From: an uncultured archaeon
GTDB taxonomy: Archaea > EX4484-52 > JAADEF01
Direction: 5' to 3'
Length of the DNA: 64,000 bases
Assembly (NCBI GenBank): GCA_964407715.1
Contig: CAYOWP010000005.1
Coordinates: 12,780 to 76,779, forward strand
Each line of letters starts with the position of its first letter. Within the stretch, counting starts at the first letter, position 1. Below, piece by piece: positions 1 through 64,000 of this stretch. Position numbers and translations under genes: made by a program. The notes below the pieces were generated by a model, which worked only from the letters and a program-made list of their open reading frames with translations, was not told the DNA's origin and did not search any database.

Positions 1-1320
1 AGAAGGCCAGGTAGGTTTGATAGAGAGATTGAGATTGGTGTTCCTGACAGAAATGCAAGGAAGGAAATCTTACAAATAAAAACCAGAGGCATGCCTTTGG
101 ATGAAAGTGTTGATTTAGATAAGATAGCGGATTTGACTCATGGTTACACTGGTGCAGATATAGAGGCTTTGGTAAAGGAGGCTGCTTTGAGAGCTGTAAG
201 AAGAATCGTTCCAGATATAGCAAAATTTGAAGGTCGCAAGTTACCGACTGAGATTCTTAGGAAGTTAAAGGTGAGCATGGATGATTTCATGCATGCATAT
301 AAGATAGTGCATCCATCAGCTTTGAGAGAGGTGCTCATTCAAAAGCCAAAAGTTAAATGGGAGGATATAGGGGATCTTGAGGATGTAAAGCAACAGTTAA
401 GGGAAGTAGTAGAGTGGCCATTAAAGTATCCTAAGGACTTTGAGAAACTTGGCATTAAACCACCAAAAGGAATACTGCTTCATGGACCACCTGGCACAGG
501 AAAGACATTACTTGCTAAAGCTGTAGCTAACGAGGCTGAGGCAAATTTCATTGCTGTTAAAGGACCCGAGTTGATAAGTAAGTGGGTTGGAGAGAGCGAG
601 AAGCATATCCGTGAGATTTTCAGAAAGGCAAGACAAGCAGCTCCCACAATAATTTTCTTTGATGAAATTGACTCTATAGCAAGTGCGAGAGGCAGAGGTT
701 TAGATGCTGGTGTGACAGAGAGAATGGTTAATCAACTTCTTACTGAGTTGGATGGTATCGAGGAATTAGAGAGGGTAGTGGTTATTGCTGCAACAAACCG
801 CTTGGATATGGTTGATCCTGCTTTGTTGAGGCCAGGTAGATTTGATAGAGTCATTGAGATACCAATGCCCGATGAAAAAGCAAGATTAGAGATTTTCAAG
901 GTACATACAAGAAGCATGCCATTAGGCAAGGATGTATGGGAATTCATCAAAAAAATTGTAAAAGATAAAGAATCATTGAAGGACGAAATTTTATCAAAAT
1001 ATAAATTAAAAGATGAAGAAATAAAAGAGGAATTTAATAAAATAAATAGTGAAGATGATGTAAATGAGTTCATAAAGAAATATAAAGACAAGATAAAAGA
1101 TAAGAAATCTTTCGAAAAAGATGTATTACAGATGTTAGAATTATTAGAATATACAATGGAAGGATTTACTGGTGCTGATATTGAAGCAGTAGTGAAAGAG
1201 GCAGGAATGGAAGCTCTGAGAGAGGCAAGAAAGAAAGGAGAGGAAATAGATAAAGTTAAAAAAGAGCACTTTATGAGAGCTATTAAGAAGGTAAAAGAGA
1301 CTATTAATAGAAGAAAATGA
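1..1320 (+). CDS. cdc48: CDC48/VAT AAA+ ATPase, 5'-truncated by the window edge (D1 end plus D2 domain)
   Basis: Frame is open from base 1 ([16 protein letters not shown]). D2 Walker A GPPGTGKT, Walker [21 protein letters not shown]. Confidence 0.97.
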
Positions 1321-1429
1321 GAATTTAAATTTTTACTTTTTTTAATTTTATTATTTTGGTGTTATTTCGTTTTTGATATATTTAAAATCTAATATAAGTA
1401 TTGATGTATACATACATAATAATTCCGGT

Positions 1430-1723
1430 TTAATTATCGTCTTCTTCCTCTTTTGGTTCAAACCATCTTACTACTTTACCACATCTTAAACATTTTTTCT
1501 TCCATTCTCTTACATTGCTAGAATAAATGTTAATATAAGTAGGTTTTCCCCATTTATGTATTCCTATTCTGCATAAAAAAGGTTTATTTTCGTTAGATAA
1601 TGGAGATATTTCAAACAAATTTATCAAAGAAATTATAGAACGGGATAAAGAGGATAAGATGCCATTTAAAATAGGAATAAAAATTAAAATAGTTATTATA
1701 ATGCAAACAATCTTATAACACAT
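1430..1723 (-). CDS. Hypothetical membrane-anchored zinc-ribbon protein, DUF1660-like (virus/prophage-type)
   Basis: N-terminal TM helix; LCRIGIHKW...KKCLRCGK motif. Confidence 0.5.
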   Translation of the reverse strand: MCYKIVCIIITILIFIPILNGILSSLSRSIISLINLFEISPLSNENKPFLCRIGIHKWGKPTYINIYSSNVREWKKKCLRCGKVVRWFEPKEEEDDN

Positions 1724-1815
1724 AAAATTATAAATGAATCAAAAGAGAAATATACGCTTATAACTAAAATTAGAAATATAATTAAGATGCTACTGATATA
1801 ATATACAATATATAT

Positions 1816-2151
1816 TCAAAGGGAGAATCCACCATATACTATTTCTTTTATATAGTATACTAATTTGAGTGATACTTCGTCTTCTCTTTTATTAATATAT
1901 TCAAAAATCATAGAAAAAATGATATATGAAATAAAGAATATAAGAGATATTATGATGATATCTTTTTTATAAAAGATATTTTCTACAAAAAATGATAAAA
2001 CATTGTATATAATCTTGATCAGGTTTATATTTTTTACATTTTCTATATTTGTAGATTGAATGGCTGTTGAAATATATCCGTTATAATATATATAGGATAA
2101 TATAGTAAGTAATATTAATCTTGTATTCTCATTTTTAAAGTTATTTATCAT
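1816..2151 (-). CDS. Hypothetical membrane protein, very AT-rich
   Basis: 111-aa ORF with hydrophobic segments; no recognised motif. Confidence 0.45.
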   Translation of the reverse strand: MINNFKNENTRLILLTILSYIYYNGYISTAIQSTNIENVKNINLIKIIYNVLSFFVENIFYKKDIIIISLIFFISYIIFSMIFEYINKREDEVSLKLVYYIKEIVYGGFSL

Positions 2152-2232
2152 AAAAATTAATTAAATATTACATTAAAAATTTAAAAATTTTTAACTGTAT
2201 AAATAAACAAATTATTTAAATAAAAACAACCT

Positions 2233-2394
2233 GATGGCTTTACCGGTGCTGATATCGAGGCAGTATGTAGAGAGGCTGCCATGAATGCATTAAGAGAAGC
2301 AAGGGCTAAGGGCAAAGAGGTGAAGGAAGTTAAGAAGAAGCATTTCGAAGAGGCAATTAAAAAAGTTAAAGAGAGTGTGGAGAGGAGGAAGTGA
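2233..2394 (+). repeat. Copy B of the cdc48 3' end ([53 protein letters not shown])
   Basis: Translates collinearly with cdc48 1159-1320; no start codon (in-frame stop at 2221). Confidence 0.95.
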
Positions 2395-2426
2395 TGTTAA
2401 ATAATTTTATAATTTTTACCTATGAG

Positions 2427-2455
2427 TAGGGAAATATTTTTAAATTATTTCCCTG
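2427..2455. promoter_or_regulatory. Inverted repeat AGGGAAATA-N9-TATTTCCCT straddling a TATA-like TTTTTAAA; putative operator/promoter of the ATPase
   Basis: 9-bp perfect arms about 15 bp upstream of ATG 2471; second copy at 6281-6311. Confidence 0.55.
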
Positions 2456-2470
2456 TATAATATACTACAT

Positions 2471-3730
2471 ATGGAGGTATATAAGCTAAGAGAGGTCGTA
2501 AAAGATTATTATGAAAAAGAAATTCCGGAAATTATAGAACGTGAAATAAAGGTATCTTTACCTGAGAATATAGATAGATGTGTTGTTCTAATTGGTCCGC
2601 GAAGAGCAGGAAAAACATATTATTTATTTCAACAAATGAGTAAATTAAAAAAGAATGAAAGAATATACATAAATTTTGAAGATTTCAGGTTTGAAAACGA
2701 AAATTATAAAGTGATTTTAGAGATAGTTGATCAATTTTTTCAATTAACGGGTTGTGAAAAGCCCATTTTATTTCTTGATGAGATTCAAAACATAAAAGAT
2801 TGGGAAATTGCGGTAAGAAATTTAATTGATCAAAGATATAAGATATTTATTACTGGTTCTAACTCTAAATTGTTAAGTAGAGAAATATCTACCTCATTAA
2901 GAGGAAGAAGTTTGAATTATTATATTTTTCCGTTTTCTTTTTTAGAATTTTTGAAAGTTAAAAAAATGAAAGTGAATAAATTTATTAGCAGTAAAGATAA
3001 AAATATGATATTGCGGTATTTGGAAGAATATCTAGAATTTGGAGGATATCCCGAGGTTGTATTAAGTGAAGAAAAAGAAAATAAGGAGAGAATCTTAAAA
3101 GAAATATGGGACTTAACAATCTTAAAAGATATAGTAGAAAGATACGGATTCAAGAATATAAAAATATTGAGGTTATTAATTAAAGCAATAATAGAATCAA
3201 AGGAATTGTCCATTCATAAATTCTATAATTTTTTGAAATCTATGAATATTCGAGTTAGTAAAAATACTCTTTATGAATACTTACAGGCATTAAGTGATGT
3301 GATGATAGTTTTTCCGGTTCATAACTATGCACCCACATATAAAGATGTAGAGAGAAGCATTCCTAAAATGTATTTGGTGGATAATGGGTTATATCTGCAT
3401 TCTAAAGACATAGGAAGAAAAATGGAAAATGTTGTGTTTGTGCATTTAAAAAGACAGGAGAATTATGCACCTTTGCAAGAAATATATTATTATAAAACGA
3501 AAAATAATAAAGAAATAGATTTTGTAGTCAAAAATGGCAATAATATTGAAATTATAGAGGTATGTTATGTATTTGATGAAGAACACAAAAGAAAATTAAT
3601 TTGTGCAATGGAAGAACTTAATTTAGAAGAATGTGTGTGTATTACTTGGGATGAGGAAGAAAAAATAGAAGAAAAAAACAAAAAAATACTTCTTATTCCT
3701 TTATGGAAGTGGCTAATCTCAGTAAAGTAA
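2471..3730 (+). CDS. AAA+ ATPase of the AAA_14/DUF4143 family
   Basis: GPRRAGKT Walker A, LFLDEIQ Walker B, TGSNS, GGYPE, KMYLVDNG, C-terminal EIDFV nuclease-like motif. Confidence 0.9.
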   Translation: MEVYKLREVVKDYYEKEIPEIIEREIKVSLPENIDRCVVLIGPRRAGKTYYLFQQMSKLKKNERIYINFEDFRFENENYKVILEIVDQFFQLTGCEKPILFLDEIQNIKDWEIAVRNLIDQRYKIFITGSNSKLLSREISTSLRGRSLNYYIFPFSFLEFLKVKKMKVNKFISSKDKNMILRYLEEYLEFGGYPEVVLSEEKENKERILKEIWDLTILKDIVERYGFKNIKILRLLIKAIIESKELSIHKFYNFLKSMNIRVSKNTLYEYLQALSDVMIVFPVHNYAPTYKDVERSIPKMYLVDNGLYLHSKDIGRKMENVVFVHLKRQENYAPLQEIYYYKTKNNKEIDFVVKNGNNIEIIEVCYVFDEEHKRKLICAMEELNLEECVCITWDEEEKIEEKNKKILLIPLWKWLISVK

Positions 3731-3745
3731 ATAAGAAATAAAAGT

Positions 3746-3808
3746 AAGAAGAAAACCTTCGAGGAGGCTATTAAAAAGATTAAGGAGAGTGTGGAGAGGA
3801 GGAAGTAA
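3746..3808 (+). repeat. Copy C of the cdc48 3' end (KKKTFEEAIKKIKESVERRK*)
   Basis: In-frame similarity to the cdc48 terminus and to copies B and F. Confidence 0.9.
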
Positions 3809-3818
3809 GGGTTTTACT

Positions 3819-4619
3819 TTACTCTGCGATTATTTTTTCTATTCTCTTCCTGTACTCAGGCACTTCTATGAATTCCTTTATTAATTCCTTAGCATCTTTT
3901 TTGTTCCGAGAACCCTTGCATTGCGTAGCACTATGCTTTTCAATGAAAATTGTTAAAACACAGTCTTCCTTCTTCACGCTGAAGTTTATGTTTTTCTCGA
4001 AATTTTTGAGGACAGCCTCGATATCTTCCTTTTCAAACGTTGAAGGGATTTCCGAACCGGAAAATTTTAAATTCTGCTCTCTGTAAGTCATAAAGATTCT
4101 CAGTTCGTTTTCATCAAGAATCTTTTTCGCTTCACTAACCTCCATCTTTAGAGGTGTAGGATCAACAACCAGCGCCTTTCCTCCATATCTCAACACTCTG
4201 TAAATTTCCTCGAAGAAAAAATCTGGACATCTTAGTCCGTGCAAAACACCTGTTGATACAATATAATCGAAGTAATTTTCCTTAAACGGTAGGCGGTACG
4301 CATCTGCTGCCACAAATCTCGCTTTATCTTTCGTGTATTTTTTAAAATACTTCGAAAATTCGAGCGTGCAATCTATTCCAATGTACGTACCCTCGACTAA
4401 TCTCGAAATTTCATAAAGCAGCATTCCGTGAGCGGTTCCTATGTCAAGTAATTTTATTTCCCTCTTCGGATTTTTTCCAATATCTTCTGCAATCCTTTTT
4501 GCTATTCTACGATAAAAATCCTTTCCCGCGTACTCACATATTTTCACATATGTTTTGACGTGCTCTTCGGGAATTCTTTCCCATGATTTCATATCAAGAT
4601 AATATCCATTAAATTTCAT
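3819..4619 (-). CDS. Class I SAM-dependent methyltransferase
   Basis: LLDIGTAHG motif I, GIDC, ADAYRLPF, FDYIVS. Confidence 0.85.
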   Translation of the reverse strand: MKFNGYYLDMKSWERIPEEHVKTYVKICEYAGKDFYRRIAKRIAEDIGKNPKREIKLLDIGTAHGMLLYEISRLVEGTYIGIDCTLEFSKYFKKYTKDKARFVAADAYRLPFKENYFDYIVSTGVLHGLRCPDFFFEEIYRVLRYGGKALVVDPTPLKMEVSEAKKILDENELRIFMTYREQNLKFSGSEIPSTFEKEDIEAVLKNFEKNINFSVKKEDCVLTIFIEKHSATQCKGSRNKKDAKELIKEFIEVPEYRKRIEKIIAE

Positions 4620-4734
4620 GTATTATCTCCTCTAAAGAATACTCCTCTCCTTTTTCCATATTTCTTAAAATATTATTGATTTTTTCTTTTATTTTCTCCA
4701 TATCTTCTTTAATTGCGTATTGGATCTTAGGCAT
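4609..4734 (-). CDS. Small antitoxin-like protein MPKIQYAIKEDMEKIKEKINNILRNMEKGEEYSLEEIIHEI (not in the ORF track)
   Basis: Manual translation; N-terminus homologous to ORF 5345-5512; stop overlaps the MTase start. Confidence 0.6.
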   Translation of the reverse strand: MPKIQYAIKEDMEKIKEKINNILRNMEKGEEYSLEEIIHEI

Positions 4735-4805
4735 GATTTCACTTTATTTATACATCCTATACATACTTTAAACTATTTATACTTTAAAAAGCTTTGAGAA
4801 ATAAA

Positions 4806-4964
4806 GGCATTGTCCAATAATCTTCTATTTGTTAAGCGGAAAAGCAGCCTTTTAAAGAAGTGCATGAGAGAAAGCTAACCTTGTAGAGCCAATGCGATTA
4901 CCGCTATAAGTGCTATTTGCGCGTTAAATTTCCGCTTAACAATAAGGAATTATCGGACAATGCC
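4806..4964. mobile_element. MITE-like element 1
   Basis: TIR GGCATTGTCCAATAAT / ATTATCGGACAATGCC; near-perfect 9-bp flanking repeat AGAAATAAA/AGAGATAAA. Confidence 0.85.
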
Positions 4965-4970
4965 AGAGAT

Positions 4971-5030
4971 AAAAAGCATTTTGATGAAGCAATTAAAAAA
5001 ATTAAGGGGAGTATGAAGAATGTGAGGTAA
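4971..5030 (+). repeat. Copy D of the cdc48 3' end (KKHFDEAIKKIKGSMKNVR*)
   Basis: In-frame similarity to the cdc48 terminus. Confidence 0.8.
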
Positions 5031-5343
5031 TATTAAACAAACCCTTTAATTTTTCTTTTATTTCTTCAATTTTGGTAGAGGTTAATTTTCCTATTGTTTT
5101 ATAGATTAAACTTTTTTCAACAGTATATATAGAATGAAGATGTATAAAACTTTCTTTTTTTATTTTACCTTCTTTCAAACTACTTTGGTTAATTTTAATC
5201 TCATATTTACTTATTTGACTTTTAGAACTTATTTTACACACAATAACATCCTTCTTAGAAACATCTGCTAATATCATTACAGGTCTTAATTTATAAGATT
5301 CATATGAAGAATATATTAACTTCAAAACAACTATGTCTCCCAT
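5002..5343 (-). CDS. PemK/MazF-family toxin (likely start 5343 rather than 5397)
   Basis: GDIVV...KLRPVMIL...VIVCKISS...ESFIHLHSIYTVEK pattern; stop lies inside cdc48 copy D. Confidence 0.85.
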   Translation of the reverse strand: MGDIVVLKLIYSSYESYKLRPVMILADVSKKDVIVCKISSKSQISKYEIKINQSSLKEGKIKKESFIHLHSIYTVEKSLIYKTIGKLTSTKIEEIKEKLKGLFNITSHSSYSP

Positions 5344-5344
5344 G

Positions 5345-5512
5345 TTATATCTCAAATAGTTCCTCTGCATCTTCCCCTTCCTTATATAATCTTTCATGAG
5401 AATATCTTTTCAAAGATGACGATTCTAAAAATTCTATTTTCTCTAATACTTCTTTTATTAAATATTTTATTTCCTCTATATCCTCTTTAGTTGCATACCT
5501 TACAGAAGGCAT
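5345..5512 (-). CDS. Putative antitoxin MPSVRYATKEDIEEIKYLIKEVLEKIEFLESSSLKRYSHERLYKEGEDAEELFEI (not in the ORF track)
   Basis: Manual translation; SD-like GGTGGTGA; ends 1 nt before the toxin ATG. Confidence 0.7.
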   Translation of the reverse strand: MPSVRYATKEDIEEIKYLIKEVLEKIEFLESSSLKRYSHERLYKEGEDAEELFEI

Positions 5513-5569
5513 TATCACCACCTTATAAGAATATAATAACTTTGAACTTTAAAAATGTTGTTTGATAAT

Positions 5570-5629
5570 AAGAGACACTTTAGACGAGTAATTAAGAAGG
5601 GTAATGAGAGTATGAAGAAAAGGAAGTAA
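5570..5629 (+). repeat. Copy E of the cdc48 3' end, the most degenerate (KRHFRRVIKKGNESMKKRK*)
   Basis: Same length and position relative to the stop codon as copies C and D; HF..IKK..ES...RK*. Confidence 0.7.
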
Positions 5630-5681
5630 TTTTCTTAATATTTTAAAATCTGAAAGATTATGGTATATTTATATACCTATA

Positions 5682-5915
5682 ATGTGTGGTGATTGCATGT
5701 ATATAACCTATGACAAAGAAAACGATGTACTTTACATAAAGTACAAAGAGGGAAAAATAATGGAAAGTGAAGAAATAAGTGAAGGCATTATTGTTGATTA
5801 TGATGAAAAAGGAGAAATTATAGGAATAGAGATTTTAAACTTTAAAGAGAGAAGTGATTTTAACTTAAAAGAATTTATTTTGTCTGAGGGTAAGAACATC
5901 TCAGTGATTCTATGA
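5682..5915 (+). CDS. DUF2283 protein (putative antitoxin; likely start 5697)
   Basis: ITYDKENDVLYI...GIIVDYDEKGEIIGIEIL. Confidence 0.85.
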   Translation: MCGDCMYITYDKENDVLYIKYKEGKIMESEEISEGIIVDYDEKGEIIGIEILNFKERSDFNLKEFILSEGKNISVIL

Positions 5916-6136
5916 AAATAATATTTACTAAGCATGCTTTGGAAAGAATGAAGGAAAGAGATATAGGATTTAAGGAAGTTAAGAGTACTTTGAAAAATCC
6001 TGATAAAATTGCTAATAATAGATATATCAAGAAAATAGATTCTTATGTGTTGATTGTAGTAGTTAATGAGGAGAGTAAAGGAGTCATCAAGATTGTTACA
6101 GTATTCAAAAGTTCTAAAATAAGTAAGTATTTATAG
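5912..6136 (+). CDS. DUF4258 protein (putative RelE-fold toxin)
   Basis: IIFTKHALERMKERDI...KIVTVF; 4-nt overlap with the DUF2283 gene. Confidence 0.85.
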   Translation: MKIIFTKHALERMKERDIGFKEVKSTLKNPDKIANNRYIKKIDSYVLIVVVNEESKGVIKIVTVFKSSKISKYL

Positions 6137-6144
6137 TAAGATTT

Positions 6145-6249
6145 TTAAGAGAAGCCAGGGCTAAAGGTAAGGAAGTGGAGGAAGTCAAGAAAAAACACTT
6201 TGAAGAAGCAATTAAGAAGATTAAGGAGAGTGTGGAGAGGAGGAAGTGA
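6145..6249 (+). repeat. Copy F of the cdc48 3' end (LREARAKGKEVEEVKKKHFEEAIKKIKESVERRK*), followed by a duplicate of 2395-2460
   Basis: In-frame similarity; 6250-6313 is nearly identical to 2395-2458. Confidence 0.95.
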
Positions 6250-6394
6250 TATTAAATAATTTTATAATTTTTACCTATAAATAGGGAAATATTTTTAAAT
6301 TATTTCCCTATATATTGACAGTAAAGATAAGAGAAAAAAATTTGGAGATTATTCAGAAGTTGTGTCAAATAAAAGAACACAAAAAAGCCAATCA

Positions 6395-6467
6395 TAGCAG
6401 TTAACCCCTTGAATATGGCTATACTTTCCGTTAACCAAATTTCTCAAAATATATTATTGGGCAATAC
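6395..6467 (-). mobile_element. Truncated MITE remnant (one TIR plus one arm)
   Basis: Reverse complement matches 29496-29570 (TIR-ATATATTTTGAGAAATT-GGTTAACGG..ATAGCC.TATTCAA.GGGTTAA). Confidence 0.75.
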
Positions 6468-6553
6468 ATGGAAATGACTAATTATGTGTTAAGAAAATAT
6501 ATATTTTTGATGTAATTATAATATAATATTTATCCAAATTATGTTCAAAGCAG

Positions 6554-6808
6554 GTGATGAATGTGACAGATGAAGAAGCAAACATGGCAATGAGTAAAAG
6601 CATTACTATTACGACATTGAGTTTTTTGATAAACATACCTAGAGCAGAACTTGAAGAGAAGTTAAAGAACAACGAGTACATAGATGAGTTTGAGATAGAG
6701 GAATTGGATGATAAAGATATTAGGAAAGATGTATTTATCATTTTTAAAAATCCCGTGGATATCAGATATCTTCCAAATGTAATTAGCGAGATTCTTGGTT
6801 ATCGATAA
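6554..6808 (+). CDS. Hypothetical protein
   Basis: SD-like GGTG; directly upstream of AMP phosphorylase. Confidence 0.6.
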   Translation: MMNVTDEEANMAMSKSITITTLSFLINIPRAELEEKLKNNEYIDEFEIEELDDKDIRKDVFIIFKNPVDIRYLPNVISEILGYR

Positions 6809-6825
6809 ATTAAGGGGATGAAATA

Positions 6826-8328
6826 ATGGTATTAGAAGCAAGAGTGAAAAATATAAATTTAAATACTTTTTATGAGTGTGCCATAATCTCAAAAAGTCTT
6901 GCAAGAAAATTAAATGTGAGAGAGGGAGACAGGATAAAGGTCAGGAAGAGATTTTCTGAGAAGGTATATATTGTGGATATAGACAATGATAATGAGATTG
7001 TAAAGGATGATCAAATAGGTATACCTAAAAAGTACTCATCTTTTAAGGATAATGATGTTGTGATGTTGAGAGTCACCAATCCCCCAAAATCAAAAGAAAT
7101 AATAAAAAAGAAAATTGAGGGGTATGAACTTTCTAAGAGAGATATTAGATTGCTTATAAGTGATGTATATCATAGGAGATTGTCTAATATTGAGATAGCA
7201 TCATATCTTACAGCTGTTAAAATAAATGGAATGACAATAAAGGAGATTTATTATGTGACTCAAGAGATGTATAAATATGGAGATATCATCTCATGGCCCT
7301 GGCATTGGAAAATTGTGGACAAACATTCCATAGGAGGTATTCCTGGCAATAGAACAACGCCAATTGTAGTTAGCATAGTTGCAGCAGCAGGATTAAAAAT
7401 TCCAAAAACATCAAGCAGAAGCATTACATCACCTGCTGGTACGGCAGATACTATAGAGGTATTGGCGGATGTATGCTTCTCTATTGATGAAATAAAGAGA
7501 ATTGTTAGCAAAACTAATGGATGTATGGTATGGGGCGGGGCTTTAGATTTGGCTCCAGTTGATGATATATTTATTCAAATAGAGAAACCTTTGAATTTGG
7601 ATCCTGAAGGACAAGTAATTGCATCTATACTCTCAAAGAAGAAATCTGTAGGAAGCAAATATGTGCTTATAGACATACCTTACGGAGATGAGGCAAAGAT
7701 AGAGGAATTTAATAAAGCAAAAATTTTGGCAGATAAGTTCAAGATAGTAGGTGCATATTTGGGTATGAGAGTTGAAAGCATAATTACAAAAGGATCATCT
7801 CCTATAGGAAGCGGAGTAGGGCCTGTATTGGAGATGATAGATGTACTTAATGTACTTTATGGAAAGGGGTCTCGTGATTTAAGAGAAAAATCTTTAGAAA
7901 TGGCGGGGATATTGTTAAATATTGCAGGCAAAGGAGATTACAACACTGCAAAATACATATTAGAGAGTGGAAAAGCATTCAAAAAATTTAAGGAGATAAT
8001 AGAAGCGCAAAATGGTAGCGTTAATAAATCTCTTATAGATATGCTTGGGAGACATACTTACGAGGTCAAGGCATCTCAGGATGGGATAGTAGAGAAGATA
8101 AGCAATTCCTCTATTGCTGAGATTGCTAAAAGGGCAGGTGCTCCATCATTCAAAGGTGCTGGCGTATGGTTGTTCAAGAGAGTTGGTGATAAAGTTAAAA
8201 AAGGGGAGACATTATTTAAGATATATGCTGAAAGCGAGAGAAAATTAGATTATGCGCTTGATGTGGTGAAAGAGAACCCACCATTTTTGCTAAGCAAAAA
8301 GGATAGTTTTATTGTGATGGAGAGGTGA
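6826..8328 (+). CDS. deoA: AMP phosphorylase (thymidine phosphorylase family)
   Basis: N-terminal double-psi-barrel-like extension, DKHSIGGIPGN, KTSSRSITSPAGTAD. Confidence 0.93.
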   Translation: MVLEARVKNINLNTFYECAIISKSLARKLNVREGDRIKVRKRFSEKVYIVDIDNDNEIVKDDQIGIPKKYSSFKDNDVVMLRVTNPPKSKEIIKKKIEGYELSKRDIRLLISDVYHRRLSNIEIASYLTAVKINGMTIKEIYYVTQEMYKYGDIISWPWHWKIVDKHSIGGIPGNRTTPIVVSIVAAAGLKIPKTSSRSITSPAGTADTIEVLADVCFSIDEIKRIVSKTNGCMVWGGALDLAPVDDIFIQIEKPLNLDPEGQVIASILSKKKSVGSKYVLIDIPYGDEAKIEEFNKAKILADKFKIVGAYLGMRVESIITKGSSPIGSGVGPVLEMIDVLNVLYGKGSRDLREKSLEMAGILLNIAGKGDYNTAKYILESGKAFKKFKEIIEAQNGSVNKSLIDMLGRHTYEVKASQDGIVEKISNSSIAEIAKRAGAPSFKGAGVWLFKRVGDKVKKGETLFKIYAESERKLDYALDVVKENPPFLLSKKDSFIVMER

Positions 8329-8334
8329 TAAAAC

Positions 8335-8859
8335 ATGGAGCTATGGAAAAGCATAGAACCTCTTGCTGGGAAGGATGTTGTAAATGTAATTATTGAGATA
8401 TCAAAGGGCAGTAAAAACAAATATGAGTTGGATAAGAAAACAGGATTAATAAAGCTCGATAGAGTTTTATATAGTGCTATGCACTATCCTTTAGATTATG
8501 GTCTCATACCAAAGACATATTGTGAGGATGGGGATCCATTGGACATTTTGGTAATCTCAACGGAATCTCTTCTTCCAGGCGTATTGGTAGAGGCAAGAGT
8601 AATAGGAGCTATGAGGATGATAGACAGTGGGGAACAGGATGATAAGCTTATAGGAGTAGTGGCAGAGGATCCACGATTGAATCATATAAATGACATAGAA
8701 GATGTTGGTGAGCATACATTAAAAGAAATAAGGCATTTCTTTGAGCATTATAAGGATCTTCAGGGTAAAAAGGTTGAGGTTAAAGAATTTCTCGGCAAAC
8801 AACAGGCTTTAAAAATACTTAAGGATAGCATTTCCCTTTATAATCAAAAATTTAAATAA
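8335..8859 (+). CDS. ppa: Inorganic pyrophosphatase (family I)
   Basis: DRVLYS..HYP..YG.IP.T..EDGDPLD, DDKLI. Confidence 0.97.
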   Translation: MELWKSIEPLAGKDVVNVIIEISKGSKNKYELDKKTGLIKLDRVLYSAMHYPLDYGLIPKTYCEDGDPLDILVISTESLLPGVLVEARVIGAMRMIDSGEQDDKLIGVVAEDPRLNHINDIEDVGEHTLKEIRHFFEHYKDLQGKKVEVKEFLGKQQALKILKDSISLYNQKFK

Positions 8860-8893
8860 CTTCTTTTTAAATTTTAGATGCAAAAATTGTTCT

Positions 8894-10714
8894 ATGGAAA
8901 AGGACAAGGAGATATATGTTCCGGATACCTCAGCATTGATAAATCATGTGGTTAGCAGATTAATAGAGGAGGGAAGTATAAAGGAAGGTGTTATAATCAT
9001 ACCTAAATTTGTCCTTTCTGAGTTGGAAAATCAAGCAAATAAAGGCAGAGATATAGGATATTTGGGATTAGAGGAGATAAAGAAGCTAAAGCAATTTGAA
9101 AAAGAAGGAAAAGGCATTGAGGTTACTTTTGAGGGAAGATTGCCTACTCTTGAGGAGATCCAACTCTCAAAATCCGGTAGGATAGATTTTCTTATTAGGG
9201 AGATTGCATATGAAAAGGGAGCAACGCTGATAACCTCTGATTATGTTCAGGCAAAGGTAGCTGAAGCAATGGCTATGAACGTGATATATATTGAAAAGAA
9301 AATACCTCTCGAGAAATTGCCTTTTGAAAGATTTTTTGATGAAAACACAACATCTGTGCATTTAAAGGAAGGATGTAAACCTATGGCAAAAAAAGGAAGA
9401 CCAGGAAACATGAGATTGGTTGAGATTGGTGATGAGGTATTAACAAGAGAATATCTTGAAAAACTAATTTCTGATATCTTGGATTATGTTAGGATAGATG
9501 ATGAGAGTCATGTTGAGATAAGCAAATTTGATGCTACTGTAGTACAGCTAAGAGAATACCGCATAGCCATTACAAGACCACATTTCTCAGATGGCATAGA
9601 AGTAACCATTGTCAAACCTACAATTAAATTGACATTAGATGACTATAAATTGAAGGACAAGTTGATAGAGAGATTAAGAACAAAGGCAGAGGGCATATTA
9701 ATAGCTGGTCCTCCTGGTCATGGAAAAACAACATTTGCTCAGGCATTGGCAGAGTATTATCTCAGCTTGAACAGAGTTGTTAAGACAATGGAGCACCCAC
9801 GTGATCTAAATCTTCCAAAGGAAATAACCCAATATGCTCCGCTTGATGGAAAGATGGAGAATACAGCAGATATCCTTTTGCTTGTGAGACCTGACAATGT
9901 GATATATGATGAGGTTAGGAAAACTGCAGATTTCAAAATATTTGCGGATATGAGAATGGCAGGTATTGGGATGATAGGAGTGGTACATGCCTCGAATCCC
10001 ATAGAGGCAGTGCAGAGGTTTATAGGAAGGGTTGATCTTGGACTTATACCTCAGATTGTGGATACCGTGATATTTATCCACTCAGGTGAGATCAAGAGAG
10101 TATATACTCTCTCATTAACTGTAAGAACGCCCACAGGGATGATTGATGATGATCTCGCGCGTCCTATTATAGAGGTTAGGGATTTCGAGACAAATGAGTT
10201 GAAATATGAGATTTACACATATGGAGAGCAAACCGTTGTGATGCCAGTAGAGAATGTGCCAAATGAGAAGCAGGAATCTGCTATAGAGAATCTGGCAAAG
10301 GAGATGATATTGAAAGAGGTTAGAAAATTTGCTAAGAATCCAGAGATTTCTATCATAGATAAAAACAGGGTTGTTGTTAAAGTGGATGAGAAAGATATTG
10401 CTAAACTAATAGGCAGGAAAGGCAAAACAATTAGCAATATAGAGGAGAAGTTAGGCTTGAAGATAAATGTTGAACCCAAAACTGGCACTCTTAAAGATGA
10501 AATAGATTATGATTTAGAAGAGAAGGGAGCTTACATAGTGATATATGTGGATGATAAATTAAAATGTAAAACAGTCGATATATACAGTGATGGTGAGTAC
10601 TTGCTCTCACCAACTGTAAGTAAAAAAGGATATATAAAGATAAAGAAGAAATCTGAGCTGGGAAAGAAACTTCTCAGTGCATGGCTCAAAGGCACATTAA
10701 AACTTTATGCTTAA
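8894..10714 (+). CDS. PINA: PIN domain-VirB11-type ATPase-KH domain protein
   Basis: N-terminal PIN (VPDTS), GPPGHGKTT, KH motif LIGRKG. Confidence 0.92.
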   Translation: MEKDKEIYVPDTSALINHVVSRLIEEGSIKEGVIIIPKFVLSELENQANKGRDIGYLGLEEIKKLKQFEKEGKGIEVTFEGRLPTLEEIQLSKSGRIDFLIREIAYEKGATLITSDYVQAKVAEAMAMNVIYIEKKIPLEKLPFERFFDENTTSVHLKEGCKPMAKKGRPGNMRLVEIGDEVLTREYLEKLISDILDYVRIDDESHVEISKFDATVVQLREYRIAITRPHFSDGIEVTIVKPTIKLTLDDYKLKDKLIERLRTKAEGILIAGPPGHGKTTFAQALAEYYLSLNRVVKTMEHPRDLNLPKEITQYAPLDGKMENTADILLLVRPDNVIYDEVRKTADFKIFADMRMAGIGMIGVVHASNPIEAVQRFIGRVDLGLIPQIVDTVIFIHSGEIKRVYTLSLTVRTPTGMIDDDLARPIIEVRDFETNELKYEIYTYGEQTVVMPVENVPNEKQESAIENLAKEMILKEVRKFAKNPEISIIDKNRVVVKVDEKDIAKLIGRKGKTISNIEEKLGLKINVEPKTGTLKDEIDYDLEEKGAYIVIYVDDKLKCKTVDIYSDGEYLLSPTVSKKGYIKIKKKSELGKKLLSAWLKGTLKLYA

Positions 10715-10745
10715 TTTTAGAGTTTTTAGGTAGTTTGTAGATTTT

Positions 10746-11083
10746 GGCATTGTCCAATAATTTTTGATGAGGATTTGTTAACGAGAAAATTCGTTCTTAC
10801 AATCGCATTAGCTCTACAAAGTTTGCTGCTCTAATGGGCTTCTTTAAGAGGTTATCTTTTAACAAGGAATTATACCCAGTCAATGAGCAGCAGTAAAGCA
10901 GCTAACCTTTTGAAGAGGTTAGCATGCTACAAAACCTGTAGTAATAGCGATTTCTTCCAATTAACAAAATCATTTAAAATGGTTAACGGGAAGCATAGCC
11001 CTATTCAAAGGGTTAACTGCTCTTATGCACTTCTTTGAGAGGTACGTTTCCGCTTAACAAATAGAGAATTATTGGACAATGCT
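10746..11083. mobile_element. MITE-like element 2, long composite form with three internal modules
   Basis: TIR GGCATTGTCCAATAAT / ATTATTGGACAATGCT; no clear target duplication. Confidence 0.85.
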
Positions 11084-11138
11084 CACATCTTTGGTAATAG
11101 TCAAAATTTTTTATTTTTTGAAATACCATAATCTAAAT

Positions 11139-11558
11139 ATGGTGGAGCGATTTGTATTGAGATATCATTTAAAAGCGCGGAAAGGTTGGGTGTGTATAGA
11201 TAGAGATATAGAAGATCTCCTTAATAAGATAAAGACCACAAATAAAGAGAGCGGTATTATCCACATATTTGCTAAGGGATCAACAGGATCTGTTATATTG
11301 ATAGAGGATGATCCAAATCTCCTACATGATTTGTTTGATATACTTGATAAGATAGCACCTTTTGATAGAGATTACAAACATCACATGACATGGCATGATG
11401 ATAATGGTGCAAGCCATATAAGGGCAACTCTCTTGGGTCAAGAAATCTCGATACCATATGAGGAGGGAAGATTACTCAAAGGCACATGGCAAAATATCAT
11501 TCTCATAAATCATGATACAAGAGATAGAGAAAGGGAAATAATAGTGACGATATTGTAG
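11139..11558 (+). CDS. yjbQ: YjbQ/UPF0047 family protein (ORF-track start at 11079 lies in the MITE TIR)
   Basis: YKHH..WHDDNGASHIRATLLG, L..GTWQ.I. Confidence 0.9.
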   Translation: MVERFVLRYHLKARKGWVCIDRDIEDLLNKIKTTNKESGIIHIFAKGSTGSVILIEDDPNLLHDLFDILDKIAPFDRDYKHHMTWHDDNGASHIRATLLGQEISIPYEEGRLLKGTWQNIILINHDTRDREREIIVTIL

Positions 11559-11560
11559 TG

Positions 11561-12208
11561 TCATTGAGTGATTTCTTTTAATGCCCTTACATCTACGATC
11601 CAATATTTTTGCGATGAGATGATGATTGGATTGATTTCCATTTCTAAAAGATTTTCTTCCTTGTATATCTTATACAATTTGAGTATAACATCAGCTAATT
11701 TATCTATGTCATACTTTATATCGCGGAATTTGTTTTTAGCCAAGAAAAATCCATACTTTGTTGATAATATTAAGTCTTTGATGCCTTCTTTATTTAGCGG
11801 AAGAAGCCTAAATGCAACGTCTTTTTCTAATTCGATATCTATCCCGCCTTTTCCAAAAGATACCACATTACCATATAGATGATCCTTCTTAAATGAAATG
11901 TAGAACTCGCGACCTTTAACTTCTTTCTCTATATATACCTCTTCAGCCTTAGTGATTATCTCTTTATATTTATTTATTAAATCCTCAAGAGAATATACAT
12001 TAAGATAAATGAGCCCATGTTCTGTTTTATGCGAATATTTTCGTGAGAAACCTTTTATAACAAAGGGTGGCGTATTGTTATCAAAAAAGTTTTTTATGTC
12101 CTCTATTGAGGATATTTTCTTTCGTGGCACAATATTTAATCCCTCTTCCAAAAATCTATCTTCCAAATCATTCAATGAGAGAAGTTTTACCAGCACCATT
12201 GTTTTCAC
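11561..12208 (-). CDS. Stand-alone ATP-grasp domain of the acetate-CoA ligase (ADP-forming) type
   Basis: G.GGIDIELEKDVAFRLLP, EMEINPII, VDVR. Confidence 0.75.
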   Translation of the reverse strand: MKTMVLVKLLSLNDLEDRFLEEGLNIVPRKKISSIEDIKNFFDNNTPPFVIKGFSRKYSHKTEHGLIYLNVYSLEDLINKYKEIITKAEEVYIEKEVKGREFYISFKKDHLYGNVVSFGKGGIDIELEKDVAFRLLPLNKEGIKDLILSTKYGFFLAKNKFRDIKYDIDKLADVILKLYKIYKEENLLEMEINPIIISSQKYWIVDVRALKEITQ

Positions 12209-12210
12209 TC

Positions 12211-12642
12211 CTACATATTTAACTTTCTTTGAATTTGTCTTAACATGTCTATGATAAGATCATTTTGAGTTTTTATTGTTCGTAATTCATATATAACATC
12301 TTCCAATGATGGATTCTGGATGGTTTCTTTTTCAGCATTCTTCGTATTCTCTTCAAATGAAAAGGGATATAATGCTTCAGGGATATTTTTCTCAGGATTC
12401 TCAAATTTTTCTGGAGGATTTTCATTAAATGGAGGAGGATAAAATAATCCTTTTTCCTGTTCTGGAGAATAAGGTTGTTTTTGATTAAGATTACTGACAT
12501 CTTTAGGATAACTACTCTCATTTCTTTCTTCATTCGGATTAATATCTTCATTAATGTTTTTTCCCATTAAAAAGTTTTTACTTGCCTCTAACATCAATTC
12601 GCTTTGCGTTTTTTTCTTTTTTAAGAAATCAAAAACACCCAT
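12211..12642 (-). CDS. Hypothetical protein (Pro/Glu-rich linker, C-terminal coiled coil)
   Basis: ORF with MGVFDFLKKK start and C-terminal helix. Confidence 0.65.
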   Translation of the reverse strand: MGVFDFLKKKKTQSELMLEASKNFLMGKNINEDINPNEERNESSYPKDVSNLNQKQPYSPEQEKGLFYPPPFNENPPEKFENPEKNIPEALYPFSFEENTKNAEKETIQNPSLEDVIYELRTIKTQNDLIIDMLRQIQRKLNM

Positions 12643-12697
12643 AAAAATATATATTCAACCTTGATACTATATATAATTTGTATAAAGGTGAGAGATT

Positions 12698-12946
12698 ATG
12701 AGAAAATTTAAGGGACTAAGCGCAGCTATTGCTGTTGTCATTACCATTGTTGTGTTATTAATAATTGCATTAGCGGTTATTGGAGTTTCAACAGGTGCTA
12801 TTGGTAAGCTTGGAGGTGTAATCTCACATACTCCTGGGGAAGAGGAGATATCATCAACAGTATGTTCATCTCAGATTACTCAAGAGCTTTGTGAGAAATT
12901 TGAGAATTGTGAATGGGTTGATGGTAAATGTGTTCCAAGAGAATAG
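12698..12946 (+). CDS. Small pilin-like protein with class III signal peptide and Cys-rich tip
   Basis: KFKG/LSAAIAVVITIVVLLII; SD GGTGA. Confidence 0.7.
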   Translation: MRKFKGLSAAIAVVITIVVLLIIALAVIGVSTGAIGKLGGVISHTPGEEEISSTVCSSQITQELCEKFENCEWVDGKCVPRE

Positions 12947-12962
12947 CATACTCTAAACTTGA

Positions 12963-13097
12963 TATGACTTTAACTCCAAGAAATCTCGGTTTAGCAGGAG
13001 GTATTCTTTGGGGCTTATGCTTATTTATAACAACTTTGATTTCCATGTTTACAGGATATGCTATGGAATTTTTAAGCATGAAATCTTTTGATAATTT
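12963..13097 (+). pseudogene. Truncated small membrane protein gene, cut off by repeat array 1
   Basis: MTLTPRNLGLAGGILWGLCLFITTLISMFTGYAMEFL then reads into repeat sequence. Confidence 0.55.
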
Positions 13098-13709
13098 GGT
13101 TAAGAGAATGTGTAGCCTGATAAGAGGCATCTTGAAGCATCTAACCTTAAATTTCTTTAATGAGAACTGGTTAATGGAAGGGATACCTTCTCGATGAGCC
13201 ATAGGAGAGCAGCTAACCTTAAGTGGGTAGCATACTCAAAGAGCTTTGATAATAGCACCATCTTCCCGTTAACCATATTATCAAAAAATTGTTGAGGAGA
13301 GGCATGCATCTTTAAAAGAGCATGTTACAGCAGCTAATCTTTTGAGCGGTTTTGAAGCAGAGCTATCCTTTTTCAAGGCGAGTTACAATGCTGTAAAGCC
13401 TGGGAGAGGGCGATTCTTTTCGCGTTAACTAAAAAATAAAAAATGGTTAACGGGAAGGATAACCTATTCATTCAGCATATTAGAGCAGCTAACCTTTTTG
13501 AAAGGTTAGCATGCTGCAAGACCTTGGCGAAAGTGATATCTTCCCGTTAACCAAATTTTTATTAAATCTTTTATTGGTTAACGGGAGACATACCTTATCA
13601 AAACACGTATTACAGCAGCTAACCTTCGAAAGGGGTTAGTGAGCAGCTAACCTTTTGAGCGGTTAGCATGCTGCAATGTGCTTTGGAAAGCGATTCTCTC
13701 GCGTTAACC
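13098..13709 (+). repeat. Tandem array 1 of hairpin units (about 5 units, 2 partial)
   Basis: Full units at 13169-13274, 13445-13552 and 13576-13709: GGTTAACGGGA...GAGCAGCTAACC-loop-GGTTAGCATGCTG...TCCCGTTAACC. Confidence 0.92.
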
Positions 13710-13787
13710 ATGACCTTAAAAATAAATCAGGTTCATGAGAGGGAGGTTAATTATTTAAATAATTCATTTTCAATAAAATATAAACTT

Positions 13788-14771
13788 ATGGAGATATCAA
13801 TGACTTATTTTTTATCTTTGTTGAGCAGTTTTTTGCTTTTTTTGATGCTTATCTTTTCGGGTATAAAAGCAGATAAGAAAAAGGAAATCAGAAAACTCAT
13901 AATTTCTATTCTTATAACTATGTTGGTAGTATATACATTGAAGTTCTCATTGAGATTTGAAAGGCCTGGAACGGATATTTTATTATTTAAATTTGATAAG
14001 TATTCTTTTCCAAGTACTCATGCAGCTCTTAGCGGAGTTCTTGGATTATATATCTCTACATTATGGTCAATTATTTTAGCAATAATAATAGGCTTGTTAA
14101 GATGCTATCTCAAGGCGCATTATTTGATGGATATTATTGGAGGATGGATTATAAGCTTAGTGATTTATTGTATAGCATTCCGTAAACAAGAAATCATTTC
14201 AAAATCAAAAAAACTTAAGAAGATATTATTAAGAAAAATTCTTCATGTGATTTTTGGTAGTGGAGTGTTGATTTCAGGAATTCTCTTCTATGATTATTTT
14301 CTTTATATAGGCATAGCGATAATAGCGCTATATTTAGCGTTTGTTCATACTCCTATCGGAAGAAAGATATATTTAAAAGTTAAGCGTCCTGATAAAACCT
14401 GGATTGATGTTCTTTCTCCTGTATACATTGTTTTGGGAGCCATGATTTCATATTTATTATACCTGGAGCATATATTTTATATCTCTCTTATATTTGTGGC
14501 TTATATTGATGCATTTACATCTGTTATTGGAAATATATTTCCTTATCTTAGATTGCCAAATAAGAGACATCTTACAGGAACAATAATAGGTAGCATGATA
14601 GCATATATTATAGTCTCTTGGTTTTCATCAGAGATATATGGATTTATAAGCTCACTATCTTTTTTTGTATATGAGGTTGTTTTTCCAAGTTATAAAAAAA
14701 TAAATGATAATTTATTTATTCCTGTTTGGATTGGGTTATGGCTTATGATACTTGAGAGGTTGATATTATGA
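13788..14771 (+). CDS. PAP2 phosphatase fused to a SEC59/phytol-kinase-like membrane domain
   Basis: FPSTHAA and R..LKAHYLMD (PAP2); LLRKILH...D......IG...DNL.IP (kinase-like). Confidence 0.7.
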   Translation: MEISMTYFLSLLSSFLLFLMLIFSGIKADKKKEIRKLIISILITMLVVYTLKFSLRFERPGTDILLFKFDKYSFPSTHAALSGVLGLYISTLWSIILAIIIGLLRCYLKAHYLMDIIGGWIISLVIYCIAFRKQEIISKSKKLKKILLRKILHVIFGSGVLISGILFYDYFLYIGIAIIALYLAFVHTPIGRKIYLKVKRPDKTWIDVLSPVYIVLGAMISYLLYLEHIFYISLIFVAYIDAFTSVIGNIFPYLRLPNKRHLTGTIIGSMIAYIIVSWFSSEIYGFISSLSFFVYEVVFPSYKKINDNLFIPVWIGLWLMILERLIL

Positions 14772-15397
14772 GATATAAGGTTTTAAGTTTAATATCTGGA
14801 GAATTGGACTCTCCTATTGCTGCATATTTATTAGCGAGAAGAGGATTTAAGGTTGATCTCTTACATTTTGATGCGGAATCATATAATGAAGGAATCTTGC
14901 TTTATAAAACCACAAGAATATTTGAGAGATTTAAGAAAAATAATATTGTTAAAAGATTATATGTGGTGCATCAAAAATACCTCCTTGATATATTGACAAA
15001 AGAGGTTCCACCAAATCTACTTATAGTGGTGTGGAGAAGGTTTATGGTTAGAATTGCAGAAAGGATTGCAAAAAGATATGGATATGATTTCTTAGCCACA
15101 GGAGATTCGATAGGTCAAGTAGCAAGTCAAACAATCTATAACATGTACGTGATAGATCAAACAACTGAAATGCACATTTTAAAGCCGCTATTATTATGGA
15201 ACAAAAAAGATATAATAAAAATGAATCACAAATTAGGGATATACGATATTACCTCTATAACGAGTTCGTGTCTTCTTGGCATTCCCCTTAAGTCTAAAAC
15301 ATGCACAAAGCTAAGCGAGATATTAAAGATAGAGGAGAAATTGAATGTTGAAGAACTTGTAGATAAATATAAGGAAAATTTAGAGATATTAGAATAA
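14768..15397 (+). CDS. thiI: ThiI-like PP-loop domain protein lacking the THUMP domain
   Basis: LISGELDSPIAA, TGDSIGQVASQT, LKPLL. Confidence 0.75.
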   Translation: MRYKVLSLISGELDSPIAAYLLARRGFKVDLLHFDAESYNEGILLYKTTRIFERFKKNNIVKRLYVVHQKYLLDILTKEVPPNLLIVVWRRFMVRIAERIAKRYGYDFLATGDSIGQVASQTIYNMYVIDQTTEMHILKPLLLWNKKDIIKMNHKLGIYDITSITSSCLLGIPLKSKTCTKLSEILKIEEKLNVEELVDKYKENLEILE

Positions 15398-16471
15398 CTC
15401 AACATCAAGTGTGAAATCTTCTCCGGTGTTCAATTCTGGAGGAAGAAGATCAGTGTCTATTATAGCAGCAACTTTATATGCATCTGATAATTTTCTACCT
15501 TTTAATCTATCCAAGAAATTGATTCCTTCATTCCATCCAAAATAGCAAGTGATTAGATATTCATTATTTTTGATATTTGTCATCCACACTTTATTCTCAC
15601 TCACGGCAATAAATGTTTCATTCTTAATTTGAGAGATATTGACATCATAAATATAGCTATCGCTAGGAGATAACAAAGAGGTGTTGAAATATAAAACATA
15701 TCCTCTAAAACCATCATAGTTTATATAAGAACTCAAATTACTTACAACCAATATATATTTATCTTTATCCGGCACAGAGGATAAATCATATGTTGATGGA
15801 ATATAGGCAATACCATAAAACTCATTTCCTACTAATCTTCCATTTGTATAATTACACAACTTAAAGGATGAAAGTATGTTTTCATATGAATTTATGGTTA
15901 TGTAAGGATCCTCAAAATTCTCTATTGAGAAATAGGCACATAGCATTTTTTCCAAATTGTATCCCTGCTGATTTATTTTATCTACTATAACATATGAAAT
16001 ATTAAAGCATGCTTTTATTATATCGTATGAGTGCATGGATATTGAGTAATTATTTATCTCCACATCCAAAACAATGTTTTTAAGTGATGCTATCATCTTA
16101 TACTTTGATAGCCACTCTGTGATCGTGCTGTTAATCATAAAATCATTTTTGAATCCATCATAATCCCCATAAATAGATAAATTAAATAATATGTCTTCTG
16201 TGTTATTATAAAACCTACCTTCATAGGTCTCATTATTTATAAGCTCAACTAATGCTCTCTTTAATGCTACCTCAACACTTCTCGGAAAATCACGCTCTAA
16301 ACATTTTTTTATTTCCTTTAAGGTATTTCCTCTATAAAAACTTGATGTGGTGCTCTCAACATATTTCATTTTGATTGATAGGTTATAGGTCAAATATACA
16401 AGCATTATAGATATTGCGATGATAGTAAATAGAGTATACCCTAATCCTTTTTTCTTATTAGTTTTTACCAT
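15389..16471 (-). CDS. Class III signal-peptide (type IV pilin-like) protein
   Basis: KKG/LGYTLFTIIAI; last gene of the pilin-like operon. Confidence 0.7.
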   Translation of the reverse strand: MVKTNKKKGLGYTLFTIIAISIMLVYLTYNLSIKMKYVESTTSSFYRGNTLKEIKKCLERDFPRSVEVALKRALVELINNETYEGRFYNNTEDILFNLSIYGDYDGFKNDFMINSTITEWLSKYKMIASLKNIVLDVEINNYSISMHSYDIIKACFNISYVIVDKINQQGYNLEKMLCAYFSIENFEDPYITINSYENILSSFKLCNYTNGRLVGNEFYGIAYIPSTYDLSSVPDKDKYILVVSNLSSYINYDGFRGYVLYFNTSLLSPSDSYIYDVNISQIKNETFIAVSENKVWMTNIKNNEYLITCYFGWNEGINFLDRLKGRKLSDAYKVAAIIDTDLLPPELNTGEDFTLDVELF

Positions 16472-18360
16472 ACTGTCACCTCCAATCTAACAGGACCATG
16501 GAGATAAGGTATATTACCTATACTTGCTGTTTCATTTTTTATTTCAGTGGCATTGATATATCCTCCAAGAACTGCACGTAATCTTTGAATGGCATCATTT
16601 ATTGCTTCCTCTTTTGAAGGTAATACATTGCCATATCCAACATGTGATGGTATTAAAATAGTATACTCAAATGAACTTTCTGGAAGATAATCACAACCTG
16701 AACATGAATCCTCCATTCTAATATAGTTATCTACAGATACATCGAAGTTGACTGGATCAATGTAAATAGTGGAGGGAATGCCTCGTGGAAGATGAGAGCT
16801 GAAAACCCGAGTTGTAGGTATTGCGCTGCTCCACACATCAACATCAATAGTATAACTGAAAAGCTGGGCAACATGTAGGAATGTGGAAAGCAAAGTATTA
16901 TCATTGAAATTTATGGTATATGTTTTTGGATTTTCTTTATTACCTCCTAAGAGATTGGAGATTGTTATGTCTATTTTTCCATAATAGAGGGAGGTTTCAT
17001 TGTAGGTATAATTTAAGAATACATATGTTGATCCATATGGATCATTCTCTGGATCAGAATATATCTCAGTATATCCATCTCCAGTAAAGTCATCTCCATA
17101 TGTATTGGCATATACCACTATATAATTTGTACCTTGCTGGGATACAGGTGTTAAATCATAATAGAGATCCATATTTTTTGATGGATGTATAATTTCATCA
17201 ATTAGATTTCCATTCACATATACTCTTACATCCCAATTATACCACTGCCAATCTTCCCATGACCACCACCACCCTACATCCTCTATATCTCTTAAGGAAA
17301 GATGAAAGGTTACATTATTGATATGCGAATTTAAAGGTATATAATATTCCATTGTAGCCCATACGCCTGTTTTTCTATTTAGTGTTTCATTAGAAAGAAC
17401 ATCCTCATAATACACATACTTTTCAACATTTTTCTTTTCCTCATAAAATGAATCATCACTATATGTTATTTCGATTCTGCTACCAGGATGTACATGTGCA
17501 TTATACTGCGGATTTTTAAATCTTAGTGTCAAGGTGTTCCATCCATGGTGAATATGAGGTTTTAGATCCACATATCCAAACATTGCTCTTCCTGTTGCTG
17601 CTAATTCATTCCACAACCAAACAATATCATCTTTTATATTAACTCCATTGATTGATACTGCATTAAGATCACTTGAGCTTCTTCCTTTATGGATTGAGAT
17701 ATAGAATATTGCTGATGATAAATTTTCAGGATACTGCTCATAATAAAATTTCTTTGTTATTGTTAACCATCCTCCTTCATTTCCTGCCCCTTCTGGAGAG
17801 ATAGGAAATACTAATGTTGTATTTTTCTTTATTTTTGTAGCAAATGCTTTTGCTACATATCCCAATGGCTCCTTTGTTTCTTCATAGCCTGTAACAAAAG
17901 TATATGCTTTTGATATGTATTCAGATGATGTGTTTGAGGTTGAATAAACAATAAACTCTTTTGTGCTTGTTGAGAGGGTTATATTTATATAAAAATATTT
18001 TGTTAAGTTTGGATAGAGATAATCTATGAGATTTTTTATGAGGGTGTAGTTATTTTTATTCCATAACAAGACAATAATCTCATCAATTGACTTGTTATAT
18101 AATACTTCTTTATCAATATTACATGTTGAGGATATCTCATTCTGATATGTACTTGGCAGTGATGAGAACTTAATTTCGTGTAGAGTGGTTATTATATCAT
18201 GCGCCAATAGATTATTCTTCTTTTCTTTTATATAGGCATAGATGTTTTCGCTGCTTTCATTATAATAATATATGAATAATCCAAAAATAAAGATACTAAG
18301 CAAAGATAAAGCCATGATAGCATCATATGTGAATATTATTCCTCTTCTATTTCCAAACAT
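16465..18360 (-). CDS. Large class III signal-peptide adhesin-like protein
   Basis: RRG/IIFTYDAIMAL; beta-rich extracellular body. Confidence 0.7.
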   Translation of the reverse strand: MFGNRRGIIFTYDAIMALSLLSIFIFGLFIYYYNESSENIYAYIKEKKNNLLAHDIITTLHEIKFSSLPSTYQNEISSTCNIDKEVLYNKSIDEIIVLLWNKNNYTLIKNLIDYLYPNLTKYFYINITLSTSTKEFIVYSTSNTSSEYISKAYTFVTGYEETKEPLGYVAKAFATKIKKNTTLVFPISPEGAGNEGGWLTITKKFYYEQYPENLSSAIFYISIHKGRSSSDLNAVSINGVNIKDDIVWLWNELAATGRAMFGYVDLKPHIHHGWNTLTLRFKNPQYNAHVHPGSRIEITYSDDSFYEEKKNVEKYVYYEDVLSNETLNRKTGVWATMEYYIPLNSHINNVTFHLSLRDIEDVGWWWSWEDWQWYNWDVRVYVNGNLIDEIIHPSKNMDLYYDLTPVSQQGTNYIVVYANTYGDDFTGDGYTEIYSDPENDPYGSTYVFLNYTYNETSLYYGKIDITISNLLGGNKENPKTYTINFNDNTLLSTFLHVAQLFSYTIDVDVWSSAIPTTRVFSSHLPRGIPSTIYIDPVNFDVSVDNYIRMEDSCSGCDYLPESSFEYTILIPSHVGYGNVLPSKEEAINDAIQRLRAVLGGYINATEIKNETASIGNIPYLHGPVRLEVTVW

Positions 18361-18844
18361 AAATCTCGACCCTCACTACAGTTTGATTTAATATGCCTAT
18401 TCTTGTTATCTTAAAAACATCCTGCGAAAAATAAGGATACTTCCCATATGAAAAAACGCTTTTTGTATTATTAAAATATGTGATGTTAATGAAGAAGTGA
18501 TATTCCTCATTTGGCATAAAAAACCTTTTACTTTTATTATAAGGCATACTACTTAAGAACATAAGTTTTGTGAAATTTATCACATTTTCCTTACCCGTTG
18601 AAAAACCAATCATTTTTACGTTATGAGGATCCCAATTTTCCGGATTTCCAGTATAGGATAATATGTAATATCCGATATTTTTTGCTAAATTCTCAACCAT
18701 ATATGTTTCTTTATAATTCTCGCTTTTTTCAAACATGACATTTCCCATAAAGAACACGATACATATTAAAACTATAAAGATGGCTAATGAAAATACAAAA
18801 TCTGGTAGCAATACCTGAGCCTTTGATTTAATATGGGAACACAT
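18347..18844 (-). CDS. Minor pilin-like protein
   Basis: KAQ/VLLPDFVFSL; GNPENW motif. Confidence 0.7.
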   Translation of the reverse strand: MCSHIKSKAQVLLPDFVFSLAIFIVLICIVFFMGNVMFEKSENYKETYMVENLAKNIGYYILSYTGNPENWDPHNVKMIGFSTGKENVINFTKLMFLSSMPYNKSKRFFMPNEEYHFFINITYFNNTKSVFSYGKYPYFSQDVFKITRIGILNQTVVRVEIYVWK

Positions 18845-19247
18845 AAATTACACCTTTTTTATTTTCAATTCTATGTTTCTTTCCTGGTATTACGGTTATA
18901 TTTATTTCGCTAACTGTAAGTTTTTGTGTATATGTTACATTTTGAATATCGACCACTATTAAATTGTTTGAGTATGTGAGAATATAGTCTTTGTTTGATA
19001 TCTTTTGAGGAAATGTGTGGTTAAGATAAAAGCCATCTCCTTGCATATATACATATTGAATCATATCACTTAACCTACTTAAAAATTCCTGAAGGTTATT
19101 TTCTTTTATTTTTTCTGTGAGATCATATCTTGTATATAATACAAAAGAATAAATAGTTATTGCTAAGAGAATAGCAGTGATATAAAACATAAATTCCAAT
19201 GATACTTGGGCTTTTCTTTTAGACTCATGAAAGCTTAACGAAATCAT
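18828..19247 (-). CDS. Minor pilin-like protein
   Basis: RKAQ/VSLEFM. Confidence 0.75.
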   Translation of the reverse strand: MISLSFHESKRKAQVSLEFMFYITAILLAITIYSFVLYTRYDLTEKIKENNLQEFLSRLSDMIQYVYMQGDGFYLNHTFPQKISNKDYILTYSNNLIVVDIQNVTYTQKLTVSEINITVIPGKKHRIENKKGVIYVFPY

Positions 19248-19695
19248 ATTTTACACCATCCTCTAATGATGTTATTATAAGTTTATATCTTCCATATGTA
19301 TTTGGAAGAGAGGAAAAAGAGATATTAAAAGGTAAATCTATAAAGAAATCTTCTTCGCCATAACTCATACGGGCTCTTATGACAATGAATCTATTATTCT
19401 CAATTCCAAAGTATTCCATATTTGAAGGTAATATGATGTATATTGTTTTTTTAGAATTTGTTCCTTGATTATAAACAGACATAGAGTTTATTTTTATTTC
19501 CTTTAGAGTATCCTTAATCATGATGGCTGATCTTATATCAGAGATATCTGTTTTATATTCTATGGAAAGATATATAATGGGTAAAAGAATAAGCATCCCC
19601 ATTCCCACAATAATCAGGAATTCCAAACTTGCCTGCGATAATAGCATAGCATAGTTTTTTCTCTTTTTCACATTCATAAACATAAATAATGACAT
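19225..19695 (-). CDS. Minor pilin-like protein
   Basis: SQASLEFLIIVG. Confidence 0.7.
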   Translation of the reverse strand: MSLFMFMNVKKRKNYAMLLSQASLEFLIIVGMGMLILLPIIYLSIEYKTDISDIRSAIMIKDTLKEIKINSMSVYNQGTNSKKTIYIILPSNMEYFGIENNRFIVIRARMSYGEEDFFIDLPFNISFSSLPNTYGRYKLIITSLEDGVKYDFVKLS

Positions 19696-19794
19696 CTAAG
19701 TTATATAAACTTTTCATAGCGATTATGAAGCAAGTAACCTCTCAACAATGTTAACCTACTCCAAAACCTTTCGAATAGTCTAGCTTCCCATTAA

Positions 19795-20041
19795 CAAATT
19801 GTTCAATAATTTTTTGATGAGGATTTATACTCAGTCAATGAGCAGCAGTAGAGCAGCTAACCTTTTGAAGAGGTTAGCATGCCACAAAACCTGTAGTAAT
19901 AGCGATTTTTTCCGGTTAACAAAATCATTTAAAATGGTTAACGGGAAAACATAGCCCCTATTCAAAGGGTTAACTTGCTCTCATCCGCTTCTTTAAGAGG
20001 CTATTTTTCCGCTTAACAATAGAGAATTATTGGATAATGCC
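19795..20041. mobile_element. MITE-like element 3 (element 2 minus one internal unit), preceded by a degenerate arm at about 19725-19795
   Basis: Degenerate left TIR ATTGTTCAATAAT, right TIR ATTATTGGATAATGCC; near-identical to 10872-11083. Confidence 0.85.
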
Positions 20042-20091
20042 AATAAAAAGATAGAAATTTATTTATATCTTACCCTACTTTAAATATTATT

Positions 20092-20529
20092 ATGGTTAGA
20101 AAATCGCAAAAAAGTGATGTGGATTATGTTATAGAATCTTGGGTAAAGGAACAATTGGAAGAGGGAGAGAATCCAGAGATAATAAAAGAATCTCTTATCA
20201 TATTAAATCGAGACCCAAGAATAGTGGATAAGATTCTAAAGAGCGTGAAACCTAAAAAGAAGGAGTTAAAGAAAGAGGTCAAGAAAGATGTGCTTTCTGT
20301 TCCTGCAGGAAATGTTATAGAGCAGGAACATGTAAGGATAAATATTCCGCATGAATTGTTACCTCAAGATGAAGATTTATTTACTTTGGAACATAAAAAG
20401 CCTATAAGTGATCTTAAGATAAAGGAGATTGCCATAAAAAAGAAATTTAAGAGCATATTTCCATTGGTGCTTATGCTTATAGGAGCCTCATTGATTTTGA
20501 TTGGTGTTTATATATATTTCTATCTCTAA
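20092..20529 (+). CDS. Hypothetical protein with a C-terminal TM helix
   Basis: ORF track; hydrophobic C-terminus. Confidence 0.6.
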   Translation: MVRKSQKSDVDYVIESWVKEQLEEGENPEIIKESLIILNRDPRIVDKILKSVKPKKKELKKEVKKDVLSVPAGNVIEQEHVRINIPHELLPQDEDLFTLEHKKPISDLKIKEIAIKKKFKSIFPLVLMLIGASLILIGVYIYFYL

Positions 20530-20553
20530 TTTTTTGTATGAAGGGTAATCAAA

Positions 20554-20811
20554 ATGGATGTAAAATTTCCAAGGATAGAGGACACAAGTTATTTTACAGT
20601 TAGAAAAATAAAGGATGAGAATGGAAATGAAGTTGGTAGGGTGATAATGTATAGATTGAAAGGAAAAAAGGAATTTACATTCTATATGTTATGTCCAAGA
20701 TGTAAAAAAGAAAGTGTAGGAAAAAAGGAATTCAAAAGGAGACCTTATAGAGTAGAATGTAAATATTGTGGTTATAAATACACAATAGAAAAAATAAGAC
20801 CTAAGAAATAG
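20554..20811 (+). CDS. Hypothetical zinc-ribbon protein
   Basis: CPRC...CKYC. Confidence 0.7.
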   Translation: MDVKFPRIEDTSYFTVRKIKDENGNEVGRVIMYRLKGKKEFTFYMLCPRCKKESVGKKEFKRRPYRVECKYCGYKYTIEKIRPKK

Positions 20812-20873
20812 AGAAACTCATTCTCAATGAAAATTTTATAAATTTATCCTTGCTTATATATTATAATACATAA

Positions 20874-20997
20874 GGGGCGGTAGCTCAGCCTGGGAGAGCG
20901 CCAGACTGAAGACAACTTGCAAAGAAAATATGAGAATATCTTAGCAAGGCACTTGGCAGATATCTGGTTGTCGCGGGTTCGAATCCCGCCTGCCCCA
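20874..20997 (+). tRNA. tRNA-Phe(GAA) with a 50-nt intron at 37/38 (20912-20961)
   Basis: Acceptor GGGGCGG/CTGCCCC, anticodon stem CCAGA/TCTGG, GGTTCGAATCC. Confidence 0.92.
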
Positions 20998-21063
20998 TTA
21001 TCTTCTCCTTATTATAATTTCATTTTACAGAAAGTGATAATTGCGCAAATATAAGAAAAAAGA

Positions 21064-21191
21064 AGCCCCGGGAGGGATTCGAACCCCCGACCACGTGATT
21101 TCTTGCCATTCTGAAAAGGTTACGAGTATCGCGCTTCCTTGCTTCTGAGCAAGGTTACAAGTCACGCGCTCTACCGCTGAGCTACCGGGGC
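21064..21191 (-). tRNA. tRNA-Thr(TGT) with a 56-nt intron at 37/38 (21100-21155)
   Basis: Acceptor GCCCCGG/CCGGGGC, anticodon stem CGTGA/TCACG, canonical BHB (CUUG/CAAG). Confidence 0.93.
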
Positions 21192-21242
21192 ATATCAAAA
21201 TACTTACATAGAATTATTTCCCTCAGTAATTTAAAAATTTTA

Positions 21243-21677
21243 TTATTTTATGATATATCGAGTAATAAAATCATAAGCCCTCTTAAGTACTTTTCTCGAG
21301 TTTTCATAGGAAAGTAGTTTGATTCCTTCCTCATGCGAGACCCATCTGAAACCTGTATGTTCAAAGCTGATTTTCACTTCCTTTTTTTCTACTTCTCCCA
21401 AAAAGAAATATACCTTCTTAAATCTTCTTTCTCCTTTTTCAACATAATAATAAGAAATCTTTTCCATAAAACCAGGATAAACCTTAATTTTCTTTATTCC
21501 TGCCTCTTCCTCCAATTCTCTTTTTGCCCCTTCTATTAGTGATTCTCCTTTTTCTATATGCCCTTTTGGGAAGTCCCAATGACCCTTTGAATTTAATAAA
21601 AGAAGAAATTCAATTTCTTTCTTTTCCTTATTAAAATAAAAAACAACAAAACCAGCTGAGATTTCTTTTATGGTCAT
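21243..21677 (-). CDS. NUDIX hydrolase (Ap4A hydrolase-like)
   Basis: WDFPKGHIEKGESLIEGAKRELEEEAG Nudix box. Confidence 0.93.
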   Translation of the reverse strand: MTIKEISAGFVVFYFNKEKKEIEFLLLLNSKGHWDFPKGHIEKGESLIEGAKRELEEEAGIKKIKVYPGFMEKISYYYVEKGERRFKKVYFFLGEVEKKEVKISFEHTGFRWVSHEEGIKLLSYENSRKVLKRAYDFITRYIIK

Positions 21678-21824
21678 AATCTCAATAAGTATCTAATCAA
21701 AAATATATATTGCAATGTATTCACTAAATCATAGTAAAATTTTTAAATAGAAAGGGATATATTATATATTAACTTTAAAGTAGTTATAACTACTTTATAA
21801 TGAATATTTAGAGAGGGTGAAAAT

Positions 21825-22001
21825 ATGGCGGAGGGAGATACAGTAACCATAGAGCAACTTATGAAAATGAAAAAAATGGCATTAGAAAACAACAATTTTA
21901 AGGAAGTTGAAAAGATAAACAAAATAATTGCCTTGAAGATGGGCAAGAGAAAGCCAATTATTAAAGGGAGAAAACCTAAGATATTAAAACTATTACTTTG
22001 A
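21825..22001 (+). CDS. Small basic hypothetical protein, 58 aa (not in the ORF track)
   Basis: Manual translation MAEGDTVTIEQLMKMKK...; SD GAGGGTGA. Confidence 0.55.
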   Translation: MAEGDTVTIEQLMKMKKMALENNNFKEVEKINKIIALKMGKRKPIIKGRKPKILKLLL

Positions 22002-22009
22002 TTGCTTTA

Positions 22010-22231
22010 TTAGACCTCCTTTATTTTTCTTTTCATAACAAATTTAACATCTTCTTCTTTGACAGTTAATCTGCCAGCATGTTCTGATGCATCAACTATT
22101 TCACGTGCTAATAGCAAAGCTATATGCTCCAATAATCCAGCAAATTCTTCTGCCGCACGAGATGATACTCTCTTAGCCCCTGCCTTTTTGAGAATTTTCT
22201 CTGCACCCAATATAGAGATTACACCTGCCAT
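22010..22231 (-). CDS. Archaeal histone (HMf-like fold)
   Basis: ILKKAGAKRVS..A...A.HAGR.TVKEEDV. Confidence 0.9.
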   Translation of the reverse strand: MAGVISILGAEKILKKAGAKRVSSRAAEEFAGLLEHIALLLAREIVDASEHAGRLTVKEEDVKFVMKRKIKEV

Positions 22232-22298
22232 ATATAGTTTATAGAAGTAATCAAATTTATAAATTATTTATAAAGATTCATGTATAAAGATATATAAT

Positions 22299-23543
22299 AT
22301 GGATATTGGATTTTTCATATGGGAATATCCTCCACATCTTGTTGGTGGACTAGGCACATATGCAAGAGAGATAACACGAATAATGAGAAAGAGAGGGCAT
22401 AGAATCTCAGTATTTACGCTTAATGTAAGAAAAAATCCTCATGAGTTTTCCTTTCCTCCTTTTTCTATACAAGACAATATAGAGGTACATAGACCTTACA
22501 TATTGGATATGCAAGATATTCTCTATATACTTTCTGATGAATTAAAGAGATGGGGAGAAGGTATAAATCTATTTAATGACATATTTGCATATAATTTTTT
22601 ATCTGCAAGTAAATTTATTAATAAATTGCAATATGAGGAAAATTATGACATAATAAGCATCCATGATTGGTTATCATCAATAGCAGGAATCCTGATAAAA
22701 AGAAACACCAATTTTCCTGTGGTATTTCATGTTCATTCAACAGAGGAATTGAGGTCGAATCTCTCTAACACAATAAAATCATTTGAACACAAAATGGGAA
22801 GTATGGCAGAGAAAATAATAACAGTATCATATGCCATGAAACAACATATGGTGGAGATAGGATATCCAGAAGAAAAAATAGAGGTTGTATGGAATGGCAT
22901 AGACCCAAGTATTTTTGATCCAAAGAGAGTGAAGAAAGAACTAAGAGAAAAATGGAAAGAACACTACAAGATTGATGATAAAACAAAGGTAATACTATAT
23001 GTTGGAAGATTAACTTATATAAAAGGAGTTGAGAATTTGGTTAGGTCTTTGCCACATGTGTTAAGAGAAAAGGAAAATGTTAAATTAGTAATTGTTGGAA
23101 TAGGAGAGGAAAGGGATAAATTAATCAATCTATCTTATGAATTGGGCATAAAAGATAAAGTTGCGATTACATCTAAATGGTTATCTATTGAGGATTTACT
23201 TGCACATTATTCTATAGCTGATGTTTGTGTATTTCCATCTCTATCTGAACCTTTTGGTATAGTTTCCTTAGAAGCTATGGCAATGGAGAAGCCTGTTGTG
23301 GTTGGTGCTAAAGGAGTATCAGGATTTGCAGAGCAAGTGATCAATGAAGGAGAAGGAAAATGTGGTGTTCATATAAATCCAGCAGATCCACAGGATATCG
23401 CTAAGGGAATCTTAGAAGTGTTAAATAACGAGGAAAGTGCGAAAGAATGGGGGAAAAACGGAAGGAAGAGAGTAGTGGAGATGTTTACATTGGAGGAGAC
23501 TGTGGATAAGACACTTAAGATTTATGAGGAACTTATTAGATAA
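22299..23543 (+). CDS. GT4 family glycosyltransferase
   Basis: WEYPPHLVGGLG, HDW, YVGRL...KG, EPFGIVSLEAMA. Confidence 0.92.
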   Translation: MDIGFFIWEYPPHLVGGLGTYAREITRIMRKRGHRISVFTLNVRKNPHEFSFPPFSIQDNIEVHRPYILDMQDILYILSDELKRWGEGINLFNDIFAYNFLSASKFINKLQYEENYDIISIHDWLSSIAGILIKRNTNFPVVFHVHSTEELRSNLSNTIKSFEHKMGSMAEKIITVSYAMKQHMVEIGYPEEKIEVVWNGIDPSIFDPKRVKKELREKWKEHYKIDDKTKVILYVGRLTYIKGVENLVRSLPHVLREKENVKLVIVGIGEERDKLINLSYELGIKDKVAITSKWLSIEDLLAHYSIADVCVFPSLSEPFGIVSLEAMAMEKPVVVGAKGVSGFAEQVINEGEGKCGVHINPADPQDIAKGILEVLNNEESAKEWGKNGRKRVVEMFTLEETVDKTLKIYEELIR

Positions 23544-23579
23544 AATTTAAAAACCTAAATAACATAATAAGATAAATTT

Positions 23580-23957
23580 ATGAAAAGAGAAGAGAAGAGG
23601 AAAATAATTCGAAAAATCATTCATAATATATTGAGAGAGAAAGATGGGCTAACATTAACAGGACTCTATAAAGAGATAAAAAATTATCAAAAAAGGATAG
23701 GAATTAAAACATTAAAGGAGATAATATTTGATGATCCTAATATAAAAGTAATTTTTCATTCCAAAACCAATAAAGATAAAGATTTTCTATCACTAAAAAG
23801 CTGTATAATTTGTGGAAACAAAGAGCTTGTGAACATCTTTGAGAGGGATTTAAAGGGAGGATCACATATCATTGCAAAAAAATGTAAGAGATGCGGGATG
23901 ATATATAAAGGAAATAAAACCAGTATAAGGTGCTATGAAATTTTCTTAGTTTCTTAG
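23580..23957 (+). CDS. Hypothetical protein with a zinc ribbon
   Basis: CIICG...CKRCG. Confidence 0.6.
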   Translation: MKREEKRKIIRKIIHNILREKDGLTLTGLYKEIKNYQKRIGIKTLKEIIFDDPNIKVIFHSKTNKDKDFLSLKSCIICGNKELVNIFERDLKGGSHIIAKKCKRCGMIYKGNKTSIRCYEIFLVS

Positions 23958-24002
23958 ATTCCTTAGGTTATTTTAATATATTCTAAGAAACTATATATTT
24001 TT

Positions 24003-25049
24003 ATGGTTCTTTCTTTTGAAATCGGTGCTAATAAAGTTATTATAGATATAGGAAATGAGAATCTTGTAGTTTTTTTAGTTATGTCCATCGTGATTCTTCA
24101 TCTTTTGGTTCTTAAGCAAATAAGAAAAAGAACAATAAAATTTGCTAATTATGAAACATTAAAAAAAGCGATAGGGTATGAGATACTAAAAAGCAATATC
24201 CTTGTTTTAATTATGAGAATACTCATAGTGATATCTTTGATTTTGGCACTTTATAAGTTTAATATTGAGGTGATAAAACCGGTTAGCGATGTGGATTTTG
24301 TAATTGCATTGGATATATCACAAACAATGCTAAATTCCGATAATGGAGCATTTTTACCGAATAAATTAGAGGTAGCTAAGCAAACATCAAAAGAGATAAT
24401 CCGCGTATTGCCTGAAAGAACAAAGATAGGAGTGGTTACTTTTTCAGGAAAGGCATATATAGATCAACCTTTAACAGATAACAAAGAGATGTTATTTCAA
24501 TCCATAGATAAGATAGACTCTAAACCACCTGCAGGCACTGTTATAGGAGATGCGATAGTTGCAGGGACAATATTGCTTGCTAATTCCACAAAAACAAAGA
24601 AATCTATAGTTCTTATTACAGATGGAAGACAAACAGAAGGATTAGGAGTTGATATTAATGAGTCCTTGGAATATGCTAAAAGGAACGGAATAATCATTAA
24701 TACTATTGGTCTTGGTAGGAAAAATAGGACATCCATAAACCTTACAGGTATAGATATTGAGAAATTGAATATTCCTGAGGAGATAAAGGAGCAAATTCTC
24801 AAGATGGAGAACAAAAGTTTTAATATCACTGCATTGGATGAGGAAACATTGAAATATATTGCCAATGTTACCAATGGAAAATATTATTATGTGGAAAATC
24901 AGACGTATTTTAAGGAGGCATTTAGTGAGGTTATTCTTAAATTCAACAGCATAACCATAGATGCAAGAAGATATGCTTTACTACTTGCTGCCATTTTATT
25001 GCTTATAGAGTATTCTCTTGGCGCAACAAAATACAAGACGATACCTTAA
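24003..25049 (+). CDS. VWA-domain membrane protein (BatA-like)
   Basis: DISQTM MIDAS-like motif, GTVIGDAI, LITDG. Confidence 0.85.
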   Translation: MVLSFEIGANKVIIDIGNENLVVFLVMSIVILHLLVLKQIRKRTIKFANYETLKKAIGYEILKSNILVLIMRILIVISLILALYKFNIEVIKPVSDVDFVIALDISQTMLNSDNGAFLPNKLEVAKQTSKEIIRVLPERTKIGVVTFSGKAYIDQPLTDNKEMLFQSIDKIDSKPPAGTVIGDAIVAGTILLANSTKTKKSIVLITDGRQTEGLGVDINESLEYAKRNGIIINTIGLGRKNRTSINLTGIDIEKLNIPEEIKEQILKMENKSFNITALDEETLKYIANVTNGKYYYVENQTYFKEAFSEVILKFNSITIDARRYALLLAAILLLIEYSLGATKYKTIP

Positions 25050-25119
25050 ATATGCTTCAGTTTACTAATAGCGCAAGGAAAACTGCTCAAGTGCTTGGAA
25101 GATGATATTATCCTTAAGA

Positions 25120-25194
25120 TGGTCCCCGAGGGATTCGAACCCTCGACCTCCACGTTATCAGCGTGGCGCTCTAACCAAGCTGAGCTAGGGGACC
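25120..25194 (-). tRNA. tRNA-Ile(GAT)
   Basis: GGTCCCC acceptor, CCACG-CTGATAA-CGTGG anticodon arm, GGTTCGAATCC. Confidence 0.96.
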
Positions 25195-25244
25195 TTATTA
25201 TAAAAAATTAATAAGATAGAGCATTTTAAAAATTTTTATTAGGA

Positions 25245-25817
25245 TTAGATTTTAGAGTGTTTCTTTAGAATATCATCAATTATTTTTATCATATCCTCCC
25301 TGCCCACATAATCTCTATTTCTGATTAATTCTTCTTCGAGATCAAATACATAATTTAGCCATGCAAATATGATATCACGAGCTTTCAAGAAATCCTCATC
25401 AGAAGCCCCCTCAAGTGCATTTTTAAGCATAACAAGGGAATGTATTGCTTCTTTGTTGTTTAATATACTCCAAAAAGGATATCTTTCAAAATAAGTTCCC
25501 TTCATTATATCATTTAGATATGTTAGAACCACATAATCTATATCATCTATGCTTTTAAGATTTAATACATTCAGAAGATCCTTTTTATGATATTTAAGCA
25601 TGAGATCCACTATGCTCTTTTGTGGTGTGATCTCTTCCTCATGGCTTGTGCCAAGATAATTTTCCTCATATTCGCGTGCTGTGTCAGAAATAATTTCTTG
25701 ATTTTCCTCTTCTTTTTTTCTTTTTTTATGAAGATATGTCAAAATAATGAATACAAAAGCTCCAAGAATTACAATTAAAAGAATTACCAAAAAAATAAGA
25801 CGAACATAATCCTTCAT
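25245..25817 (-). CDS. Hypothetical membrane-anchored protein
   Basis: N-terminal TM helix. Confidence 0.6.
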   Translation of the reverse strand: MKDYVRLIFLVILLIVILGAFVFIILTYLHKKRKKEEENQEIISDTAREYEENYLGTSHEEEITPQKSIVDLMLKYHKKDLLNVLNLKSIDDIDYVVLTYLNDIMKGTYFERYPFWSILNNKEAIHSLVMLKNALEGASDEDFLKARDIIFAWLNYVFDLEEELIRNRDYVGREDMIKIIDDILKKHSKI

Positions 25818-25857
25818 AAATCTATTATAAATCCCAATGTCTCATATATAGTTTATT

Positions 25858-27048
25858 ATGTTGCTTAACACAGAAAAACTTACTCCATGGAGAAAAATTT
25901 CAGCATTATGGAAATATCAACCTGAGGATTTTATTGTTAAAGAAATTTCAAGGAGATATGGGTTATTAGACTTCTCAAAAAAATACAGTTTTGATGAGAC
26001 ATCACATGGAGACCATCTTATATGTGTTTTTATAAAGAAGAATATGGAGACATTTCAGATGATAAAAAGCATAGCTCTTATGCTTAACATTTCTTCCCAA
26101 AGAATAAGTTTGGCAGGTGTGAAAGATAAAAAAGCATGGACGATACAACTTGGAAGTATATATAAAATCAAAAAAGAAAAAATAAATTTTATCAGAGATA
26201 AACTTAAGAATTGTGATGTCATACCAATTTGTTATGCTGATAAAAAGGTGTATCTTGGTGAGTTGGATGGAAACTTTTTTGAGATTACTCTTAGGTGTAT
26301 TAATAAGAGAGATGTAGAATATTTTAAGGAAATCATGATTAAATATGAGAAAGAATATGATTTCTATTTTCCTAATTATTATGGTATCCAGAGATTCGGT
26401 AGTGAAGAGAACTCAACCGCTAAATTAGGATATCTTCTTTTAAAAAGAGACTATGAAAGATTCATCTTAGAATATCTTTCTATTACAGATGCAAAAAATA
26501 GCCTAAAGAATCTTTCTTCTGAAGAAATTGAAAAGCTCAGGGAAAAGTTGCGAAACAAGTATCATGAGAAAAGAGTTTTTGATTATCTTCTCTATCATAA
26601 CATGGAAGATATAATTGGAGCCATCAGAACCATACCTATACCTTTATTGAAAATGTTTGTCAATGCATATCAAAGCCATATTTTTAATATGGTGCTTTCA
26701 AAGATTATAAAAGAGAAAAAATCTGAGTGGCATGAACTAAAAAATAAGAAAATTCCTATTCCAGGAAGCGGCTATGAGTCATTTGCATTGAAGGGAGAGT
26801 ATGAGGGATATATAATGGAAATTTTGGAGAAAGAAAAGATAACATTTGAAGATTTCAAATTTCCTGAACTGAATTTTGAGAGTAAAGGGACAGGAAGAGA
26901 GATTCTCACAAAACCTGCAAATATAACATACTTGATTGAAAAAGATGAGATTTTTAAAAGGAAATATAAGATTATTCTCAAATTTAGCTTAACAAAAGGC
27001 TCGTACGCATCTTCTTTCCTAGAAGAAATTTTTGATCTCTCCTATTAA
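25858..27048 (+). CDS. truD: tRNA pseudouridine(13) synthase
   Basis: PEDFIVKE, AGVKDKKAWT, FPNYYGIQRFG, FSLTKGSYA. Confidence 0.95.
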   Translation: MLLNTEKLTPWRKISALWKYQPEDFIVKEISRRYGLLDFSKKYSFDETSHGDHLICVFIKKNMETFQMIKSIALMLNISSQRISLAGVKDKKAWTIQLGSIYKIKKEKINFIRDKLKNCDVIPICYADKKVYLGELDGNFFEITLRCINKRDVEYFKEIMIKYEKEYDFYFPNYYGIQRFGSEENSTAKLGYLLLKRDYERFILEYLSITDAKNSLKNLSSEEIEKLREKLRNKYHEKRVFDYLLYHNMEDIIGAIRTIPIPLLKMFVNAYQSHIFNMVLSKIIKEKKSEWHELKNKKIPIPGSGYESFALKGEYEGYIMEILEKEKITFEDFKFPELNFESKGTGREILTKPANITYLIEKDEIFKRKYKIILKFSLTKGSYASSFLEEIFDLSY

Positions 27049-27774
27049 TTTTGTACCTTCATCTGGGTCCTGCCATATATTTCTTCCTACTATCATCCCA
27101 TTCGCTTTGGTTGAATATACTTTCTTAGCAAATTCTAAGAATTTCTCATTTTTTGTACCACCTGCAATGAATAATTTTGTTTTATAAAGATATTCCGCGA
27201 TTGTGTTAATATCCTCAACTCTATCAGGAGATTTTATCTTTACCGCATCTGCTCCTAATTCCATGCCAACACGTGCAGAGTATATCAATAAGTTTAAATC
27301 ATTTTCTTTTTTTATATTTTTTCCTCTTGGATATGCCCAGAGAAATGTGAATAAATCATATTCTGATGCTATATCCCGAATCATACAAAAGGTTTCTATC
27401 ATCTCTTGCTCATATTGTGAGCCAAAATATATTGTATATCCTATACCTTTAATATTCTCGTACTTAGTAGCTAAATACTCCACACTTCCGGTGAGAGGCG
27501 AAAAATATTGATCAAAAGCCATTTTGGTTTTAGAATTTATTTTTGCAATAACATTGATATTCATATCTTTTATTTCCTCTGAAAACTTCATTATAATACC
27601 TGGAGTTAATGCTACACCATTGAGATCATTATCCTTAACAAGAGAGAGTATTAACATAGGATTAGCACTTCTCTTATCAATGAAATCCTCAACAGGGCCA
27701 TGTTCAATACCGTGATCATATGCTAAAAATAATCCCTTACCATTCTTTAGACCAAATACTTTATCAAAGCGCAT
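27019..27774 (-). CDS. fbaB: Class I (DhnA-type) fructose-bisphosphate aldolase
   Basis: LAYDHGIEHGP, WAYPRG, ELGADAVK, GRNIWQ. Confidence 0.92.
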   Translation of the reverse strand: MRFDKVFGLKNGKGLFLAYDHGIEHGPVEDFIDKRSANPMLILSLVKDNDLNGVALTPGIIMKFSEEIKDMNINVIAKINSKTKMAFDQYFSPLTGSVEYLATKYENIKGIGYTIYFGSQYEQEMIETFCMIRDIASEYDLFTFLWAYPRGKNIKKENDLNLLIYSARVGMELGADAVKIKSPDRVEDINTIAEYLYKTKLFIAGGTKNEKFLEFAKKVYSTKANGMIVGRNIWQDPDEGTKLIGEIKNFF

Positions 27775-27783
27775 GTTATCACA

Positions 27784-29436
27784 TTACTCTATTATATATG
27801 GATGCCCGCTAATCGCTCTTTCTTTTTCTAAATGCTCCAGTTTCTTTTCCAATTCTGCAATTTTTTGTTTTTGTTCATTTATGAGGTGATATATTTTCTT
27901 TTTCAAGTCCAACAATTCCATATTAAGCATGACATCAATTTCCTTAGACTCTTCAACATCTTTTAATGCAAATATTTCTTCTCTTATTTTTGTAAGCATT
28001 TCCTCTCTAAGTTTATCCACCTTCTCAGCTATATATTTCTCAAATTCTTTTAGCATTTCTATTTTCTGATTTTCAGTTATTTCATGCGAAGTTATCATTG
28101 ATAGCGTTTCCTCCCATATTTCATTCTTAAGCGTTTCTATTAATGTTTCAGAGAGCGCCTTGCTAATTTCGTGTCTTATTTCCTCTTTTATTTTTTTACT
28201 TAATTCTCTTTTTATTTTTGTTATTTTGGAATCCATTATCTTAGCTGTGTTTTTGGAGAGATTTAGCATCTTTATATTCATTTCATAATTATATTTTTCT
28301 ATCTCCTCTTTTGTTTCTTCTTTTAGCGCCTCTAGATTTTCATCTATACCTTCTATCTTCTTCTCTAATGATAGGATTTTTTCTTTTATCTCATTAACTT
28401 CTTTTTCATATTCTATTATTTTTTTGCTTTTGTTATTTAACACTTTGGCTAAATCCTTTATTTTTTTGGGAGAAATATTTTTTGTTTCTTCAATTATTTT
28501 CTCCAAACTTTCTTTAAGATTTTTTATTTCAGAGATATCTTTGGATATCCTTTCTATATGCTCTGAAGTTGCTTTTTCCTTAGAGGATCTTAAAAACTCG
28601 ATTTCATATTGCAAAAGATTTAATGCTTTCTCATATCTTCTTAATGCATATTCTATTCTATAATATACTTTATCTATCTCTTCTTTTTTATTTTCACCTA
28701 TTCTTTTTGCTATATTATCTAATTTTTGTTTTATTAAGGAGATTTCATCCTCATAGCCATCATATTTTTCAATCTTTTCCCTTAACTCATCATATTTTTC
28801 CTTTACCAATTTGGAGAACTTCTCATTTATTGAAAGGTTTTCTTTAAATGCATGGGAGATTTTCTTAATATCCTTTAATGCCTTCTCTATTTCAGCATTT
28901 ATTTTCTCATATTGGTCTCTCAATTTCACAACATCTTCGTTTTTTGCATATTTATCTCCAATAGAATATACAAGCATCTCTATTTTACTTATTCGTGACT
29001 CCAAATCTTTATATTTATCCTTAAATTCTAACGCGAAAGTATTTAACTCAGGTATTTTCTCCAAAGATTCTATTAATATGTTATACTTCTTTTTTAGCTC
29101 ATTGAATTCTTCATTAAGCAAATTAATCTTATCTGACAAATCCACTACTTCCAAATGTTCAACATATTTTAAATCCTCAAGAGATCTCAATTTCTCTTTT
29201 ATTTCTTGGGAATTTTCTAATAGCATTTTTAGTGATTTTTCATCTTTTATTTTACCAAGGATTGCTCTTATTATTTGGATTTCTTTTTCAAGATAGATGA
29301 GCCTTCTCTCGAAATCTATTTCCATAACTTTGGTTTTTGATTCTATTTCCTTTATAATATCCTCTATGTTTTTCCTATCATATAGAAAACTATCATCACT
29401 CTCTTCCTTTCTATTAAATATACCCTTGATTACCAT
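27784..29436 (-). CDS. Long coiled-coil protein of unknown function
   Basis: 550 aa, E/K/I/L heptad-rich, no ATPase motifs. Confidence 0.75.
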   Translation of the reverse strand: MVIKGIFNRKEESDDSFLYDRKNIEDIIKEIESKTKVMEIDFERRLIYLEKEIQIIRAILGKIKDEKSLKMLLENSQEIKEKLRSLEDLKYVEHLEVVDLSDKINLLNEEFNELKKKYNILIESLEKIPELNTFALEFKDKYKDLESRISKIEMLVYSIGDKYAKNEDVVKLRDQYEKINAEIEKALKDIKKISHAFKENLSINEKFSKLVKEKYDELREKIEKYDGYEDEISLIKQKLDNIAKRIGENKKEEIDKVYYRIEYALRRYEKALNLLQYEIEFLRSSKEKATSEHIERISKDISEIKNLKESLEKIIEETKNISPKKIKDLAKVLNNKSKKIIEYEKEVNEIKEKILSLEKKIEGIDENLEALKEETKEEIEKYNYEMNIKMLNLSKNTAKIMDSKITKIKRELSKKIKEEIRHEISKALSETLIETLKNEIWEETLSMITSHEITENQKIEMLKEFEKYIAEKVDKLREEMLTKIREEIFALKDVEESKEIDVMLNMELLDLKKKIYHLINEQKQKIAELEKKLEHLEKERAISGHPYIIE

Positions 29437-29495
29437 AAAGCATCTTAAAAATAATATGTACTTAATAAAAATATATAATTTTAACCTATTAACAG

Positions 29496-29628
29496 GTCAT
29501 TGTCCAATGATATATTTTGAGAAATTGGGTTAACGGGAAGCATAGCCCTATTCAAAAGGGTTAAACCGCTATAAGTGCTATTTGCGCGTTAAATTTCTGC
29601 TTAACAATAAGAATTATTGGACAAAGCA
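29496..29628. mobile_element. MITE-like element 4
   Basis: Degenerate TIRs GTCATTGTCCAAT / ATTGGACAAAGCA; perfect 9-bp flanking duplication TATTAACAG. Confidence 0.85.
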
Positions 29629-29700
29629 TATTAACAGAAATTTTATTGATATATTCTATCTCCCAAAAATATTTATTACAAATAGACAGATATAATCTTT

Positions 29701-31032
29701 ATGTATGTGCCTTATAATATTCGAAAAGTTTTTGAAAAGGCATCTATGAGAATCAGGAATAAGAAGATGTTGATTATCTCGCATAAAGATGCAGATGGAT
29801 TTCTCTCTTATGCTTTACTTCAGAGATGTATGGAAAAAGATGAAATAAGTAGACTTTTTCTGAATATTCTTACACCAGATATTCTTGATAGCATACCTAT
29901 GGATTTTGATGCTTATTTGTTTGTAGATACCGGTAATTGCTTGGAAAAAAATATCTTTGAGAGATTTAGGAATAAAACAGTCATAATTTTGGATCATCAT
30001 CCTACCTCGTACAATAAAATTTTTCACTCTCAAAATCATTTTAATATCAATGCCTATCTTTTGGGAATGGATGGAAATAAAGATATATGCTCTGCAGGAT
30101 TAAGTTATTTATTGTCCAAAAGTGTTAGTAAGTATGCTTTTGAGGGCTATTTTTATATACCAGTAGCAGGTGCGTTTGCAGATATGCAGATAAGCAGAGA
30201 GATTAAAGGTTTCAATTCTTTTTTTCTACATAATGCCCTGGCTAGAGGTGAGATGACAATAGAGAAATCTCTTATTTTGCCAGCAAAAAGCGTGAGACCT
30301 TTATATAAATCAATAGAATTCTTTATGAATGATAGAGGTATTGAATACACATCTTATGATGCTATATTGTTCTTGAAAAATATAGGAGTGAATCCATACA
30401 AGATGGATTTGTTTAGGAGAATACCACGTAAAGCAGATGACCTAAGTGAAGATGAAATCAAACTTATCTCCACACATCTTGCAATAGAATTGCAGGAAAG
30501 AGGAGTGGAGAGTGAAGAAATTTTGAGAGAGGCATATATTATAAAAAATAAGTATCTTCTTGAGGAGTTTGTTACATTGACCAATGCATGTGTGAAATTG
30601 GGTTATGTTGATAATGGATTATCCTTAGTATTCAAAATGAAAGATATGTATCACATATATGAAAATTATAGGCGTGAGATAGGAAAAGGATTTAACAAAG
30701 CTTATAGAAATCTACAAGTTCATGATAATATCGCATATTATATTTTTGATAAGAAGGATCTTAGAGACTCTTCATTAACAGGAAGCATAGCAACCATGTT
30801 AAATAAGAAAGTCATGAAGGAAATCATCTTTATCGGATATTTGAATGAGGATATTATAAAATTCTCCATTAGATCAAAAAATATTGATGTCAATTCACTT
30901 GTTAGGGAGTTCTGCAATAGAGTTCCAGGATGCTATGGAAATGGTCATCCACATGCCGCTGGAGGAACAATACCAAGAGAGCATTTGAACGAATTTATAG
31001 AGTTTCTTGATACTCATGCAAAAACCGCATAA
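29701..31032 (+). CDS. recJ: RecJ-like DHH phosphoesterase
   Basis: SHKDADG, FVDTG, LDHH, GNGHPHAAG. Confidence 0.85.
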   Translation: MYVPYNIRKVFEKASMRIRNKKMLIISHKDADGFLSYALLQRCMEKDEISRLFLNILTPDILDSIPMDFDAYLFVDTGNCLEKNIFERFRNKTVIILDHHPTSYNKIFHSQNHFNINAYLLGMDGNKDICSAGLSYLLSKSVSKYAFEGYFYIPVAGAFADMQISREIKGFNSFFLHNALARGEMTIEKSLILPAKSVRPLYKSIEFFMNDRGIEYTSYDAILFLKNIGVNPYKMDLFRRIPRKADDLSEDEIKLISTHLAIELQERGVESEEILREAYIIKNKYLLEEFVTLTNACVKLGYVDNGLSLVFKMKDMYHIYENYRREIGKGFNKAYRNLQVHDNIAYYIFDKKDLRDSSLTGSIATMLNKKVMKEIIFIGYLNEDIIKFSIRSKNIDVNSLVREFCNRVPGCYGNGHPHAAGGTIPREHLNEFIEFLDTHAKTA

Positions 31033-31132
31033 TTATTTTCTCACGGAAAAAAGAGGCCTCTCTCGGAAAATATCGTATATATAAGGTTTAAATATCCCAA
31101 TATGGTAGATATTCTTATAGGAGGTGATGAGG

Positions 31133-31291
31133 ATGATAGGAAAAAGGAGAAACATCTACAATTTGAGGGATTTGAGGCAGAGAAACATATATTATTATCT
31201 CAGAAATAGAGAGAGCATACTCAATAGAATCGAGATAAGACAGAAAATAGATTACAAAATAAGAGAGCTCAAGAAAATATATGGATTTTAA
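31133..31291 (+). CDS. Small Arg-rich hypothetical protein, 52 aa (not in the ORF track)
   Basis: Manual translation MIGKRRNIYNLRDLRQRNIYYYLRNRES...; strong SD GGAGGTGA. Confidence 0.55.
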   Translation: MIGKRRNIYNLRDLRQRNIYYYLRNRESILNRIEIRQKIDYKIRELKKIYGF

Positions 31292-31354
31292 AAAGCATCA
31301 AACACATAGTTATCCCTCCACACCCTCACATTTGATCAGCTATCCTTCAGAAAT

Positions 31355-32428
31355 GTTAACTGCTACACAACCACTCTATTGAGTTATGTTCTCCGCGACC
31401 TAAAGCAGCTGATCTCCTTGAGAGGGTTAGCTGCTTCCTACACGCATCAATGGACAGGATATGCCTCGAGGTAACCAGATTAAGAAATGGTTAACAGGAA
31501 GGAGATATATTCACCACAGGTTTTAAGGCAGCCAACCAGCTTGAGGGTTAGCTGCTTCATACATGAATCAAAAGGTCAGCTGCTCCAAGATACCTAATGG
31601 ATGGGTTACTCCTCCCATTAACCATTTTTTATAATTGGTTAACGGGAAGAAATCGGTATTAACGAGCATCTCATAGCATGCTAACCTTTTTTAAGGTTAG
31701 CTGCTCATTAACCGCTTTATTAGGTTACCTGCTATAATGCGGCTAATTGATAAAGTGTGGTTCCCGTTAACCAGATTTTTTATTTTTAATAAAAATGGTT
31801 AACGGGAGGTATCACTTTCTCAACAAACATTGCAGCATGCTAACCTTTTTTTAAGGTTAGCTGCTCATTAACTGCTTTATTAGGTTAGATGCTTTGCTAT
31901 GGTTCCTTGATAAGGTATACTTTCCGTTAACCATTTTTATTCTTTTTATTACTGGTTAACAGGAAAACTCGCTAATACAAAGACATTACAGCATAGTAAC
32001 CTCTCCTGGAGGTTAGCTGCTCTAATGTGCTATTGAGAAGGGTATACTTCCCATTAACCAGATTTTAAAAATGGTTAACTGGAAAACTCGCTAATACAAA
32101 GGTCTCGCAGCATGCTAACCTTTTTTAAGGTTAGCTGCTCTGCTATGGCTCATTGTGAAGGTATACTTCCCCTTAACCATTTTTTAATTTGGTTAACTGG
32201 AAGAAATCGCTTTACCAAAGCATATCACAGCATGGTAGCCGCATAAAAAGGTTAGCTGCTCTGATATACTTTGGAAGAGGTATGATGTCCCTTAACCAAA
32301 TTATTTTAAAAGATAAAAAATAGTTAACGGGAGAAACTCGCTAATATAAAGGCATTACGGCATACTGACCTTTATAAAGGATATCTGCTCTAATACACTG
32401 AAGGAATAGGATAACCTTCCCATTAACC
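31355..32428 (-). repeat. Tandem array 2 of hairpin units (8 units)
   Basis: Units about 31355-31476 (degenerate), 31489-31623, 31637-31772, 31797-31932, 31954-32059, 32073-32178, 32191-32297, 32322-32428, separated by 12-25 bp AT-rich linkers. Confidence 0.95.
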
Positions 32429-32585
32429 ATTTGCAGCATGCATCCTTCTGTTATAACTAAAAAATAATAAAAAATAATTATTTAAATGTTATATGTTCAT
32501 ATATTAATATATTAAGATATTAGTATATGAAAATGTTGATATAAAGATATATTTTTAAATCAAATCAAGGTGTGGAGGGATATAA

Positions 32586-33125
32586 ATGGAATGGGAAATA
32601 AAAATCCATAATGTCGTAGCCTCTCTAAATATCCAAAACAAAATTCCTCTTGTGAGGATTGCAAATAATCTTGAAGGTGTTGAGTATGAGCCTGATCAGT
32701 TTCCTGGACTGGTGCTGAGAATAGATGATCCAAAATCTGCTGCCCTGATGTTTAGTAACGGAAAAATAATAAGCACAGGGACAAAATCAGTAAAACAAGC
32801 AAATGATGCAATTTCTCGTTTATTAGAAATATTTGATGAGTTATCAATTCCTTATAATAATACAAAATATAATATTGATAATGTGGTTGCATCAACACAT
32901 GTAGGCAAAGAGTTGAATTTAACAAAAATTGCATGGGCTATGGAAGAATCTGAATATGAGCCTGATCAATTTCCAGGGCTGGTTTATAGACAACATGATA
33001 CTGGCGTAGTATTTCTATTATTTAGGACAGGTAAGATTGTATGTACTGGGGCTAAATCTGAAGAGCAGATATATGAGAGTTTTAAGAAGCTTTATACAAA
33101 ATTAAAAGAGATAGGAGAGATCTAA
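32586..33125 (+). CDS. tbp: TATA-box-binding protein (paralog 1)
   Basis: Two repeats of NVVAS...EYEPDQFPGLV. Confidence 0.96.
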   Translation: MEWEIKIHNVVASLNIQNKIPLVRIANNLEGVEYEPDQFPGLVLRIDDPKSAALMFSNGKIISTGTKSVKQANDAISRLLEIFDELSIPYNNTKYNIDNVVASTHVGKELNLTKIAWAMEESEYEPDQFPGLVYRQHDTGVVFLLFRTGKIVCTGAKSEEQIYESFKKLYTKLKEIGEI

Positions 33126-33162
33126 ACACTATCCTAAAGTATTAAAGGGGGATAGATAATCT

Positions 33163-33561
33163 ATGGAAACCACACTTAAAGAAGCCAAGCAATATAAAAA
33201 AGGAGATTTTATACTTATAGATGATACAGTATGCAGGGTAGTTGAGGTTTCAATCTCTAAACCAGGGAAGCATGGCTCTGCTAAAGCAAGAATTGTTGCT
33301 GTTTCTCTTTTAGATGGAAGGAAAAAGGAACTCATAAAGCCAGGTGATTCTAAGGTACCAGCACCTATAATAGAAAAGAAAGATGGGCAAGTTATAATGT
33401 TATATGATAAACGCACAGCTCAAGTTATGGATTTAGAGACTTATGAAACCTTAGACGCTATTATCTCTGAAGATATAGCAGAAAGTATAGAGGAAGGAAT
33501 AAATGTTGAATATTGGAAAATAGGAAACATGAATGTGATTATGCGAGTAAAAAGAGATTAG
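33163..33561 (+). CDS. eif5a: Translation factor a/eIF5A
   Basis: SKPGKHGSAK hypusine motif. Confidence 0.97.
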   Translation: METTLKEAKQYKKGDFILIDDTVCRVVEVSISKPGKHGSAKARIVAVSLLDGRKKELIKPGDSKVPAPIIEKKDGQVIMLYDKRTAQVMDLETYETLDAIISEDIAESIEEGINVEYWKIGNMNVIMRVKRD

Positions 33562-35369
33562 CTCTTTTTTGTAACTATGTTTTTTATTTGTTGTAGTTCC
33601 TCGGGAAGGTGAAGAGCAAGTACTTCTTTTTCTATTTCTTTTGTGAGATACTCTATCTCTCTATCTTTTAAGTGCTGGAATTGCTCATTTTCATGATTAA
33701 GGATTAATTCCACGACTTTCTTTAAATCTTCATAGTTATGTCTTCCATCAATTAAAATGAAATCTGCACCACCTTCATACAATTTAAGTGCCTTTTTGAA
33801 ACTGTTAGACCTGCCTATTATTTTAATATGCTTATTTAAGGATTTTACAGTTGCTAAGCTCTCAGAAAGTTCATTAAAATCTTCTTTTGCGTATATGAAT
33901 ATTTGTGCTTTATCTATATAGATATCTTTTAATATTTCTTCATCATCAATACTGCCAAAGATGACATTATATCCTTCTCTTCTTAACAATCTAACCTGTT
34001 GGATGTCATCACTTAATACAACTATTTTTTCAGGATTTAACTTTTCTAAGAGAATCTTCGTGAATGCATTTATACCATAGATAATGATATGATCACGCAT
34101 TTTATTGCTTGTTATAGCATCCAAGCTTTCCTCTTCTGCTTTATTAGCTATATTTATTTTCTCAAGAAATTCAAAATATCGATATAGCTTTGAGGTTATA
34201 ACCCAATTCCATTGTATCATATATGATGAGAGAAAAGAAGTTATGAAAAATACACCACCTATAATAGAAAGAAGTTCCTTTGTGAGTATTCCAGAATTTA
34301 ATGCTATACCTCCTAGTATAAGAGAGAACTCTGAGGTTTGTGCAAGTGTTATTCCAAGTTGAAGTGAATTCTTTGCATCATTTCCAAAAAGTAGAGAGGG
34401 AATTAGATATAGCATAGGCTTAATAAGAAGTGTGAATATTACAAGTAATGAGGTCAAGATTAAATATTGCGAGCTCAACGAAGCTAAGGACATTTGTAAG
34501 CCTAAAGCAACAAAGAAAAGCACTATAAAGAAATCTCTTAGATGGGCAATTCTTTGAGTGACTCTATATGAATATGGATATACTGCAGCAGCCAGACCTC
34601 CTATGAAACCACCTATTGCAATAGAAAATCCAAATACACTGCTTATTATAGAGAATATGAACAACACGGATAAAGAAAGAAGAAATGTAATGTCAACATT
34701 ATTATAGAAATATTTCATTAGAGGTTTAATAATAAATCTGTTTGATGCTAATGCCAATGCTATGAGTCCTGAACCTTTTAAAATGATATCCAATATGTGA
34801 TATTCTAAAGATGTCTTTTCAGCAGACATAAGAAATGGAATGATTAGAATTACAAGGATATCCTGCATCAGCAAAATACCTAAAGCATTTCTTCCATAGA
34901 TTGTATCTATTGTTCCTTTATCTGATAAATATTTTATTACGATAGCTGTGCTACTAAAAGATAGTGCTATCGCAATGAGAAGCGCTTTCTTAAAAGGTAT
35001 CGAAAACATATATAATAATGCTAAGGTTAAGAGAGAAGTAGTACTTACTTGAATAAGAGTTCCGATAATAGAGAAGCTTAATATATTTTTTATTTTGTCA
35101 ATATCAAACTCCATTCCTATGAGGAACAATAAAAGAGCAATACCCAATTCTGAGATAGAAAGTATAGATTCTTTGTTAAACGCTAAGTTGTGGGAGGAGA
35201 GATAATTTATCAAAAGTCCAACAAGGATATACACAGGAATCATAGGTTGCTTTAGATATGATGCAATCAATCCTAAAATTGTTGCTAACAATATTATAAT
35301 GCCGAGTTCCAATAATAACCCAGATTCCAACACCTTCAACGACAACATTTCGTGAATATAAAAAACCAT
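33558..35369 (-). CDS. Kef-type K+/H+ antiporter (CPA2) with a TrkA-N domain
   Basis: ELGIALLLFLIGME, FSSTAI, QDIL, SEFS; C-terminal KTN domain. Confidence 0.9.
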   Translation of the reverse strand: MVFYIHEMLSLKVLESGLLLELGIIILLATILGLIASYLKQPMIPVYILVGLLINYLSSHNLAFNKESILSISELGIALLLFLIGMEFDIDKIKNILSFSIIGTLIQVSTTSLLTLALLYMFSIPFKKALLIAIALSFSSTAIVIKYLSDKGTIDTIYGRNALGILLMQDILVILIIPFLMSAEKTSLEYHILDIILKGSGLIALALASNRFIIKPLMKYFYNNVDITFLLSLSVLFIFSIISSVFGFSIAIGGFIGGLAAAVYPYSYRVTQRIAHLRDFFIVLFFVALGLQMSLASLSSQYLILTSLLVIFTLLIKPMLYLIPSLLFGNDAKNSLQLGITLAQTSEFSLILGGIALNSGILTKELLSIIGGVFFITSFLSSYMIQWNWVITSKLYRYFEFLEKINIANKAEEESLDAITSNKMRDHIIIYGINAFTKILLEKLNPEKIVVLSDDIQQVRLLRREGYNVIFGSIDDEEILKDIYIDKAQIFIYAKEDFNELSESLATVKSLNKHIKIIGRSNSFKKALKLYEGGADFILIDGRHNYEDLKKVVELILNHENEQFQHLKDREIEYLTKEIEKEVLALHLPEELQQIKNIVTKKS

Positions 35370-35415
35370 AATATTTTTATTTTTTGAAATAAATAAATTA
35401 TTTTTTAATTAAAAG

Positions 35416-35596
35416 GGCATTGTCCAATAATCCCTTATTAACAAAATTTTGTTAAGCGGAAAAGTAACCTTTTAAAGAAGCGTATTAGAGCAGCAAACCT
35501 TGTAGAGCTAATGCAATTCAAATGGTTAACTGCTCTCATGCGCTTCTGTGAGAGTTTACGTTTCCGCTTAACAATAAGGAATTATTGGACAATGCC
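35416..35596. mobile_element. MITE-like element 5 (fully palindromic form)
   Basis: Perfect 16-bp TIR GGCATTGTCCAATAAT; flanked by the direct repeat TAATTAAAAG on both sides. Confidence 0.92.
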
Positions 35597-35659
35597 TAAT
35601 TAAAAGTACATGAAAGCACAAACTGTTAAGTAGGTATATTAAAGGAGATACGACTTCTT

Positions 35660-36108
35660 CGATAAGCAAGACCTTCGGAAAGGCAATTTCTTTGCGTTAA
35701 CAATTTTTTAAAATTTGGTTAATGGGCAACATAGCCTAATAAGAGGCAATTGCGGAGCAGCTAACCTTTATGAGAGGTCACTATCCTGCAATGCCTTTAT
35801 ATCGGCGAATTTCTCGCGTTAACCATTTTTATTAAAAATAAAAAAATCTGGTTAACAGGAACCACACTTTATCAATTAGCCGCATTATAGCAGCTAACCT
35901 TAAAAAAAGGTTAGCATGCTATGAGATGCTCGTTAATGACGAATCCCTCCAGTTAACCAATTATAAAAAATGGTTAACCCGAGGAGTAACTCATACATGA
36001 GGTATCTTGGAGCAGCTGACCTTTTGATGCGTGTAGGAAGCAGCTATAAGAAATATGGCTAAGGAGAAACATGACTTATCAGCGAGCAATATTGGAGCAG
36101 CTAACCTT
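35660..36108 (+). repeat. Tandem array 3 of hairpin units (about 4 units); partly an inverted copy of array 2
   Basis: Units 35717-35824, 35850-35958, 35972-about 36108; 35821-36045 matches the reverse complement of about 31545-31803. Confidence 0.9.
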
Positions 36109-36236
36109 TTTTTGTATGTGTGCATGCTGTGATGTAAAATGAATCTTTTTTATGCGAATCAAAATCTTTATAAATAGAATTTTGTAAAAATTTTAACTTA
36201 TAATGTGTTCTTGAGAAGTTTTTGATGGTGAAATGA

Positions 36237-37865
36237 ATGAATGAAAAATTAAGATTTGTGTTTGTTGTAGGTGGAGTGCTTTCTGGTATTGGCAAGGGAG
36301 TAGTAACAGCATCTATCTCAAAACTTCTTCAATCTTATGGATATAAGGTCACAGCAATAAAAATAGATCCTTATGTTAATATAGATGCTGGAACTATGAG
36401 ACCTACAGAGCATGGAGAGGTATTTGTTACAGATGATGGAGGAGAAATAGATCAGGATTTAGGAACATATGAGAGGTTTTTAGACATAACAATTCCAAAG
36501 AAAAACAATATCACTACAGGACAAATATATTTAGAGGTGATAAAAAGGGAGAGAGCTTTGGGGTATGGTGGAAGAGATGTGCAAATCATACCAGATGTGA
36601 TGAACGAGGTAAAAAGAAGAATTTTGGAGGCAAGCAGGGGATATGAGATTGCTGTTGTTGAGGTTGGAGGAACAACAGGAGATATAGAGAACCTCGTATT
36701 CTTATATGCGATTAGAAACCTTATGAATGAATACCCATCTGTAAGTGTGATGGTAACATATGCTCCTTTTTTGAGGACTGTAGGAGAATTAAAAACAAAA
36801 CCAACACAACATGCTGTTGCAAAGTTAAGAGAGACGGGTATATTTCCAGATTTCTTGGTTGTTAGATCTGAAATGGGATTGGATGAAATAAGAAAAAAGA
36901 AAATCTCTAAAAGCACTTTTATACCTGAGGAGAATATTATTGACAATCCTGATGTTGATTCTATATATCGAATTCCAATCTTATTTGAGGAACAGAAGGT
37001 TATTGAGAATATACTGAAAAAATTGAATCTGAAGAAGAGGAAATATGATATGGAAGCATGGAGGAAATTTGTTGAAAAGATAGATAAATCAGAGAAGGAG
37101 ATAAACATTGCGATTGTTGGAAAATATGTTAGCTATGGAAAATCTGAGCATAAGGATGTATATGTATCTGTTATAGAGGCGTTGAAACACGCATCCTATA
37201 ATAACTATTTAAAACCAAAGATAACCCAAATATCATCTTTGGAACTTGAAAAGGATGGCTATGAGGAAATTCTTAAGGATTTTGATGGAATCATTGTCCC
37301 TGGAGGATTTGGAGATTCTGGTGTTGAGGGCAAAATAAATGCTATTAGATATGCAAGAGAGAATGATGTTCCTTTCCTTGGTTTGTGTTATGGTATGCAG
37401 TTAGCAGTTGTGGAATATGCGAGGAATGTATGCGGGTTAAGAGGTGCACATACTACAGAGGTTGATCCTAACACTCCATATCCCGTGATAGATATCATGC
37501 CAGAGCAAAAGAAGCTAATAGAGGAAGGAAAATATGGAGCAACAATGAGATTGGGAGCATATCCCGCAATATTAAAAAAGGGCACATTGGTATATAATCT
37601 CTATAAAAAGGAGAGAGTTTATGAGAGGCATAGGCATAGATATGAAGTTAATCCTGATTTTGTTGAAATACTTGAAAATGGAGGATTGGTGTTTTCTGGC
37701 ACAAGTCCAGATGGTAGATTGATGGAATTCCTGGAGCTTCCAAATCATAGATTCTTTGTTGCTACTCAGGCGCATCCTGAGTTTAAGAGCAGACCTCTTA
37801 ATCCACATCCTTTATTTGTTGGTTTTATTAATGCAATAGCTCATAAAAAAGGCTTTGTTCAATAG
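36237..37865 (+). CDS. pyrG: CTP synthase
   Basis: GGVLSGIGKG, KIDPY, PGGFG, GLCYGMQ, RHRHRYE, QAHPEF. Confidence 0.98.
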   Translation: MNEKLRFVFVVGGVLSGIGKGVVTASISKLLQSYGYKVTAIKIDPYVNIDAGTMRPTEHGEVFVTDDGGEIDQDLGTYERFLDITIPKKNNITTGQIYLEVIKRERALGYGGRDVQIIPDVMNEVKRRILEASRGYEIAVVEVGGTTGDIENLVFLYAIRNLMNEYPSVSVMVTYAPFLRTVGELKTKPTQHAVAKLRETGIFPDFLVVRSEMGLDEIRKKKISKSTFIPEENIIDNPDVDSIYRIPILFEEQKVIENILKKLNLKKRKYDMEAWRKFVEKIDKSEKEINIAIVGKYVSYGKSEHKDVYVSVIEALKHASYNNYLKPKITQISSLELEKDGYEEILKDFDGIIVPGGFGDSGVEGKINAIRYARENDVPFLGLCYGMQLAVVEYARNVCGLRGAHTTEVDPNTPYPVIDIMPEQKKLIEEGKYGATMRLGAYPAILKKGTLVYNLYKKERVYERHRHRYEVNPDFVEILENGGLVFSGTSPDGRLMEFLELPNHRFFVATQAHPEFKSRPLNPHPLFVGFINAIAHKKGFVQ

Positions 37866-37876
37866 TTATTTTTCTA

Positions 37877-38800
37877 TTATGGAGAGATATCTGATAGGGA
37901 TTTCTTGCTAAATAAATAATTTAGTTTTAGATTGTTCATTATCCATTTTAGGTATTCCCTTATTCCCTTTCCTTTTATCAATGATTTCGATAATGCCAAT
38001 GTTATGTTGTTTCCGTAGATATCTATAAATCTTTGGATATCATGTGGTAAATGTATGTCATCAAAATATATTCTATCATTTTCATCCCTGTAGATGCTAA
38101 ACATTATTATTTTACTTGCAAGTATCTCATGCAATTTGCTGGCTATTTTATTTATTTCACTATTTGCTTTAGTTTCTTCATACTCCCTATCAGATTTTCT
38201 GATGCCAAATGTATAGCCATCTATATATAGATACTCCTCATATTGCATATCTGGGAATATCTCCTTAATTACAAGACACTTTTTGATAGATTCTATAGTG
38301 TCTAATATTGAGGAAACACTTTCTCGTGATTTTATGATAATGCTCCTCCCTTCTCCAGTGATTTTTATGAGCAAAGGAAATTCCAAAGTATCAAGGATAT
38401 TAAGTAATGGTTTATCACTTATTGATACGTATGTTTTTAAGGTTGAGATGTTGTGCTTATCTATTTCTTTTATTAAGATATTTGATTCAAGGGCGTAATC
38501 TATATATTTTGAATTTATATATGTTTCGATGCCCTCATCCTCAAATACTTTGAGTATTATTTTGTAGAGCATATAATATTTTCTTTGGATAAACGGAATA
38601 GCAACATCATATTTATGCGTGATATCTTGTGTTCTATAAAAGATTCTGCTATCCCTTCCTAATTTCACAACCAAATTATCTATTTTTATTATGTCAGTAT
38701 TAAAACCCACACTTTGCAAATAATTATATAACCCTATCTCATGTTCTTCCTTCTTTGAGGTTGAGATTATAAGTATCTTATTATTATGATTGCTGTTCAT
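37877..38800 (-). CDS. Divergent RimK-like ATP-grasp protein
   Basis: FPLLIK, position next to a RimK-associated protease gene; catalytic motifs poorly conserved. Confidence 0.55.
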   Translation of the reverse strand: MNSNHNNKILIISTSKKEEHEIGLYNYLQSVGFNTDIIKIDNLVVKLGRDSRIFYRTQDITHKYDVAIPFIQRKYYMLYKIILKVFEDEGIETYINSKYIDYALESNILIKEIDKHNISTLKTYVSISDKPLLNILDTLEFPLLIKITGEGRSIIIKSRESVSSILDTIESIKKCLVIKEIFPDMQYEEYLYIDGYTFGIRKSDREYEETKANSEINKIASKLHEILASKIIMFSIYRDENDRIYFDDIHLPHDIQRFIDIYGNNITLALSKSLIKGKGIREYLKWIMNNLKLNYLFSKKSLSDISP

Positions 38801-39242
38801 GATATATCACCTCATTTATGTTTATTTTTTTTATTAAATCAGTTATCTCCCTACTTTTGTGCGTTAAACTAACATCTACAATGAATCTTCCATATAATGC
38901 ATCTCTCCCAATTATCATAGGCAATGTAAGATTTGATCTATCTGCTATTGTGATGGTATCTAATTCCATCTTTATACCTTTGATCTCAACTATAGCTTTT
39001 ACTGTTGGCCTTATTATTCTATCCGTAATTATAGTTTTTGATCTTATTATTCTTGATCCTGTTATCATAAGGTTCAGTTTTCCTGCAATTTTTAGATCCA
39101 AACTAGAGGATGTAGCTCCAGTGTCTATGAGAGCATAAAGAGAGGCTGATTTTTGATTTATGGGGTTGTAGATTTTCACCTTTTCTATTAATCCAAGGAT
39201 TTCCTTTTTATCCCTCACTATATACCACCCTACTAACACCAT
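38784..39242 (-). CDS. RimK-associated putative aspartic protease
   Basis: ALIDTGATSSSLD...DRS.LT.PMIIGRDAL..RFIVD. Confidence 0.85.
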   Translation of the reverse strand: MVLVGWYIVRDKKEILGLIEKVKIYNPINQKSASLYALIDTGATSSSLDLKIAGKLNLMITGSRIIRSKTIITDRIIRPTVKAIVEIKGIKMELDTITIADRSNLTLPMIIGRDALYGRFIVDVSLTHKSREITDLIKKININEVIYHEQQS

Positions 39243-41796
39243 TGACCTTTTCTATGAAAATTACGGTATCTACAAAATCTTTTATTATGTTCTCATGTGA
39301 TACAATAATTAATTGTTTTAACTTTAAGTAATTTAAAATGTTTCTTATACTTTCCATTTGCTCTAATGAGAAACCATCTGTGGGCTCATCAAGAATTAAG
39401 ATATCTTTTGTCATTATATTTCCTATTGTATCGTTTAATATTTTATTTAATGCTAATCTATATGCTAATGCAATGCTTTGCTTTTCTCCTCCAGAGAGAT
39501 GATCATATTGGAGTTCATATTGGTCTAAATATATCTTTGGATAAAAATTTTCATCAAGATATACTGAGAAGTCAGCATTTGGTAGTATAATGTTTACCCA
39601 CTCTCTGAAAACCTTCTCGAATTCAATCCGTATCTTTTGCATGATTGTCTGCTCTATTCTTATTACTCCAGGTATAAAGTACATATCAATAAACTCTATT
39701 AAATCCGAGATTTTCTTTATTTCCCTTTTTATTTTTTCTAACTCTTCCTTTTTGCTTTTTAAGGTATTCAATTGTTTGGTTAGCTCTTCAATTCTACCCC
39801 TTAATTCAGAGATTTGTCTTAAAACATTTCTATATTCTTCATGGTACTTTTCAGATTCCTCTATCTTTGTTTTATATCCTTTTATCTTCTCCTCTAACAC
39901 TTGTATTTTTTTCTTAACTTCTTCTTTTTTCTTAAAGTATATTTCGCTCTCCTCATCATATTTCTTTTTATATGACAAAAACTCATTGAAGCATTTAGCA
40001 AAATTTTCATATAATGCAAGTTCCTTCTCACTTTTGTCTTTGTTTATGAGAATCTCCTTTTCCTTTTCTAAGAGGTTTTCATAATCTTTCATTAAGGTTT
40101 CATACTTTTCTTCAATTTCTTTGTGTTTCTCAATATCCCTTTCAAGATCAAAAAGCATTTTTGTAATTTCTCCTAATTCCTTTTCTAATTGGCTTACTCT
40201 TTTTTCTTTTTCTTCTATCTCTTTTATATATATCTCATTTTTTTCTTTTATTTTTTCCTTTTCTCTTATCTCATCCAATATGGCATTCAATTTTGTAATT
40301 TCTTCTTCTAAGGCATTTTTTTCATCATTATATTTTTGTATTTTATCTTCCATATCTTTGATGGCACTGTTTATCTTTTGTTTTGAAATTTCAAATTCTT
40401 CTCTCATAACCTTTTTGTGTTCCTCTGTGATTTTCTGTTTGCAAAAAGGACAGTTATCATAGAGAGTTATTTTTTGAATTTCTTCTTCTTTCTTTTCTAA
40501 TATTCCCTTTAACTTGGATTGTTCTTTTAAAAGATGCTTTATACTTGTCTCTATATCCTTAATCTTCTCATTCTTCAATGTTATGCTTTCTGTGATTTCT
40601 TTCTTTGAATCAAGAATTGAAAAATCTTCACTAACCAATTTGGATTTTAATGCTCTAATAGATTCTTTTTCCTTATTTATCTGGATCTCAACAACCTTTC
40701 TTCTTTCTTTTAATCCCTCATATTTTTCTCTTTTGAGATGATACTCCCTTACCTTTTCTTTGATCTCATCAATGCTTTTCTTTAGTATGTTTTTTCTTTG
40801 ATTAAGATTTTCAAGCTCCTTTAATATCAACTCTCTATTTTTAGTAATTGCATTGTTTAGCATCTCAAGAGATTTGCATTCTAAAGTGTTTATTATTTTA
40901 TGATAATCCTCTTTATATTGGCTATTACTTGCTATTGATGATAATATCTCCAGTTTCTGATTTAGCACCTTTTCCAAGTTTTCATGTGCATTTTCTATTT
41001 CTTTCAATAGCAAATATTTCTCATTTAATTCATCTTTTGTTGTCTCATATTTTTTTTGTATTTCTTCAAATTCCTTAAGTTTTTCCTCTAACGAATATAA
41101 TTCCTTTTCTTTTTCTGATAACCTCTCATTTAACTCTCCCCTTTCTTTTGATATGTTTTCTTTTTCACTTAAATCTTTTTCTAAGATGTTGACTTTTCCT
41201 TCATTTTCTGATATCTTGTCCACTAATATTGATTTTAACTCCTTGATGTTTTCTAAGATTGTTTGATATTTCTCTATATTAAAGAAACCTCTCAATACCT
41301 TTAATCTTTCTTTTGGATCAATAGAAAGGATCTCTTTCATCCTTTCTTGAGGGACATATACAGTATATCTAAAGGGTATGATTTTTTTCAATGATTCGAA
41401 TGAAGACGGATAATTAAGCAATTTGAACACACGTGATTTTAATAGAGAAGGAGAAATCTTTTCTCTATAACCATTAATCGTTATATAGCACTCCTCATCC
41501 CTGATAGAACCTTTTTTTAGTTCGAGTATTCTCTCAATAATTACATTTTTATTGCCAACATCAAAATTTATTTTTATTTTCCCCCTGGATGTTCCCTTTC
41601 TTAAGATGGTATTTCCTTTTATCTCTGATGAGAAGCCAAAGAGAGCATAGTCTATGCTATATAGCAAAGTGGATTTTCCAGCACCTATATCTCCCCATAG
41701 CAATATGCTGCCTTCTGGAAATGTTATTTTTGTGTGCTTATGACTCCTTATATTCTCTAATTCAATATAGTTTATTTTCATGATCTCACATCTCAA
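39208..41796 (-). CDS. rad50: Rad50 ATPase
   Basis: GDIGAGKS, CPFC zinc hook, LSGGE, LILDEPT. Confidence 0.95.
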   Translation of the reverse strand: MRCEIMKINYIELENIRSHKHTKITFPEGSILLWGDIGAGKSTLLYSIDYALFGFSSEIKGNTILRKGTSRGKIKINFDVGNKNVIIERILELKKGSIRDEECYITINGYREKISPSLLKSRVFKLLNYPSSFESLKKIIPFRYTVYVPQERMKEILSIDPKERLKVLRGFFNIEKYQTILENIKELKSILVDKISENEGKVNILEKDLSEKENISKERGELNERLSEKEKELYSLEEKLKEFEEIQKKYETTKDELNEKYLLLKEIENAHENLEKVLNQKLEILSSIASNSQYKEDYHKIINTLECKSLEMLNNAITKNRELILKELENLNQRKNILKKSIDEIKEKVREYHLKREKYEGLKERRKVVEIQINKEKESIRALKSKLVSEDFSILDSKKEITESITLKNEKIKDIETSIKHLLKEQSKLKGILEKKEEEIQKITLYDNCPFCKQKITEEHKKVMREEFEISKQKINSAIKDMEDKIQKYNDEKNALEEEITKLNAILDEIREKEKIKEKNEIYIKEIEEKEKRVSQLEKELGEITKMLFDLERDIEKHKEIEEKYETLMKDYENLLEKEKEILINKDKSEKELALYENFAKCFNEFLSYKKKYDEESEIYFKKKEEVKKKIQVLEEKIKGYKTKIEESEKYHEEYRNVLRQISELRGRIEELTKQLNTLKSKKEELEKIKREIKKISDLIEFIDMYFIPGVIRIEQTIMQKIRIEFEKVFREWVNIILPNADFSVYLDENFYPKIYLDQYELQYDHLSGGEKQSIALAYRLALNKILNDTIGNIMTKDILILDEPTDGFSLEQMESIRNILNYLKLKQLIIVSHENIIKDFVDTVIFIEKVNGVSRVVYSEG

Positions 41797-43096
41797 AAAG
41801 TTTTTGATTTTTGAAGTTTTCTAATAGCATATCTGCACACTTTTTAATAACCCTTCTATAATAAGTATTTTTTGTTTCATCTTCGCCCTTTGATTCTCCA
41901 AGAATATCTATCAATATCTTTGATACAGCATGCGGATCAAACTCATATTTTTTTTCTATATTTTGGAAAATCTTTTTTATCAATTCTTTTTCTATTTCTG
42001 CAATGTTTTTTTCTGTTTCAAGTTTTATTTCAGGCTCATACATTTTGGATTGTAATTTAAATGTATTCCTCTTTACAATATATGGATTCTTTTCATTGTA
42101 GAGTTTTTCTATCTCTTTGAAATTTATATTTGAAATTAGACCTTCAACAACTCCATAGAACTTTAAAAGCACAATTTTATTTGTAATTTCCTTTTTACTT
42201 AGCAATTCTGCAGTTTTATTATACACTTGTTGAGGTGTTAGTCCATTACAATTTATATCTATTGATTCAACTTCATATAGCTTAAATGTTTCGTGATGAA
42301 CATGCGTTATCCATCCATTATTTGCTTTTTCAATTTCTACATATACAAAATAGGATGTTCCCTTTAAATCTTCAAGTTCTGAGAAATTTGTTGGATAAAC
42401 AGGACCGGGATACACAACATAACTTTTCTTTCCTAAGATATCGCTTATGTTTTTAATGATTGGCAAATGAATGTGCCCACCAGCATAGTAATCAAATCCC
42501 CTTGGGATATTGTCTATAGAGATATTATCAGAAAATTTTGAAGATGTTGGAAGGATCTCATTAATACCTATATGGAACTGAAAGATTTTATAATGCTCCC
42601 TATACTTTCCTATGTCCTTTAAATCTTTTATCTTTTTATAATATTCCTTTTCTAACCCTCTTTTTCTTCCTAACATGCCATATATTACCACCTTCTCATT
42701 ATACTCTGTTGGAAGAAGAGAGATTTTTCCATCCTGTATCTCTGCCTTTGATGTAACTGTGAGTAAATCAGCATCTTCCAATACATAAAGAAAAGAATTT
42801 TCATCAGAACTTAAATCATGAGATCCTGGTATTACAAATACTTTGATATTGCATGACTTAAGCTTTTGAAGCTGTTTTGTTAAAAATCTTATGGCATTAA
42901 GAGAGGGTATGCTTACATTAAATATATCGCCAGATATCAATAGAAAATTTATCTTTCTATCAATGCATTCATCAACTATTCTTTTGAATGCCAAGAAGTT
43001 TAATCTTTTAAGCTCTTTTTCTCTCCATACATCCAAATGTAAGTCAGCGATATGAATGAACCTAATTTTTTCATTTTGTGTTTGAGAATCCATCAT
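41786..43096 (-). CDS. mre11: Mre11 nuclease
   Basis: HIADLHLD, SGDIF, PGSHD, GGHIH. Confidence 0.95.
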   Translation of the reverse strand: MMDSQTQNEKIRFIHIADLHLDVWREKELKRLNFLAFKRIVDECIDRKINFLLISGDIFNVSIPSLNAIRFLTKQLQKLKSCNIKVFVIPGSHDLSSDENSFLYVLEDADLLTVTSKAEIQDGKISLLPTEYNEKVVIYGMLGRKRGLEKEYYKKIKDLKDIGKYREHYKIFQFHIGINEILPTSSKFSDNISIDNIPRGFDYYAGGHIHLPIIKNISDILGKKSYVVYPGPVYPTNFSELEDLKGTSYFVYVEIEKANNGWITHVHHETFKLYEVESIDINCNGLTPQQVYNKTAELLSKKEITNKIVLLKFYGVVEGLISNINFKEIEKLYNEKNPYIVKRNTFKLQSKMYEPEIKLETEKNIAEIEKELIKKIFQNIEKKYEFDPHAVSKILIDILGESKGEDETKNTYYRRVIKKCADMLLENFKNQKLFEM

Positions 43097-43150
43097 AATT
43101 ATTGAATATACTGCTATTTTTAAAGATTTAATTAAAATGCTAATTTGAAA

Positions 43151-43385
43151 GGCATTACTAAGTGCTTCTTTAAGAGGATACCTTTTAACGAGGAATTATA
43201 CCCAGTCAATGAGCAGCAGTAGAGCAGCTAACCTTTTGAAGAGGTTAGCATGCTACAAAACCTGTAGTAATAGCGATTTCTTCCAATTAACAAAATCATT
43301 TAAAATGGTTAACAGAAAACATAGCCCTATTCAAAGGGTTAACTTGCTCTCATGCGCTTCTTTAAGGGATTACCTTTCAGCTTAG
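43151..43385. mobile_element. Element 6: TIR-less or truncated copy of the element 2 type
   Basis: 43160-43370 is near-identical to about 10835-11045. Confidence 0.85.
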
Positions 43386-43427
43386 GAGAAATCTAACTAA
43401 AAATTATTAAAAATATCTCTTTCAGTT

Positions 43428-43868
43428 ATGAATATTATGAAACATACATTTATGGGATACTTAGATAAATTATATAACAAAAATAAACTGCTATACGAGA
43501 TCATAGGATACTTGTTTGGTGGAGGAACAGCTGCTTTTGCAGATTTTATTTCCCTATTTTTTCTTACCTCATATATAGGAATATGGTATTGGTACTCTGC
43601 TGCTATCTCCTTCATTATTGGAAGTATAATAAATTATTCTATAAACAAGAAATTAACATTTAAAAACAAATATAAAAAGATACATGTTCAGTACTTGCTT
43701 TTTGTTGTTATCGCATTTACAAGTTTAATATGGAACCAAATTATTATGTATGTTGGAGTAGAGTATGTGCATCTTCATTATCTTGTTGCTAAGATTATCT
43801 CCTTAGGTTTAGTTTTTATTTGGAGCTTTACAATGCATAAAAAAATTACATATGGTATATTGAGATGA
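43428..43868 (+). CDS. GtrA-family membrane protein
   Basis: YLFGGGTAAFAD, INYSINKKLTF, WSFTMHKKITY. Confidence 0.85.
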   Translation: MNIMKHTFMGYLDKLYNKNKLLYEIIGYLFGGGTAAFADFISLFFLTSYIGIWYWYSAAISFIIGSIINYSINKKLTFKNKYKKIHVQYLLFVVIAFTSLIWNQIIMYVGVEYVHLHYLVAKIISLGLVFIWSFTMHKKITYGILR

Positions 43869-43883
43869 AAGAGGTGGTAAAAG

Positions 43884-44294
43884 ATGAGAGTTATTTATTG
43901 GCATGTGAATTCTCTTAAGGTTGTTCACACACAGAAGGCATTAAAAAGTGCCGAAGATATCAATGAGAAAACCAAAAGATTTGAGAATGGAGTTGTATGT
44001 TTGATATCCTTAGAGGAGGGGGATCAAGATAAAGAAAATCTCTTTGAAATGTTTTATGAGGATCTCATGAAATATGCCAATCAAATTAATGTTAAAAAGT
44101 TCTTTTTGTATCCATATGCGCATCTAAGCAACAATCTTTTGAAGCCATCATTAAGTAAGGAATTATTTTATTCCTTAGTTAAATTCTTAAAAAATAAAGG
44201 ATTAGATGTTGATTATGGTGAGTTTGGATGGTATAAAGAATTTAAGGTTCATGTTAAGGGACATCCTTTAGCAGAGCTAAGCAGGTCGTTCTAA
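43884..44294 (+). CDS. Stand-alone archaeal threonyl-tRNA synthetase editing domain
   Basis: LYPYAHLS, FGWYKEF....KGHPLAELSRSF. Confidence 0.92.
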   Translation: MRVIYWHVNSLKVVHTQKALKSAEDINEKTKRFENGVVCLISLEEGDQDKENLFEMFYEDLMKYANQINVKKFFLYPYAHLSNNLLKPSLSKELFYSLVKFLKNKGLDVDYGEFGWYKEFKVHVKGHPLAELSRSF

Positions 44295-44295
44295 T

Positions 44296-46104
44296 ATGAA
44301 GGAATTGACATCTGTAGAGATAAAACATTGGATAGATGAAAACAGGGAAAATTTAGAAAATGCGAGATTTGATAAAGCATGGCAAATAGAGGATTTTGTC
44401 ATATTAAAATTATATGTAAAGGGACATGGGAGCAAAGAATTAGTTATAGGTCCAGGTTGCATATTCTTTACCTCTTATTCCATTGAAAAACCACCACATC
44501 CATCTAACTTTGCTATGTTGTTAAGAAAATATCTTAAGGGAAAATGGATAAGAAAAGCATATCAATATCACCTTGATAGAATTCTAGTTTTTGAATTTGA
44601 TGAGTTTGATTTAGTGCTTGAGATTATGAAACCAACAATAGTGGTTTTGATAGATAAGAGAAAGAAGATATTGGGCATTTCTAAAGTTATTAAAAGTAAA
44701 AGCAGGGGAGAATTGATGATGAATAGGGAATATTCCTTTCCGCCAACAAAGAGAGACATCTTAGAGGAGAGCAAAGAAGAATTTCTAAAAATAATAGAAA
44801 AAGAAGGGGTTGAAAATATTTCTAAGATATATGGTATAGCTCCTAAATATGTGGAATATGCGCTTCTTATATGCGGATGCGAGATTGATAAGATTTATGA
44901 TTTACTTAGGGAGATGTTTCTTGAGAAGAAGGTGTGTGTATGTGGTGATGAGATTTATGGATTTTGCTTGGAAAACAAGAAAGAATGTAAAAGATATAAT
45001 TCAATAAATGAGGCAATAGAAGAGGTGTTTATTAAAGAGTTGCAATCCATAGAGATAAAGGAAGAAAAAAGAGTTAAGAGAGACGAGAAAAAGATTGAGT
45101 ACATGAAATCAGGACTTGAGAGATTAATTAGAGAAAAGGAGGAGCTTGAGAAAAAAGCGGAGATTCTTTCTCTTAACTTTGATGTTTTGGAAGATATCTT
45201 AAATAAACTTGCAAAACATCAAACTCATGAGGCTGTGAAGAGAATCAATTATAAAGAAAAGAAGGCCGAGATTTCATTAGAGGGAAAAAGGATAGAGATA
45301 AGATATGATCTTAACGCATATCAAAATATTTCCGCGATATATAATAACATAAAAAAAATAAAAGAGAAGATAAAGAACCTTGAAAATAAGATAGCAGAGG
45401 AAACTGAGAAAATAAAAAATCTTGAGGGAGAAGAAATCACAACAAGAAAGATAAAAATAGAAAAAAAGAGAAAAAAGAAGTGGTATGAAAACTTTAAATG
45501 GTTCATTACATCACAAGGAAGAGTTTTTGTGTTGGGTAAAGATGCAACCTCTAATGAAATACTTATAAAGAAATATATGGATAAGGATGATATTGTTTTC
45601 CATACTTTTGTACCAGGTTCTGGGTTTGGATTGCTCAAAGGGGGAAGAGAAGATACTAATGAGGATGAACTCATAGAGTGCGCGCAATTCACTGCGTCTC
45701 ATTCATCTTTATGGAAGCAAATGGTTTATAGTGGCGAGGTATTCTGGGTGTATCCTGAGCAAGTAAGTAAAAAAGCACCTTCTGGGGAATATCTTACAAA
45801 AGGATCTTTTATGATATATGGAAAGAAGAACATCATTAAGGTGCCTTTAGAACTTGCGTTTGGATATGATGAAAAAAATAAGGAAATAATTTACGGGCCA
45901 TTAACAAAGGTCATTAAAATAACAAAACATTACGCTGTTGTTATTCCTGGTGACAAAAAAGCAAGTGAAATCATAAAGAAAATAAAGCTTAAGATAAGTA
46001 AAAATCTCAAGAAAGAGGATGCAGAAAAAGTGATGGGATATGAAGATGAGTTCTTTAGAGAAAGAATACCGTTTGGATTTGGAGATGTTAGAGGAAAAAT
46101 TTAA
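44296..46104 (+). CDS. NFACT/Rqc2 (FbpA/DUF814) ribosome quality-control protein
   Basis: DRIL.FEF, KWYENFKWF, GKDATSNE, APSGEYL.KGSFMIYGK. Confidence 0.92.
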   Translation: MKELTSVEIKHWIDENRENLENARFDKAWQIEDFVILKLYVKGHGSKELVIGPGCIFFTSYSIEKPPHPSNFAMLLRKYLKGKWIRKAYQYHLDRILVFEFDEFDLVLEIMKPTIVVLIDKRKKILGISKVIKSKSRGELMMNREYSFPPTKRDILEESKEEFLKIIEKEGVENISKIYGIAPKYVEYALLICGCEIDKIYDLLREMFLEKKVCVCGDEIYGFCLENKKECKRYNSINEAIEEVFIKELQSIEIKEEKRVKRDEKKIEYMKSGLERLIREKEELEKKAEILSLNFDVLEDILNKLAKHQTHEAVKRINYKEKKAEISLEGKRIEIRYDLNAYQNISAIYNNIKKIKEKIKNLENKIAEETEKIKNLEGEEITTRKIKIEKKRKKKWYENFKWFITSQGRVFVLGKDATSNEILIKKYMDKDDIVFHTFVPGSGFGLLKGGREDTNEDELIECAQFTASHSSLWKQMVYSGEVFWVYPEQVSKKAPSGEYLTKGSFMIYGKKNIIKVPLELAFGYDEKNKEIIYGPLTKVIKITKHYAVVIPGDKKASEIIKKIKLKISKNLKKEDAEKVMGYEDEFFRERIPFGFGDVRGKI

Positions 46105-47110
46105 ATCTCTTGGATTAAGAAAACTTTTACCAGTTGAATTCAAAGATGCAAAAGAGCCAGGAACTTATGCGCTTGTTTTTTATTTAGAAAGACCTATTAA
46201 GATAAGAAATTGGGTTTTTACCAAAGGAGTTTATGTATATGTAGGCAGTGCAAAAAAAGGGTTAAAAACACGACTAAGTAGATATTTATCCGTACCAGCC
46301 AAAAAATTTTGGCATATCGATTTTGTTCTACCTTATGCGAATATTCTTTTTGCATATGTTGGGAATAGCATCTCTGAAACTGAACTTGCTAAGATTTTAA
46401 GCAGATATTATCCATCCATTGAGAGATTCGGAAATTCAGATGATAAGCACAGCATATCACATCTATTTTTTGTTCCTCCTCTTCATTATATCATAAATTC
46501 TTTTTATGAAGAAGGTATTAAAAGAAAAGCACCTGTATATAATGCAATAACGCAAATAAAGGATCCTTTTGAGCGGTTCATCTTTGTGTTTTTATCCTCT
46601 CGTACAAAGGATGAGATAACTTTTCGAGTAACAAAAAACTTTGTTAGCAAATTTGATTCATGGGATAAGATAAAAAAAGCTACTGTTGAAGAGATAGAAT
46701 CTCTGATTTATGGGGTAGCATTCTATAGACAGAAAAGCAGGAATTTAAAGAAAATTTCTGAGATGCTTCATGGGAAGTATGTTCCAAGTTCATATGATGA
46801 GCTTATAAAATTGCCTGGTGTTGGAAGAAAGATTGCAAAGGTATTCCTTGCGGATGTGTTTAATAGTGATGTTATTGGTGTAGATGTCCATGTTCATAGG
46901 ATAAGCAATAGGTTGAGCATAATAAACACAAAAACAGAGCATGAAAGCGATATTGTTTTGAATCTCATGATTCCTTCATCTTTAAAACAAAAGTTCAATA
47001 TTTCCTTTGTGGGATATGGTCAAGTGGTTTGCCTACCAAAAAACCCACGATGCTCAGAATGCAAAATAAAAGAATACTGCAGAGCTTACGCGGTTTTAAT
47101 GCAAGAATAA
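46040..47110 (+). CDS. nth: DUF123/GIY-YIG-like domain fused to endonuclease III (start possibly 46085)
   Basis: GTY...GVYVYVGSA...WHIDF..FGNSDD; HhH LPGVGRK, VDVHVHR, CLPKNPRCSECKIKEYC. Confidence 0.88.
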   Translation: MKMSSLEKEYRLDLEMLEEKFKSLGLRKLLPVEFKDAKEPGTYALVFYLERPIKIRNWVFTKGVYVYVGSAKKGLKTRLSRYLSVPAKKFWHIDFVLPYANILFAYVGNSISETELAKILSRYYPSIERFGNSDDKHSISHLFFVPPLHYIINSFYEEGIKRKAPVYNAITQIKDPFERFIFVFLSSRTKDEITFRVTKNFVSKFDSWDKIKKATVEEIESLIYGVAFYRQKSRNLKKISEMLHGKYVPSSYDELIKLPGVGRKIAKVFLADVFNSDVIGVDVHVHRISNRLSIINTKTEHESDIVLNLMIPSSLKQKFNISFVGYGQVVCLPKNPRCSECKIKEYCRAYAVLMQE

Positions 47111-48294
47111 ACTGGAGTATATCTACAATCATGGCTACCATAACAAGTGGCTATCTTTTTTTTGGTGTATCCAGGTGGACATCCTGAAGATACATAATAT
47201 CCTTTACATGGGATATTTAATTTACTACACGAATCACATGCAGGTCTATAAATTCCACATAACATTCCTTTAGGCTCACTACCAACCTCACTCCACTTAC
47301 TTTTACATCCATCACTTAAGCATAAAGCTCCTCTCACCTTCACGTTTCCATTTACATCCAACTTTTGAGTAGGAGATGTAGTTCCAATACCTACATTACC
47401 GTTGGTATTAATAAATAACCCATACTTATTTCCTGCCATTAAGTGAATTGGTCCTGTTTTTATATAAAGAGGACTCCCATACCTCCAATGATCTGTTATA
47501 TACATTATATCATCATTGGAATTGCCCCATTCAATATAAAGATTTTTATCTGGCTTGTTTATTCCCCAAGTTCTTAACTCAGCAGCCGGTGCATATCCAG
47601 GATCTGACATGGAGTAGATAATGCTATCAGCTTTTATTTTTCCAGCAACATGAAGTTTTTCTCCAGGAGAAGTTGTACCAATTCCAACATTGCCATTATC
47701 TTTAATAACAAACATTCCCCATCGAGTAGTTCCGCTATCGGAAGTATAACCAATTTCAATTCTTTCTTGAGTACTTGGATTGTGAATATGCCAATATCCA
47801 GAACCAGCAGTTCTTTCTAATGTAATCCAATCTCCATGTCCTTGTTTGATTCCAAGGTTACCATGTGGAGATGTTGTTCCTATACCTACCTTACCTGTGC
47901 TAACATCCACAAATAACTTTCCAGAACCGATGTTCAAATTTCCTGATGCAATAATAGCGCCAGCAGAGTTTAATCCGCCTACATTGATTGTGTGTATGGT
48001 TGTGGCTCCATTGTTTGTTATGTCTTGTAATGTGTCTTCTATGATTCCAGCATCTATCCTTCCGTTATTATCTGAATCAATAGATGTCAAATCAAACTGG
48101 CTTTTTGCGATTTGCGAGAGACAATGCCATGGTCTTGTTACATCCACATCCACAGCTAAAGCTAATGAATATAAAAGCATAAGCGTTATCAAAACTTGAA
48201 TGGTTATCGATAGGAATTTTTTATAGTTTTCCATAAGATATCCTATATAAGCATAGGAATATATATATTTTTCTTTAAGTTTTATAAAGTTCAT
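47086..48294 (-). CDS. Secreted or anchored beta-strand protein with GNVGIGTTSP repeats and a Cys-rich C-terminus (adhesin/tail-fibre-like)
   Basis: Signal/TM segment; G(K/N)VGIGTTSP three times; C-terminal Cys cluster. Confidence 0.75.
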   Translation of the reverse strand: MNFIKLKEKYIYSYAYIGYLMENYKKFLSITIQVLITLMLLYSLALAVDVDVTRPWHCLSQIAKSQFDLTSIDSDNNGRIDAGIIEDTLQDITNNGATTIHTINVGGLNSAGAIIASGNLNIGSGKLFVDVSTGKVGIGTTSPHGNLGIKQGHGDWITLERTAGSGYWHIHNPSTQERIEIGYTSDSGTTRWGMFVIKDNGNVGIGTTSPGEKLHVAGKIKADSIIYSMSDPGYAPAAELRTWGINKPDKNLYIEWGNSNDDIMYITDHWRYGSPLYIKTGPIHLMAGNKYGLFINTNGNVGIGTTSPTQKLDVNGNVKVRGALCLSDGCKSKWSEVGSEPKGMLCGIYRPACDSCSKLNIPCKGYYVSSGCPPGYTKKKIATCYGSHDCRYTPVYSCIKTA

Positions 48295-48313
48295 AATTCC
48301 CTATGAATAAAGT

Positions 48314-49171
48314 ATGAAAAAACTTAAAGAGGAAATAAGAAGGAAATTAAATAAAGAAGTGAATTTAGGATTTGAGATTATTGGTGATATAGCAATAATA
48401 GAAGATATGAGCAACAATCTTACTAATGAGGATTTACAAAAAATCTCAGAAATAATTAGGAGTTATAATCCTAATGTTAATGTTGTTGCTCTAAAAATGG
48501 AGGATGTTGGAGGAATCTATAGAACTGCGAGACATAAAATTATCAAGGTGTGGAACAGAGAGGATTTTCTTAAGGAGCTACCTAAAACATACAGGGATCT
48601 CACAGAGAAAGAAACATTACATAAGGAACATGGAGTAAGAGTTCTTCTAAATATAGATACTGTTTATTTCTCATCAAAGCTAGGATATGAGAGAAAAAGA
48701 ATAGAGAAGATGGTTAGAGATGGAGAAAGAATTTTTTTGCCATTCGCTGGTGTTGGGATATATGCTCTTGTTATTGCCAAGAAAAAGCAAGTGGAGATAG
48801 ATGCAGTGGAGATTAACCCATATGCCTGCGAATACATGAGAAAAAATATAGAGATAAATAAAATAAGAGGTAAGATAAGCGTGTTTTGTATGGATGTAAA
48901 ATTATTTTTAGAAAACAAAGATATATTAAATTATGATAGAATAATCATGCCTGCACCAAAGGATGCTCCATCCTTTCTAGAGGAGATAGTTATCAAATCT
49001 AAAAAGGATACATGGATACATTATTACTTTTTTGCAGATAAAGAAGAAATCTCAAAGGAAAACATAGAAAGAAAATTTTCACATTTACCTATACGCATTC
49101 TTGGATTCAGAAAAGCTGGAAGCATAGGAACAAACAAATACAGAGTAGCTGTTGATGCTGTGAGAGTGTAA
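48314..49171 (+). CDS. trm5: Trm5/Tyw2-family tRNA methyltransferase
   Basis: IIGDIAI, E.LHKEHG...L..D.VYFS..L..ER, FAGVG, DRIIMP. Confidence 0.88.
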   Translation: MKKLKEEIRRKLNKEVNLGFEIIGDIAIIEDMSNNLTNEDLQKISEIIRSYNPNVNVVALKMEDVGGIYRTARHKIIKVWNREDFLKELPKTYRDLTEKETLHKEHGVRVLLNIDTVYFSSKLGYERKRIEKMVRDGERIFLPFAGVGIYALVIAKKKQVEIDAVEINPYACEYMRKNIEINKIRGKISVFCMDVKLFLENKDILNYDRIIMPAPKDAPSFLEEIVIKSKKDTWIHYYFFADKEEISKENIERKFSHLPIRILGFRKAGSIGTNKYRVAVDAVRV

Positions 49172-49176
49172 GTTTC

Positions 49177-49845
49177 TCAATCACATTTACTATAATTGCA
49201 TTCGGGATTGATACATACAAAACAGCCATTCTCAACTTTTAGAGTTTTCATGTTGCATTCAGGGCATATCTTTAAATTCAACATCTCCTCTTCACTAAGA
49301 TTCACATTTTCTGTGATAGAGCTCATGAGAGATGGAGATGCGAATTTTATTAACGACATGTCATGTTCCTTTTTAATGAGACCTATTTCTTCAAAGAACC
49401 TCTCTATCACATCTGCAATTTCTGCATAGATGCTATGGATATATTTTCCATCTTTGAAGTATCCTCCATTTGGATCATGCACGCTTTTGAGTTCTTCCAA
49501 GATGAACACTGGATTAGAAGTCTTTCTAAAGATTGCAGAGATTAACCTGGTAAGCACTGTAAACTCAGCAGCTTTACTTAGATCCTTACTATTGATGAAT
49601 ATCTCATAAGGTCTCCTTTTCCCATCCACTTCTACATATCCTATTGTGATAAAAATGCTATGCTTAACAAATCTGCTTTTAAGTTTATATACCTTTGCAT
49701 CAATAACATCAGGCCTCTCGAAGCTTTTCTCATGCAATTTTTTATCCTCTATACTATGTTGCATCTTCTCATGAGGAACATCTTTATTCTCCTGCTTTTC
49801 TTTTACCTCTAATATTTCCCCTACTCTTATGACCATATTCCTCAC
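49177..49845 (-). CDS. NrdJb-like C-terminal subunit of class II RNR (TSCPD domain plus zinc ribbon)
   Basis: RPDVIDAKVYK, PYEIFIN, CPEC...ENGC..C..C.YSKC. Confidence 0.85.
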   Translation of the reverse strand: MRNMVIRVGEILEVKEKQENKDVPHEKMQHSIEDKKLHEKSFERPDVIDAKVYKLKSRFVKHSIFITIGYVEVDGKRRPYEIFINSKDLSKAAEFTVLTRLISAIFRKTSNPVFILEELKSVHDPNGGYFKDGKYIHSIYAEIADVIERFFEEIGLIKKEHDMSLIKFASPSLMSSITENVNLSEEEMLNLKICPECNMKTLKVENGCFVCINPECNYSKCD

Positions 49846-49860
49846 CTCTTTATCTCGCTC

Positions 49861-52377
49861 TTAATTCAATTTTATTAGTCCTTTTTTATAAGCATGATAA
49901 ATTGTATAAAGTTTTCCATCCAACACTATGATGTCATCTCCTTTAACCTCCATTTCATTACCATCTTTTGTTATTATCTTGAATTTCTTATTCTTAAATT
50001 TTTGAAACTCTGTAGTTTTACCTTCAACACTCAATATAGGAAATCTACTTCCATCTCTATAGATTGTAACTCCTTTTAATCCCATTTTCCATGCATAGAG
50101 ATATAAGTTGCTTAGTAACTCTGGTTCAATATCTTCAGGTAAATTGATGGTTGAAGAAATGCTATGATCCACGTATTTTTGTGCTATTGCCTGAATCTCA
50201 ATTCTTTTGAATGGATCTATATTATGCGCAGTCCTAAAGAAATGTTCAGGCAAAATTTTTCTTAATTCTTCTTCATTCTTGCTTTCCTGAATCTCATCAT
50301 TTAATCCATACATATCAATATATGCTTGCACCGTTGAATGAAATATCCTAAAGAACTTATTGCCAACAGATTCTGTCCTTCTGGTGTAATATAAGGCAAA
50401 TATTGGCTCGATGCCACCGCTTACACCGATATAATGTTTTCCATTATATTTAAAGCCTAGTACGATATTTGAGATTGTCCCTGTAGGTGCTATAGAAAGC
50501 AATGCCGAATTTCTCAAACCATGTTTCTTTATCTCCTTTCTCACATGCTCATCCAGCACTTCATTAAAGAAAGGATTTTTAGAATATTTTTCATAATCAA
50601 ATATCTCAACTTTTCCTTTTTCCTTTGCCAATTTTGCAGAGGTTAGATATGCTTCATTGGCAATAGTTTTCATAACTTTTTCAAATGTTTTCATTCCTTC
50701 ATCACTGTCATATCCATATCCTAATTGGTTAAGCATATCTGCAATACCTACTACTCCCAATCCAATTCTTCGAGTTATCTTGGCAGTGTCTCTTTGCTTT
50801 TTCAAAGGATTCATAAAGGAATTCCATGTTGTTATGTTATCCAAAAATCTTACAGCGATGTTTATAGTATATTTAAGCAAGTCAAAATCTATTGAGGCAT
50901 TTGGCTTATATCCATTTCTAACAAACCTTGATAGGTTAATGGATCCAAGATTGCATGCTCCTCCATCCTCCAATGGTACCTCACCACATGGATTTGTAGT
51001 TACAATCTTTCTTCCTATGTAATCTGAGGGGGAATACTTTGTCATTTTATTCCAAAATATCAATCCAGGTTCTGCGGTTTTATAATTGCTCTCTATGAAC
51101 TCATCCCAAATATCCCTTGCTTTGACTAATCTTCTTATCTCACCTGTTTGCTCAGATGAGAAGTATAATAAGAAATCTCCTGAGTATCTTATCGCTAAAT
51201 CATAATCATTATTATTTAAAGGTATTACTAAGTCACCAAATACATCCCTTTTATTTATATCATCTAACTCATCTTTTGTTATTGTTTTATTATATTCTGC
51301 TCTCAAAAACGTATTTAACTCATGTAGATTCTCAAATACCCCTATTAACTCATACTCATCTATATTTTTGGATGGGATTCCATAAGAATAGTGCACATCT
51401 TTTATATTATCCACTCTCATAATTATCTTTTTATTTTTCTTTTTATAAACTAAGATTTTATCTCTGCCAAAGGTATTCTCTTCCTCAACCGCTTTTAAGA
51501 ACTCATCGCTGGCTTTGATACTTATGTTGGCAAATCTTATTTGCGTGTTTTCCATAACCGCTTTTCTTATCATTTCAAGAAGTTTCTCATCTTTAACACC
51601 TGCTTCCCATTGAATTTGGTTAACAATCTGGTTTGTAACCCAATTTGGGATTCTTTTTGAATTTATGAAATCCAAGATATCAGGATGCTTTACATCCAAG
51701 GTTATCATTAAAGCACCTCTCCTACCATGTTGTCCTATAAGACCTGTGGTAAGAGAATAGAGATCCATGAAACTTACAGCTCCTGTTGATTTGTTTGCGG
51801 CATTATGCACTATAGAGTCTTTGGGTCTTAAAACAGAGATATCTATTCCTATCCCTCCACCATAAGAATATGTCCTTGCAGCTTCATATGCTGCGGTATA
51901 GATACCTTCTATGCTATCATCCTCAATAAGAGTGACAAAGCAATTTGCTAAGGTTTTTAATCTATAAAGATCACCAGCCCCTGCTATTACCCTTCCTCCT
52001 GGAATAAATCTTCCCTCATATATCTCAACATAGAATTTTTTTGCATACTCTTTTGCTTTTTCATAATCTTCCTCAACAGCAGCCACAAACGAGGCAATTC
52101 TTATGAATACCTCTTCGGGTCTTGTTTCTATTAATTTTCCTTCCTTATTTCTTAAATAATACTTTTTTTCATAGATACTCTTCGCAAGCTCATTATCTCC
52201 AAGATAATTTTCGTGTTGGGGTAATTCTCCGCTAATAAAGAGTTCATATAAGTATCTATATAACTTCTTATATCTTTCCAAATATTTTTTGTTGATTACC
52301 TTAGATAACTTTCCTTCATATTCAAACATCTTTTCAATTTCCTCAGGAATTGATATCATTTTTTCTCGCTGAGACAT
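49861..52377 (-). CDS. nrdJ: Class II (B12-dependent) ribonucleotide reductase, catalytic subunit
   Basis: LANCF, RRGA, TNPCGEVPL, CNLGSINL, IAPTGT, GIEP, KGVTIYRDGSR. Confidence 0.95.
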   Translation of the reverse strand: MSQREKMISIPEEIEKMFEYEGKLSKVINKKYLERYKKLYRYLYELFISGELPQHENYLGDNELAKSIYEKKYYLRNKEGKLIETRPEEVFIRIASFVAAVEEDYEKAKEYAKKFYVEIYEGRFIPGGRVIAGAGDLYRLKTLANCFVTLIEDDSIEGIYTAAYEAARTYSYGGGIGIDISVLRPKDSIVHNAANKSTGAVSFMDLYSLTTGLIGQHGRRGALMITLDVKHPDILDFINSKRIPNWVTNQIVNQIQWEAGVKDEKLLEMIRKAVMENTQIRFANISIKASDEFLKAVEEENTFGRDKILVYKKKNKKIIMRVDNIKDVHYSYGIPSKNIDEYELIGVFENLHELNTFLRAEYNKTITKDELDDINKRDVFGDLVIPLNNNDYDLAIRYSGDFLLYFSSEQTGEIRRLVKARDIWDEFIESNYKTAEPGLIFWNKMTKYSPSDYIGRKIVTTNPCGEVPLEDGGACNLGSINLSRFVRNGYKPNASIDFDLLKYTINIAVRFLDNITTWNSFMNPLKKQRDTAKITRRIGLGVVGIADMLNQLGYGYDSDEGMKTFEKVMKTIANEAYLTSAKLAKEKGKVEIFDYEKYSKNPFFNEVLDEHVRKEIKKHGLRNSALLSIAPTGTISNIVLGFKYNGKHYIGVSGGIEPIFALYYTRRTESVGNKFFRIFHSTVQAYIDMYGLNDEIQESKNEEELRKILPEHFFRTAHNIDPFKRIEIQAIAQKYVDHSISSTINLPEDIEPELLSNLYLYAWKMGLKGVTIYRDGSRFPILSVEGKTTEFQKFKNKKFKIITKDGNEMEVKGDDIIVLDGKLYTIYHAYKKGLIKLN

Positions 52378-52518
52378 TATCTATCACCCCTTTCGCTCGA
52401 GTTTAATTACAAGATGGTAATATATAATAACACAACATATTGTGCAAAAACAATTTAATACATCAATATATTGTTATTTCATCATTTAAATATTTTTCTT
52501 TCTAAAAAAATATATATT

Positions 52519-53058
52519 TTAATCGTTATTTTCCTCCAAATACTTCTCATATGGCATTTCTTTGATTTCTTCTATTGTGTTTAAGTATCTATAAAGAACA
52601 AATAAAAGGTCAGATAATCGATTAATATAAGTTATTATCTCTCCCTGAATGGGTTTTTCTTTTGAGAGAGTGATAAGTCTTCGTTCTGCTCTTCTACATA
52701 CTACTCTTGAGATATTAATGATGGCTGCACTTTCGCTTGATATTTCAATCAAGAAGGTATTGATTGGTTTAAGTATCTTATTATACTTATTTATTCTTTG
52801 TTCTAACCATTCAATTGTTTTTTTAGAAATCTTACCGCTATACTTAGAAATTTCTGGTATGAGATTATGAATATCATTCATAATTTTGAGAATGTCCTTT
52901 TTTACTCTTTCATCTTGTATCTTTGAATATGCATATCCTAAATAAGCCAAAAGCTCATCTAAAGTGCCATATACTTCTATCTCAATATTGTCTTTGTATA
53001 CTCTCTTACCACTCACTAATGATGTCTGCCCCTCATCCCCTGTCCCAGTAGAAATCAT
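52519..53058 (-). CDS. pduO: Cob(I)alamin adenosyltransferase (PduO-type)
   Basis: TGTGDEGQTSL, YGTLDEL, RVVCRRAER, YINRLSDLLF. Confidence 0.93.
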   Translation of the reverse strand: MISTGTGDEGQTSLVSGKRVYKDNIEIEVYGTLDELLAYLGYAYSKIQDERVKKDILKIMNDIHNLIPEISKYSGKISKKTIEWLEQRINKYNKILKPINTFLIEISSESAAIINISRVVCRRAERRLITLSKEKPIQGEIITYINRLSDLLFVLYRYLNTIEEIKEMPYEKYLEENND

Positions 53059-53140
53059 AAAGAATAATTAGAAAATCTTTATCTTTTAAAATGTTTCTAC
53101 TCGATCCTTTCCGAGAGAACGGCTTGATTAAATAAAAAAT

Positions 53141-53640
53141 GGTTAACGGGAAGCATACCTTCACGATGAGCCACATTAGAGCAGCTAACCCTCACGATAG
53201 CGTTTGTAAAACAGCTAACCCTTTGATGAGGTTACCATGCTGGGATGTGCTTAGTAAAGCGATTTCCTCCCGTTAACCAATCATAAAAAGAATAATAATG
53301 GTTAAAGGGAAACCTAACCAATTAATAAAGCACATCAGAGCAGCTAACCTTTCTAAGCGTTTTGGAAGCAGCTAACCTTTAAAAAAAAGGTTACCATACT
53401 GCAAACCTTTTGTATTAGCGATTTCTTCCCGTTAACCATTTTTTAAATAAAAAATTTGGTTAAGGGGAAGCATACTTTATTCATAGCACATCAGAGCAGC
53501 TAACCTTTCTAAGCGTTTGTAAAGCAGCTAACTTTTAGAAAAGGTTACCATGCCGCGAGACCTTGGTGATAGCGATAATCTCCATTTACCCAGTTAACAA
53601 AACACATAACATTCATGAGCGTTTTGCAGAAGCTAACATC
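53141..53640 (+). repeat. Tandem array 4 of hairpin units (3 long-class units plus a partial one)
   Basis: Units 53141-53278, 53300-53437 and 53458-about 53590, each with the extra GCAGCTAACC module. Confidence 0.92.
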
Positions 53641-53641
53641 T

Positions 53642-54403
53642 TTACTTTCTCTTGTTCTTTCGAGGGGTTTTTCTTTTTGGAGGAGGTTGAGAGAATTTAT
53701 CGTGTAATATCACACCTGCGTAGATGAATGGAGTGTCCAATAATGCTATGATGATTTTCATGAGATATTGTGTTAGGATCATGTTATACACTACATTTAT
53801 TGGTAGAACACCATAAAAGCTTATAGAAATAAACAGTACAGTATCTATAAACTGTGCCAGCATTGTAGAGAGGTTATTCCTTAACCATAAAAATTTGCCT
53901 TTTGTCTTTTCCTTTAACATATGAAACATAAACACATTGAATGTCTGCGAAATTATAAAAGCTATCAAAGACCCAAGAATGATTCGAGATGTCAAACTAA
54001 ACATCTTAGCAAAGTTTTCGTGCATCTTGATTCCTTCATCAGAGGATAAAGGGGGAGATATGATTGCAAGATATATCATCACAACAAACATTATGTTCAT
54101 AAGGAATCCTGCATATACGCCGTGTTGAGCATATCTTTTTCCGTATTTCTCTGAGAGAATATCTCCAATCAAGAATATCATGGAATATGCAACTACACCA
54201 GCAGGTACAACAAAATATCCTATCTGGATAATCTTATACGCTAAAACATTCGCTAAGATTATATAGCTCGCGATACCAGAAATCAGAAATGAAGGGGTAT
54301 TAAATCTTGCAGAGAGATAAGTGAAAAGAAGAACATTTAACCCAATGGCTCCAATCCAGGAAATCAAGAAGATAACAAGATTATTTAATTCCATATCAAT
54401 CAC
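53642..54403 (-). CDS. Queuosine-precursor transporter (YhhQ/DUF165, VUT family)
   Basis: ANVLAYK, DILSEKYG, RIILGSLIAF..SQ, LWLRNNLST..Q.IDT. Confidence 0.9.
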   Translation of the reverse strand: MIDMELNNLVIFLISWIGAIGLNVLLFTYLSARFNTPSFLISGIASYIILANVLAYKIIQIGYFVVPAGVVAYSMIFLIGDILSEKYGKRYAQHGVYAGFLMNIMFVVMIYLAIISPPLSSDEGIKMHENFAKMFSLTSRIILGSLIAFIISQTFNVFMFHMLKEKTKGKFLWLRNNLSTMLAQFIDTVLFISISFYGVLPINVVYNMILTQYLMKIIIALLDTPFIYAGVILHDKFSQPPPKRKTPRKNKRK

Positions 54404-54420
54404 AGATTATCCTTATATTT

Positions 54421-54843
54421 TTACTTTTTCTCTGTGCTTTCCTTTTCCTCTTTATCTTTCTTCTCTTCCTCTGATTTCTCTTTGCCTTTTTCCTCTTTTT
54501 CCTCAATCTTTTCTTCTGATTTCTTCTCCTCTTTTGAAATTCTCATATAATCATCATAATCATATATAAGAACCCTTCCCTCAGATGTTTTTCTCATTAC
54601 AACTCTAATCTTTCTGGGAGGATTAGCATTACCCCTAGCCCATATCTTTCTATTTAGCACAGGATGAATATACACCTCCTCTTTATCGACTTTCATATGC
54701 CTTGATGCAAATTCCCTCAGTATTCTTATAGCTCTCTTTGTTCTTTTGTGATATGCTGAATTCCAAGCCCCTCTCAAAGGAACTATATATGTTCTTTCCA
54801 AAACTATGCTTTCATTATCTTTTAATTGCAATTGATTCTGCAT
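54421..54843 (-). CDS. rpl31e: 50S ribosomal protein L31e with a charged C-terminal tail
   Basis: ERTYIVPLR, RTKRAI, IWARG..NPPRKIRV. Confidence 0.95.
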   Translation of the reverse strand: MQNQLQLKDNESIVLERTYIVPLRGAWNSAYHKRTKRAIRILREFASRHMKVDKEEVYIHPVLNRKIWARGNANPPRKIRVVMRKTSEGRVLIYDYDDYMRISKEEKKSEEKIEEKEEKGKEKSEEEKKDKEEKESTEKK

Positions 54844-54865
54844 CTTATATCACCCTCACAATTCC

Positions 54866-55051
54866 TTAAATCTTCTTGTACTTATTCTTTCTCCAATGTT
54901 TTGATCTAAATCTCTTAATGCTCCTATATAGAGCTTTACCTAATCCGAAAATCTTCAAATCAATCCATCTTGGAGCAGGAGAGTGAACACGATAAAGCTT
55001 GGCTCTTTTTATCTTATTGCCTAAACTTTTAGATATAGATTTCCTTGCCAT
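54866..55051 (-). CDS. rpl39e: 50S ribosomal protein L39e (divergent)
   Basis: MARK...K..R...APRW...R..HWR; conserved operon position. Confidence 0.85.
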   Translation of the reverse strand: MARKSISKSLGNKIKRAKLYRVHSPAPRWIDLKIFGLGKALYRSIKRFRSKHWRKNKYKKI

Positions 55052-55063
55052 AAGTATTCACCA

Positions 55064-55399
55064 TCATTTCCTTATGATTTTTGTCTCCCTTTCCTTAGGT
55101 AATAATGACATCAAAAACTTTTTCATTTTGGAATCATCTATTGTGCCTTTCAATCTACCTGCGGATTTCATCTGAAATAAAAGAAATACTGCTCTTGCAT
55201 ACAGCTCAGGATTCACTATCCTTACGTTCATCAACCTCTCATATGCTTTCTCATCCAGATTTTCTCTGATAAGCATAAGATATTTATTTACAAGGCTTAT
55301 AATATCTCTTTCTTGAGTTAAATCCTGTAAGTTATTTTGTTGATGTGCTCTGCGCATTAACTCAAGGAGTTTTTTCTTTTTTATCTCTTCAATATCCAT
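55064..55399 (-). CDS. PDCD5/Tfar19-like DNA-binding protein
   Basis: IEEIKKKKL, AYERLMNVRIVNPE, RETKIIRK. Confidence 0.9.
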   Translation of the reverse strand: MDIEEIKKKKLLELMRRAHQQNNLQDLTQERDIISLVNKYLMLIRENLDEKAYERLMNVRIVNPELYARAVFLLFQMKSAGRLKGTIDDSKMKKFLMSLLPKERETKIIRK

Positions 55400-55418
55400 A
55401 TTTTCCCCTTATAATGCT

Positions 55419-55859
55419 TCAAGCTTTTACCTGTGATTCATAAATCTCCTTTGCTAATTTATCTAATAATGATCTTCCTTTTGATGTCAACCTCCTCCCT
55501 TCTGGCACTTTCTCAGCATAACCTGCCTTCTCTAATTGTTGAAGAATCTTACGGATTATATTTCCGCTCCCTGGATAGAATTTCTCTGGTTCATAACCTC
55601 TGTTTTTTCTTCCACCATATTTCCTTCTTAATCTCGATACGCCATAAGGTCTAAAATAAAGTTTTCTCATCACTGCTGCTGCTCTTATATACCACCAATC
55701 TTTATTCTCTGGAACTCTCTCTTTATGTACACCAGTTTTTACAAACATAGCCCATTTAGGTGGCTGGATATTCTCATTTTCCTTTAGGATCTTGGCTAAC
55801 CTTTCTATAAAAACATTAGGATCAATATCTGCAACGCTTACCATACAATCCCCTTTCAA
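55419..55859 (-). CDS. rps19e: 30S ribosomal protein S19e
   Basis: PPKWA.FVKTG..KER.P, WWYIRAAA. Confidence 0.97.
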   Translation of the reverse strand: MKGDCMVSVADIDPNVFIERLAKILKENENIQPPKWAMFVKTGVHKERVPENKDWWYIRAAAVMRKLYFRPYGVSRLRRKYGGRKNRGYEPEKFYPGSGNIIRKILQQLEKAGYAEKVPEGRRLTSKGRSLLDKLAKEIYESQVKA

Positions 55860-55935
55860 TCGTTTGATATATTCTCAAAAGTTTTTAATTCACATAATTT
55901 TAAAAAAGTGATAGATTTTTGATTATTCGCAATCT

Positions 55936-56361
55936 TTACACATCTATGATTATCCTTGCAAAATATTTATCATTTTCTTTTTTTACAACTATGTTATGAT
56001 ATGTGGCAGCCTTTACACCTGCTCCTAAGATTTTGTGGCGTGTGCTATCAAACACATCATAGCTCATTTTACTTTTAAGAGAGATTTTATCCTGATTCTC
56101 TTCAATGGCGAATTCCTTAAAATCTATAAAAATTATTTTTTTAACCTCGAAGAGGTAGATTATTTCATTTAGAGTCTCTACTAATATCTCCTCTAAATCT
56201 TTCCCTTCGATGATAAGTTCCTCTTCTCCTTTCTTTTTTAAGATTTTTAAGTCCAAAAAGATGCTGTATAGAGCAGATATAGCATCCTTGAATAACTCCT
56301 GCAAATTTTCTCCTTTCACCTCGATGCCTATATCTCCTGTGTGATCTATCAATCTATACAT
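55936..56361 (-). CDS. Archease
   Basis: IDHTGDIG, VKAATYH, IIDV. Confidence 0.95.
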   Translation of the reverse strand: MYRLIDHTGDIGIEVKGENLQELFKDAISALYSIFLDLKILKKKGEEELIIEGKDLEEILVETLNEIIYLFEVKKIIFIDFKEFAIEENQDKISLKSKMSYDVFDSTRHKILGAGVKAATYHNIVVKKENDKYFARIIIDV

Positions 56362-56420
56362 AAAGATAATCTAAACATGAGTTAAGTTTTAAAATATTTG
56401 ACCTCAATAAGAATATTTTT

Positions 56421-57317
56421 ATGTCAGAGATCCAGAAAGGTAGAGATAAAAAAAGAGAAGAGATAATATATGATGCGGTTGGTACTTTAGAAGATTTGAG
56501 GGAAAGAATTCCAAAATTATTTGGGATACCTAGCGGTATTAAAGGATTGGATGAGCTATTCTACACAACTTATATTGATGAGGAAGATAAAAAAATTAAA
56601 AGAAAAACATTGGGAGGTATACCTTATTTATCCGTTATCAATATTACAGGTGTGAGTGATACAGGTAAAAGCTTAATGGTTGAGCAATATGCTGTTAATC
56701 AGGCAGCACATGGTTATAAAGTTGCTTTTGTTACTGTTGAATCCCCTTCACCATTTGTAGGGATGGGATTAAAAGAGAGAGCAAAAGCTATGGGCTTTGA
56801 ATGGGAAAAAATAGAAAACAATATTATCTTGATTGATGCTGCTACCCACGATATCATGAGAGAGGACATTTCAACTTTATTATCAACATTGGAATATGCA
56901 ATCTCTGAGTATAACACAAAATCTGTGGTTATAGATTCTATAACAGGCTTATTTGAGGCTAAGGAAATGATGGCAAGGAGTGTGGTTAGAAAGATCTTCA
57001 ATTTTATGAAAAGATACAAGCAAACAGCATTATTCGTTTCTCAAAAAAGGAGCAGTCATGAAGAGTTAAGTGCAGAGGCAGCAGGAGGGTATGCGATTAG
57101 CCATATTGTTGATTGCTCTATTGTGCTCTCTAAGGAGTTAATAATGAATAGATATCTCTCACAGATGTACAACTCTCCCATAGGTAGTGTTATCAGATTG
57201 TTTAGAATAGATGGTTGTAGAGTGTGTGGTCATGATACTAGAACTCATCTGCTATATATCACCGAGAGCGGATTAGTAGAGATAGGACCAGCATTGGAAG
57301 AGATTATCTCGAGGTGA
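56421..57317 (+). CDS. KaiC-like RecA-superfamily ATPase
   Basis: G.PSGIKGLDEL, TGVSDTGKS, VIDSIT, RIDGCR..GHD. Confidence 0.88.
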   Translation: MSEIQKGRDKKREEIIYDAVGTLEDLRERIPKLFGIPSGIKGLDELFYTTYIDEEDKKIKRKTLGGIPYLSVINITGVSDTGKSLMVEQYAVNQAAHGYKVAFVTVESPSPFVGMGLKERAKAMGFEWEKIENNIILIDAATHDIMREDISTLLSTLEYAISEYNTKSVVIDSITGLFEAKEMMARSVVRKIFNFMKRYKQTALFVSQKRSSHEELSAEAAGGYAISHIVDCSIVLSKELIMNRYLSQMYNSPIGSVIRLFRIDGCRVCGHDTRTHLLYITESGLVEIGPALEEIISR

Positions 57318-57322
57318 TGTGA

Positions 57323-57940
57323 ATGGTGATAGAATTAAAGCCCATAGAAGAAAATCTTGATTCGAAGGCATTGAGAGTATTTCTAAAGGCGATTGAGATT
57401 TTGGGAGGCCCAAGAAAATTGATTGAGTATAGGAACTTAACTTGGCTACCAAGTTTGATGGCAGCAAGTTATGCTATAATATATTACAAGGATAAGAATT
57501 ACTCTGCAGAGACAATCGCCAATATATTAGGCATAAGCACCACTACTGCAAAGAACATTTTAAGAGCTGATGAGACAATAGCAAAGGAAAAAATAGATGC
57601 TTTTCTCAGTAATGAGAAAATGGATGAGAATAAAAAGACACATGTTGCAGGAGCATTAGCAAAGATGGCATATAAAGAGATAATGCAGGGTAGAGATGAA
57701 ATCAATATGATGATGCATTTAGTTGGAGAAACATCAAAGTCCTTGGGGGTTGAGTGGGCAGTTAAGGTCTTGAGTATGTTAAAAGGCACTGATTTTCCTC
57801 TTGATAAAGATGCTTTTCTCAGCAAATTGAGAGGAGTGAGCATAAAAGGAAAAAGAATTGAGGAGATTGTAGAGAGCATGTCTTTTCCGATACACACTCC
57901 TGCAGAGTTGTTGCATGAGATAAAAAAAGCCATGGATTAG
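57323..57940 (+). CDS. KaiC-associated HTH regulatory protein
   Basis: LGGPRKLIEYRNLTWLPSL, HTH, H.AG..AK.AY. Confidence 0.7.
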   Translation: MVIELKPIEENLDSKALRVFLKAIEILGGPRKLIEYRNLTWLPSLMAASYAIIYYKDKNYSAETIANILGISTTTAKNILRADETIAKEKIDAFLSNEKMDENKKTHVAGALAKMAYKEIMQGRDEINMMMHLVGETSKSLGVEWAVKVLSMLKGTDFPLDKDAFLSKLRGVSIKGKRIEEIVESMSFPIHTPAELLHEIKKAMD

Positions 57941-57955
57941 ATTATGAGTAAGTGT

Positions 57956-58444
57956 TCAAGGCACAAAAACAGCAATAGCTACGGTGGTTATCCACATGCC
58001 ATTTTCATTTTTTGCTTTTTGTGTGATGTTTAATGTTTTAGCTTTTATATCTTTTTTTCCGATTTTTGTTTTTAGCATTTCTAAAGCCATTTTTTCTGCA
58101 TATTCTTCCGCGTTTATTATGGATTCGCCTTCTGAATTATATTCAAAGATATAGCCATGCATCTTATTGTCTAAAGGAATAGCGACACCAATAGAGGATG
58201 CTATTTCTTTTCCTTTTATGTTTGTTTGGTTCTTAGCCATAACGCAAAACACGATTTCTCCTGTGTTTAAGCGTTGATTTCCTTCTTCACGTGAGATAAT
58301 TTCGCAACCTGGAGGAATTATGCTTGATACTGGTACAAGGTTGTATCTCTCAATTCCTGCATCTCTTAATGCCAATTCAAATGATACTAATCTATCCTCA
58401 TGACATCCAAGACCCTTTGTAAAAAAAATTTTTGAGGGTATCAT
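57956..58444 (-). CDS. pdaD: Pyruvoyl-dependent arginine decarboxylase
   Basis: SFELALRDAGI..YNLVPVSSIIPP. Confidence 0.93.
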   Translation of the reverse strand: MIPSKIFFTKGLGCHEDRLVSFELALRDAGIERYNLVPVSSIIPPGCEIISREEGNQRLNTGEIVFCVMAKNQTNIKGKEIASSIGVAIPLDNKMHGYIFEYNSEGESIINAEEYAEKMALEMLKTKIGKKDIKAKTLNITQKAKNENGMWITTVAIAVFVP

Positions 58445-58560
58445 AAACTTGAAGGAGATTATTGAAAGGATTTTAAAAAGGTTATGTCTCCAAACTTTTA
58501 ATATCTCGATATGTGAATATAGCGTAAGATTTAAAAAGATATGAGGTTTAAAATATCCTT

Positions 58561-59157
58561 ATGGTAAGCAATTTAAAAGAGATAGAAGAGAAAGTTAAAA
58601 TTCCAAAGAACCCATATGATATAAAGATTACAAACATTGTTTTTGGTGTTGATTTGAGTGGTAGTGTGCCATTAGATAGAATAGCCAATACTTTAGAAGA
58701 TGCGGAATACGAGCCAGAATCGTTTCCTGGATTAGTGTATAGGATTGTTGATTATGGTGCTACTGCTCTTGTATTTACAAGTGGAATGTGTATTTTGTCA
58801 GGAGTAAATACAGTTGAGAAGGCATATCAGGCAGCAAAGAAGATGATAGAGGATTTTAAATCAGTAGGGGTGAAGTTTGAGAAAGAACCAAAAATGAAAA
58901 TCGTTAACTTAGTTATCTCTGCCAATATCAAGAAACCTCTTGATTTAAACAGAATCGTATATGAGCTGGGAGATTGTGAGTATGAACCAGAGCAATTTCC
59001 TGGATTAATTCATAGGATGGAAGATACAGGTGTTGTGATACTTATCTTTAATAGCGGTAGGGTTATAGTGACTGGATCAAAAGATGTAAAGAAATCTTTA
59101 AAATCTATTCAGCTCTTGGAAAAGAGATTAGAAGATATAGGAGCAATAATAAAATGA
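58561..59157 (+). CDS. tbp: TATA-box-binding protein (paralog 2)
   Basis: EYEPESFPGLVYR and EYEPEQFPGLIHR repeats. Confidence 0.94.
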   Translation: MVSNLKEIEEKVKIPKNPYDIKITNIVFGVDLSGSVPLDRIANTLEDAEYEPESFPGLVYRIVDYGATALVFTSGMCILSGVNTVEKAYQAAKKMIEDFKSVGVKFEKEPKMKIVNLVISANIKKPLDLNRIVYELGDCEYEPEQFPGLIHRMEDTGVVILIFNSGRVIVTGSKDVKKSLKSIQLLEKRLEDIGAIIK

Positions 59158-59169
59158 TTGCTACTGGTG

Positions 59170-59988
59170 TTATCCAATATATCCTGGTGGACCTTCTCCT
59201 TTCTCAGATTTTTTCTTTATTGTGGCTTTTAGTTGTTGTAGTGCTACCTTTTCCATTTCTTCAATTTTCTTTAGGATTTTTTCAACTTCTTTAACATGTT
59301 CATGAATCTTTGAGAGATCCAACTCTTTTAAGTTTAGATATTCCTTTAAAACTTCTAACACAGCCTCTGCTGCTATTGGATCTGACATAAGTAAACCAGA
59401 GGTTTCTCCCATTAGACATGTTGCTGGGATCCCAAGACGGGTTGCCTCGCTTAATATTACCCCAGCAGCTCCCACTATCTGATTAACCTTGCTGTTCTTG
59501 AATATGACATTATATCTCTCGAATTCTTTTATTTTTTCCTTATCATTTGTTGCTCCAAAAACCTTTGGTTTTCTACCTTCTATTAGCTCACCTGTCCCGA
59601 AACCTCCTATGCTTATAACCTCTTTTATGCCAAAGGTATCTATTAGAAAGTCTAATACATTAAAGGAAATATCATAATAGCCTTCTGTTGTAACAGGTTG
59701 GGCATCTCCTATCATTATAACTATATTTGGTTGTTTTTTCTTTTTATCTCCTTTTATGTAATATAGCTCATACCTAATTGGTATTATCAATCCCTCTCCT
59801 TCATGATCCACACTCACCACTGGTGGTAATGAATCAGAATATACCTCCGCAAACTTTTTAGCTTTTAAAATATACACTAAATACCCAGCTACGTTTCTAC
59901 CTACAAAACCAACACCAGGCGCTATTCCTTGGATAAACACCACATCCCTTATTTTTGGAATTTTGATATACTCTATTTCTGTTACCAT
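59170..59988 (-). CDS. Proteasome assembly chaperone (PAC2 family)
   Basis: PGVGFVG, GDAQP, SIGGFG, IVGAAG, CLMGET. Confidence 0.9.
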   Translation of the reverse strand: MVTEIEYIKIPKIRDVVFIQGIAPGVGFVGRNVAGYLVYILKAKKFAEVYSDSLPPVVSVDHEGEGLIIPIRYELYYIKGDKKKKQPNIVIMIGDAQPVTTEGYYDISFNVLDFLIDTFGIKEVISIGGFGTGELIEGRKPKVFGATNDKEKIKEFERYNVIFKNSKVNQIVGAAGVILSEATRLGIPATCLMGETSGLLMSDPIAAEAVLEVLKEYLNLKELDLSKIHEHVKEVEKILKKIEEMEKVALQQLKATIKKKSEKGEGPPGYIG

Positions 59989-60034
59989 ATTTTTCCTCCA
60001 TTTGAAACCTTCATAATAAATTATTATTTTTAGG

Positions 60035-60190
60035 TTAAATATATCCTTTTTCTTTTAATCTATATACAATATGCTTTTCGTTTATGAAAAACTTGTATGC
60101 TTTAATCTTTTTTGTTGGAATCTTGCATTTTTCACATGTTTCTTTTAAGGTATATTTTCCACATTTTTGGCACTTACGAATACATAGCAT
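60035..60190 (-). CDS. nop10: Nop10 (not in the ORF track)
   Basis: Manual translation MLCIRKCQKCGKYTLKETCEKC...; conserved eIF2a-nop10-PAC2 order. Confidence 0.85.
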   Translation of the reverse strand: MLCIRKCQKCGKYTLKETCEKCKIPTKKIKAYKFFINEKHIVYRLKEKGYI

Positions 60191-60207
60191 TTTAGAAACC
60201 TCTTATC

Positions 60208-61002
60208 TTAATTTTTTATTCTCTCAAATGAAAGGAGATAATTATATCCTTTCAACCTGTTTTCAATTTCTTCAAGAACATTTTTTAATTTTTGTTCCAT
60301 TTTTTTATAGTCTTCGCCTATCAATTCTAATCTATACCTTGGTGATGAGAGGTATGTAATCCTAATCTTATCCTTGAAATCCAACGCCTTTTTTATGATT
60401 TCTATGCCATTGTCCTCATATACTATTAGGTTTATATCTCCCTTTATCACCAATTCCTTTGGTTTAATATACTCAACCGCAAAAGAATATATTTTTTCTG
60501 CTATTCTTTTGTCTATGTTAAGAGATGTTAAAGCTTCTATTCCTTCCTCTAATGCAATCTCAAAGCCACTATACATACTTCCAAATTCTTTTTGCATTAT
60601 GAATCCTGCCTTCTCATATATCTCATCCAAGCTCATATTTAAATCCTTTGCTATCATTTTTAGAAAATTATGTGCCTTTTTCTCATTTCTATATTCTTTT
60701 ATTTTTTCTCTTGCAATTGTTGGTTTCACTCTTTTCATTGACAACTCAATATATCCTCTTTTATCTAAATTCAACACCACTGCTACAACCTTTTGACCTT
60801 CTTTTATGAATTTTCTTATATCTTTTACCCAACTTGAAGAGATTTCTGAGATGTGTATTATGGCTTTTTTATCTTCATACTCATCAAGAGTAGCTATTGC
60901 GCTACTTGGATTTATTTCCCTTATCGTTGCTATAATGTATTCTCCTATATCAGGTAAATCTTTATATTTTCTTATTCTATCGTCATTCGTTATTATAAAC
61001 AC
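60208..61002 (-). CDS. eif2a: Translation initiation factor 2 alpha subunit
   Basis: S1 domain LDEY..K..IIHISEISS.WVKDIR, LSMKRV, SPRYR. Confidence 0.95.
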   Translation of the reverse strand: MFIITNDDRIRKYKDLPDIGEYIIATIREINPSSAIATLDEYEDKKAIIHISEISSSWVKDIRKFIKEGQKVVAVVLNLDKRGYIELSMKRVKPTIAREKIKEYRNEKKAHNFLKMIAKDLNMSLDEIYEKAGFIMQKEFGSMYSGFEIALEEGIEALTSLNIDKRIAEKIYSFAVEYIKPKELVIKGDINLIVYEDNGIEIIKKALDFKDKIRITYLSSPRYRLELIGEDYKKMEQKLKNVLEEIENRLKGYNYLLSFERIKN

Positions 61003-61016
61003 CTCCTTTTATTGCA

Positions 61017-61184
61017 TTATCCTATTGGTTGAACCACTTTGACTTTTATTTTTGCTTTACCTCCTGTTGGCTCTGCCAATACCTCTCCACATACTAAGCA
61101 TCTCACAACTGTAGCTGCTTTCTCATATATATTCTGCTCATTTCCACACTTATCACATTTTACCCTTAGGAATCTACCGACCAT
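61017..61184 (-). CDS. rps27e: 30S ribosomal protein S27e (not in the ORF track)
   Basis: Manual translation [13 protein letters not shown]...[14 protein letters not shown]. Confidence 0.93.
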
Positions 61185-61274
61185 TCATTTCTCACCTTGA
61201 TTTTTAGCTTTTTATTCTCTAAAATATAATGAAGATACTAAAATTTATAAAGATTTAATGTAATTATAACTTTA

Positions 61275-61514
61275 ATGGGAAGAGATTTGTTTAAGGCTCA
61301 AGCAAGCGCAATTAATATTGTGGTTGCGATAATTGTTTTGGTAATTGTTGCATTGGCATTAATTGTGGTCTCTACCTCAAGTGTATCAGATTTGGGAGAG
61401 AAAGCCAAACATGTGATGGGTAAAATATTTGGTAGTAAAAACGCTAAGTCAAAGGAGAAGGGAGCTATAGATCAAATACTTGAGAAAATTACTGTGGAAG
61501 AATCATTTGGTTAA
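61275..61514 (+). CDS. Small pilin-like protein (class III signal peptide); stop codon supplied by element 7
   Basis: KAQ/ASAINIVVAIIVLVIVAL; TAA lies inside the element's GGTTAAC. Confidence 0.65.
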   Translation: MGRDLFKAQASAINIVVAIIVLVIVALALIVVSTSSVSDLGEKAKHVMGKIFGSKNAKSKEKGAIDQILEKITVEESFG

Positions 61515-61609
61515 CGGGAAGCATAGCCATACTCAAAGGGTTAAACCGCTACAAGTGCTGTTTGCGTGTTAAGTTTCCGCTTAACAATAAAGAATTATCG
61601 GACAATGCC
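61501..61609. mobile_element. Element 7: left-truncated MITE
   Basis: Right TIR ATTATCGGACAATGCC; body matches element 4. Confidence 0.85.
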
Positions 61610-61711
61610 TGCAATTTAAAATTCAACACAAAATTTATAAATATTTGTTTTTATAAAATTAATTTTATATGGTGATATATTGAGAGATGTGCATTAAGGA
61701 GGTAATGAATT

Positions 61712-62482
61712 ATGACACGACTATTATCCGTTGTTTCTGGAAAAGGAGGAGTTGGTAAGACAACAATTTCTGTAAATCTCGCTGCGAGTATGCATGATTT
61801 TGGGGTAAATGTAGTTCTTATGGATGCTAATATCACTACTCCAAATTTGGGATTCCATCTTGGTGTGCCTCTCCATCCAAAAACATTGCATGATGTGTTA
61901 AGAGGAGAAGCAAGCATACATGAAGCAATATATACGCATCCTACAGGTCTCAAAATAATCCCAGCAGGTATCAGTATCTCAGATCTCAAAAGTGCACAAC
62001 CTGAAAAACTTGCGAGAGCTGTATTGGATCTTGTTGGTGAATATGATTTGGTGATTATGGATAGCGCTGCTGGTCTTGGAAGAGAAAGCTTGGCATGTCT
62101 TGAGGCTGCTGATGATGCTTTGGTGGTTACAAATCCAAATATCCCGGCTGTGACAGATGCTTTGAAAGCAATTAAGCTTGCTGAAGAATTTGGCACAAAT
62201 GTTCTTGGCGTGGTGTTGAATCGCGTAACTGGTAAGAGATCAGAGTTGGATCCTGATGACATAGAATCGTTGTTAGGTTATCCTATCGTATCTATAATAA
62301 GAGAAGATCCTCTATTTCATGAGAGCTTATCTGCTAAGACACCTTTGGTTTATTATGCTCCTCGCTCGAGAAGTTCCTTAGAGATTAAGAAATTAGCTGC
62401 TGAGATAGCAGGTATTGAGTGGACAATGCCAAAAATATCAGAAGGAGGATTATTGCAGCGATTAATCAATTTGTTTAGATGA
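61712..62482 (+). CDS. minD: MinD-family ATPase
   Basis: SGKGGVGKTT, DANITTPNL, DSAAGLG, GVVLNRV. Confidence 0.92.
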   Translation: MTRLLSVVSGKGGVGKTTISVNLAASMHDFGVNVVLMDANITTPNLGFHLGVPLHPKTLHDVLRGEASIHEAIYTHPTGLKIIPAGISISDLKSAQPEKLARAVLDLVGEYDLVIMDSAAGLGRESLACLEAADDALVVTNPNIPAVTDALKAIKLAEEFGTNVLGVVLNRVTGKRSELDPDDIESLLGYPIVSIIREDPLFHESLSAKTPLVYYAPRSRSSLEIKKLAAEIAGIEWTMPKISEGGLLQRLINLFR

Positions 62483-62498
62483 GGTCATTTCATGAGGT

Positions 62499-62732
62499 TT
62501 GGAGGGAGATAAGTTTATGATGTTTAAAAGGATGTCAGTATTTTTAAACAAAAATTCGAGAATAAGGATTCATAAGGTTAATGGGATACTTAGTGATTAC
62601 ATAGTGGAGTTGGATGATATAGAGATAAGGTTACCTGAGGAGAAATTGATGGACCTTTTTAAGAGAATAGAAGGTGTTTGCAATGGGAAATGTAAGAAAA
62701 AAGGAGAGGAAGAAAAAGGAAATTTCAATTAA
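62499..62732 (+). CDS. Hypothetical protein
   Basis: ORF track; SD-like GAGGT. Confidence 0.5.
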   Translation: MEGDKFMMFKRMSVFLNKNSRIRIHKVNGILSDYIVELDDIEIRLPEEKLMDLFKRIEGVCNGKCKKKGEEEKGNFN

Positions 62733-63156
62733 GGTAAAGCATTGTATTTTTTGGATTCTTGTGATAATTGCAATATTTATTTTTGTATCTGGCATTGCTT
62801 TCTATAAAATTGGAGAGAAAGCCTCTTTCTATGAGAGCATCTCAAAGGAGATAAATCATAATAAGATAAGCAGTTGTACTGATGCCTCATGTGTTATTCA
62901 AAAAATTAATACTAAGCCTAATGTTACAGAAAAGGATTGTATGGAGACGCCTTATAGAGAAGTATGTTTGAATGCTCTCTATAAGAAACAAGCATTGTTA
63001 TCTGGTGATAAAGATAAATGCTCTTCCATTTCACAAGAAGGTGAGAGAAATTCTTGTTATATGTCTCTCTCTTTGTATTATAATAATCCATCTTATTGTC
63101 AGTATATTTCTGATGATAACCTAAAACAGCTTTGTTTAAGTGCTGTTAAGAGCTAA
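62674..63156 (+). CDS. Membrane-anchored Cys-rich hypothetical protein
   Basis: TM helix followed by C..I.....R..C repeats. Confidence 0.65.
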   Translation: MFAMGNVRKKERKKKEISIKVKHCIFWILVIIAIFIFVSGIAFYKIGEKASFYESISKEINHNKISSCTDASCVIQKINTKPNVTEKDCMETPYREVCLNALYKKQALLSGDKDKCSSISQEGERNSCYMSLSLYYNNPSYCQYISDDNLKQLCLSAVKS

Positions 63157-63201
63157 GGAAATAAATTTAAAAAAATTTGCGGATTATAAATAGAGTATTG
63201 G

Positions 63202-63546
63202 GTGGTGATAATGGTAATAAAAAAGATTTTAAAGGGCAGAAATTCTGAGGATGTAGAGGAGATTGTTGAGTTGGAAAGTATAGAAATAAAAAAGGATGCT
63301 AAGATGTATGTGAGAATTATTACCTTACATGAATATGGTGATATTGAGAGGGCTCAAAATGAGCTGAGAGAAGGAAACATAGTATGGCTAAGAATTAAGC
63401 CATTAAAGGAGAAGGATATGATTGAGCTTAGAAGGGCAATAGATAAAATAAAAAAGACAGTGAATGCTATCAATGGTGATATAGCAGGGGTGGATGAGGA
63501 TTATGTGATTTTAACACCTGCAGGTGTTAAAATAAGTAGGAATTAA
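63202..63546 (+). CDS. sepF: Cell-division protein SepF
   Basis: ELREGNIVW..I.PL...D..EL.RAI..IK....AINGDIAG.....VILTP. Confidence 0.92.
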   Translation: MVIMVIKKILKGRNSEDVEEIVELESIEIKKDAKMYVRIITLHEYGDIERAQNELREGNIVWLRIKPLKEKDMIELRRAIDKIKKTVNAINGDIAGVDEDYVILTPAGVKISRN

Positions 63547-63616
63547 TATTTTTCAAATCTTTTTTAAATTTTCACATTATAAAAGGTCATTTAATGCAGG
63601 TGCATAGGGGAGGAAT

Positions 63617-63844
63617 ATGGCTCAAAATAAGAGGCCTTTGGATGTGCTTAATAGAGCAAAAGGCAAGAGGATATATGTGCTATTAAAAAACGGTAGAGAA
63701 ATCGTTGGTGAGCTACAGGCATTGGATATCCACATCAATTTGTGGCTTGAGAATGCCGAGGTCACAATGGAGGATAAGACTGTAAAGATAGGATCAATTC
63801 TTATAAGAGGAGATTCCATTGTTTATGTTTCAACTACTCCATGA
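63617..63844 (+). CDS. Sm-like protein (SmAP1/Lsm)
   Basis: RPLDVL, V.LKNG....G.L...D.HINL.L, ILIRGDSIVYV. Confidence 0.95.
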   Translation: MAQNKRPLDVLNRAKGKRIYVLLKNGREIVGELQALDIHINLWLENAEVTMEDKTVKIGSILIRGDSIVYVSTTP

Positions 63845-63866
63845 TTTATGATAAGATGTGATGTTT

Positions 63867-64000
63867 ATGTCAAAAGGCAGACCCTCTTTTGGTAAAAGAA
63901 ATAAGATGGTACATAAAATTTGTCGTAGATGTGGAAGACGTGCTTTTCATATAAGAAAAGGATATTGCGCAGCATGTGGATTTGGAATTTCTTCAAGAAT
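63867..64000 (+). CDS. rpl37e: 50S ribosomal protein L37e, truncated by the window edge
   Basis: [22 protein letters not shown].....CAACGFG. Confidence 0.95.

Follow-up and report, generated by a model that had tools for sequence, protein, structure and literature searches.

What are the four tandem arrays of imperfect hairpin units that lie within a 64,000-nucleotide stretch of archaeal DNA (here the window)? A sequence-only reading had placed them in no known annotation class and had proposed either an RNA or single-stranded DNA structure recognised by protein, or a scaffold with multiple DNA-binding sites, in both cases under selection. All four arrays, with about 20 units, are present where that reading had put them (Table 1). 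The outer-arm sequence GGTTAACGGGAAG occurs 50 times in the window with up to 3 mismatches, versus 6.4 expected and with 0 of 100 shuffles as high, and GAGCAGCTAACC occurs 37 times with up to 2 mismatches versus 2.2 expected. A covariance model trained on 10 units from the window recovered 19 array units there at E<0.01 and favoured one strand in every unit, by about 40-75 bits, confirming that each array has a single orientation. No ORF of more than 50 aa lies wholly within any array, as had also been claimed. The linkers between units are indeed A/T and measure 10-25 nt (12-30 bp in that reading). The four arrays add up to 2,663 bp, or 4.2% of the window's length and 22% of the DNA in it that is not in ORFs.

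Table 1. Arrays, their component units, and related elements elsewhere in the window; scores are from the covariance model.
Feature	Position	Strand	Score or remark
Array 1	13098-13709	+	93.5, 30.6, 112.3, 83.0 bits, all +
Array 1, left-half remnant	13098-13160		edge stretch
Array 1, short units	13169-13274, 13445-13552		
Array 1, degenerate long unit	13290-13430		edge stretch
Array 1, long unit	13576-13709		
Array 2 (8 units)	31354-32428	-	61-109 bits, all -
Array 2, degenerate unit	31354-31475		edge stretch
Array 2, long units (3)	31489-31623, 31637-31772, 31797-31932		
Array 2, short units (4)	31954-32059, 32073-32178, 32191-32297, 32322-32428		
Array 3	35660-36135	+	88.9 and 102 bits
Array 3, right-arm remnant	35660-35702		
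Array 3, short units (2)	35717-35824, 35850-35958		
Array 3, truncated unit	35972-36058		edge stretch (35972-36135, with next)
Array 3, degenerate unit	36059-36135		edge stretch
Array 4	53141-53640	+	88.8, 86.4, 72.3 bits
Array 4, long units (3)	53141-53278, 53300-53437, 53458-53591		
Array 4, degenerate remnant	53592-53640		edge stretch; adjoins stop codon of Vut_1 gene
Capped MITE, 157 bp	4807-4963	+	weak match, 36.5 bits
Capped MITE or fragment	6390-6467		
Capped MITE, 336 bp	10747-11082	+	TIR GCATTGTCCAATAATT/AATTATTGGACAATGC; hairpin unit 10858-10966 (95.1 bits) plus more modules
Capped MITE, 245 bp	19796-20040	+	hairpin unit 19813-19921 (90.8 bits)
Small capped MITE, 131 bp	29497-29627	+	9-bp direct repeat TATTAACAG at flanks
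Capped MITE, 179 bp	35417-35595	+	direct repeat TAATTAAAAG at flanks; 65 nt from array 3
MITE-type element, caps not recognisable	43100-43395	+	hairpin unit 43183-43292 (95.9 bits)
Capped MITE or fragment	61509-61608		

The proposed plan of the unit, outer arms GGTTAACGGGAAG/CTTCCCGTTAACC enclosing an inner hairpin GAGCAGCTAACC-loop-GGTTAGCATGCTG, is confirmed. In each unit, two half-units of about 50 nt, inverted and not identical, surround a 9-nt loop, and an A/T linker follows; as in bacterial REP clusters and BIMEs, a head-to-head dimer is thereby repeated in tandem. The geometry had been called fixed, and a strong spacing mode does exist, but there is a play of ±2 nt and the units fall into two size classes, short (106-111 nt) and long (131-139 nt). 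The long form has the central hairpin duplicated, giving a second GCAGCTAACC mini-hairpin at the centre. Likewise, the segments between outer and inner boxes, described as 18 nt of fixed length, are diverged as stated but measure 24-27 and 23-26 nt with ±2 nt variation, and they are not unrelated to one another, but drifting, with a mean pairwise identity of about 0.53-0.55.

The host is an uncultured hydrothermal-vent archaeon of DPANN type, probably thermophilic. All five runs containing the stretch (5/5) are vent, sediment or marine metagenomes; the sequence is present in no RNA run. A co-occurring contig encodes reverse gyrase. The archaeal markers comprise intron-bearing tRNAs, two TBP genes, aIF5A, aIF2alpha, L31e and S19e. 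The best relative of PyrG is only 67% identical, and the other 78 matches kept, at 51-57%, come in about equal numbers from DPANN archaea and CPR (Patescibacteria-type) bacteria; taken with the archaeal gene set, these relatives point to a DPANN-type archaeon. The repeat appears confined to this lineage. The exact core pattern was found in 14 stretches on 10 metagenome contigs (two JGI data sets, two ENA assemblies), and in none of 185,579 species genomes or of the viral contigs searched. A covariance-model search of the pyrG neighbourhoods (1.17 Mb) of the 80 nearest relatives gave zero hits at E<=1, and blastn against plasmid and phage sequences gave nothing.

Comparison of one array in two vent populations, L009 and L011, shows how such arrays turn over. 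Identity is 99.3-100% in the gene and the flanking DNA and 99-100% in units 1-4. Unit 5 is only 89% identical, with 12 differences in 109 nt as clustered substitutions; unit 6 with its linker is present in L009 and missing from L011; and unit 7, at 94.5% identity, carries a 24-nt short/long indel. The gain or loss of a whole unit plus linker has its breakpoints within a shared TCCCGTTAACC box, and short and long forms interconvert when the central hairpin is duplicated or deleted, a change of 24-28 nt. In L009, a block of two units is also present twice, and the linkers of the two copies do not differ. Exchange between arrays is visible within the window, where 35732-36046 of array 3 matches 31887-31549 of array 2, inverted, at 78% over 345 nt, a multi-unit block in which two linkers match except for one A in a run. 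Unit identity averages 0.712 within arrays and 0.685 between them, and for 41 of 59 units the nearest relative sits in a different array. TRF detects a period of 119 in array 2 (2.9 copies, 76% matches) and of 156 in array 4 (1.9 copies, 80% matches). The degenerate array edges (marked in Table 1) are what is expected of recombining tandem arrays. A small ORF (12928-13197) runs into the first remnant of array 1.

The arrays have no fixed orientation relative to genes, occurring in divergent, tandem and convergent gaps, sense or antisense to their neighbours. Array 2 is flanked by a DHH/DHHA1 gene (+) and a TBP gene (+), array 3 lies in the divergent gap between a Na+/H+ exchanger gene (-) and pyrG (+), and array 4 has genes on the minus strand at both sides.

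Related copies outside the arrays comprise three hairpin units and five capped MITEs, or fragments of such MITEs, composed of related modules. The cap may resemble the IS903 inverted repeat. The capped MITEs have target duplications of 9-10 bp, and their unit copies are 92-96% identical among themselves, those at 10858-10966 and 43183-43292 being 96% identical. The MITE next to array 3 has a contig depth 10-20 times that of unique DNA (run X1). No target duplication is visible at array units. Since only one of the four arrays (1/4) has a MITE adjoining it, seeding of arrays by MITEs is a conjecture.

The statement that no annotation class matches these arrays was too strong, because the architecture fits that of bacterial REP clusters, BIMEs and MITEs, in which inverted half-units are reiterated in tandem with flanking linker between genes (PMC3733652). 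REP, BIME and REPIN doublets have been described for E. coli and Pseudomonas (PMC3733652, PMC3116915), and a survey found REPs only in bacterial phyla (PMC3733652). Like them, the present repeats are intergenic, non-coding and present in many copies within one lineage; they form a long imperfect hairpin from inverted half-elements in head-to-head dimers, reiterated with the flanking linker; a bulge or mismatch distinguishes the two half-element types; and copy number differs between strains. Unlike them, they belong to an archaeon, share one orientation within an array, and have half-units of about 50 nt that are not themselves palindromes (REPs are palindromes of 20-40 nt), without the GTAG/CGTC tag of REPs and REPINs. 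Archaeal MITEs are represented by SM1-4 of Sulfolobus (PMC2229807). Small, A/T-flanked, non-coding, intergenic repeats with terminal inverted repeats are typical of prokaryotic MITEs, and the window's capped relatives also share the target duplications and near-identical copies; the array units differ in lacking caps, in their head-to-tail arrangement in arrays of 2-8, and in being about 30% diverged among themselves. Among about 115 ORFs in the roughly 160 kb of the organism's DNA that we examined, there was no transposase, RAYT/Y1-HUH protein, integrase or reverse transcriptase, which sets the repeats apart from transposase-linked MITEs and from REPINs with their RAYT gene.

Two further systems invite comparison. 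Suyama, Lathe and Bork reportedly described, in 2005 (FEBS Lett 579:5281; cited in PMC2229807), the palindromic repetitive elements MJRE1-3 of Methanocaldococcus jannaschii, which are not known to form tandem arrays. These too are reported to be extragenic palindromes of around 100 nt, old and diverged, making up several percent of intergenic DNA in an archaeal host of about 31-32% G+C, and some copies enter coding regions, as in the small ORF 12928-13197 here. Our host is a DPANN-type archaeon and not a methanogen, and none of the reference species genomes, which should include M. jannaschii, contains the exact core pattern. Integron attC sites are likewise imperfect palindromes (57-141 bp) in which the outer and inner boxes are conserved, the centre varies and certain extrahelical bases are fixed, but here the centre is a conserved hairpin, only A/T linkers and no cassettes separate the head-to-tail units, and the integrase is missing from the 160 kb.

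We consider it reasonably probable (roughly 60%) that a single non-coding repeat, compound-palindromic and specific to this lineage, is clustered in the arrays and is selfish or neutral DNA. Unequal recombination, replication slippage and ectopic gene conversion, acting between the conserved boxes, would let the arrays expand, contract and trade sequence. Further loci may be seeded by a MITE that transposes and then loses its caps, or through segmental copying, and the hairpin potential would be a legacy of inverted-repeat ancestry.

The boxes might instead be used by the host, as a domesticated REP/BIME-like platform whose four GGTTARC-containing boxes per unit, about 42-44 bp (~4 helical turns) apart, would be read by a topoisomerase or by a DNA-binding protein peculiar to the lineage. 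We think this unlikely, although several observations are in its favour. AGCAGCTAACC has a mean pairwise identity of 0.94, its pairing partner 0.78 and the middle segments 0.53, so that conservation is specific to the arm and not to the pair; this is unlike the pure neutral decay of dead copies and so speaks against the selfish or neutral reading, and some constraint therefore acts. The distance between TAAC motifs, said to be fixed at 40-42, has a sharp mode (32 of 49 units have 42 nt, 10 have 41 nt and 5 have 40 nt), as does the right arm (44 nt in 30 units, 45 nt in 13), but the ±2 nt play would turn sites around the helix by as much as about 70 degrees. The whole family, about 4.3 kb, makes up 35% of the window's non-ORF DNA in a small, gene-dense genome, and 39 of the 42 GTTAAC sites lie within repeats, the 3 elsewhere being scarce against 9.2 expected. 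E. coli BIMEs are bound by gyrase and IHF, and this organism encodes Topo VI as well as reverse gyrase. Against host use, the absence of the family from the pyrG neighbourhoods of the nearest relatives indicates that it is young and dispensable at the scale of the lineage, co-occurring populations differ in the number and form of units, the arrays bear no consistent relation to promoters or gene ends, and no candidate for the binding protein was identified. What survives of the selected scaffold proposed earlier is the constraint on the boxes and the sharp spacing mode.

The strand asymmetry of the units suggests another route, in which a Y1-HUH enzyme encoded elsewhere moves folded single strands and inserts them beside existing copies, as with REPIN/RAYT or IS200/IS605-PATE elements. 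Such insertion would explain the single orientation, the missing target duplications, and the one-base bulge conserved in the inner stem with its recurrent mismatches; moreover, the central hairpin of 30 nt is REP-sized and is the part duplicated in long units. We nevertheless hold this quite improbable, given that no Y1_Tnp/HUH protein was found in the 160 kb, that no tag, whether GTAG, CGTC or another, is conserved beside the hairpin (columns 5' to the inner box score only 0.3-0.7), and that orientation varies within 14 kb (L004) and within the window, without a replichore-wide strand bias. The ends of the observed unit indel sit in homologous boxes, which is a prediction of recombination, and cut-and-paste does not account for the patch in which one orthologous unit has changed by 11%.

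Selection on an RNA or single-stranded DNA fold found no convincing support. When 41 short units were aligned with MAFFT without regard to structure, 78.0% of cells were paired versus 76.7% after shuffling, and 12 pairs had double changes versus 10.7, a number reached by 140 of 500 shuffles; both values are within the range for related sequences without structural constraint. Two mismatches are frequent in the family, G.G at outer position 7 (19/41 units) and an inner-stem C.C (18/41). Of the 344 cells that are not Watson-Crick pairs, 172 hold mismatches other than wobble, and G.T (61) is not in excess over A.C (111). Pairing of the middle segments across the hairpin does occur in some units, such as 32191-32297; across the family, the inner-proximal 14 nt pair only slightly better with their own partner than with those of other units (z=-2.6, p~0.007), and the outer-proximal part shows no such excess. 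An Rfam search returned nothing above threshold. Significant covariation, on which the sequence-only reading had made its structural proposal depend, was not found, and that proposal therefore fails. Small structured RNA genes, or arrays serving as precursors that are processed to hairpin RNAs about 110-130 nt long, are accordingly very improbable: the units fold far better than shuffles (z down to -7.9), have a defined orientation and carry T-runs and TATA-like strings in their A/T linkers, but besides the missing covariation, wobble excess and Rfam match, their orientation relative to neighbouring genes is inconsistent and the strongest T-runs are found not in the better-scoring orientation but on the other strand.

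The repeat looks neither like an RNA gene family nor like a system of a new kind, but like an archaeal counterpart of bacterial REP/BIME and MITE repeats. Its boxes are under some constraint, conserved as sequence and not as base pairs, and together with the spacing mode they would fit sequence-specific recognition by a mobilising enzyme or a host protein. In selfish or neutral clusters, the conservation may come from recognition by the agent that propagates the units, or from homogenisation driven by conversion. Were a host protein the reader, the arrays would serve to organise the nucleoid, to take up supercoiling by extruding cruciforms, or to insulate the genes beside them.

Hairpin units stand head-to-tail at four places in the window, as read directly in the sequence, and the tandem arrays proposed in the sequence-only reading are upheld, with corrections, by motif counts and by a covariance model. 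Each unit has outer arms GGTTAACGGGAAG ... CTTCCCGTTAACC around an inner hairpin, GAGCAGCTAACC-(~9-nt loop)-GGTTAGC-A-TGCTG, and ends in GGTTAAC/GTTAACC; the A/T linkers between units measure 10-25 nt and vary in both length and sequence. Occurrences number 50 for the outer motif (6.4 expected) and 37 for the inner one (2.2 expected). Ten units of the window served to build the covariance model, which recovered a total of 88 distinct units from the window and 14 metagenome loci. The model preferred one strand by about 40-75 bits per unit, so the units are oriented, and the single orientation per array that had been proposed was thereby confirmed for every array of the window.

Unit length is bimodal (106-111 nt and 131-139 nt), the long form carrying an extra GCAGCTAACC-loop-GGTTAG mini-hairpin; a half-unit is about 50 nt and the central hairpin about 30 nt long. 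Units at the array edges are degenerate. The four arrays amount to 2,663 bp (4.2% of the window, 22% of its non-ORF DNA), and together with the related MITEs they reach about 4.3 kb, or 35% of the non-ORF DNA. Logan contigs break in every array.

Features of the repeat family and neighbouring genes (window coordinates unless a contig is named)
Feature	Position	Strand	Remark
Array 1	13098-13709	+	
Array 2	31354-32428	-	
Array 3	35660-36135	+	
Array 4	53141-53640	+	
TIR-bounded element	4807-4963		
TIR-bounded element	10747-11082		
TIR-bounded element	19796-20040		
TIR-bounded element	29497-29627		clean direct repeats
TIR-bounded element	35417-35595		clean direct repeats
Element with unit copy	43100-43395		no recognisable caps
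ORF entering array 1	12928-13197	+	89 aa, membrane-protein-like
tRNA gene	20874-20997	+	Rfam, 55.7 bits
tRNA gene	21064-21191	-	Rfam, 58.9 bits
tRNA-Ile gene	25120-25194		ARAGORN
TBP gene	32586-33125		Pfam TBP, E=2e-57
TBP gene	58561-59157		Pfam TBP, E=9e-47
ThrRS editing-domain gene	43884-44294		tRNA-Thr_ED, 136 aa
AAA_14/DUF4143, methyltransferase and MazF-like toxin genes	1159-6315		also holds the capped MITE 4807-4963
Reverse gyrase gene	L004 342-3659		helicase + Topo IA, 1105 aa
Weak family hits, inverted pair	L004 11173-11276, 11280-11372	+, -	in the region 10029-11398

The gene gaps that hold arrays are divergent, tandem or convergent, with arrays sense or antisense to their neighbours, and neither a terminator nor a promoter role fits all of them. 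A terminator role was rejected because divergent promoter gaps are also occupied and array 1 lies sense to genes. Identity between units is 0.712 within an array versus 0.685 between arrays, and for 41 of 59 units the nearest relative is in another array. At one metagenome locus, L009, a block of (136+22+108+22) nt is present twice with identical linkers, showing that recent local duplication occurs. The same locus could be compared with its counterpart in a second vent population, L011, where identity is 99.3-100% in the flanks and a downstream IF-2B-family gene and 99-100% in units 1-4. In unit 5 it falls to 89%, with 12 of 109 positions different; unit 6 and its linker are absent in L011, the deletion ending within a common TCCCGTTAACC box; and unit 7 shows a 24-nt short/long indel together with six substitutions. 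Such an 11% difference confined to one patch, with 99% identity around it, speaks for ectopic conversion, in which paralogous units replaced the sequence, and not for point mutation.

Exchange also extends to larger pieces. Array 3 at 35732-36046 matches array 2 at 31887-31549, inverted, with 78% identity over 345 nt; within this block the unit 35850-35958 shares 91% identity with 31637-31772, a 27-nt insert excepted, and the two intervening linkers are alike in the two arrays except for a single A in a run. From the shared inverted block and its linkers it follows that copying or conversion between arrays involves blocks of several units. These two mutually inverted arrays (31354-36135) bracket a 3.2-kb block encoding TBP, aIF5A and a Na+/H+ exchanger, and an inversion polymorphism of this block is possible. 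Logan contigs of run X1, a vent sample holding the organism, contain joints of the 'opposite strands' type that link the two repeat zones (at 31941/35597 and at 32220/35518) and have sides of only 31-34 nt inside repeats; as Logan joints have sides of 20-47 nt inside repeats, they were not counted as evidence for inversion.

Modules related to the array units also occur in MITEs, elements of 131-336 bp capped by the terminal inverted repeat GGCATTGTCCAATAATT / AATTATTGGACAATGCC. Clean direct repeats are found at two of them (29497-29627 and 35417-35595), namely TATTAACAG and TAATTAAAAG. A hairpin unit lies inside two capped MITEs and a third copy inside the element lacking recognisable caps; the three copies share 92-96% identity, and in each the left outer arm is degenerate. 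The caps reach a contig depth 10-20 times that of unique DNA. We take the inverted repeat of IS903 (GGCTTTGTTGAATAAATCG) to resemble the MITE cap, and IS903 generates 9-bp duplications. An IS parental to the MITEs would have GGCATTGTCCAAT ends; no IS of any kind was found in the 160 kb formed by the window and the loci.

Taking these observations together, we favour, with a probability of about 0.6, the reading that the arrays consist of palindromic repeat DNA, selfish or neutral and lineage-specific, of the REP-cluster/BIME-MITE kind. On this reading, units are head-to-head dimers of two non-identical half-units, reiterated with a linker, and they change through unequal recombination or slippage and through ectopic conversion between conserved boxes, dynamics that the array comparisons show. 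Occasional carriage to new sites may take place inside MITEs or through segmental copying.

The family is confined to one lineage, since it is absent from reference species, viral contigs, pyrG neighbourhoods, plasmids and phages. By exact matching, the core pattern occurs in none of 185,579 reference species genomes and in no IMG/VR viral contig; searched against 1.17 Mb of pyrG surroundings from the 80 nearest relatives, the covariance model gave zero hits at E<=1, and blastn against plasmids and phages found no match. Exact matches to the core pattern lie on 14 stretches of 10 contigs from metagenomes, drawn from two JGI data sets and from two ENA assemblies; these stretches resemble the window in repeats only, and their gene sets complement it (FtsZ, S7, S12, Cdc6, Hef, Topo VI and aminoacyl-tRNA synthetases). 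On two ENA contigs, L005 and L006 (OCTV010017608.1 and OBID01024445.1), which are 100% identical across an 820-nt overlap, the exact core pattern is matched once, the covariance model gives no hit, and the ORFs have no Pfam match; this match is probably due to chance or intragenic, in an unrelated organism. On L004, an inverted pair of weak family hits lies just upstream of an Orc1/Cdc6 gene.

The window has a G+C content of about 32% and carries archaeal housekeeping genes (two TBP, aIF5A, aIF2alpha, L31e, S19e, Cdc48, RNR, PyrG, Rad50/Mre11, SepF and MinD). It is contained in five metagenome runs of DNA, three of them from hydrothermal vents, one from sediment and one marine, and in zero RNA runs. 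Among the 185,579 species genomes, the best relative of its PyrG reaches only 67% identity, and the other 78 hits kept (51-57% identical) belong in roughly equal numbers to DPANN archaea (Woese-, Pace-, Aenigm- and Nanoarchaeota) and CPR bacteria. Reverse gyrase, a marker of thermophily, is encoded on the co-occurring contig L004, and the host is probably an uncultured, thermophilic DPANN archaeon. Among its genes, the two TBP paralogues fall within 64 kb, one of them directly downstream of array 2, and a free-standing archaeal ThrRS editing-domain gene adjoins genes for a GtrA-like membrane protein and an NFACT protein. The two tRNA genes called by Rfam are 124-128 nt long, presumably with an intron; ARAGORN misses both, its sole call being tRNA-Ile.

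Within the unit, the left inner box AGCAGCTAACC is best kept, with a mean pairwise identity of 0.94, followed by the right outer arm (0.84), the right inner box (0.78), the left outer arm (0.76), the middle segments (0.53-0.55) and the loop (0.49). Because the best-kept box outscores its own pairing partner, the constraint acts on sequence, arm by arm. The boxes are most often 42 nt apart on the left (32 of 49 units) and 44 nt apart on the right (30 of 49), with a play of ±2 nt, roughly the length variation that a normal ratio of indels to substitutions would yield at about 45% divergence in middles of 24-27 nt; as such play is expected from divergence, we do not count the geometry alone as evidence for selection. 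The segments of about 18 nt described from the sequence as highly diverged and length-fixed are about 53% alike and vary by ±2 nt. A protein-binding platform used by the host is kept alive as a putative reading by the conservation and spacing of the boxes, and we consider it unlikely. Its more specific form is decidedly unlikely: a host-maintained archaeal counterpart of REP/BIME, in which AGCAGCTAACC and GTTAAC boxes some four helical turns apart would be read by a putative lineage-specific protein, either a nuclease or recombinase that copies units or, in a thermophile with reverse gyrase, a factor for topology or for the nucleoid; a genome-reduced DPANN host would then keep one third of its intergenic DNA as such repeats for their usefulness. 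GTTAAC, a palindrome of the HpaI/HincII type, has 39 of its 42 window sites inside the repeat family and 3 outside, where a maximal-order Markov model predicts 9.2. This skew may hint weakly at restriction pressure on the site, past or present, and a restriction-linked mechanism was dropped because the depletion is too weak.

A transposon of the HUH/ssDNA-hairpin kind, such as REPIN or PATE, would account for the orientation and the bulges of the units; it comes without enzyme in the 160 kb scanned and without tag, and we regard it as highly improbable. The sequence-only reading suggested looking for a co-occurring HUH/RAYT, tyrosine recombinase or reverse transcriptase gene; Pfam searches of about 115 ORFs from the window and the metagenome loci found no transposase, Y1-HUH/RAYT, integrase or reverse transcriptase. 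REPIN-RAYT systems have a cognate single-copy RAYT (Y1-HUH) gene, usually flanked by units; none was found among these ORFs. REPs are defined as palindromes of 20-40 bp with a stem of 5-13 bp (PMC3733652), a size matched here by the central hairpin only and not by the units of 106-139 nt or their half-units. The conserved unpaired GTAG or CGTC end tag is likewise absent, the columns flanking the inner hairpin being conserved at 0.3-0.7. The family thus works like REP clusters or BIMEs, yet falls outside their definition in unit size, tag and, so far, RAYT. Compared with MITEs, array units have inverted outer arms but neither caps nor flanking direct repeats or target duplications; terminal inverted repeats with target-site duplication are seen only in the capped relatives, for example 29497-29627 and 35417-35595.

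In CRISPR arrays the repeats are short (24-48 nt) and identical, and they are interleaved with unique spacers of about the same length. The units are compound palindromes of 106-139 nt with no unique spacer-like segment, even the most variable being about 53% alike, and the earlier exclusion of CRISPR was correct. In attC arrays, gene cassettes lie between the sites, next to an intI tyrosine recombinase; an integron was rejected given only the short A/T linkers between units and no integrase in the window. By description, there is a general likeness to the MJRE elements of M. jannaschii, for which 'coding potential' has been noted; here the ORF at 12928-13197 enters the first, degenerate unit of array 1, so that its C-terminal ~30 residues are encoded by repeat DNA. 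Identity with the MJRE of Methanocaldococcus was dropped because the PyrG relatives are DPANN/CPR-like and the core pattern is absent, by exact match, from the reference species.

The units fold far better than shuffled sequences, with z down to -7.9. As any inverted repeat outfolds its shuffles, this value alone was insufficient and four further tests were run. An RNAalifold consensus of 10 units retained only 8 invariant pairs. For the pair tests, a structure of 32 pairs (outer, middle and inner helices) was set by hand and 41 short units, aligned with MAFFT blind to structure, were compared with 500 shuffles. Paired cells made up 78.0% versus 76.7% in shuffles (3 of 500 reaching the observed value), pairs with double change numbered 12 versus 10.7 (140 of 500), and further pair types 33 versus 33.7; in calibration of the tool, related sequences gave such pair values without structural constraint. 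Two mismatches recur: 19 of the 41 units have G.G at outer position 7, and 18 have C.C in the inner stem. The 344 non-Watson-Crick cells of these units (172 non-wobble mismatches, 61 G.T and 111 A.C) carry no RNA wobble signature on either strand. In an alignment-free test, left and right middles paired only slightly better with their own partners than with those of other units over the 14 nt beside the inner stem (z=-2.6), and no such excess was found in the outer part of the middles. Rfam returned only far-sub-threshold miRNA-like hairpins. Since no significant covariation was found, the selected RNA or ssDNA fold proposed from the sequence is set aside. An Rfam-type structured RNA family was rejected in the absence of compensatory change, wobble bias or an Rfam match, and tandem sRNA genes are the least probable of the explanations considered.

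DPANN genomes are small, gene-dense and usually considered repeat-poor. In this one, a single home-grown palindromic family makes up about one third of the non-coding DNA, and its turnover is visible between co-existing vent populations. The family is a useful marker for strain tracking; it also makes the assemblies of such MAGs break, and it offers a natural case for the origin and persistence of REP/BIME-like repeats without a known RAYT. Should the boxes turn out to bind protein, Archaea would have their first host system of the REP/BIME type; as it stands, the family is a well-documented case of a familiar kind of repeat.

What the first reader, a model, noticed from the sequence alone, without database searches (positions are those of the whole stretch)
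31545..36045. Arrays 2 and 3 share units and linkers in inverted orientation, flanking tbp-eIF5A-Kef
Seen in the sequence: 35821-36045 is the reverse complement of about 31545-31803, including the linkers ATTTTTATTAAAAATAAAAAA(A)TCT and AATTATAAAAAAT and two units in the same order. The last array 3 unit then continues with GATGCGTGTAGGAAGC, which matches a different array 2 unit (about 31435-31450). Inference: the arrays exchange unit blocks, and the roughly 4 kb segment holding TBP1 and eIF5A is potentially invertible or was inverted at these arrays.
Basis: partly seen in the sequence, partly recalled or inferred. Interest (0 to 1): 0.6.

Follow-up and report, generated by a model that had tools for sequence, protein, structure and literature searches.

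The report
Inverted shared block between repeat arrays
Two neighbouring clusters of a genome-wide hairpin-shaped junk repeat in a small vent archaeon carry the same ~250-base block in opposite orientation around three housekeeping genes; this is most likely a leftover of local recombination between repeats, and nothing shows that it works as a gene switch.

Summary
Window 31549-31811 is the reverse complement of 35810-36046, with 216 of 235 aligned bases identical. The right arm has one 28-nt deletion. Both linkers and the unit order match. The two arms are each other's best match in the whole 0.9-Mb genome. Ordinary copies of the repeat family are about 70-76% alike.

The arrays belong to a palindromic intergenic repeat family that this scan already described on other DNA of this genome (48 arrays). 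The shared block begins inside the conserved core and ends inside the conserved outer stem. It has no terminal inverted repeats and no target duplication. I read it as an ectopic recombination or gene-conversion tract between two oppositely oriented neighbouring arrays.

Invertibility is not shown:
- No recombinase gene lies nearby.
- The arms differ by 8%, and their longest perfect run is 36 nt.
- The genes between them are complete housekeeping genes.
- The only public data are k=31 contigs, which cannot tell orientation.
- Relatives lack the repeats and share none of this gene order.

Best partners are adjacent arrays more often than chance predicts (7 of 48 against 1.4 expected). Ordinary; low interest.

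The parts
29701..31032 (+). DHH/DHHA1 phosphoesterase (RecJ-like), the left flank outside the inverted repeat
   Evidence: Pfam DHH and DHHA1. The deoC-hyp550-recJ block is kept in the same-genus relative G001.
31352..32429 (+). Array 2: eight head-to-tail palindromic units (about 108-138 nt) with A/T-rich linkers. All core motifs are on the + strand.
   Evidence: Core and outer-stem motif hits. Units fold as long hairpins, z -4.5 to -7.8. Sequence read.
31549..31811 (+). Left arm of the inverted repeat: the right two-thirds of unit B, a linker, unit C, a linker, and the first 16 nt of unit D
   Evidence: 216 of 235 identical to the right arm. Reciprocal best hit genome-wide.
31693..31720 (+). 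28-nt internal duplication of the core, present in the left arm and in the C14 copy but absent from the right arm. Its placement is ambiguous within the duplicated core.
   Evidence: Three-way alignment. The 28-nt core spacing is seen (family D6).
31428..31450 (+). 23-nt stretch in unit A that is a perfect reverse complement of 36024-36046
   Evidence: pair I25. The motif occurs only three times in the genome.
32586..33125 (+). TATA-binding protein gene
   Evidence: Pfam TBP, E 2e-57. 85% identical to the G001 orthologue, which sits in a different context.
33163..33561 (+). aIF5A gene
   Evidence: Pfam IF5A-like_N.
33558..35369 (-). Kef-type cation/proton antiporter with a TrkA-N domain
   Evidence: Pfam Na_H_Exchanger and TrkA_N.
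35406..35606 (.). Separate MITE (element about 35415-35597) with terminal inverted repeats. It is flanked by the 9-nt direct repeat TAATTAAAA and carries one hairpin unit.
   Evidence: (I8, I18). Very high word depth in the runs: 510 in X1 and 156 in X2.
35620..36130 (-). Array 3: one degenerate unit, units D' and C', the truncated unit B', and a terminal half unit. Cores are on the - strand.
   Evidence: The truncated unit does not fold beyond chance, z -0.06.
35810..36046 (-). Right arm of the inverted repeat
36237..37865 (+). CTP synthase (pyrG), the right flank outside the inverted repeat
   Evidence: Pfam CTP_synth_N and GATase.

Best explanation
Arrays 2 and 3 are two of about 48 intergenic clusters of one lineage-specific palindromic repeat, and they lie in opposite orientation. 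A tract of about 240-260 nt was copied from one array into the other in inverted orientation. The tract holds part of unit B, all of unit C, two linkers and the first 16 nt of unit D. I infer ectopic homologous or homeologous recombination (gene conversion or template switching), with junctions in the family's two most conserved motifs. The copies later diverged by 19 substitutions and by a 28-nt slippage deletion of an internal core duplication. The result is a passive inverted repeat around TBP, aIF5A and Kef. Host recombination (RadA) could in principle flip the 4-kb segment on rare occasions. The flip would be neutral, and nothing indicates a dedicated or frequent switch. Shown: the repeat, its specificity, its end points, the lack of a recombinase, and the neighbour effect. 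Inferred: the copying mechanism and its direction.
For: Specific match: 216 of 235 identical, reciprocal best hits, other copies at 69-79% identity. The outer end falls at TAGCTGCT inside the core, and the inner end falls 16 nt into the TGGTTAACG outer stem, so the block is not made of whole units. A third copy (C14:8211-8392) also ends at TGGTTAAC and keeps the 28-nt segment, so the deletion is specific to the right arm. The block has no terminal inverted repeats or target duplication, whereas the true MITE next to it has both. Genome-wide, 7 of 48 arrays have an adjacent array as best partner (1.39 expected; 74 of 20,000 permutations reach 7). All 3 reciprocal best pairs on one contig are inverted, out of 12 reciprocal pairs in all. 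The genome has no resolvase or Y1 transposase and only one tyrosine recombinase, on contig C1. The 77-kb contig runs through both arrays, and the source run's contigs tile the given orientation with 0 mismatches.
Against: The direction and mechanism of copying are not observable. Gene conversion, an inverted duplication, and an old crossover between the arms leave the same sequence today. The neighbour effect rests on few independent events: two reciprocal adjacent pairs, reached by 903 of 20,000 permutations. Three inverted pairs out of three has a chance of 1 in 8. An 8% divergence shows the event is old, so its history may be more complex than one tract.
Confidence: 0.6

Rival explanations
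1. The 4-kb segment really was inverted once, by a crossover between oppositely oriented arrays, and the shared block marks that event. This could be an ancestral tandem duplicate split by an inversion, or a crossover that came with the conversion.
For: The arms sit mirror-symmetrically near the outer edges of both arrays. Two more same-contig array pairs are mutual best partners in inverted orientation: C12, 5.2 kb apart, and C4, 18.8 kb apart. Gene order in this lineage is heavily scrambled compared with the same-genus relative. Inversions bounded by oppositely oriented mobile-element copies are documented in Halobacterium salinarum (PMC7002104, passages read).
Against: An inversion does not create similarity, so a prior duplication is still needed. 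Undoing an inversion at the arm ends does not restore a regular array junction (my reading). No outgroup has this gene order, so no ancestral orientation can be defined.
Confidence: 0.25
2. The segment is an active, programmed invertible element: a phase-variation-like switch of TBP, aIF5A and Kef.
For: Inverted repeats flank a discrete segment that includes a transcription factor gene.
Against: No recombinase gene is in the window, and the genome has only one tyrosine recombinase, on another contig. The arms are long, 8% diverged and differ by a 28-nt indel, unlike recombinase sites. All three genes are complete, with their own upstream regions inside the segment, so flipping would change nothing obvious. 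The assembly passes through both arms in a single orientation.
Confidence: 0.04
3. The block is a composite mobile element of two units plus linkers that inserted independently into both arrays in opposite orientation.
For: A third partial copy exists on another contig (C14). The same genome has active-looking MITEs with 9-nt target duplications (earlier scan notes).
Against: The block ends fall inside units. There are no terminal inverted repeats and no target duplication at the ends. The C14 copy covers only part of the block. No Y1/RAYT-type transposase was found.
Confidence: 0.08
4. The resemblance is family-level similarity between palindromic units, or an assembly artefact.
For: Units are themselves imperfect palindromes, so many weak inverted matches arise (56 inverted pairs in 8 kb).
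Against: Identity is 92% against a background of 69-79%, the match covers unique linkers, and it is a reciprocal best hit. Contigs of the source run reproduce both arms and their junctions to unique DNA with 0 mismatches, and a second sample also holds the locus.
Confidence: 0.03

Closest known systems
REP/BIME arrays of Enterobacteria and Pseudomonas (PMC3333891 and PMC2817692; search listing and abstract starts only)
   Same: Both are high-copy intergenic palindromic units. Both are clustered with short variable linkers into mosaic arrays, and both offer substrates for host recombination.
   Different: Units here are 108-138 nt, not about 35-40 nt (that REP length is recalled, not from a call). 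They lie head to tail in one orientation rather than alternating. No Y1/RAYT transposase was found in the 92%-complete genome.
Inversions bounded by oppositely oriented IS/MITE copies, e.g. the 23.8-kb ISHsal1-bounded and the ISH3C-bounded inversions in Halobacterium salinarum 91-R6 (PMC7002104, passages read)
   Same: Oppositely oriented copies of a dispersed repeat bracket a chromosomal segment in an archaeon. The mechanism would be host homologous recombination.
   Different: There, both orientations were seen in PacBio reads and the copies are 96-100% identical over about 1.4 kb. Here the arms are about 250 nt and 92% identical, and no second orientation has been observed.
Prokaryotic MITEs as recombination hotspots (review PMC10969869, passages read)
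   Same: Non-coding repeats scattered between genes. The review states that MITEs serve as hotspots for homologous recombination.
   Different: The shared block lacks MITE termini and a target duplication. Only the neighbouring 35415-35597 element meets the MITE definition.
Site-specific invertible segments (Hin/Gin/Fim type; genome-wide survey PMC5903667, listing and abstract start only)
   Same: Inverted repeats flank a short segment.
   Different: There is no adjacent recombinase, the arms are long and diverged, and no promoter or gene end is split by the repeat.

Membership tests
Site-specific invertible DNA switch | Inverted repeats bounding the segment | tested here: met
   Arms 31549-31811 and 35810-36046.
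Site-specific invertible DNA switch | Dedicated serine or tyrosine recombinase encoded nearby | tested here: not met
   PF00239: 0 matches in the genome. PF00589: 1 match, on contig C1. The genome is 92% complete.
Site-specific invertible DNA switch | Both orientations present in a population | tested here: inconclusive
   All four runs are held only as k=31 contigs. They tile the reference orientation but break at the shared words of 29-36 nt, so either orientation gives the same words.
Site-specific invertible DNA switch | Flipping changes a promoter-gene or gene-end connection | tested here: not met
   TBP, aIF5A and Kef are complete ORFs. Their upstream regions (32430-32585 and 35370-35809) lie inside the arms. 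This is a reading of the sequence; no promoter assay was done.
REP/BIME-like palindromic repeat arrays | Palindromic unit able to form a hairpin | tested here: met
   Five of five complete units fold with z from -4.5 to -7.8.
REP/BIME-like palindromic repeat arrays | High copy number, intergenic, clustered with linkers | tested here: met
   382 core hits in the genome (including the redundant contig C9). 48 arrays covering 34,668 bp without C9. All lie between ORFs.
REP/BIME-like palindromic repeat arrays | Alternating orientation of neighbouring units | tested here: not met
   Core strands within arrays are mostly uniform, e.g. ++++++++++ in array 2.
REP/BIME-like palindromic repeat arrays | Cognate RAYT (Y1) transposase | tested here: not met
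   PF01797: 0 matches.
MITE | Terminal inverted repeats and a target-site duplication at the ends of the shared block | tested here: not met
   The block ends lie in the core and in the outer stem with no flanking duplication. By contrast, the 35415-35597 element has terminal repeats and a 9-nt duplication.
Repeat-mediated (homologous) chromosomal inversion | Alternative arrangement seen in a related strain or an outgroup | tested here: inconclusive
   The contigs of relatives G001-G004 that carry these genes each hold only one of TBP, aIF5A, Kef and PyrG; none carries two of them or a repeat motif. No near-identical assembly was found in metagenome contigs.

The most novel reading that the evidence does not exclude
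In this genome, palindromic arrays preferentially share recent blocks with their nearest neighbour, in inverted orientation (ours, C12 and C4). The cause would be that the arrays themselves trigger local inversions or strand-switching replication errors. This repeat-driven process would then be what shuffled gene order down to blocks of 1-4 genes relative to the repeat-free relative of the same genus.
Probability: 0.15. Interest if true: 0.5.

Novelty: new member of a known kind. Interest (0 to 1): 0.22.

Why it matters
If the arrays do promote small inversions, they would explain how a tiny symbiont-type archaeal genome lost nearly all gene-order conservation with its closest known relative. 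They would also give an archaeal counterpart to repeat-driven rearrangement in bacteria. As it stands, the locus is one more example of dispersed repeats recombining with each other, with no sign of a regulatory role.

Tried and rejected
(1) Synteny test. I fetched TBP loci from 15 relatives and further contigs of G001-G004 and ran tblastn with 11 window proteins. Among TBP, aIF5A, Kef and PyrG no adjacency is kept; the only other window genes on the TBP contigs are a RecJ-like gene next to TBP in two order-level relatives (24-25% identity, opposite strand) and pyrG 5.6 kb from TBP in a third. So the test cannot give an ancestral orientation.

(2) Reads. One search found 6 runs, all held as Logan contigs. 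I laid four of them. The "opposite strands" joints (31941/35597, 32088/35525, 32220/35518) all touch the high-copy MITE at 35.5 kb with sides of 31-52 nt. I read them as other genomic copies, not as an inversion. The contig with 7 differences at 31696-31795 is the C14 copy (compare). No verdict on orientation is possible.

(3) Near-identical assemblies. A search in metagenome contigs with Kef found only one unrelated hit at 29% identity.

(4) Array orientation against flanking gene direction. Among 30 arrays with at least 80% uniform core strand and a gene on both sides: divergent 13, co-directional 8, convergent 5, anti-directional 4. There is no coupling that would explain the opposite orientation of arrays 2 and 3.

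(5) Rfam and ARAGORN give no RNA family in the arrays.

(6) One paired position changed on both sides between the arms (31644 G to T, 31765 C to T). That breaks the pair rather than compensating for it. It is a single case and not a test of structure.

(7) The first literature search, for archaeal palindromic repeats with inversions, returned nothing directly relevant.
Full report
**What is there**

The window comes from contig C5 of a 0.9-Mb, 92%-complete archaeal metagenome-assembled genome with 32% G+C. Records of related genomes are labelled Nanohalarchaeota or uncultured archaeon. Earlier notes of this scan call the organism a DPANN archaeon from a hydrothermal vent. I did not check that label myself, but the runs that hold the DNA are vent metagenomes.

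The gene order around the finding is:
- DHH/DHHA1 phosphoesterase (RecJ-like), 29701-31032, + strand
- array 2, 31352-32429
- TBP, 32586-33125, + strand
- aIF5A, 33163-33561, + strand
- Kef-type antiporter, 33558-35369, - strand
- a MITE, about 35415-35597
- array 3, 35620-36130
- CTP synthase, 36237-37865, + strand

**The repeat family**

Both arrays are built from one palindromic unit of 108-138 nt.
- The outer stem is TGGTTAACGGGAA...TTCCCGTTAACCA.
- The apical core is AGCAGCTAACC-loop-GGTTAGCTGCT.
- The longer units carry a 28-nt internal duplication of the core.
- Units are separated by A/T-rich linkers.
- Five of five complete units fold far better than shuffles, with z from -4.5 to -7.8.

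The core motif occurs 33 times in the window against 0.6 expected. It occurs 382 times in the genome. That count includes contig C9, which is a 43.7-kb, 100% identical duplicate of C8. Without C9 there are 48 arrays of three or more cores, covering 34,668 bp.

The scan has already described this family on four other pieces of the same genome. My question here is only the relation between arrays 2 and 3.

**Check of the observation**

The inverted match is real.
- 31549-31811 aligns to the reverse complement of 35810-36046.
- 216 of 235 ungapped positions are identical, with 19 mismatches.
- The right arm has one 28-nt deletion, and there are two 1-nt indels in T runs.
- There are five perfect runs of 26-36 nt.
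- Both linkers and the unit order are shared.
- 36024-36046 is a perfect reverse complement of 31428-31450. This 21-mer type exists only at these three places in the genome.

The match stands well above the family background.
- The two arms are reciprocal best hits in the genome, at 276 bits.
- The next hit is a partial third copy, C14:8218-8394, at 209 bits.
- Every other copy scores 144 bits or less at 69-79% identity.
- Under strict scoring the pair scores 221 bits. The median is 74 bits and the 99th percentile is 187 bits over 1039 array pairs. The pair is among the top six HSPs.

**Anatomy of the shared block**

The outer end of the homology falls at TAGCTGCT, inside the conserved core of unit B. 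In the right arm the other half of that unit is missing and a new linker follows. The inner end falls 16 nt into the TGGTTAACG outer stem of unit D. The block is therefore not a set of whole units.

The C14 copy spans unit C plus the linker and again ends at TGGTTAAC. It carries the 28-nt segment. So the 28-nt gap is a deletion in the right arm, by slippage between the duplicated cores.

The block has no terminal inverted repeats and no target duplication. The adjacent element at 35415-35597 has both, with TAATTAAAA on each side.

End points inside the two most conserved motifs are what recombination or template switching between related but diverged arrays would give. This agrees with an earlier scan note that half-units are re-paired at the core.

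**Is the segment invertible, or was it inverted?**

- *Recombinases.* The genome has no serine recombinase and no Y1 transposase. Its single tyrosine recombinase is on contig C1.
- *Content.* The three genes between the arms are complete housekeeping genes, and their upstream regions lie inside the arms. A flip would change no gene-promoter link (my reading of the sequence).
- *Arms.* They are 8% diverged and differ by an indel. That argues against frequent exchange, which would homogenise them (inference). For comparison, the pyrG region in a second sample differs from the window by 14 letters in 1938.
- *Reads.* All six runs found are stored as k=31 contigs, and I laid four of them. The source run's contigs tile the assembled orientation with 0 mismatches: 29700-31687, 32111-35449 and 35908 onward. 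They break inside the arms. A crossover within a perfect run of 31 nt or more (the longest is 36 nt) yields the same 31-mers in both orientations, so these data cannot decide. The only hint of one dominant orientation is that the 77-kb contig was assembled through both arms (inference).
- *Synteny.* In the same-genus genome G001, TBP, aIF5A and Kef lie on three different contigs among unrelated neighbours. Only deoC-hyp550-recJ and hyp307-orf152-orf862 are kept. In the three same-family genomes each of TBP, aIF5A, Kef and PyrG also stands alone. Eleven order-level TBP loci show no linkage to aIF5A or Kef; a RecJ-like gene lies next to TBP in two of them (24-25% identity, opposite strand) and pyrG lies 5.6 kb from TBP in a third. 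The relatives have none of the core hairpins: 0 in four genomes against 23 in this one. Their fragmented assemblies may have lost repeats. It shows only that this gene cluster was put together in this lineage.

**A genome-wide pattern**

Seven of 48 arrays have an adjacent array as their best partner, against 1.39 expected. In a permutation test, 74 of 20,000 runs reach 7.

Of 12 reciprocal best pairs, three lie on one contig, and all three are inverted:
- this one
- C12:10261-10794 with 16004-16510, 5.2 kb apart, with six housekeeping genes between
- C4:4915-5503 with 24061-24725, 18.8 kb apart

Two reciprocal adjacent pairs is only weakly unusual (903 of 20,000 permutations). Three inverted out of three has a chance of 1 in 8. 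Array orientation is not tied to the direction of flanking genes. So exchange between arrays seems to favour close neighbours, but the preference for inverted orientation is not established.

**Verdict**

The best reading is a recombination or gene-conversion tract between two oppositely oriented neighbouring arrays of a known selfish repeat family, which left a passive, diverged inverted repeat (confidence about 0.6). A past inversion at these arrays remains possible (about 0.25) and cannot be tested with the data available. A programmed switch is unlikely (about 0.04).

The closest known cases are REP/BIME mosaics and inversions bounded by IS or MITE copies in Halobacterium (PMC7002104, passages). 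The MITE review PMC10969869 (passages) states that such repeats are recombination hotspots. This is a new member of a known kind, of low interest.

Noticed in passing
G000 contigs C8:7161-50856 and C9:262-43957: The two contigs are 100% identical over 43,696 nt in reverse complement. About 5% of the assembly is therefore redundant, which inflates repeat counts unless C9 is dropped.
   Followed up: partly
window 36237-37865 (pyrG): After three archaeal MAG records at 67% identity, the next-best relatives found in genome contigs are almost all Patescibacteria (CPR bacteria) at 51-57%. This may reflect a bacterial-type CTP synthase acquired by this lineage, or a bias of the pattern-based search.
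   Followed up: no
window 35406-35606: A complete MITE of about 183 nt with terminal inverted repeats, flanked by the 9-nt duplication TAATTAAAA, sits between kef and array 3. Its words reach depth 510 in the source run, against about 25 for the neighbouring genes.
   Followed up: partly
G000 C12:10261-16510 and C4:4915-24725: Two further pairs of arrays are mutual best partners in inverted orientation. The C12 pair brackets GatD-like, thymidylate kinase, NUDIX, carbohydrate-kinase-like, RadB/KaiC-like and DHH genes; I named these by eye from the translations, not by a family search.
   Followed up: partly
window 31124-31291: A 55-codon ORF for a very basic peptide, preceded by GGAGGTGAT, lies between recJ and array 2. 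It has no Pfam match. The stretch is also held by contigs of two other samples.
   Followed up: no
window 20874-20997 (+) and 21064-21191 (-): Rfam finds two long tRNA matches of 124 and 128 nt, probably intron-bearing, that ARAGORN does not report.
   Followed up: no
window 32111-35449 compared with its flanks: In the source run, the contig covering TBP-aIF5A-Kef has word depth 25, against 16.9 (recJ side) and 19.3 (pyrG side). In the second sample, the segment's contigs are shallower (4.5-7.5) than the flanks (about 10.4). Strain mixtures probably explain this. I have not interpreted it further.
   Followed up: no
window 31559-31566: In the second sample (X2), a contig laid on the left arm carries the right-arm/unit-A bases at the three positions where the arms differ there (31559, 31564, 31566), plus one further change at 31565. 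This could be a strain polymorphism or a small conversion patch. It could also be a mis-laid copy.
   Followed up: partly
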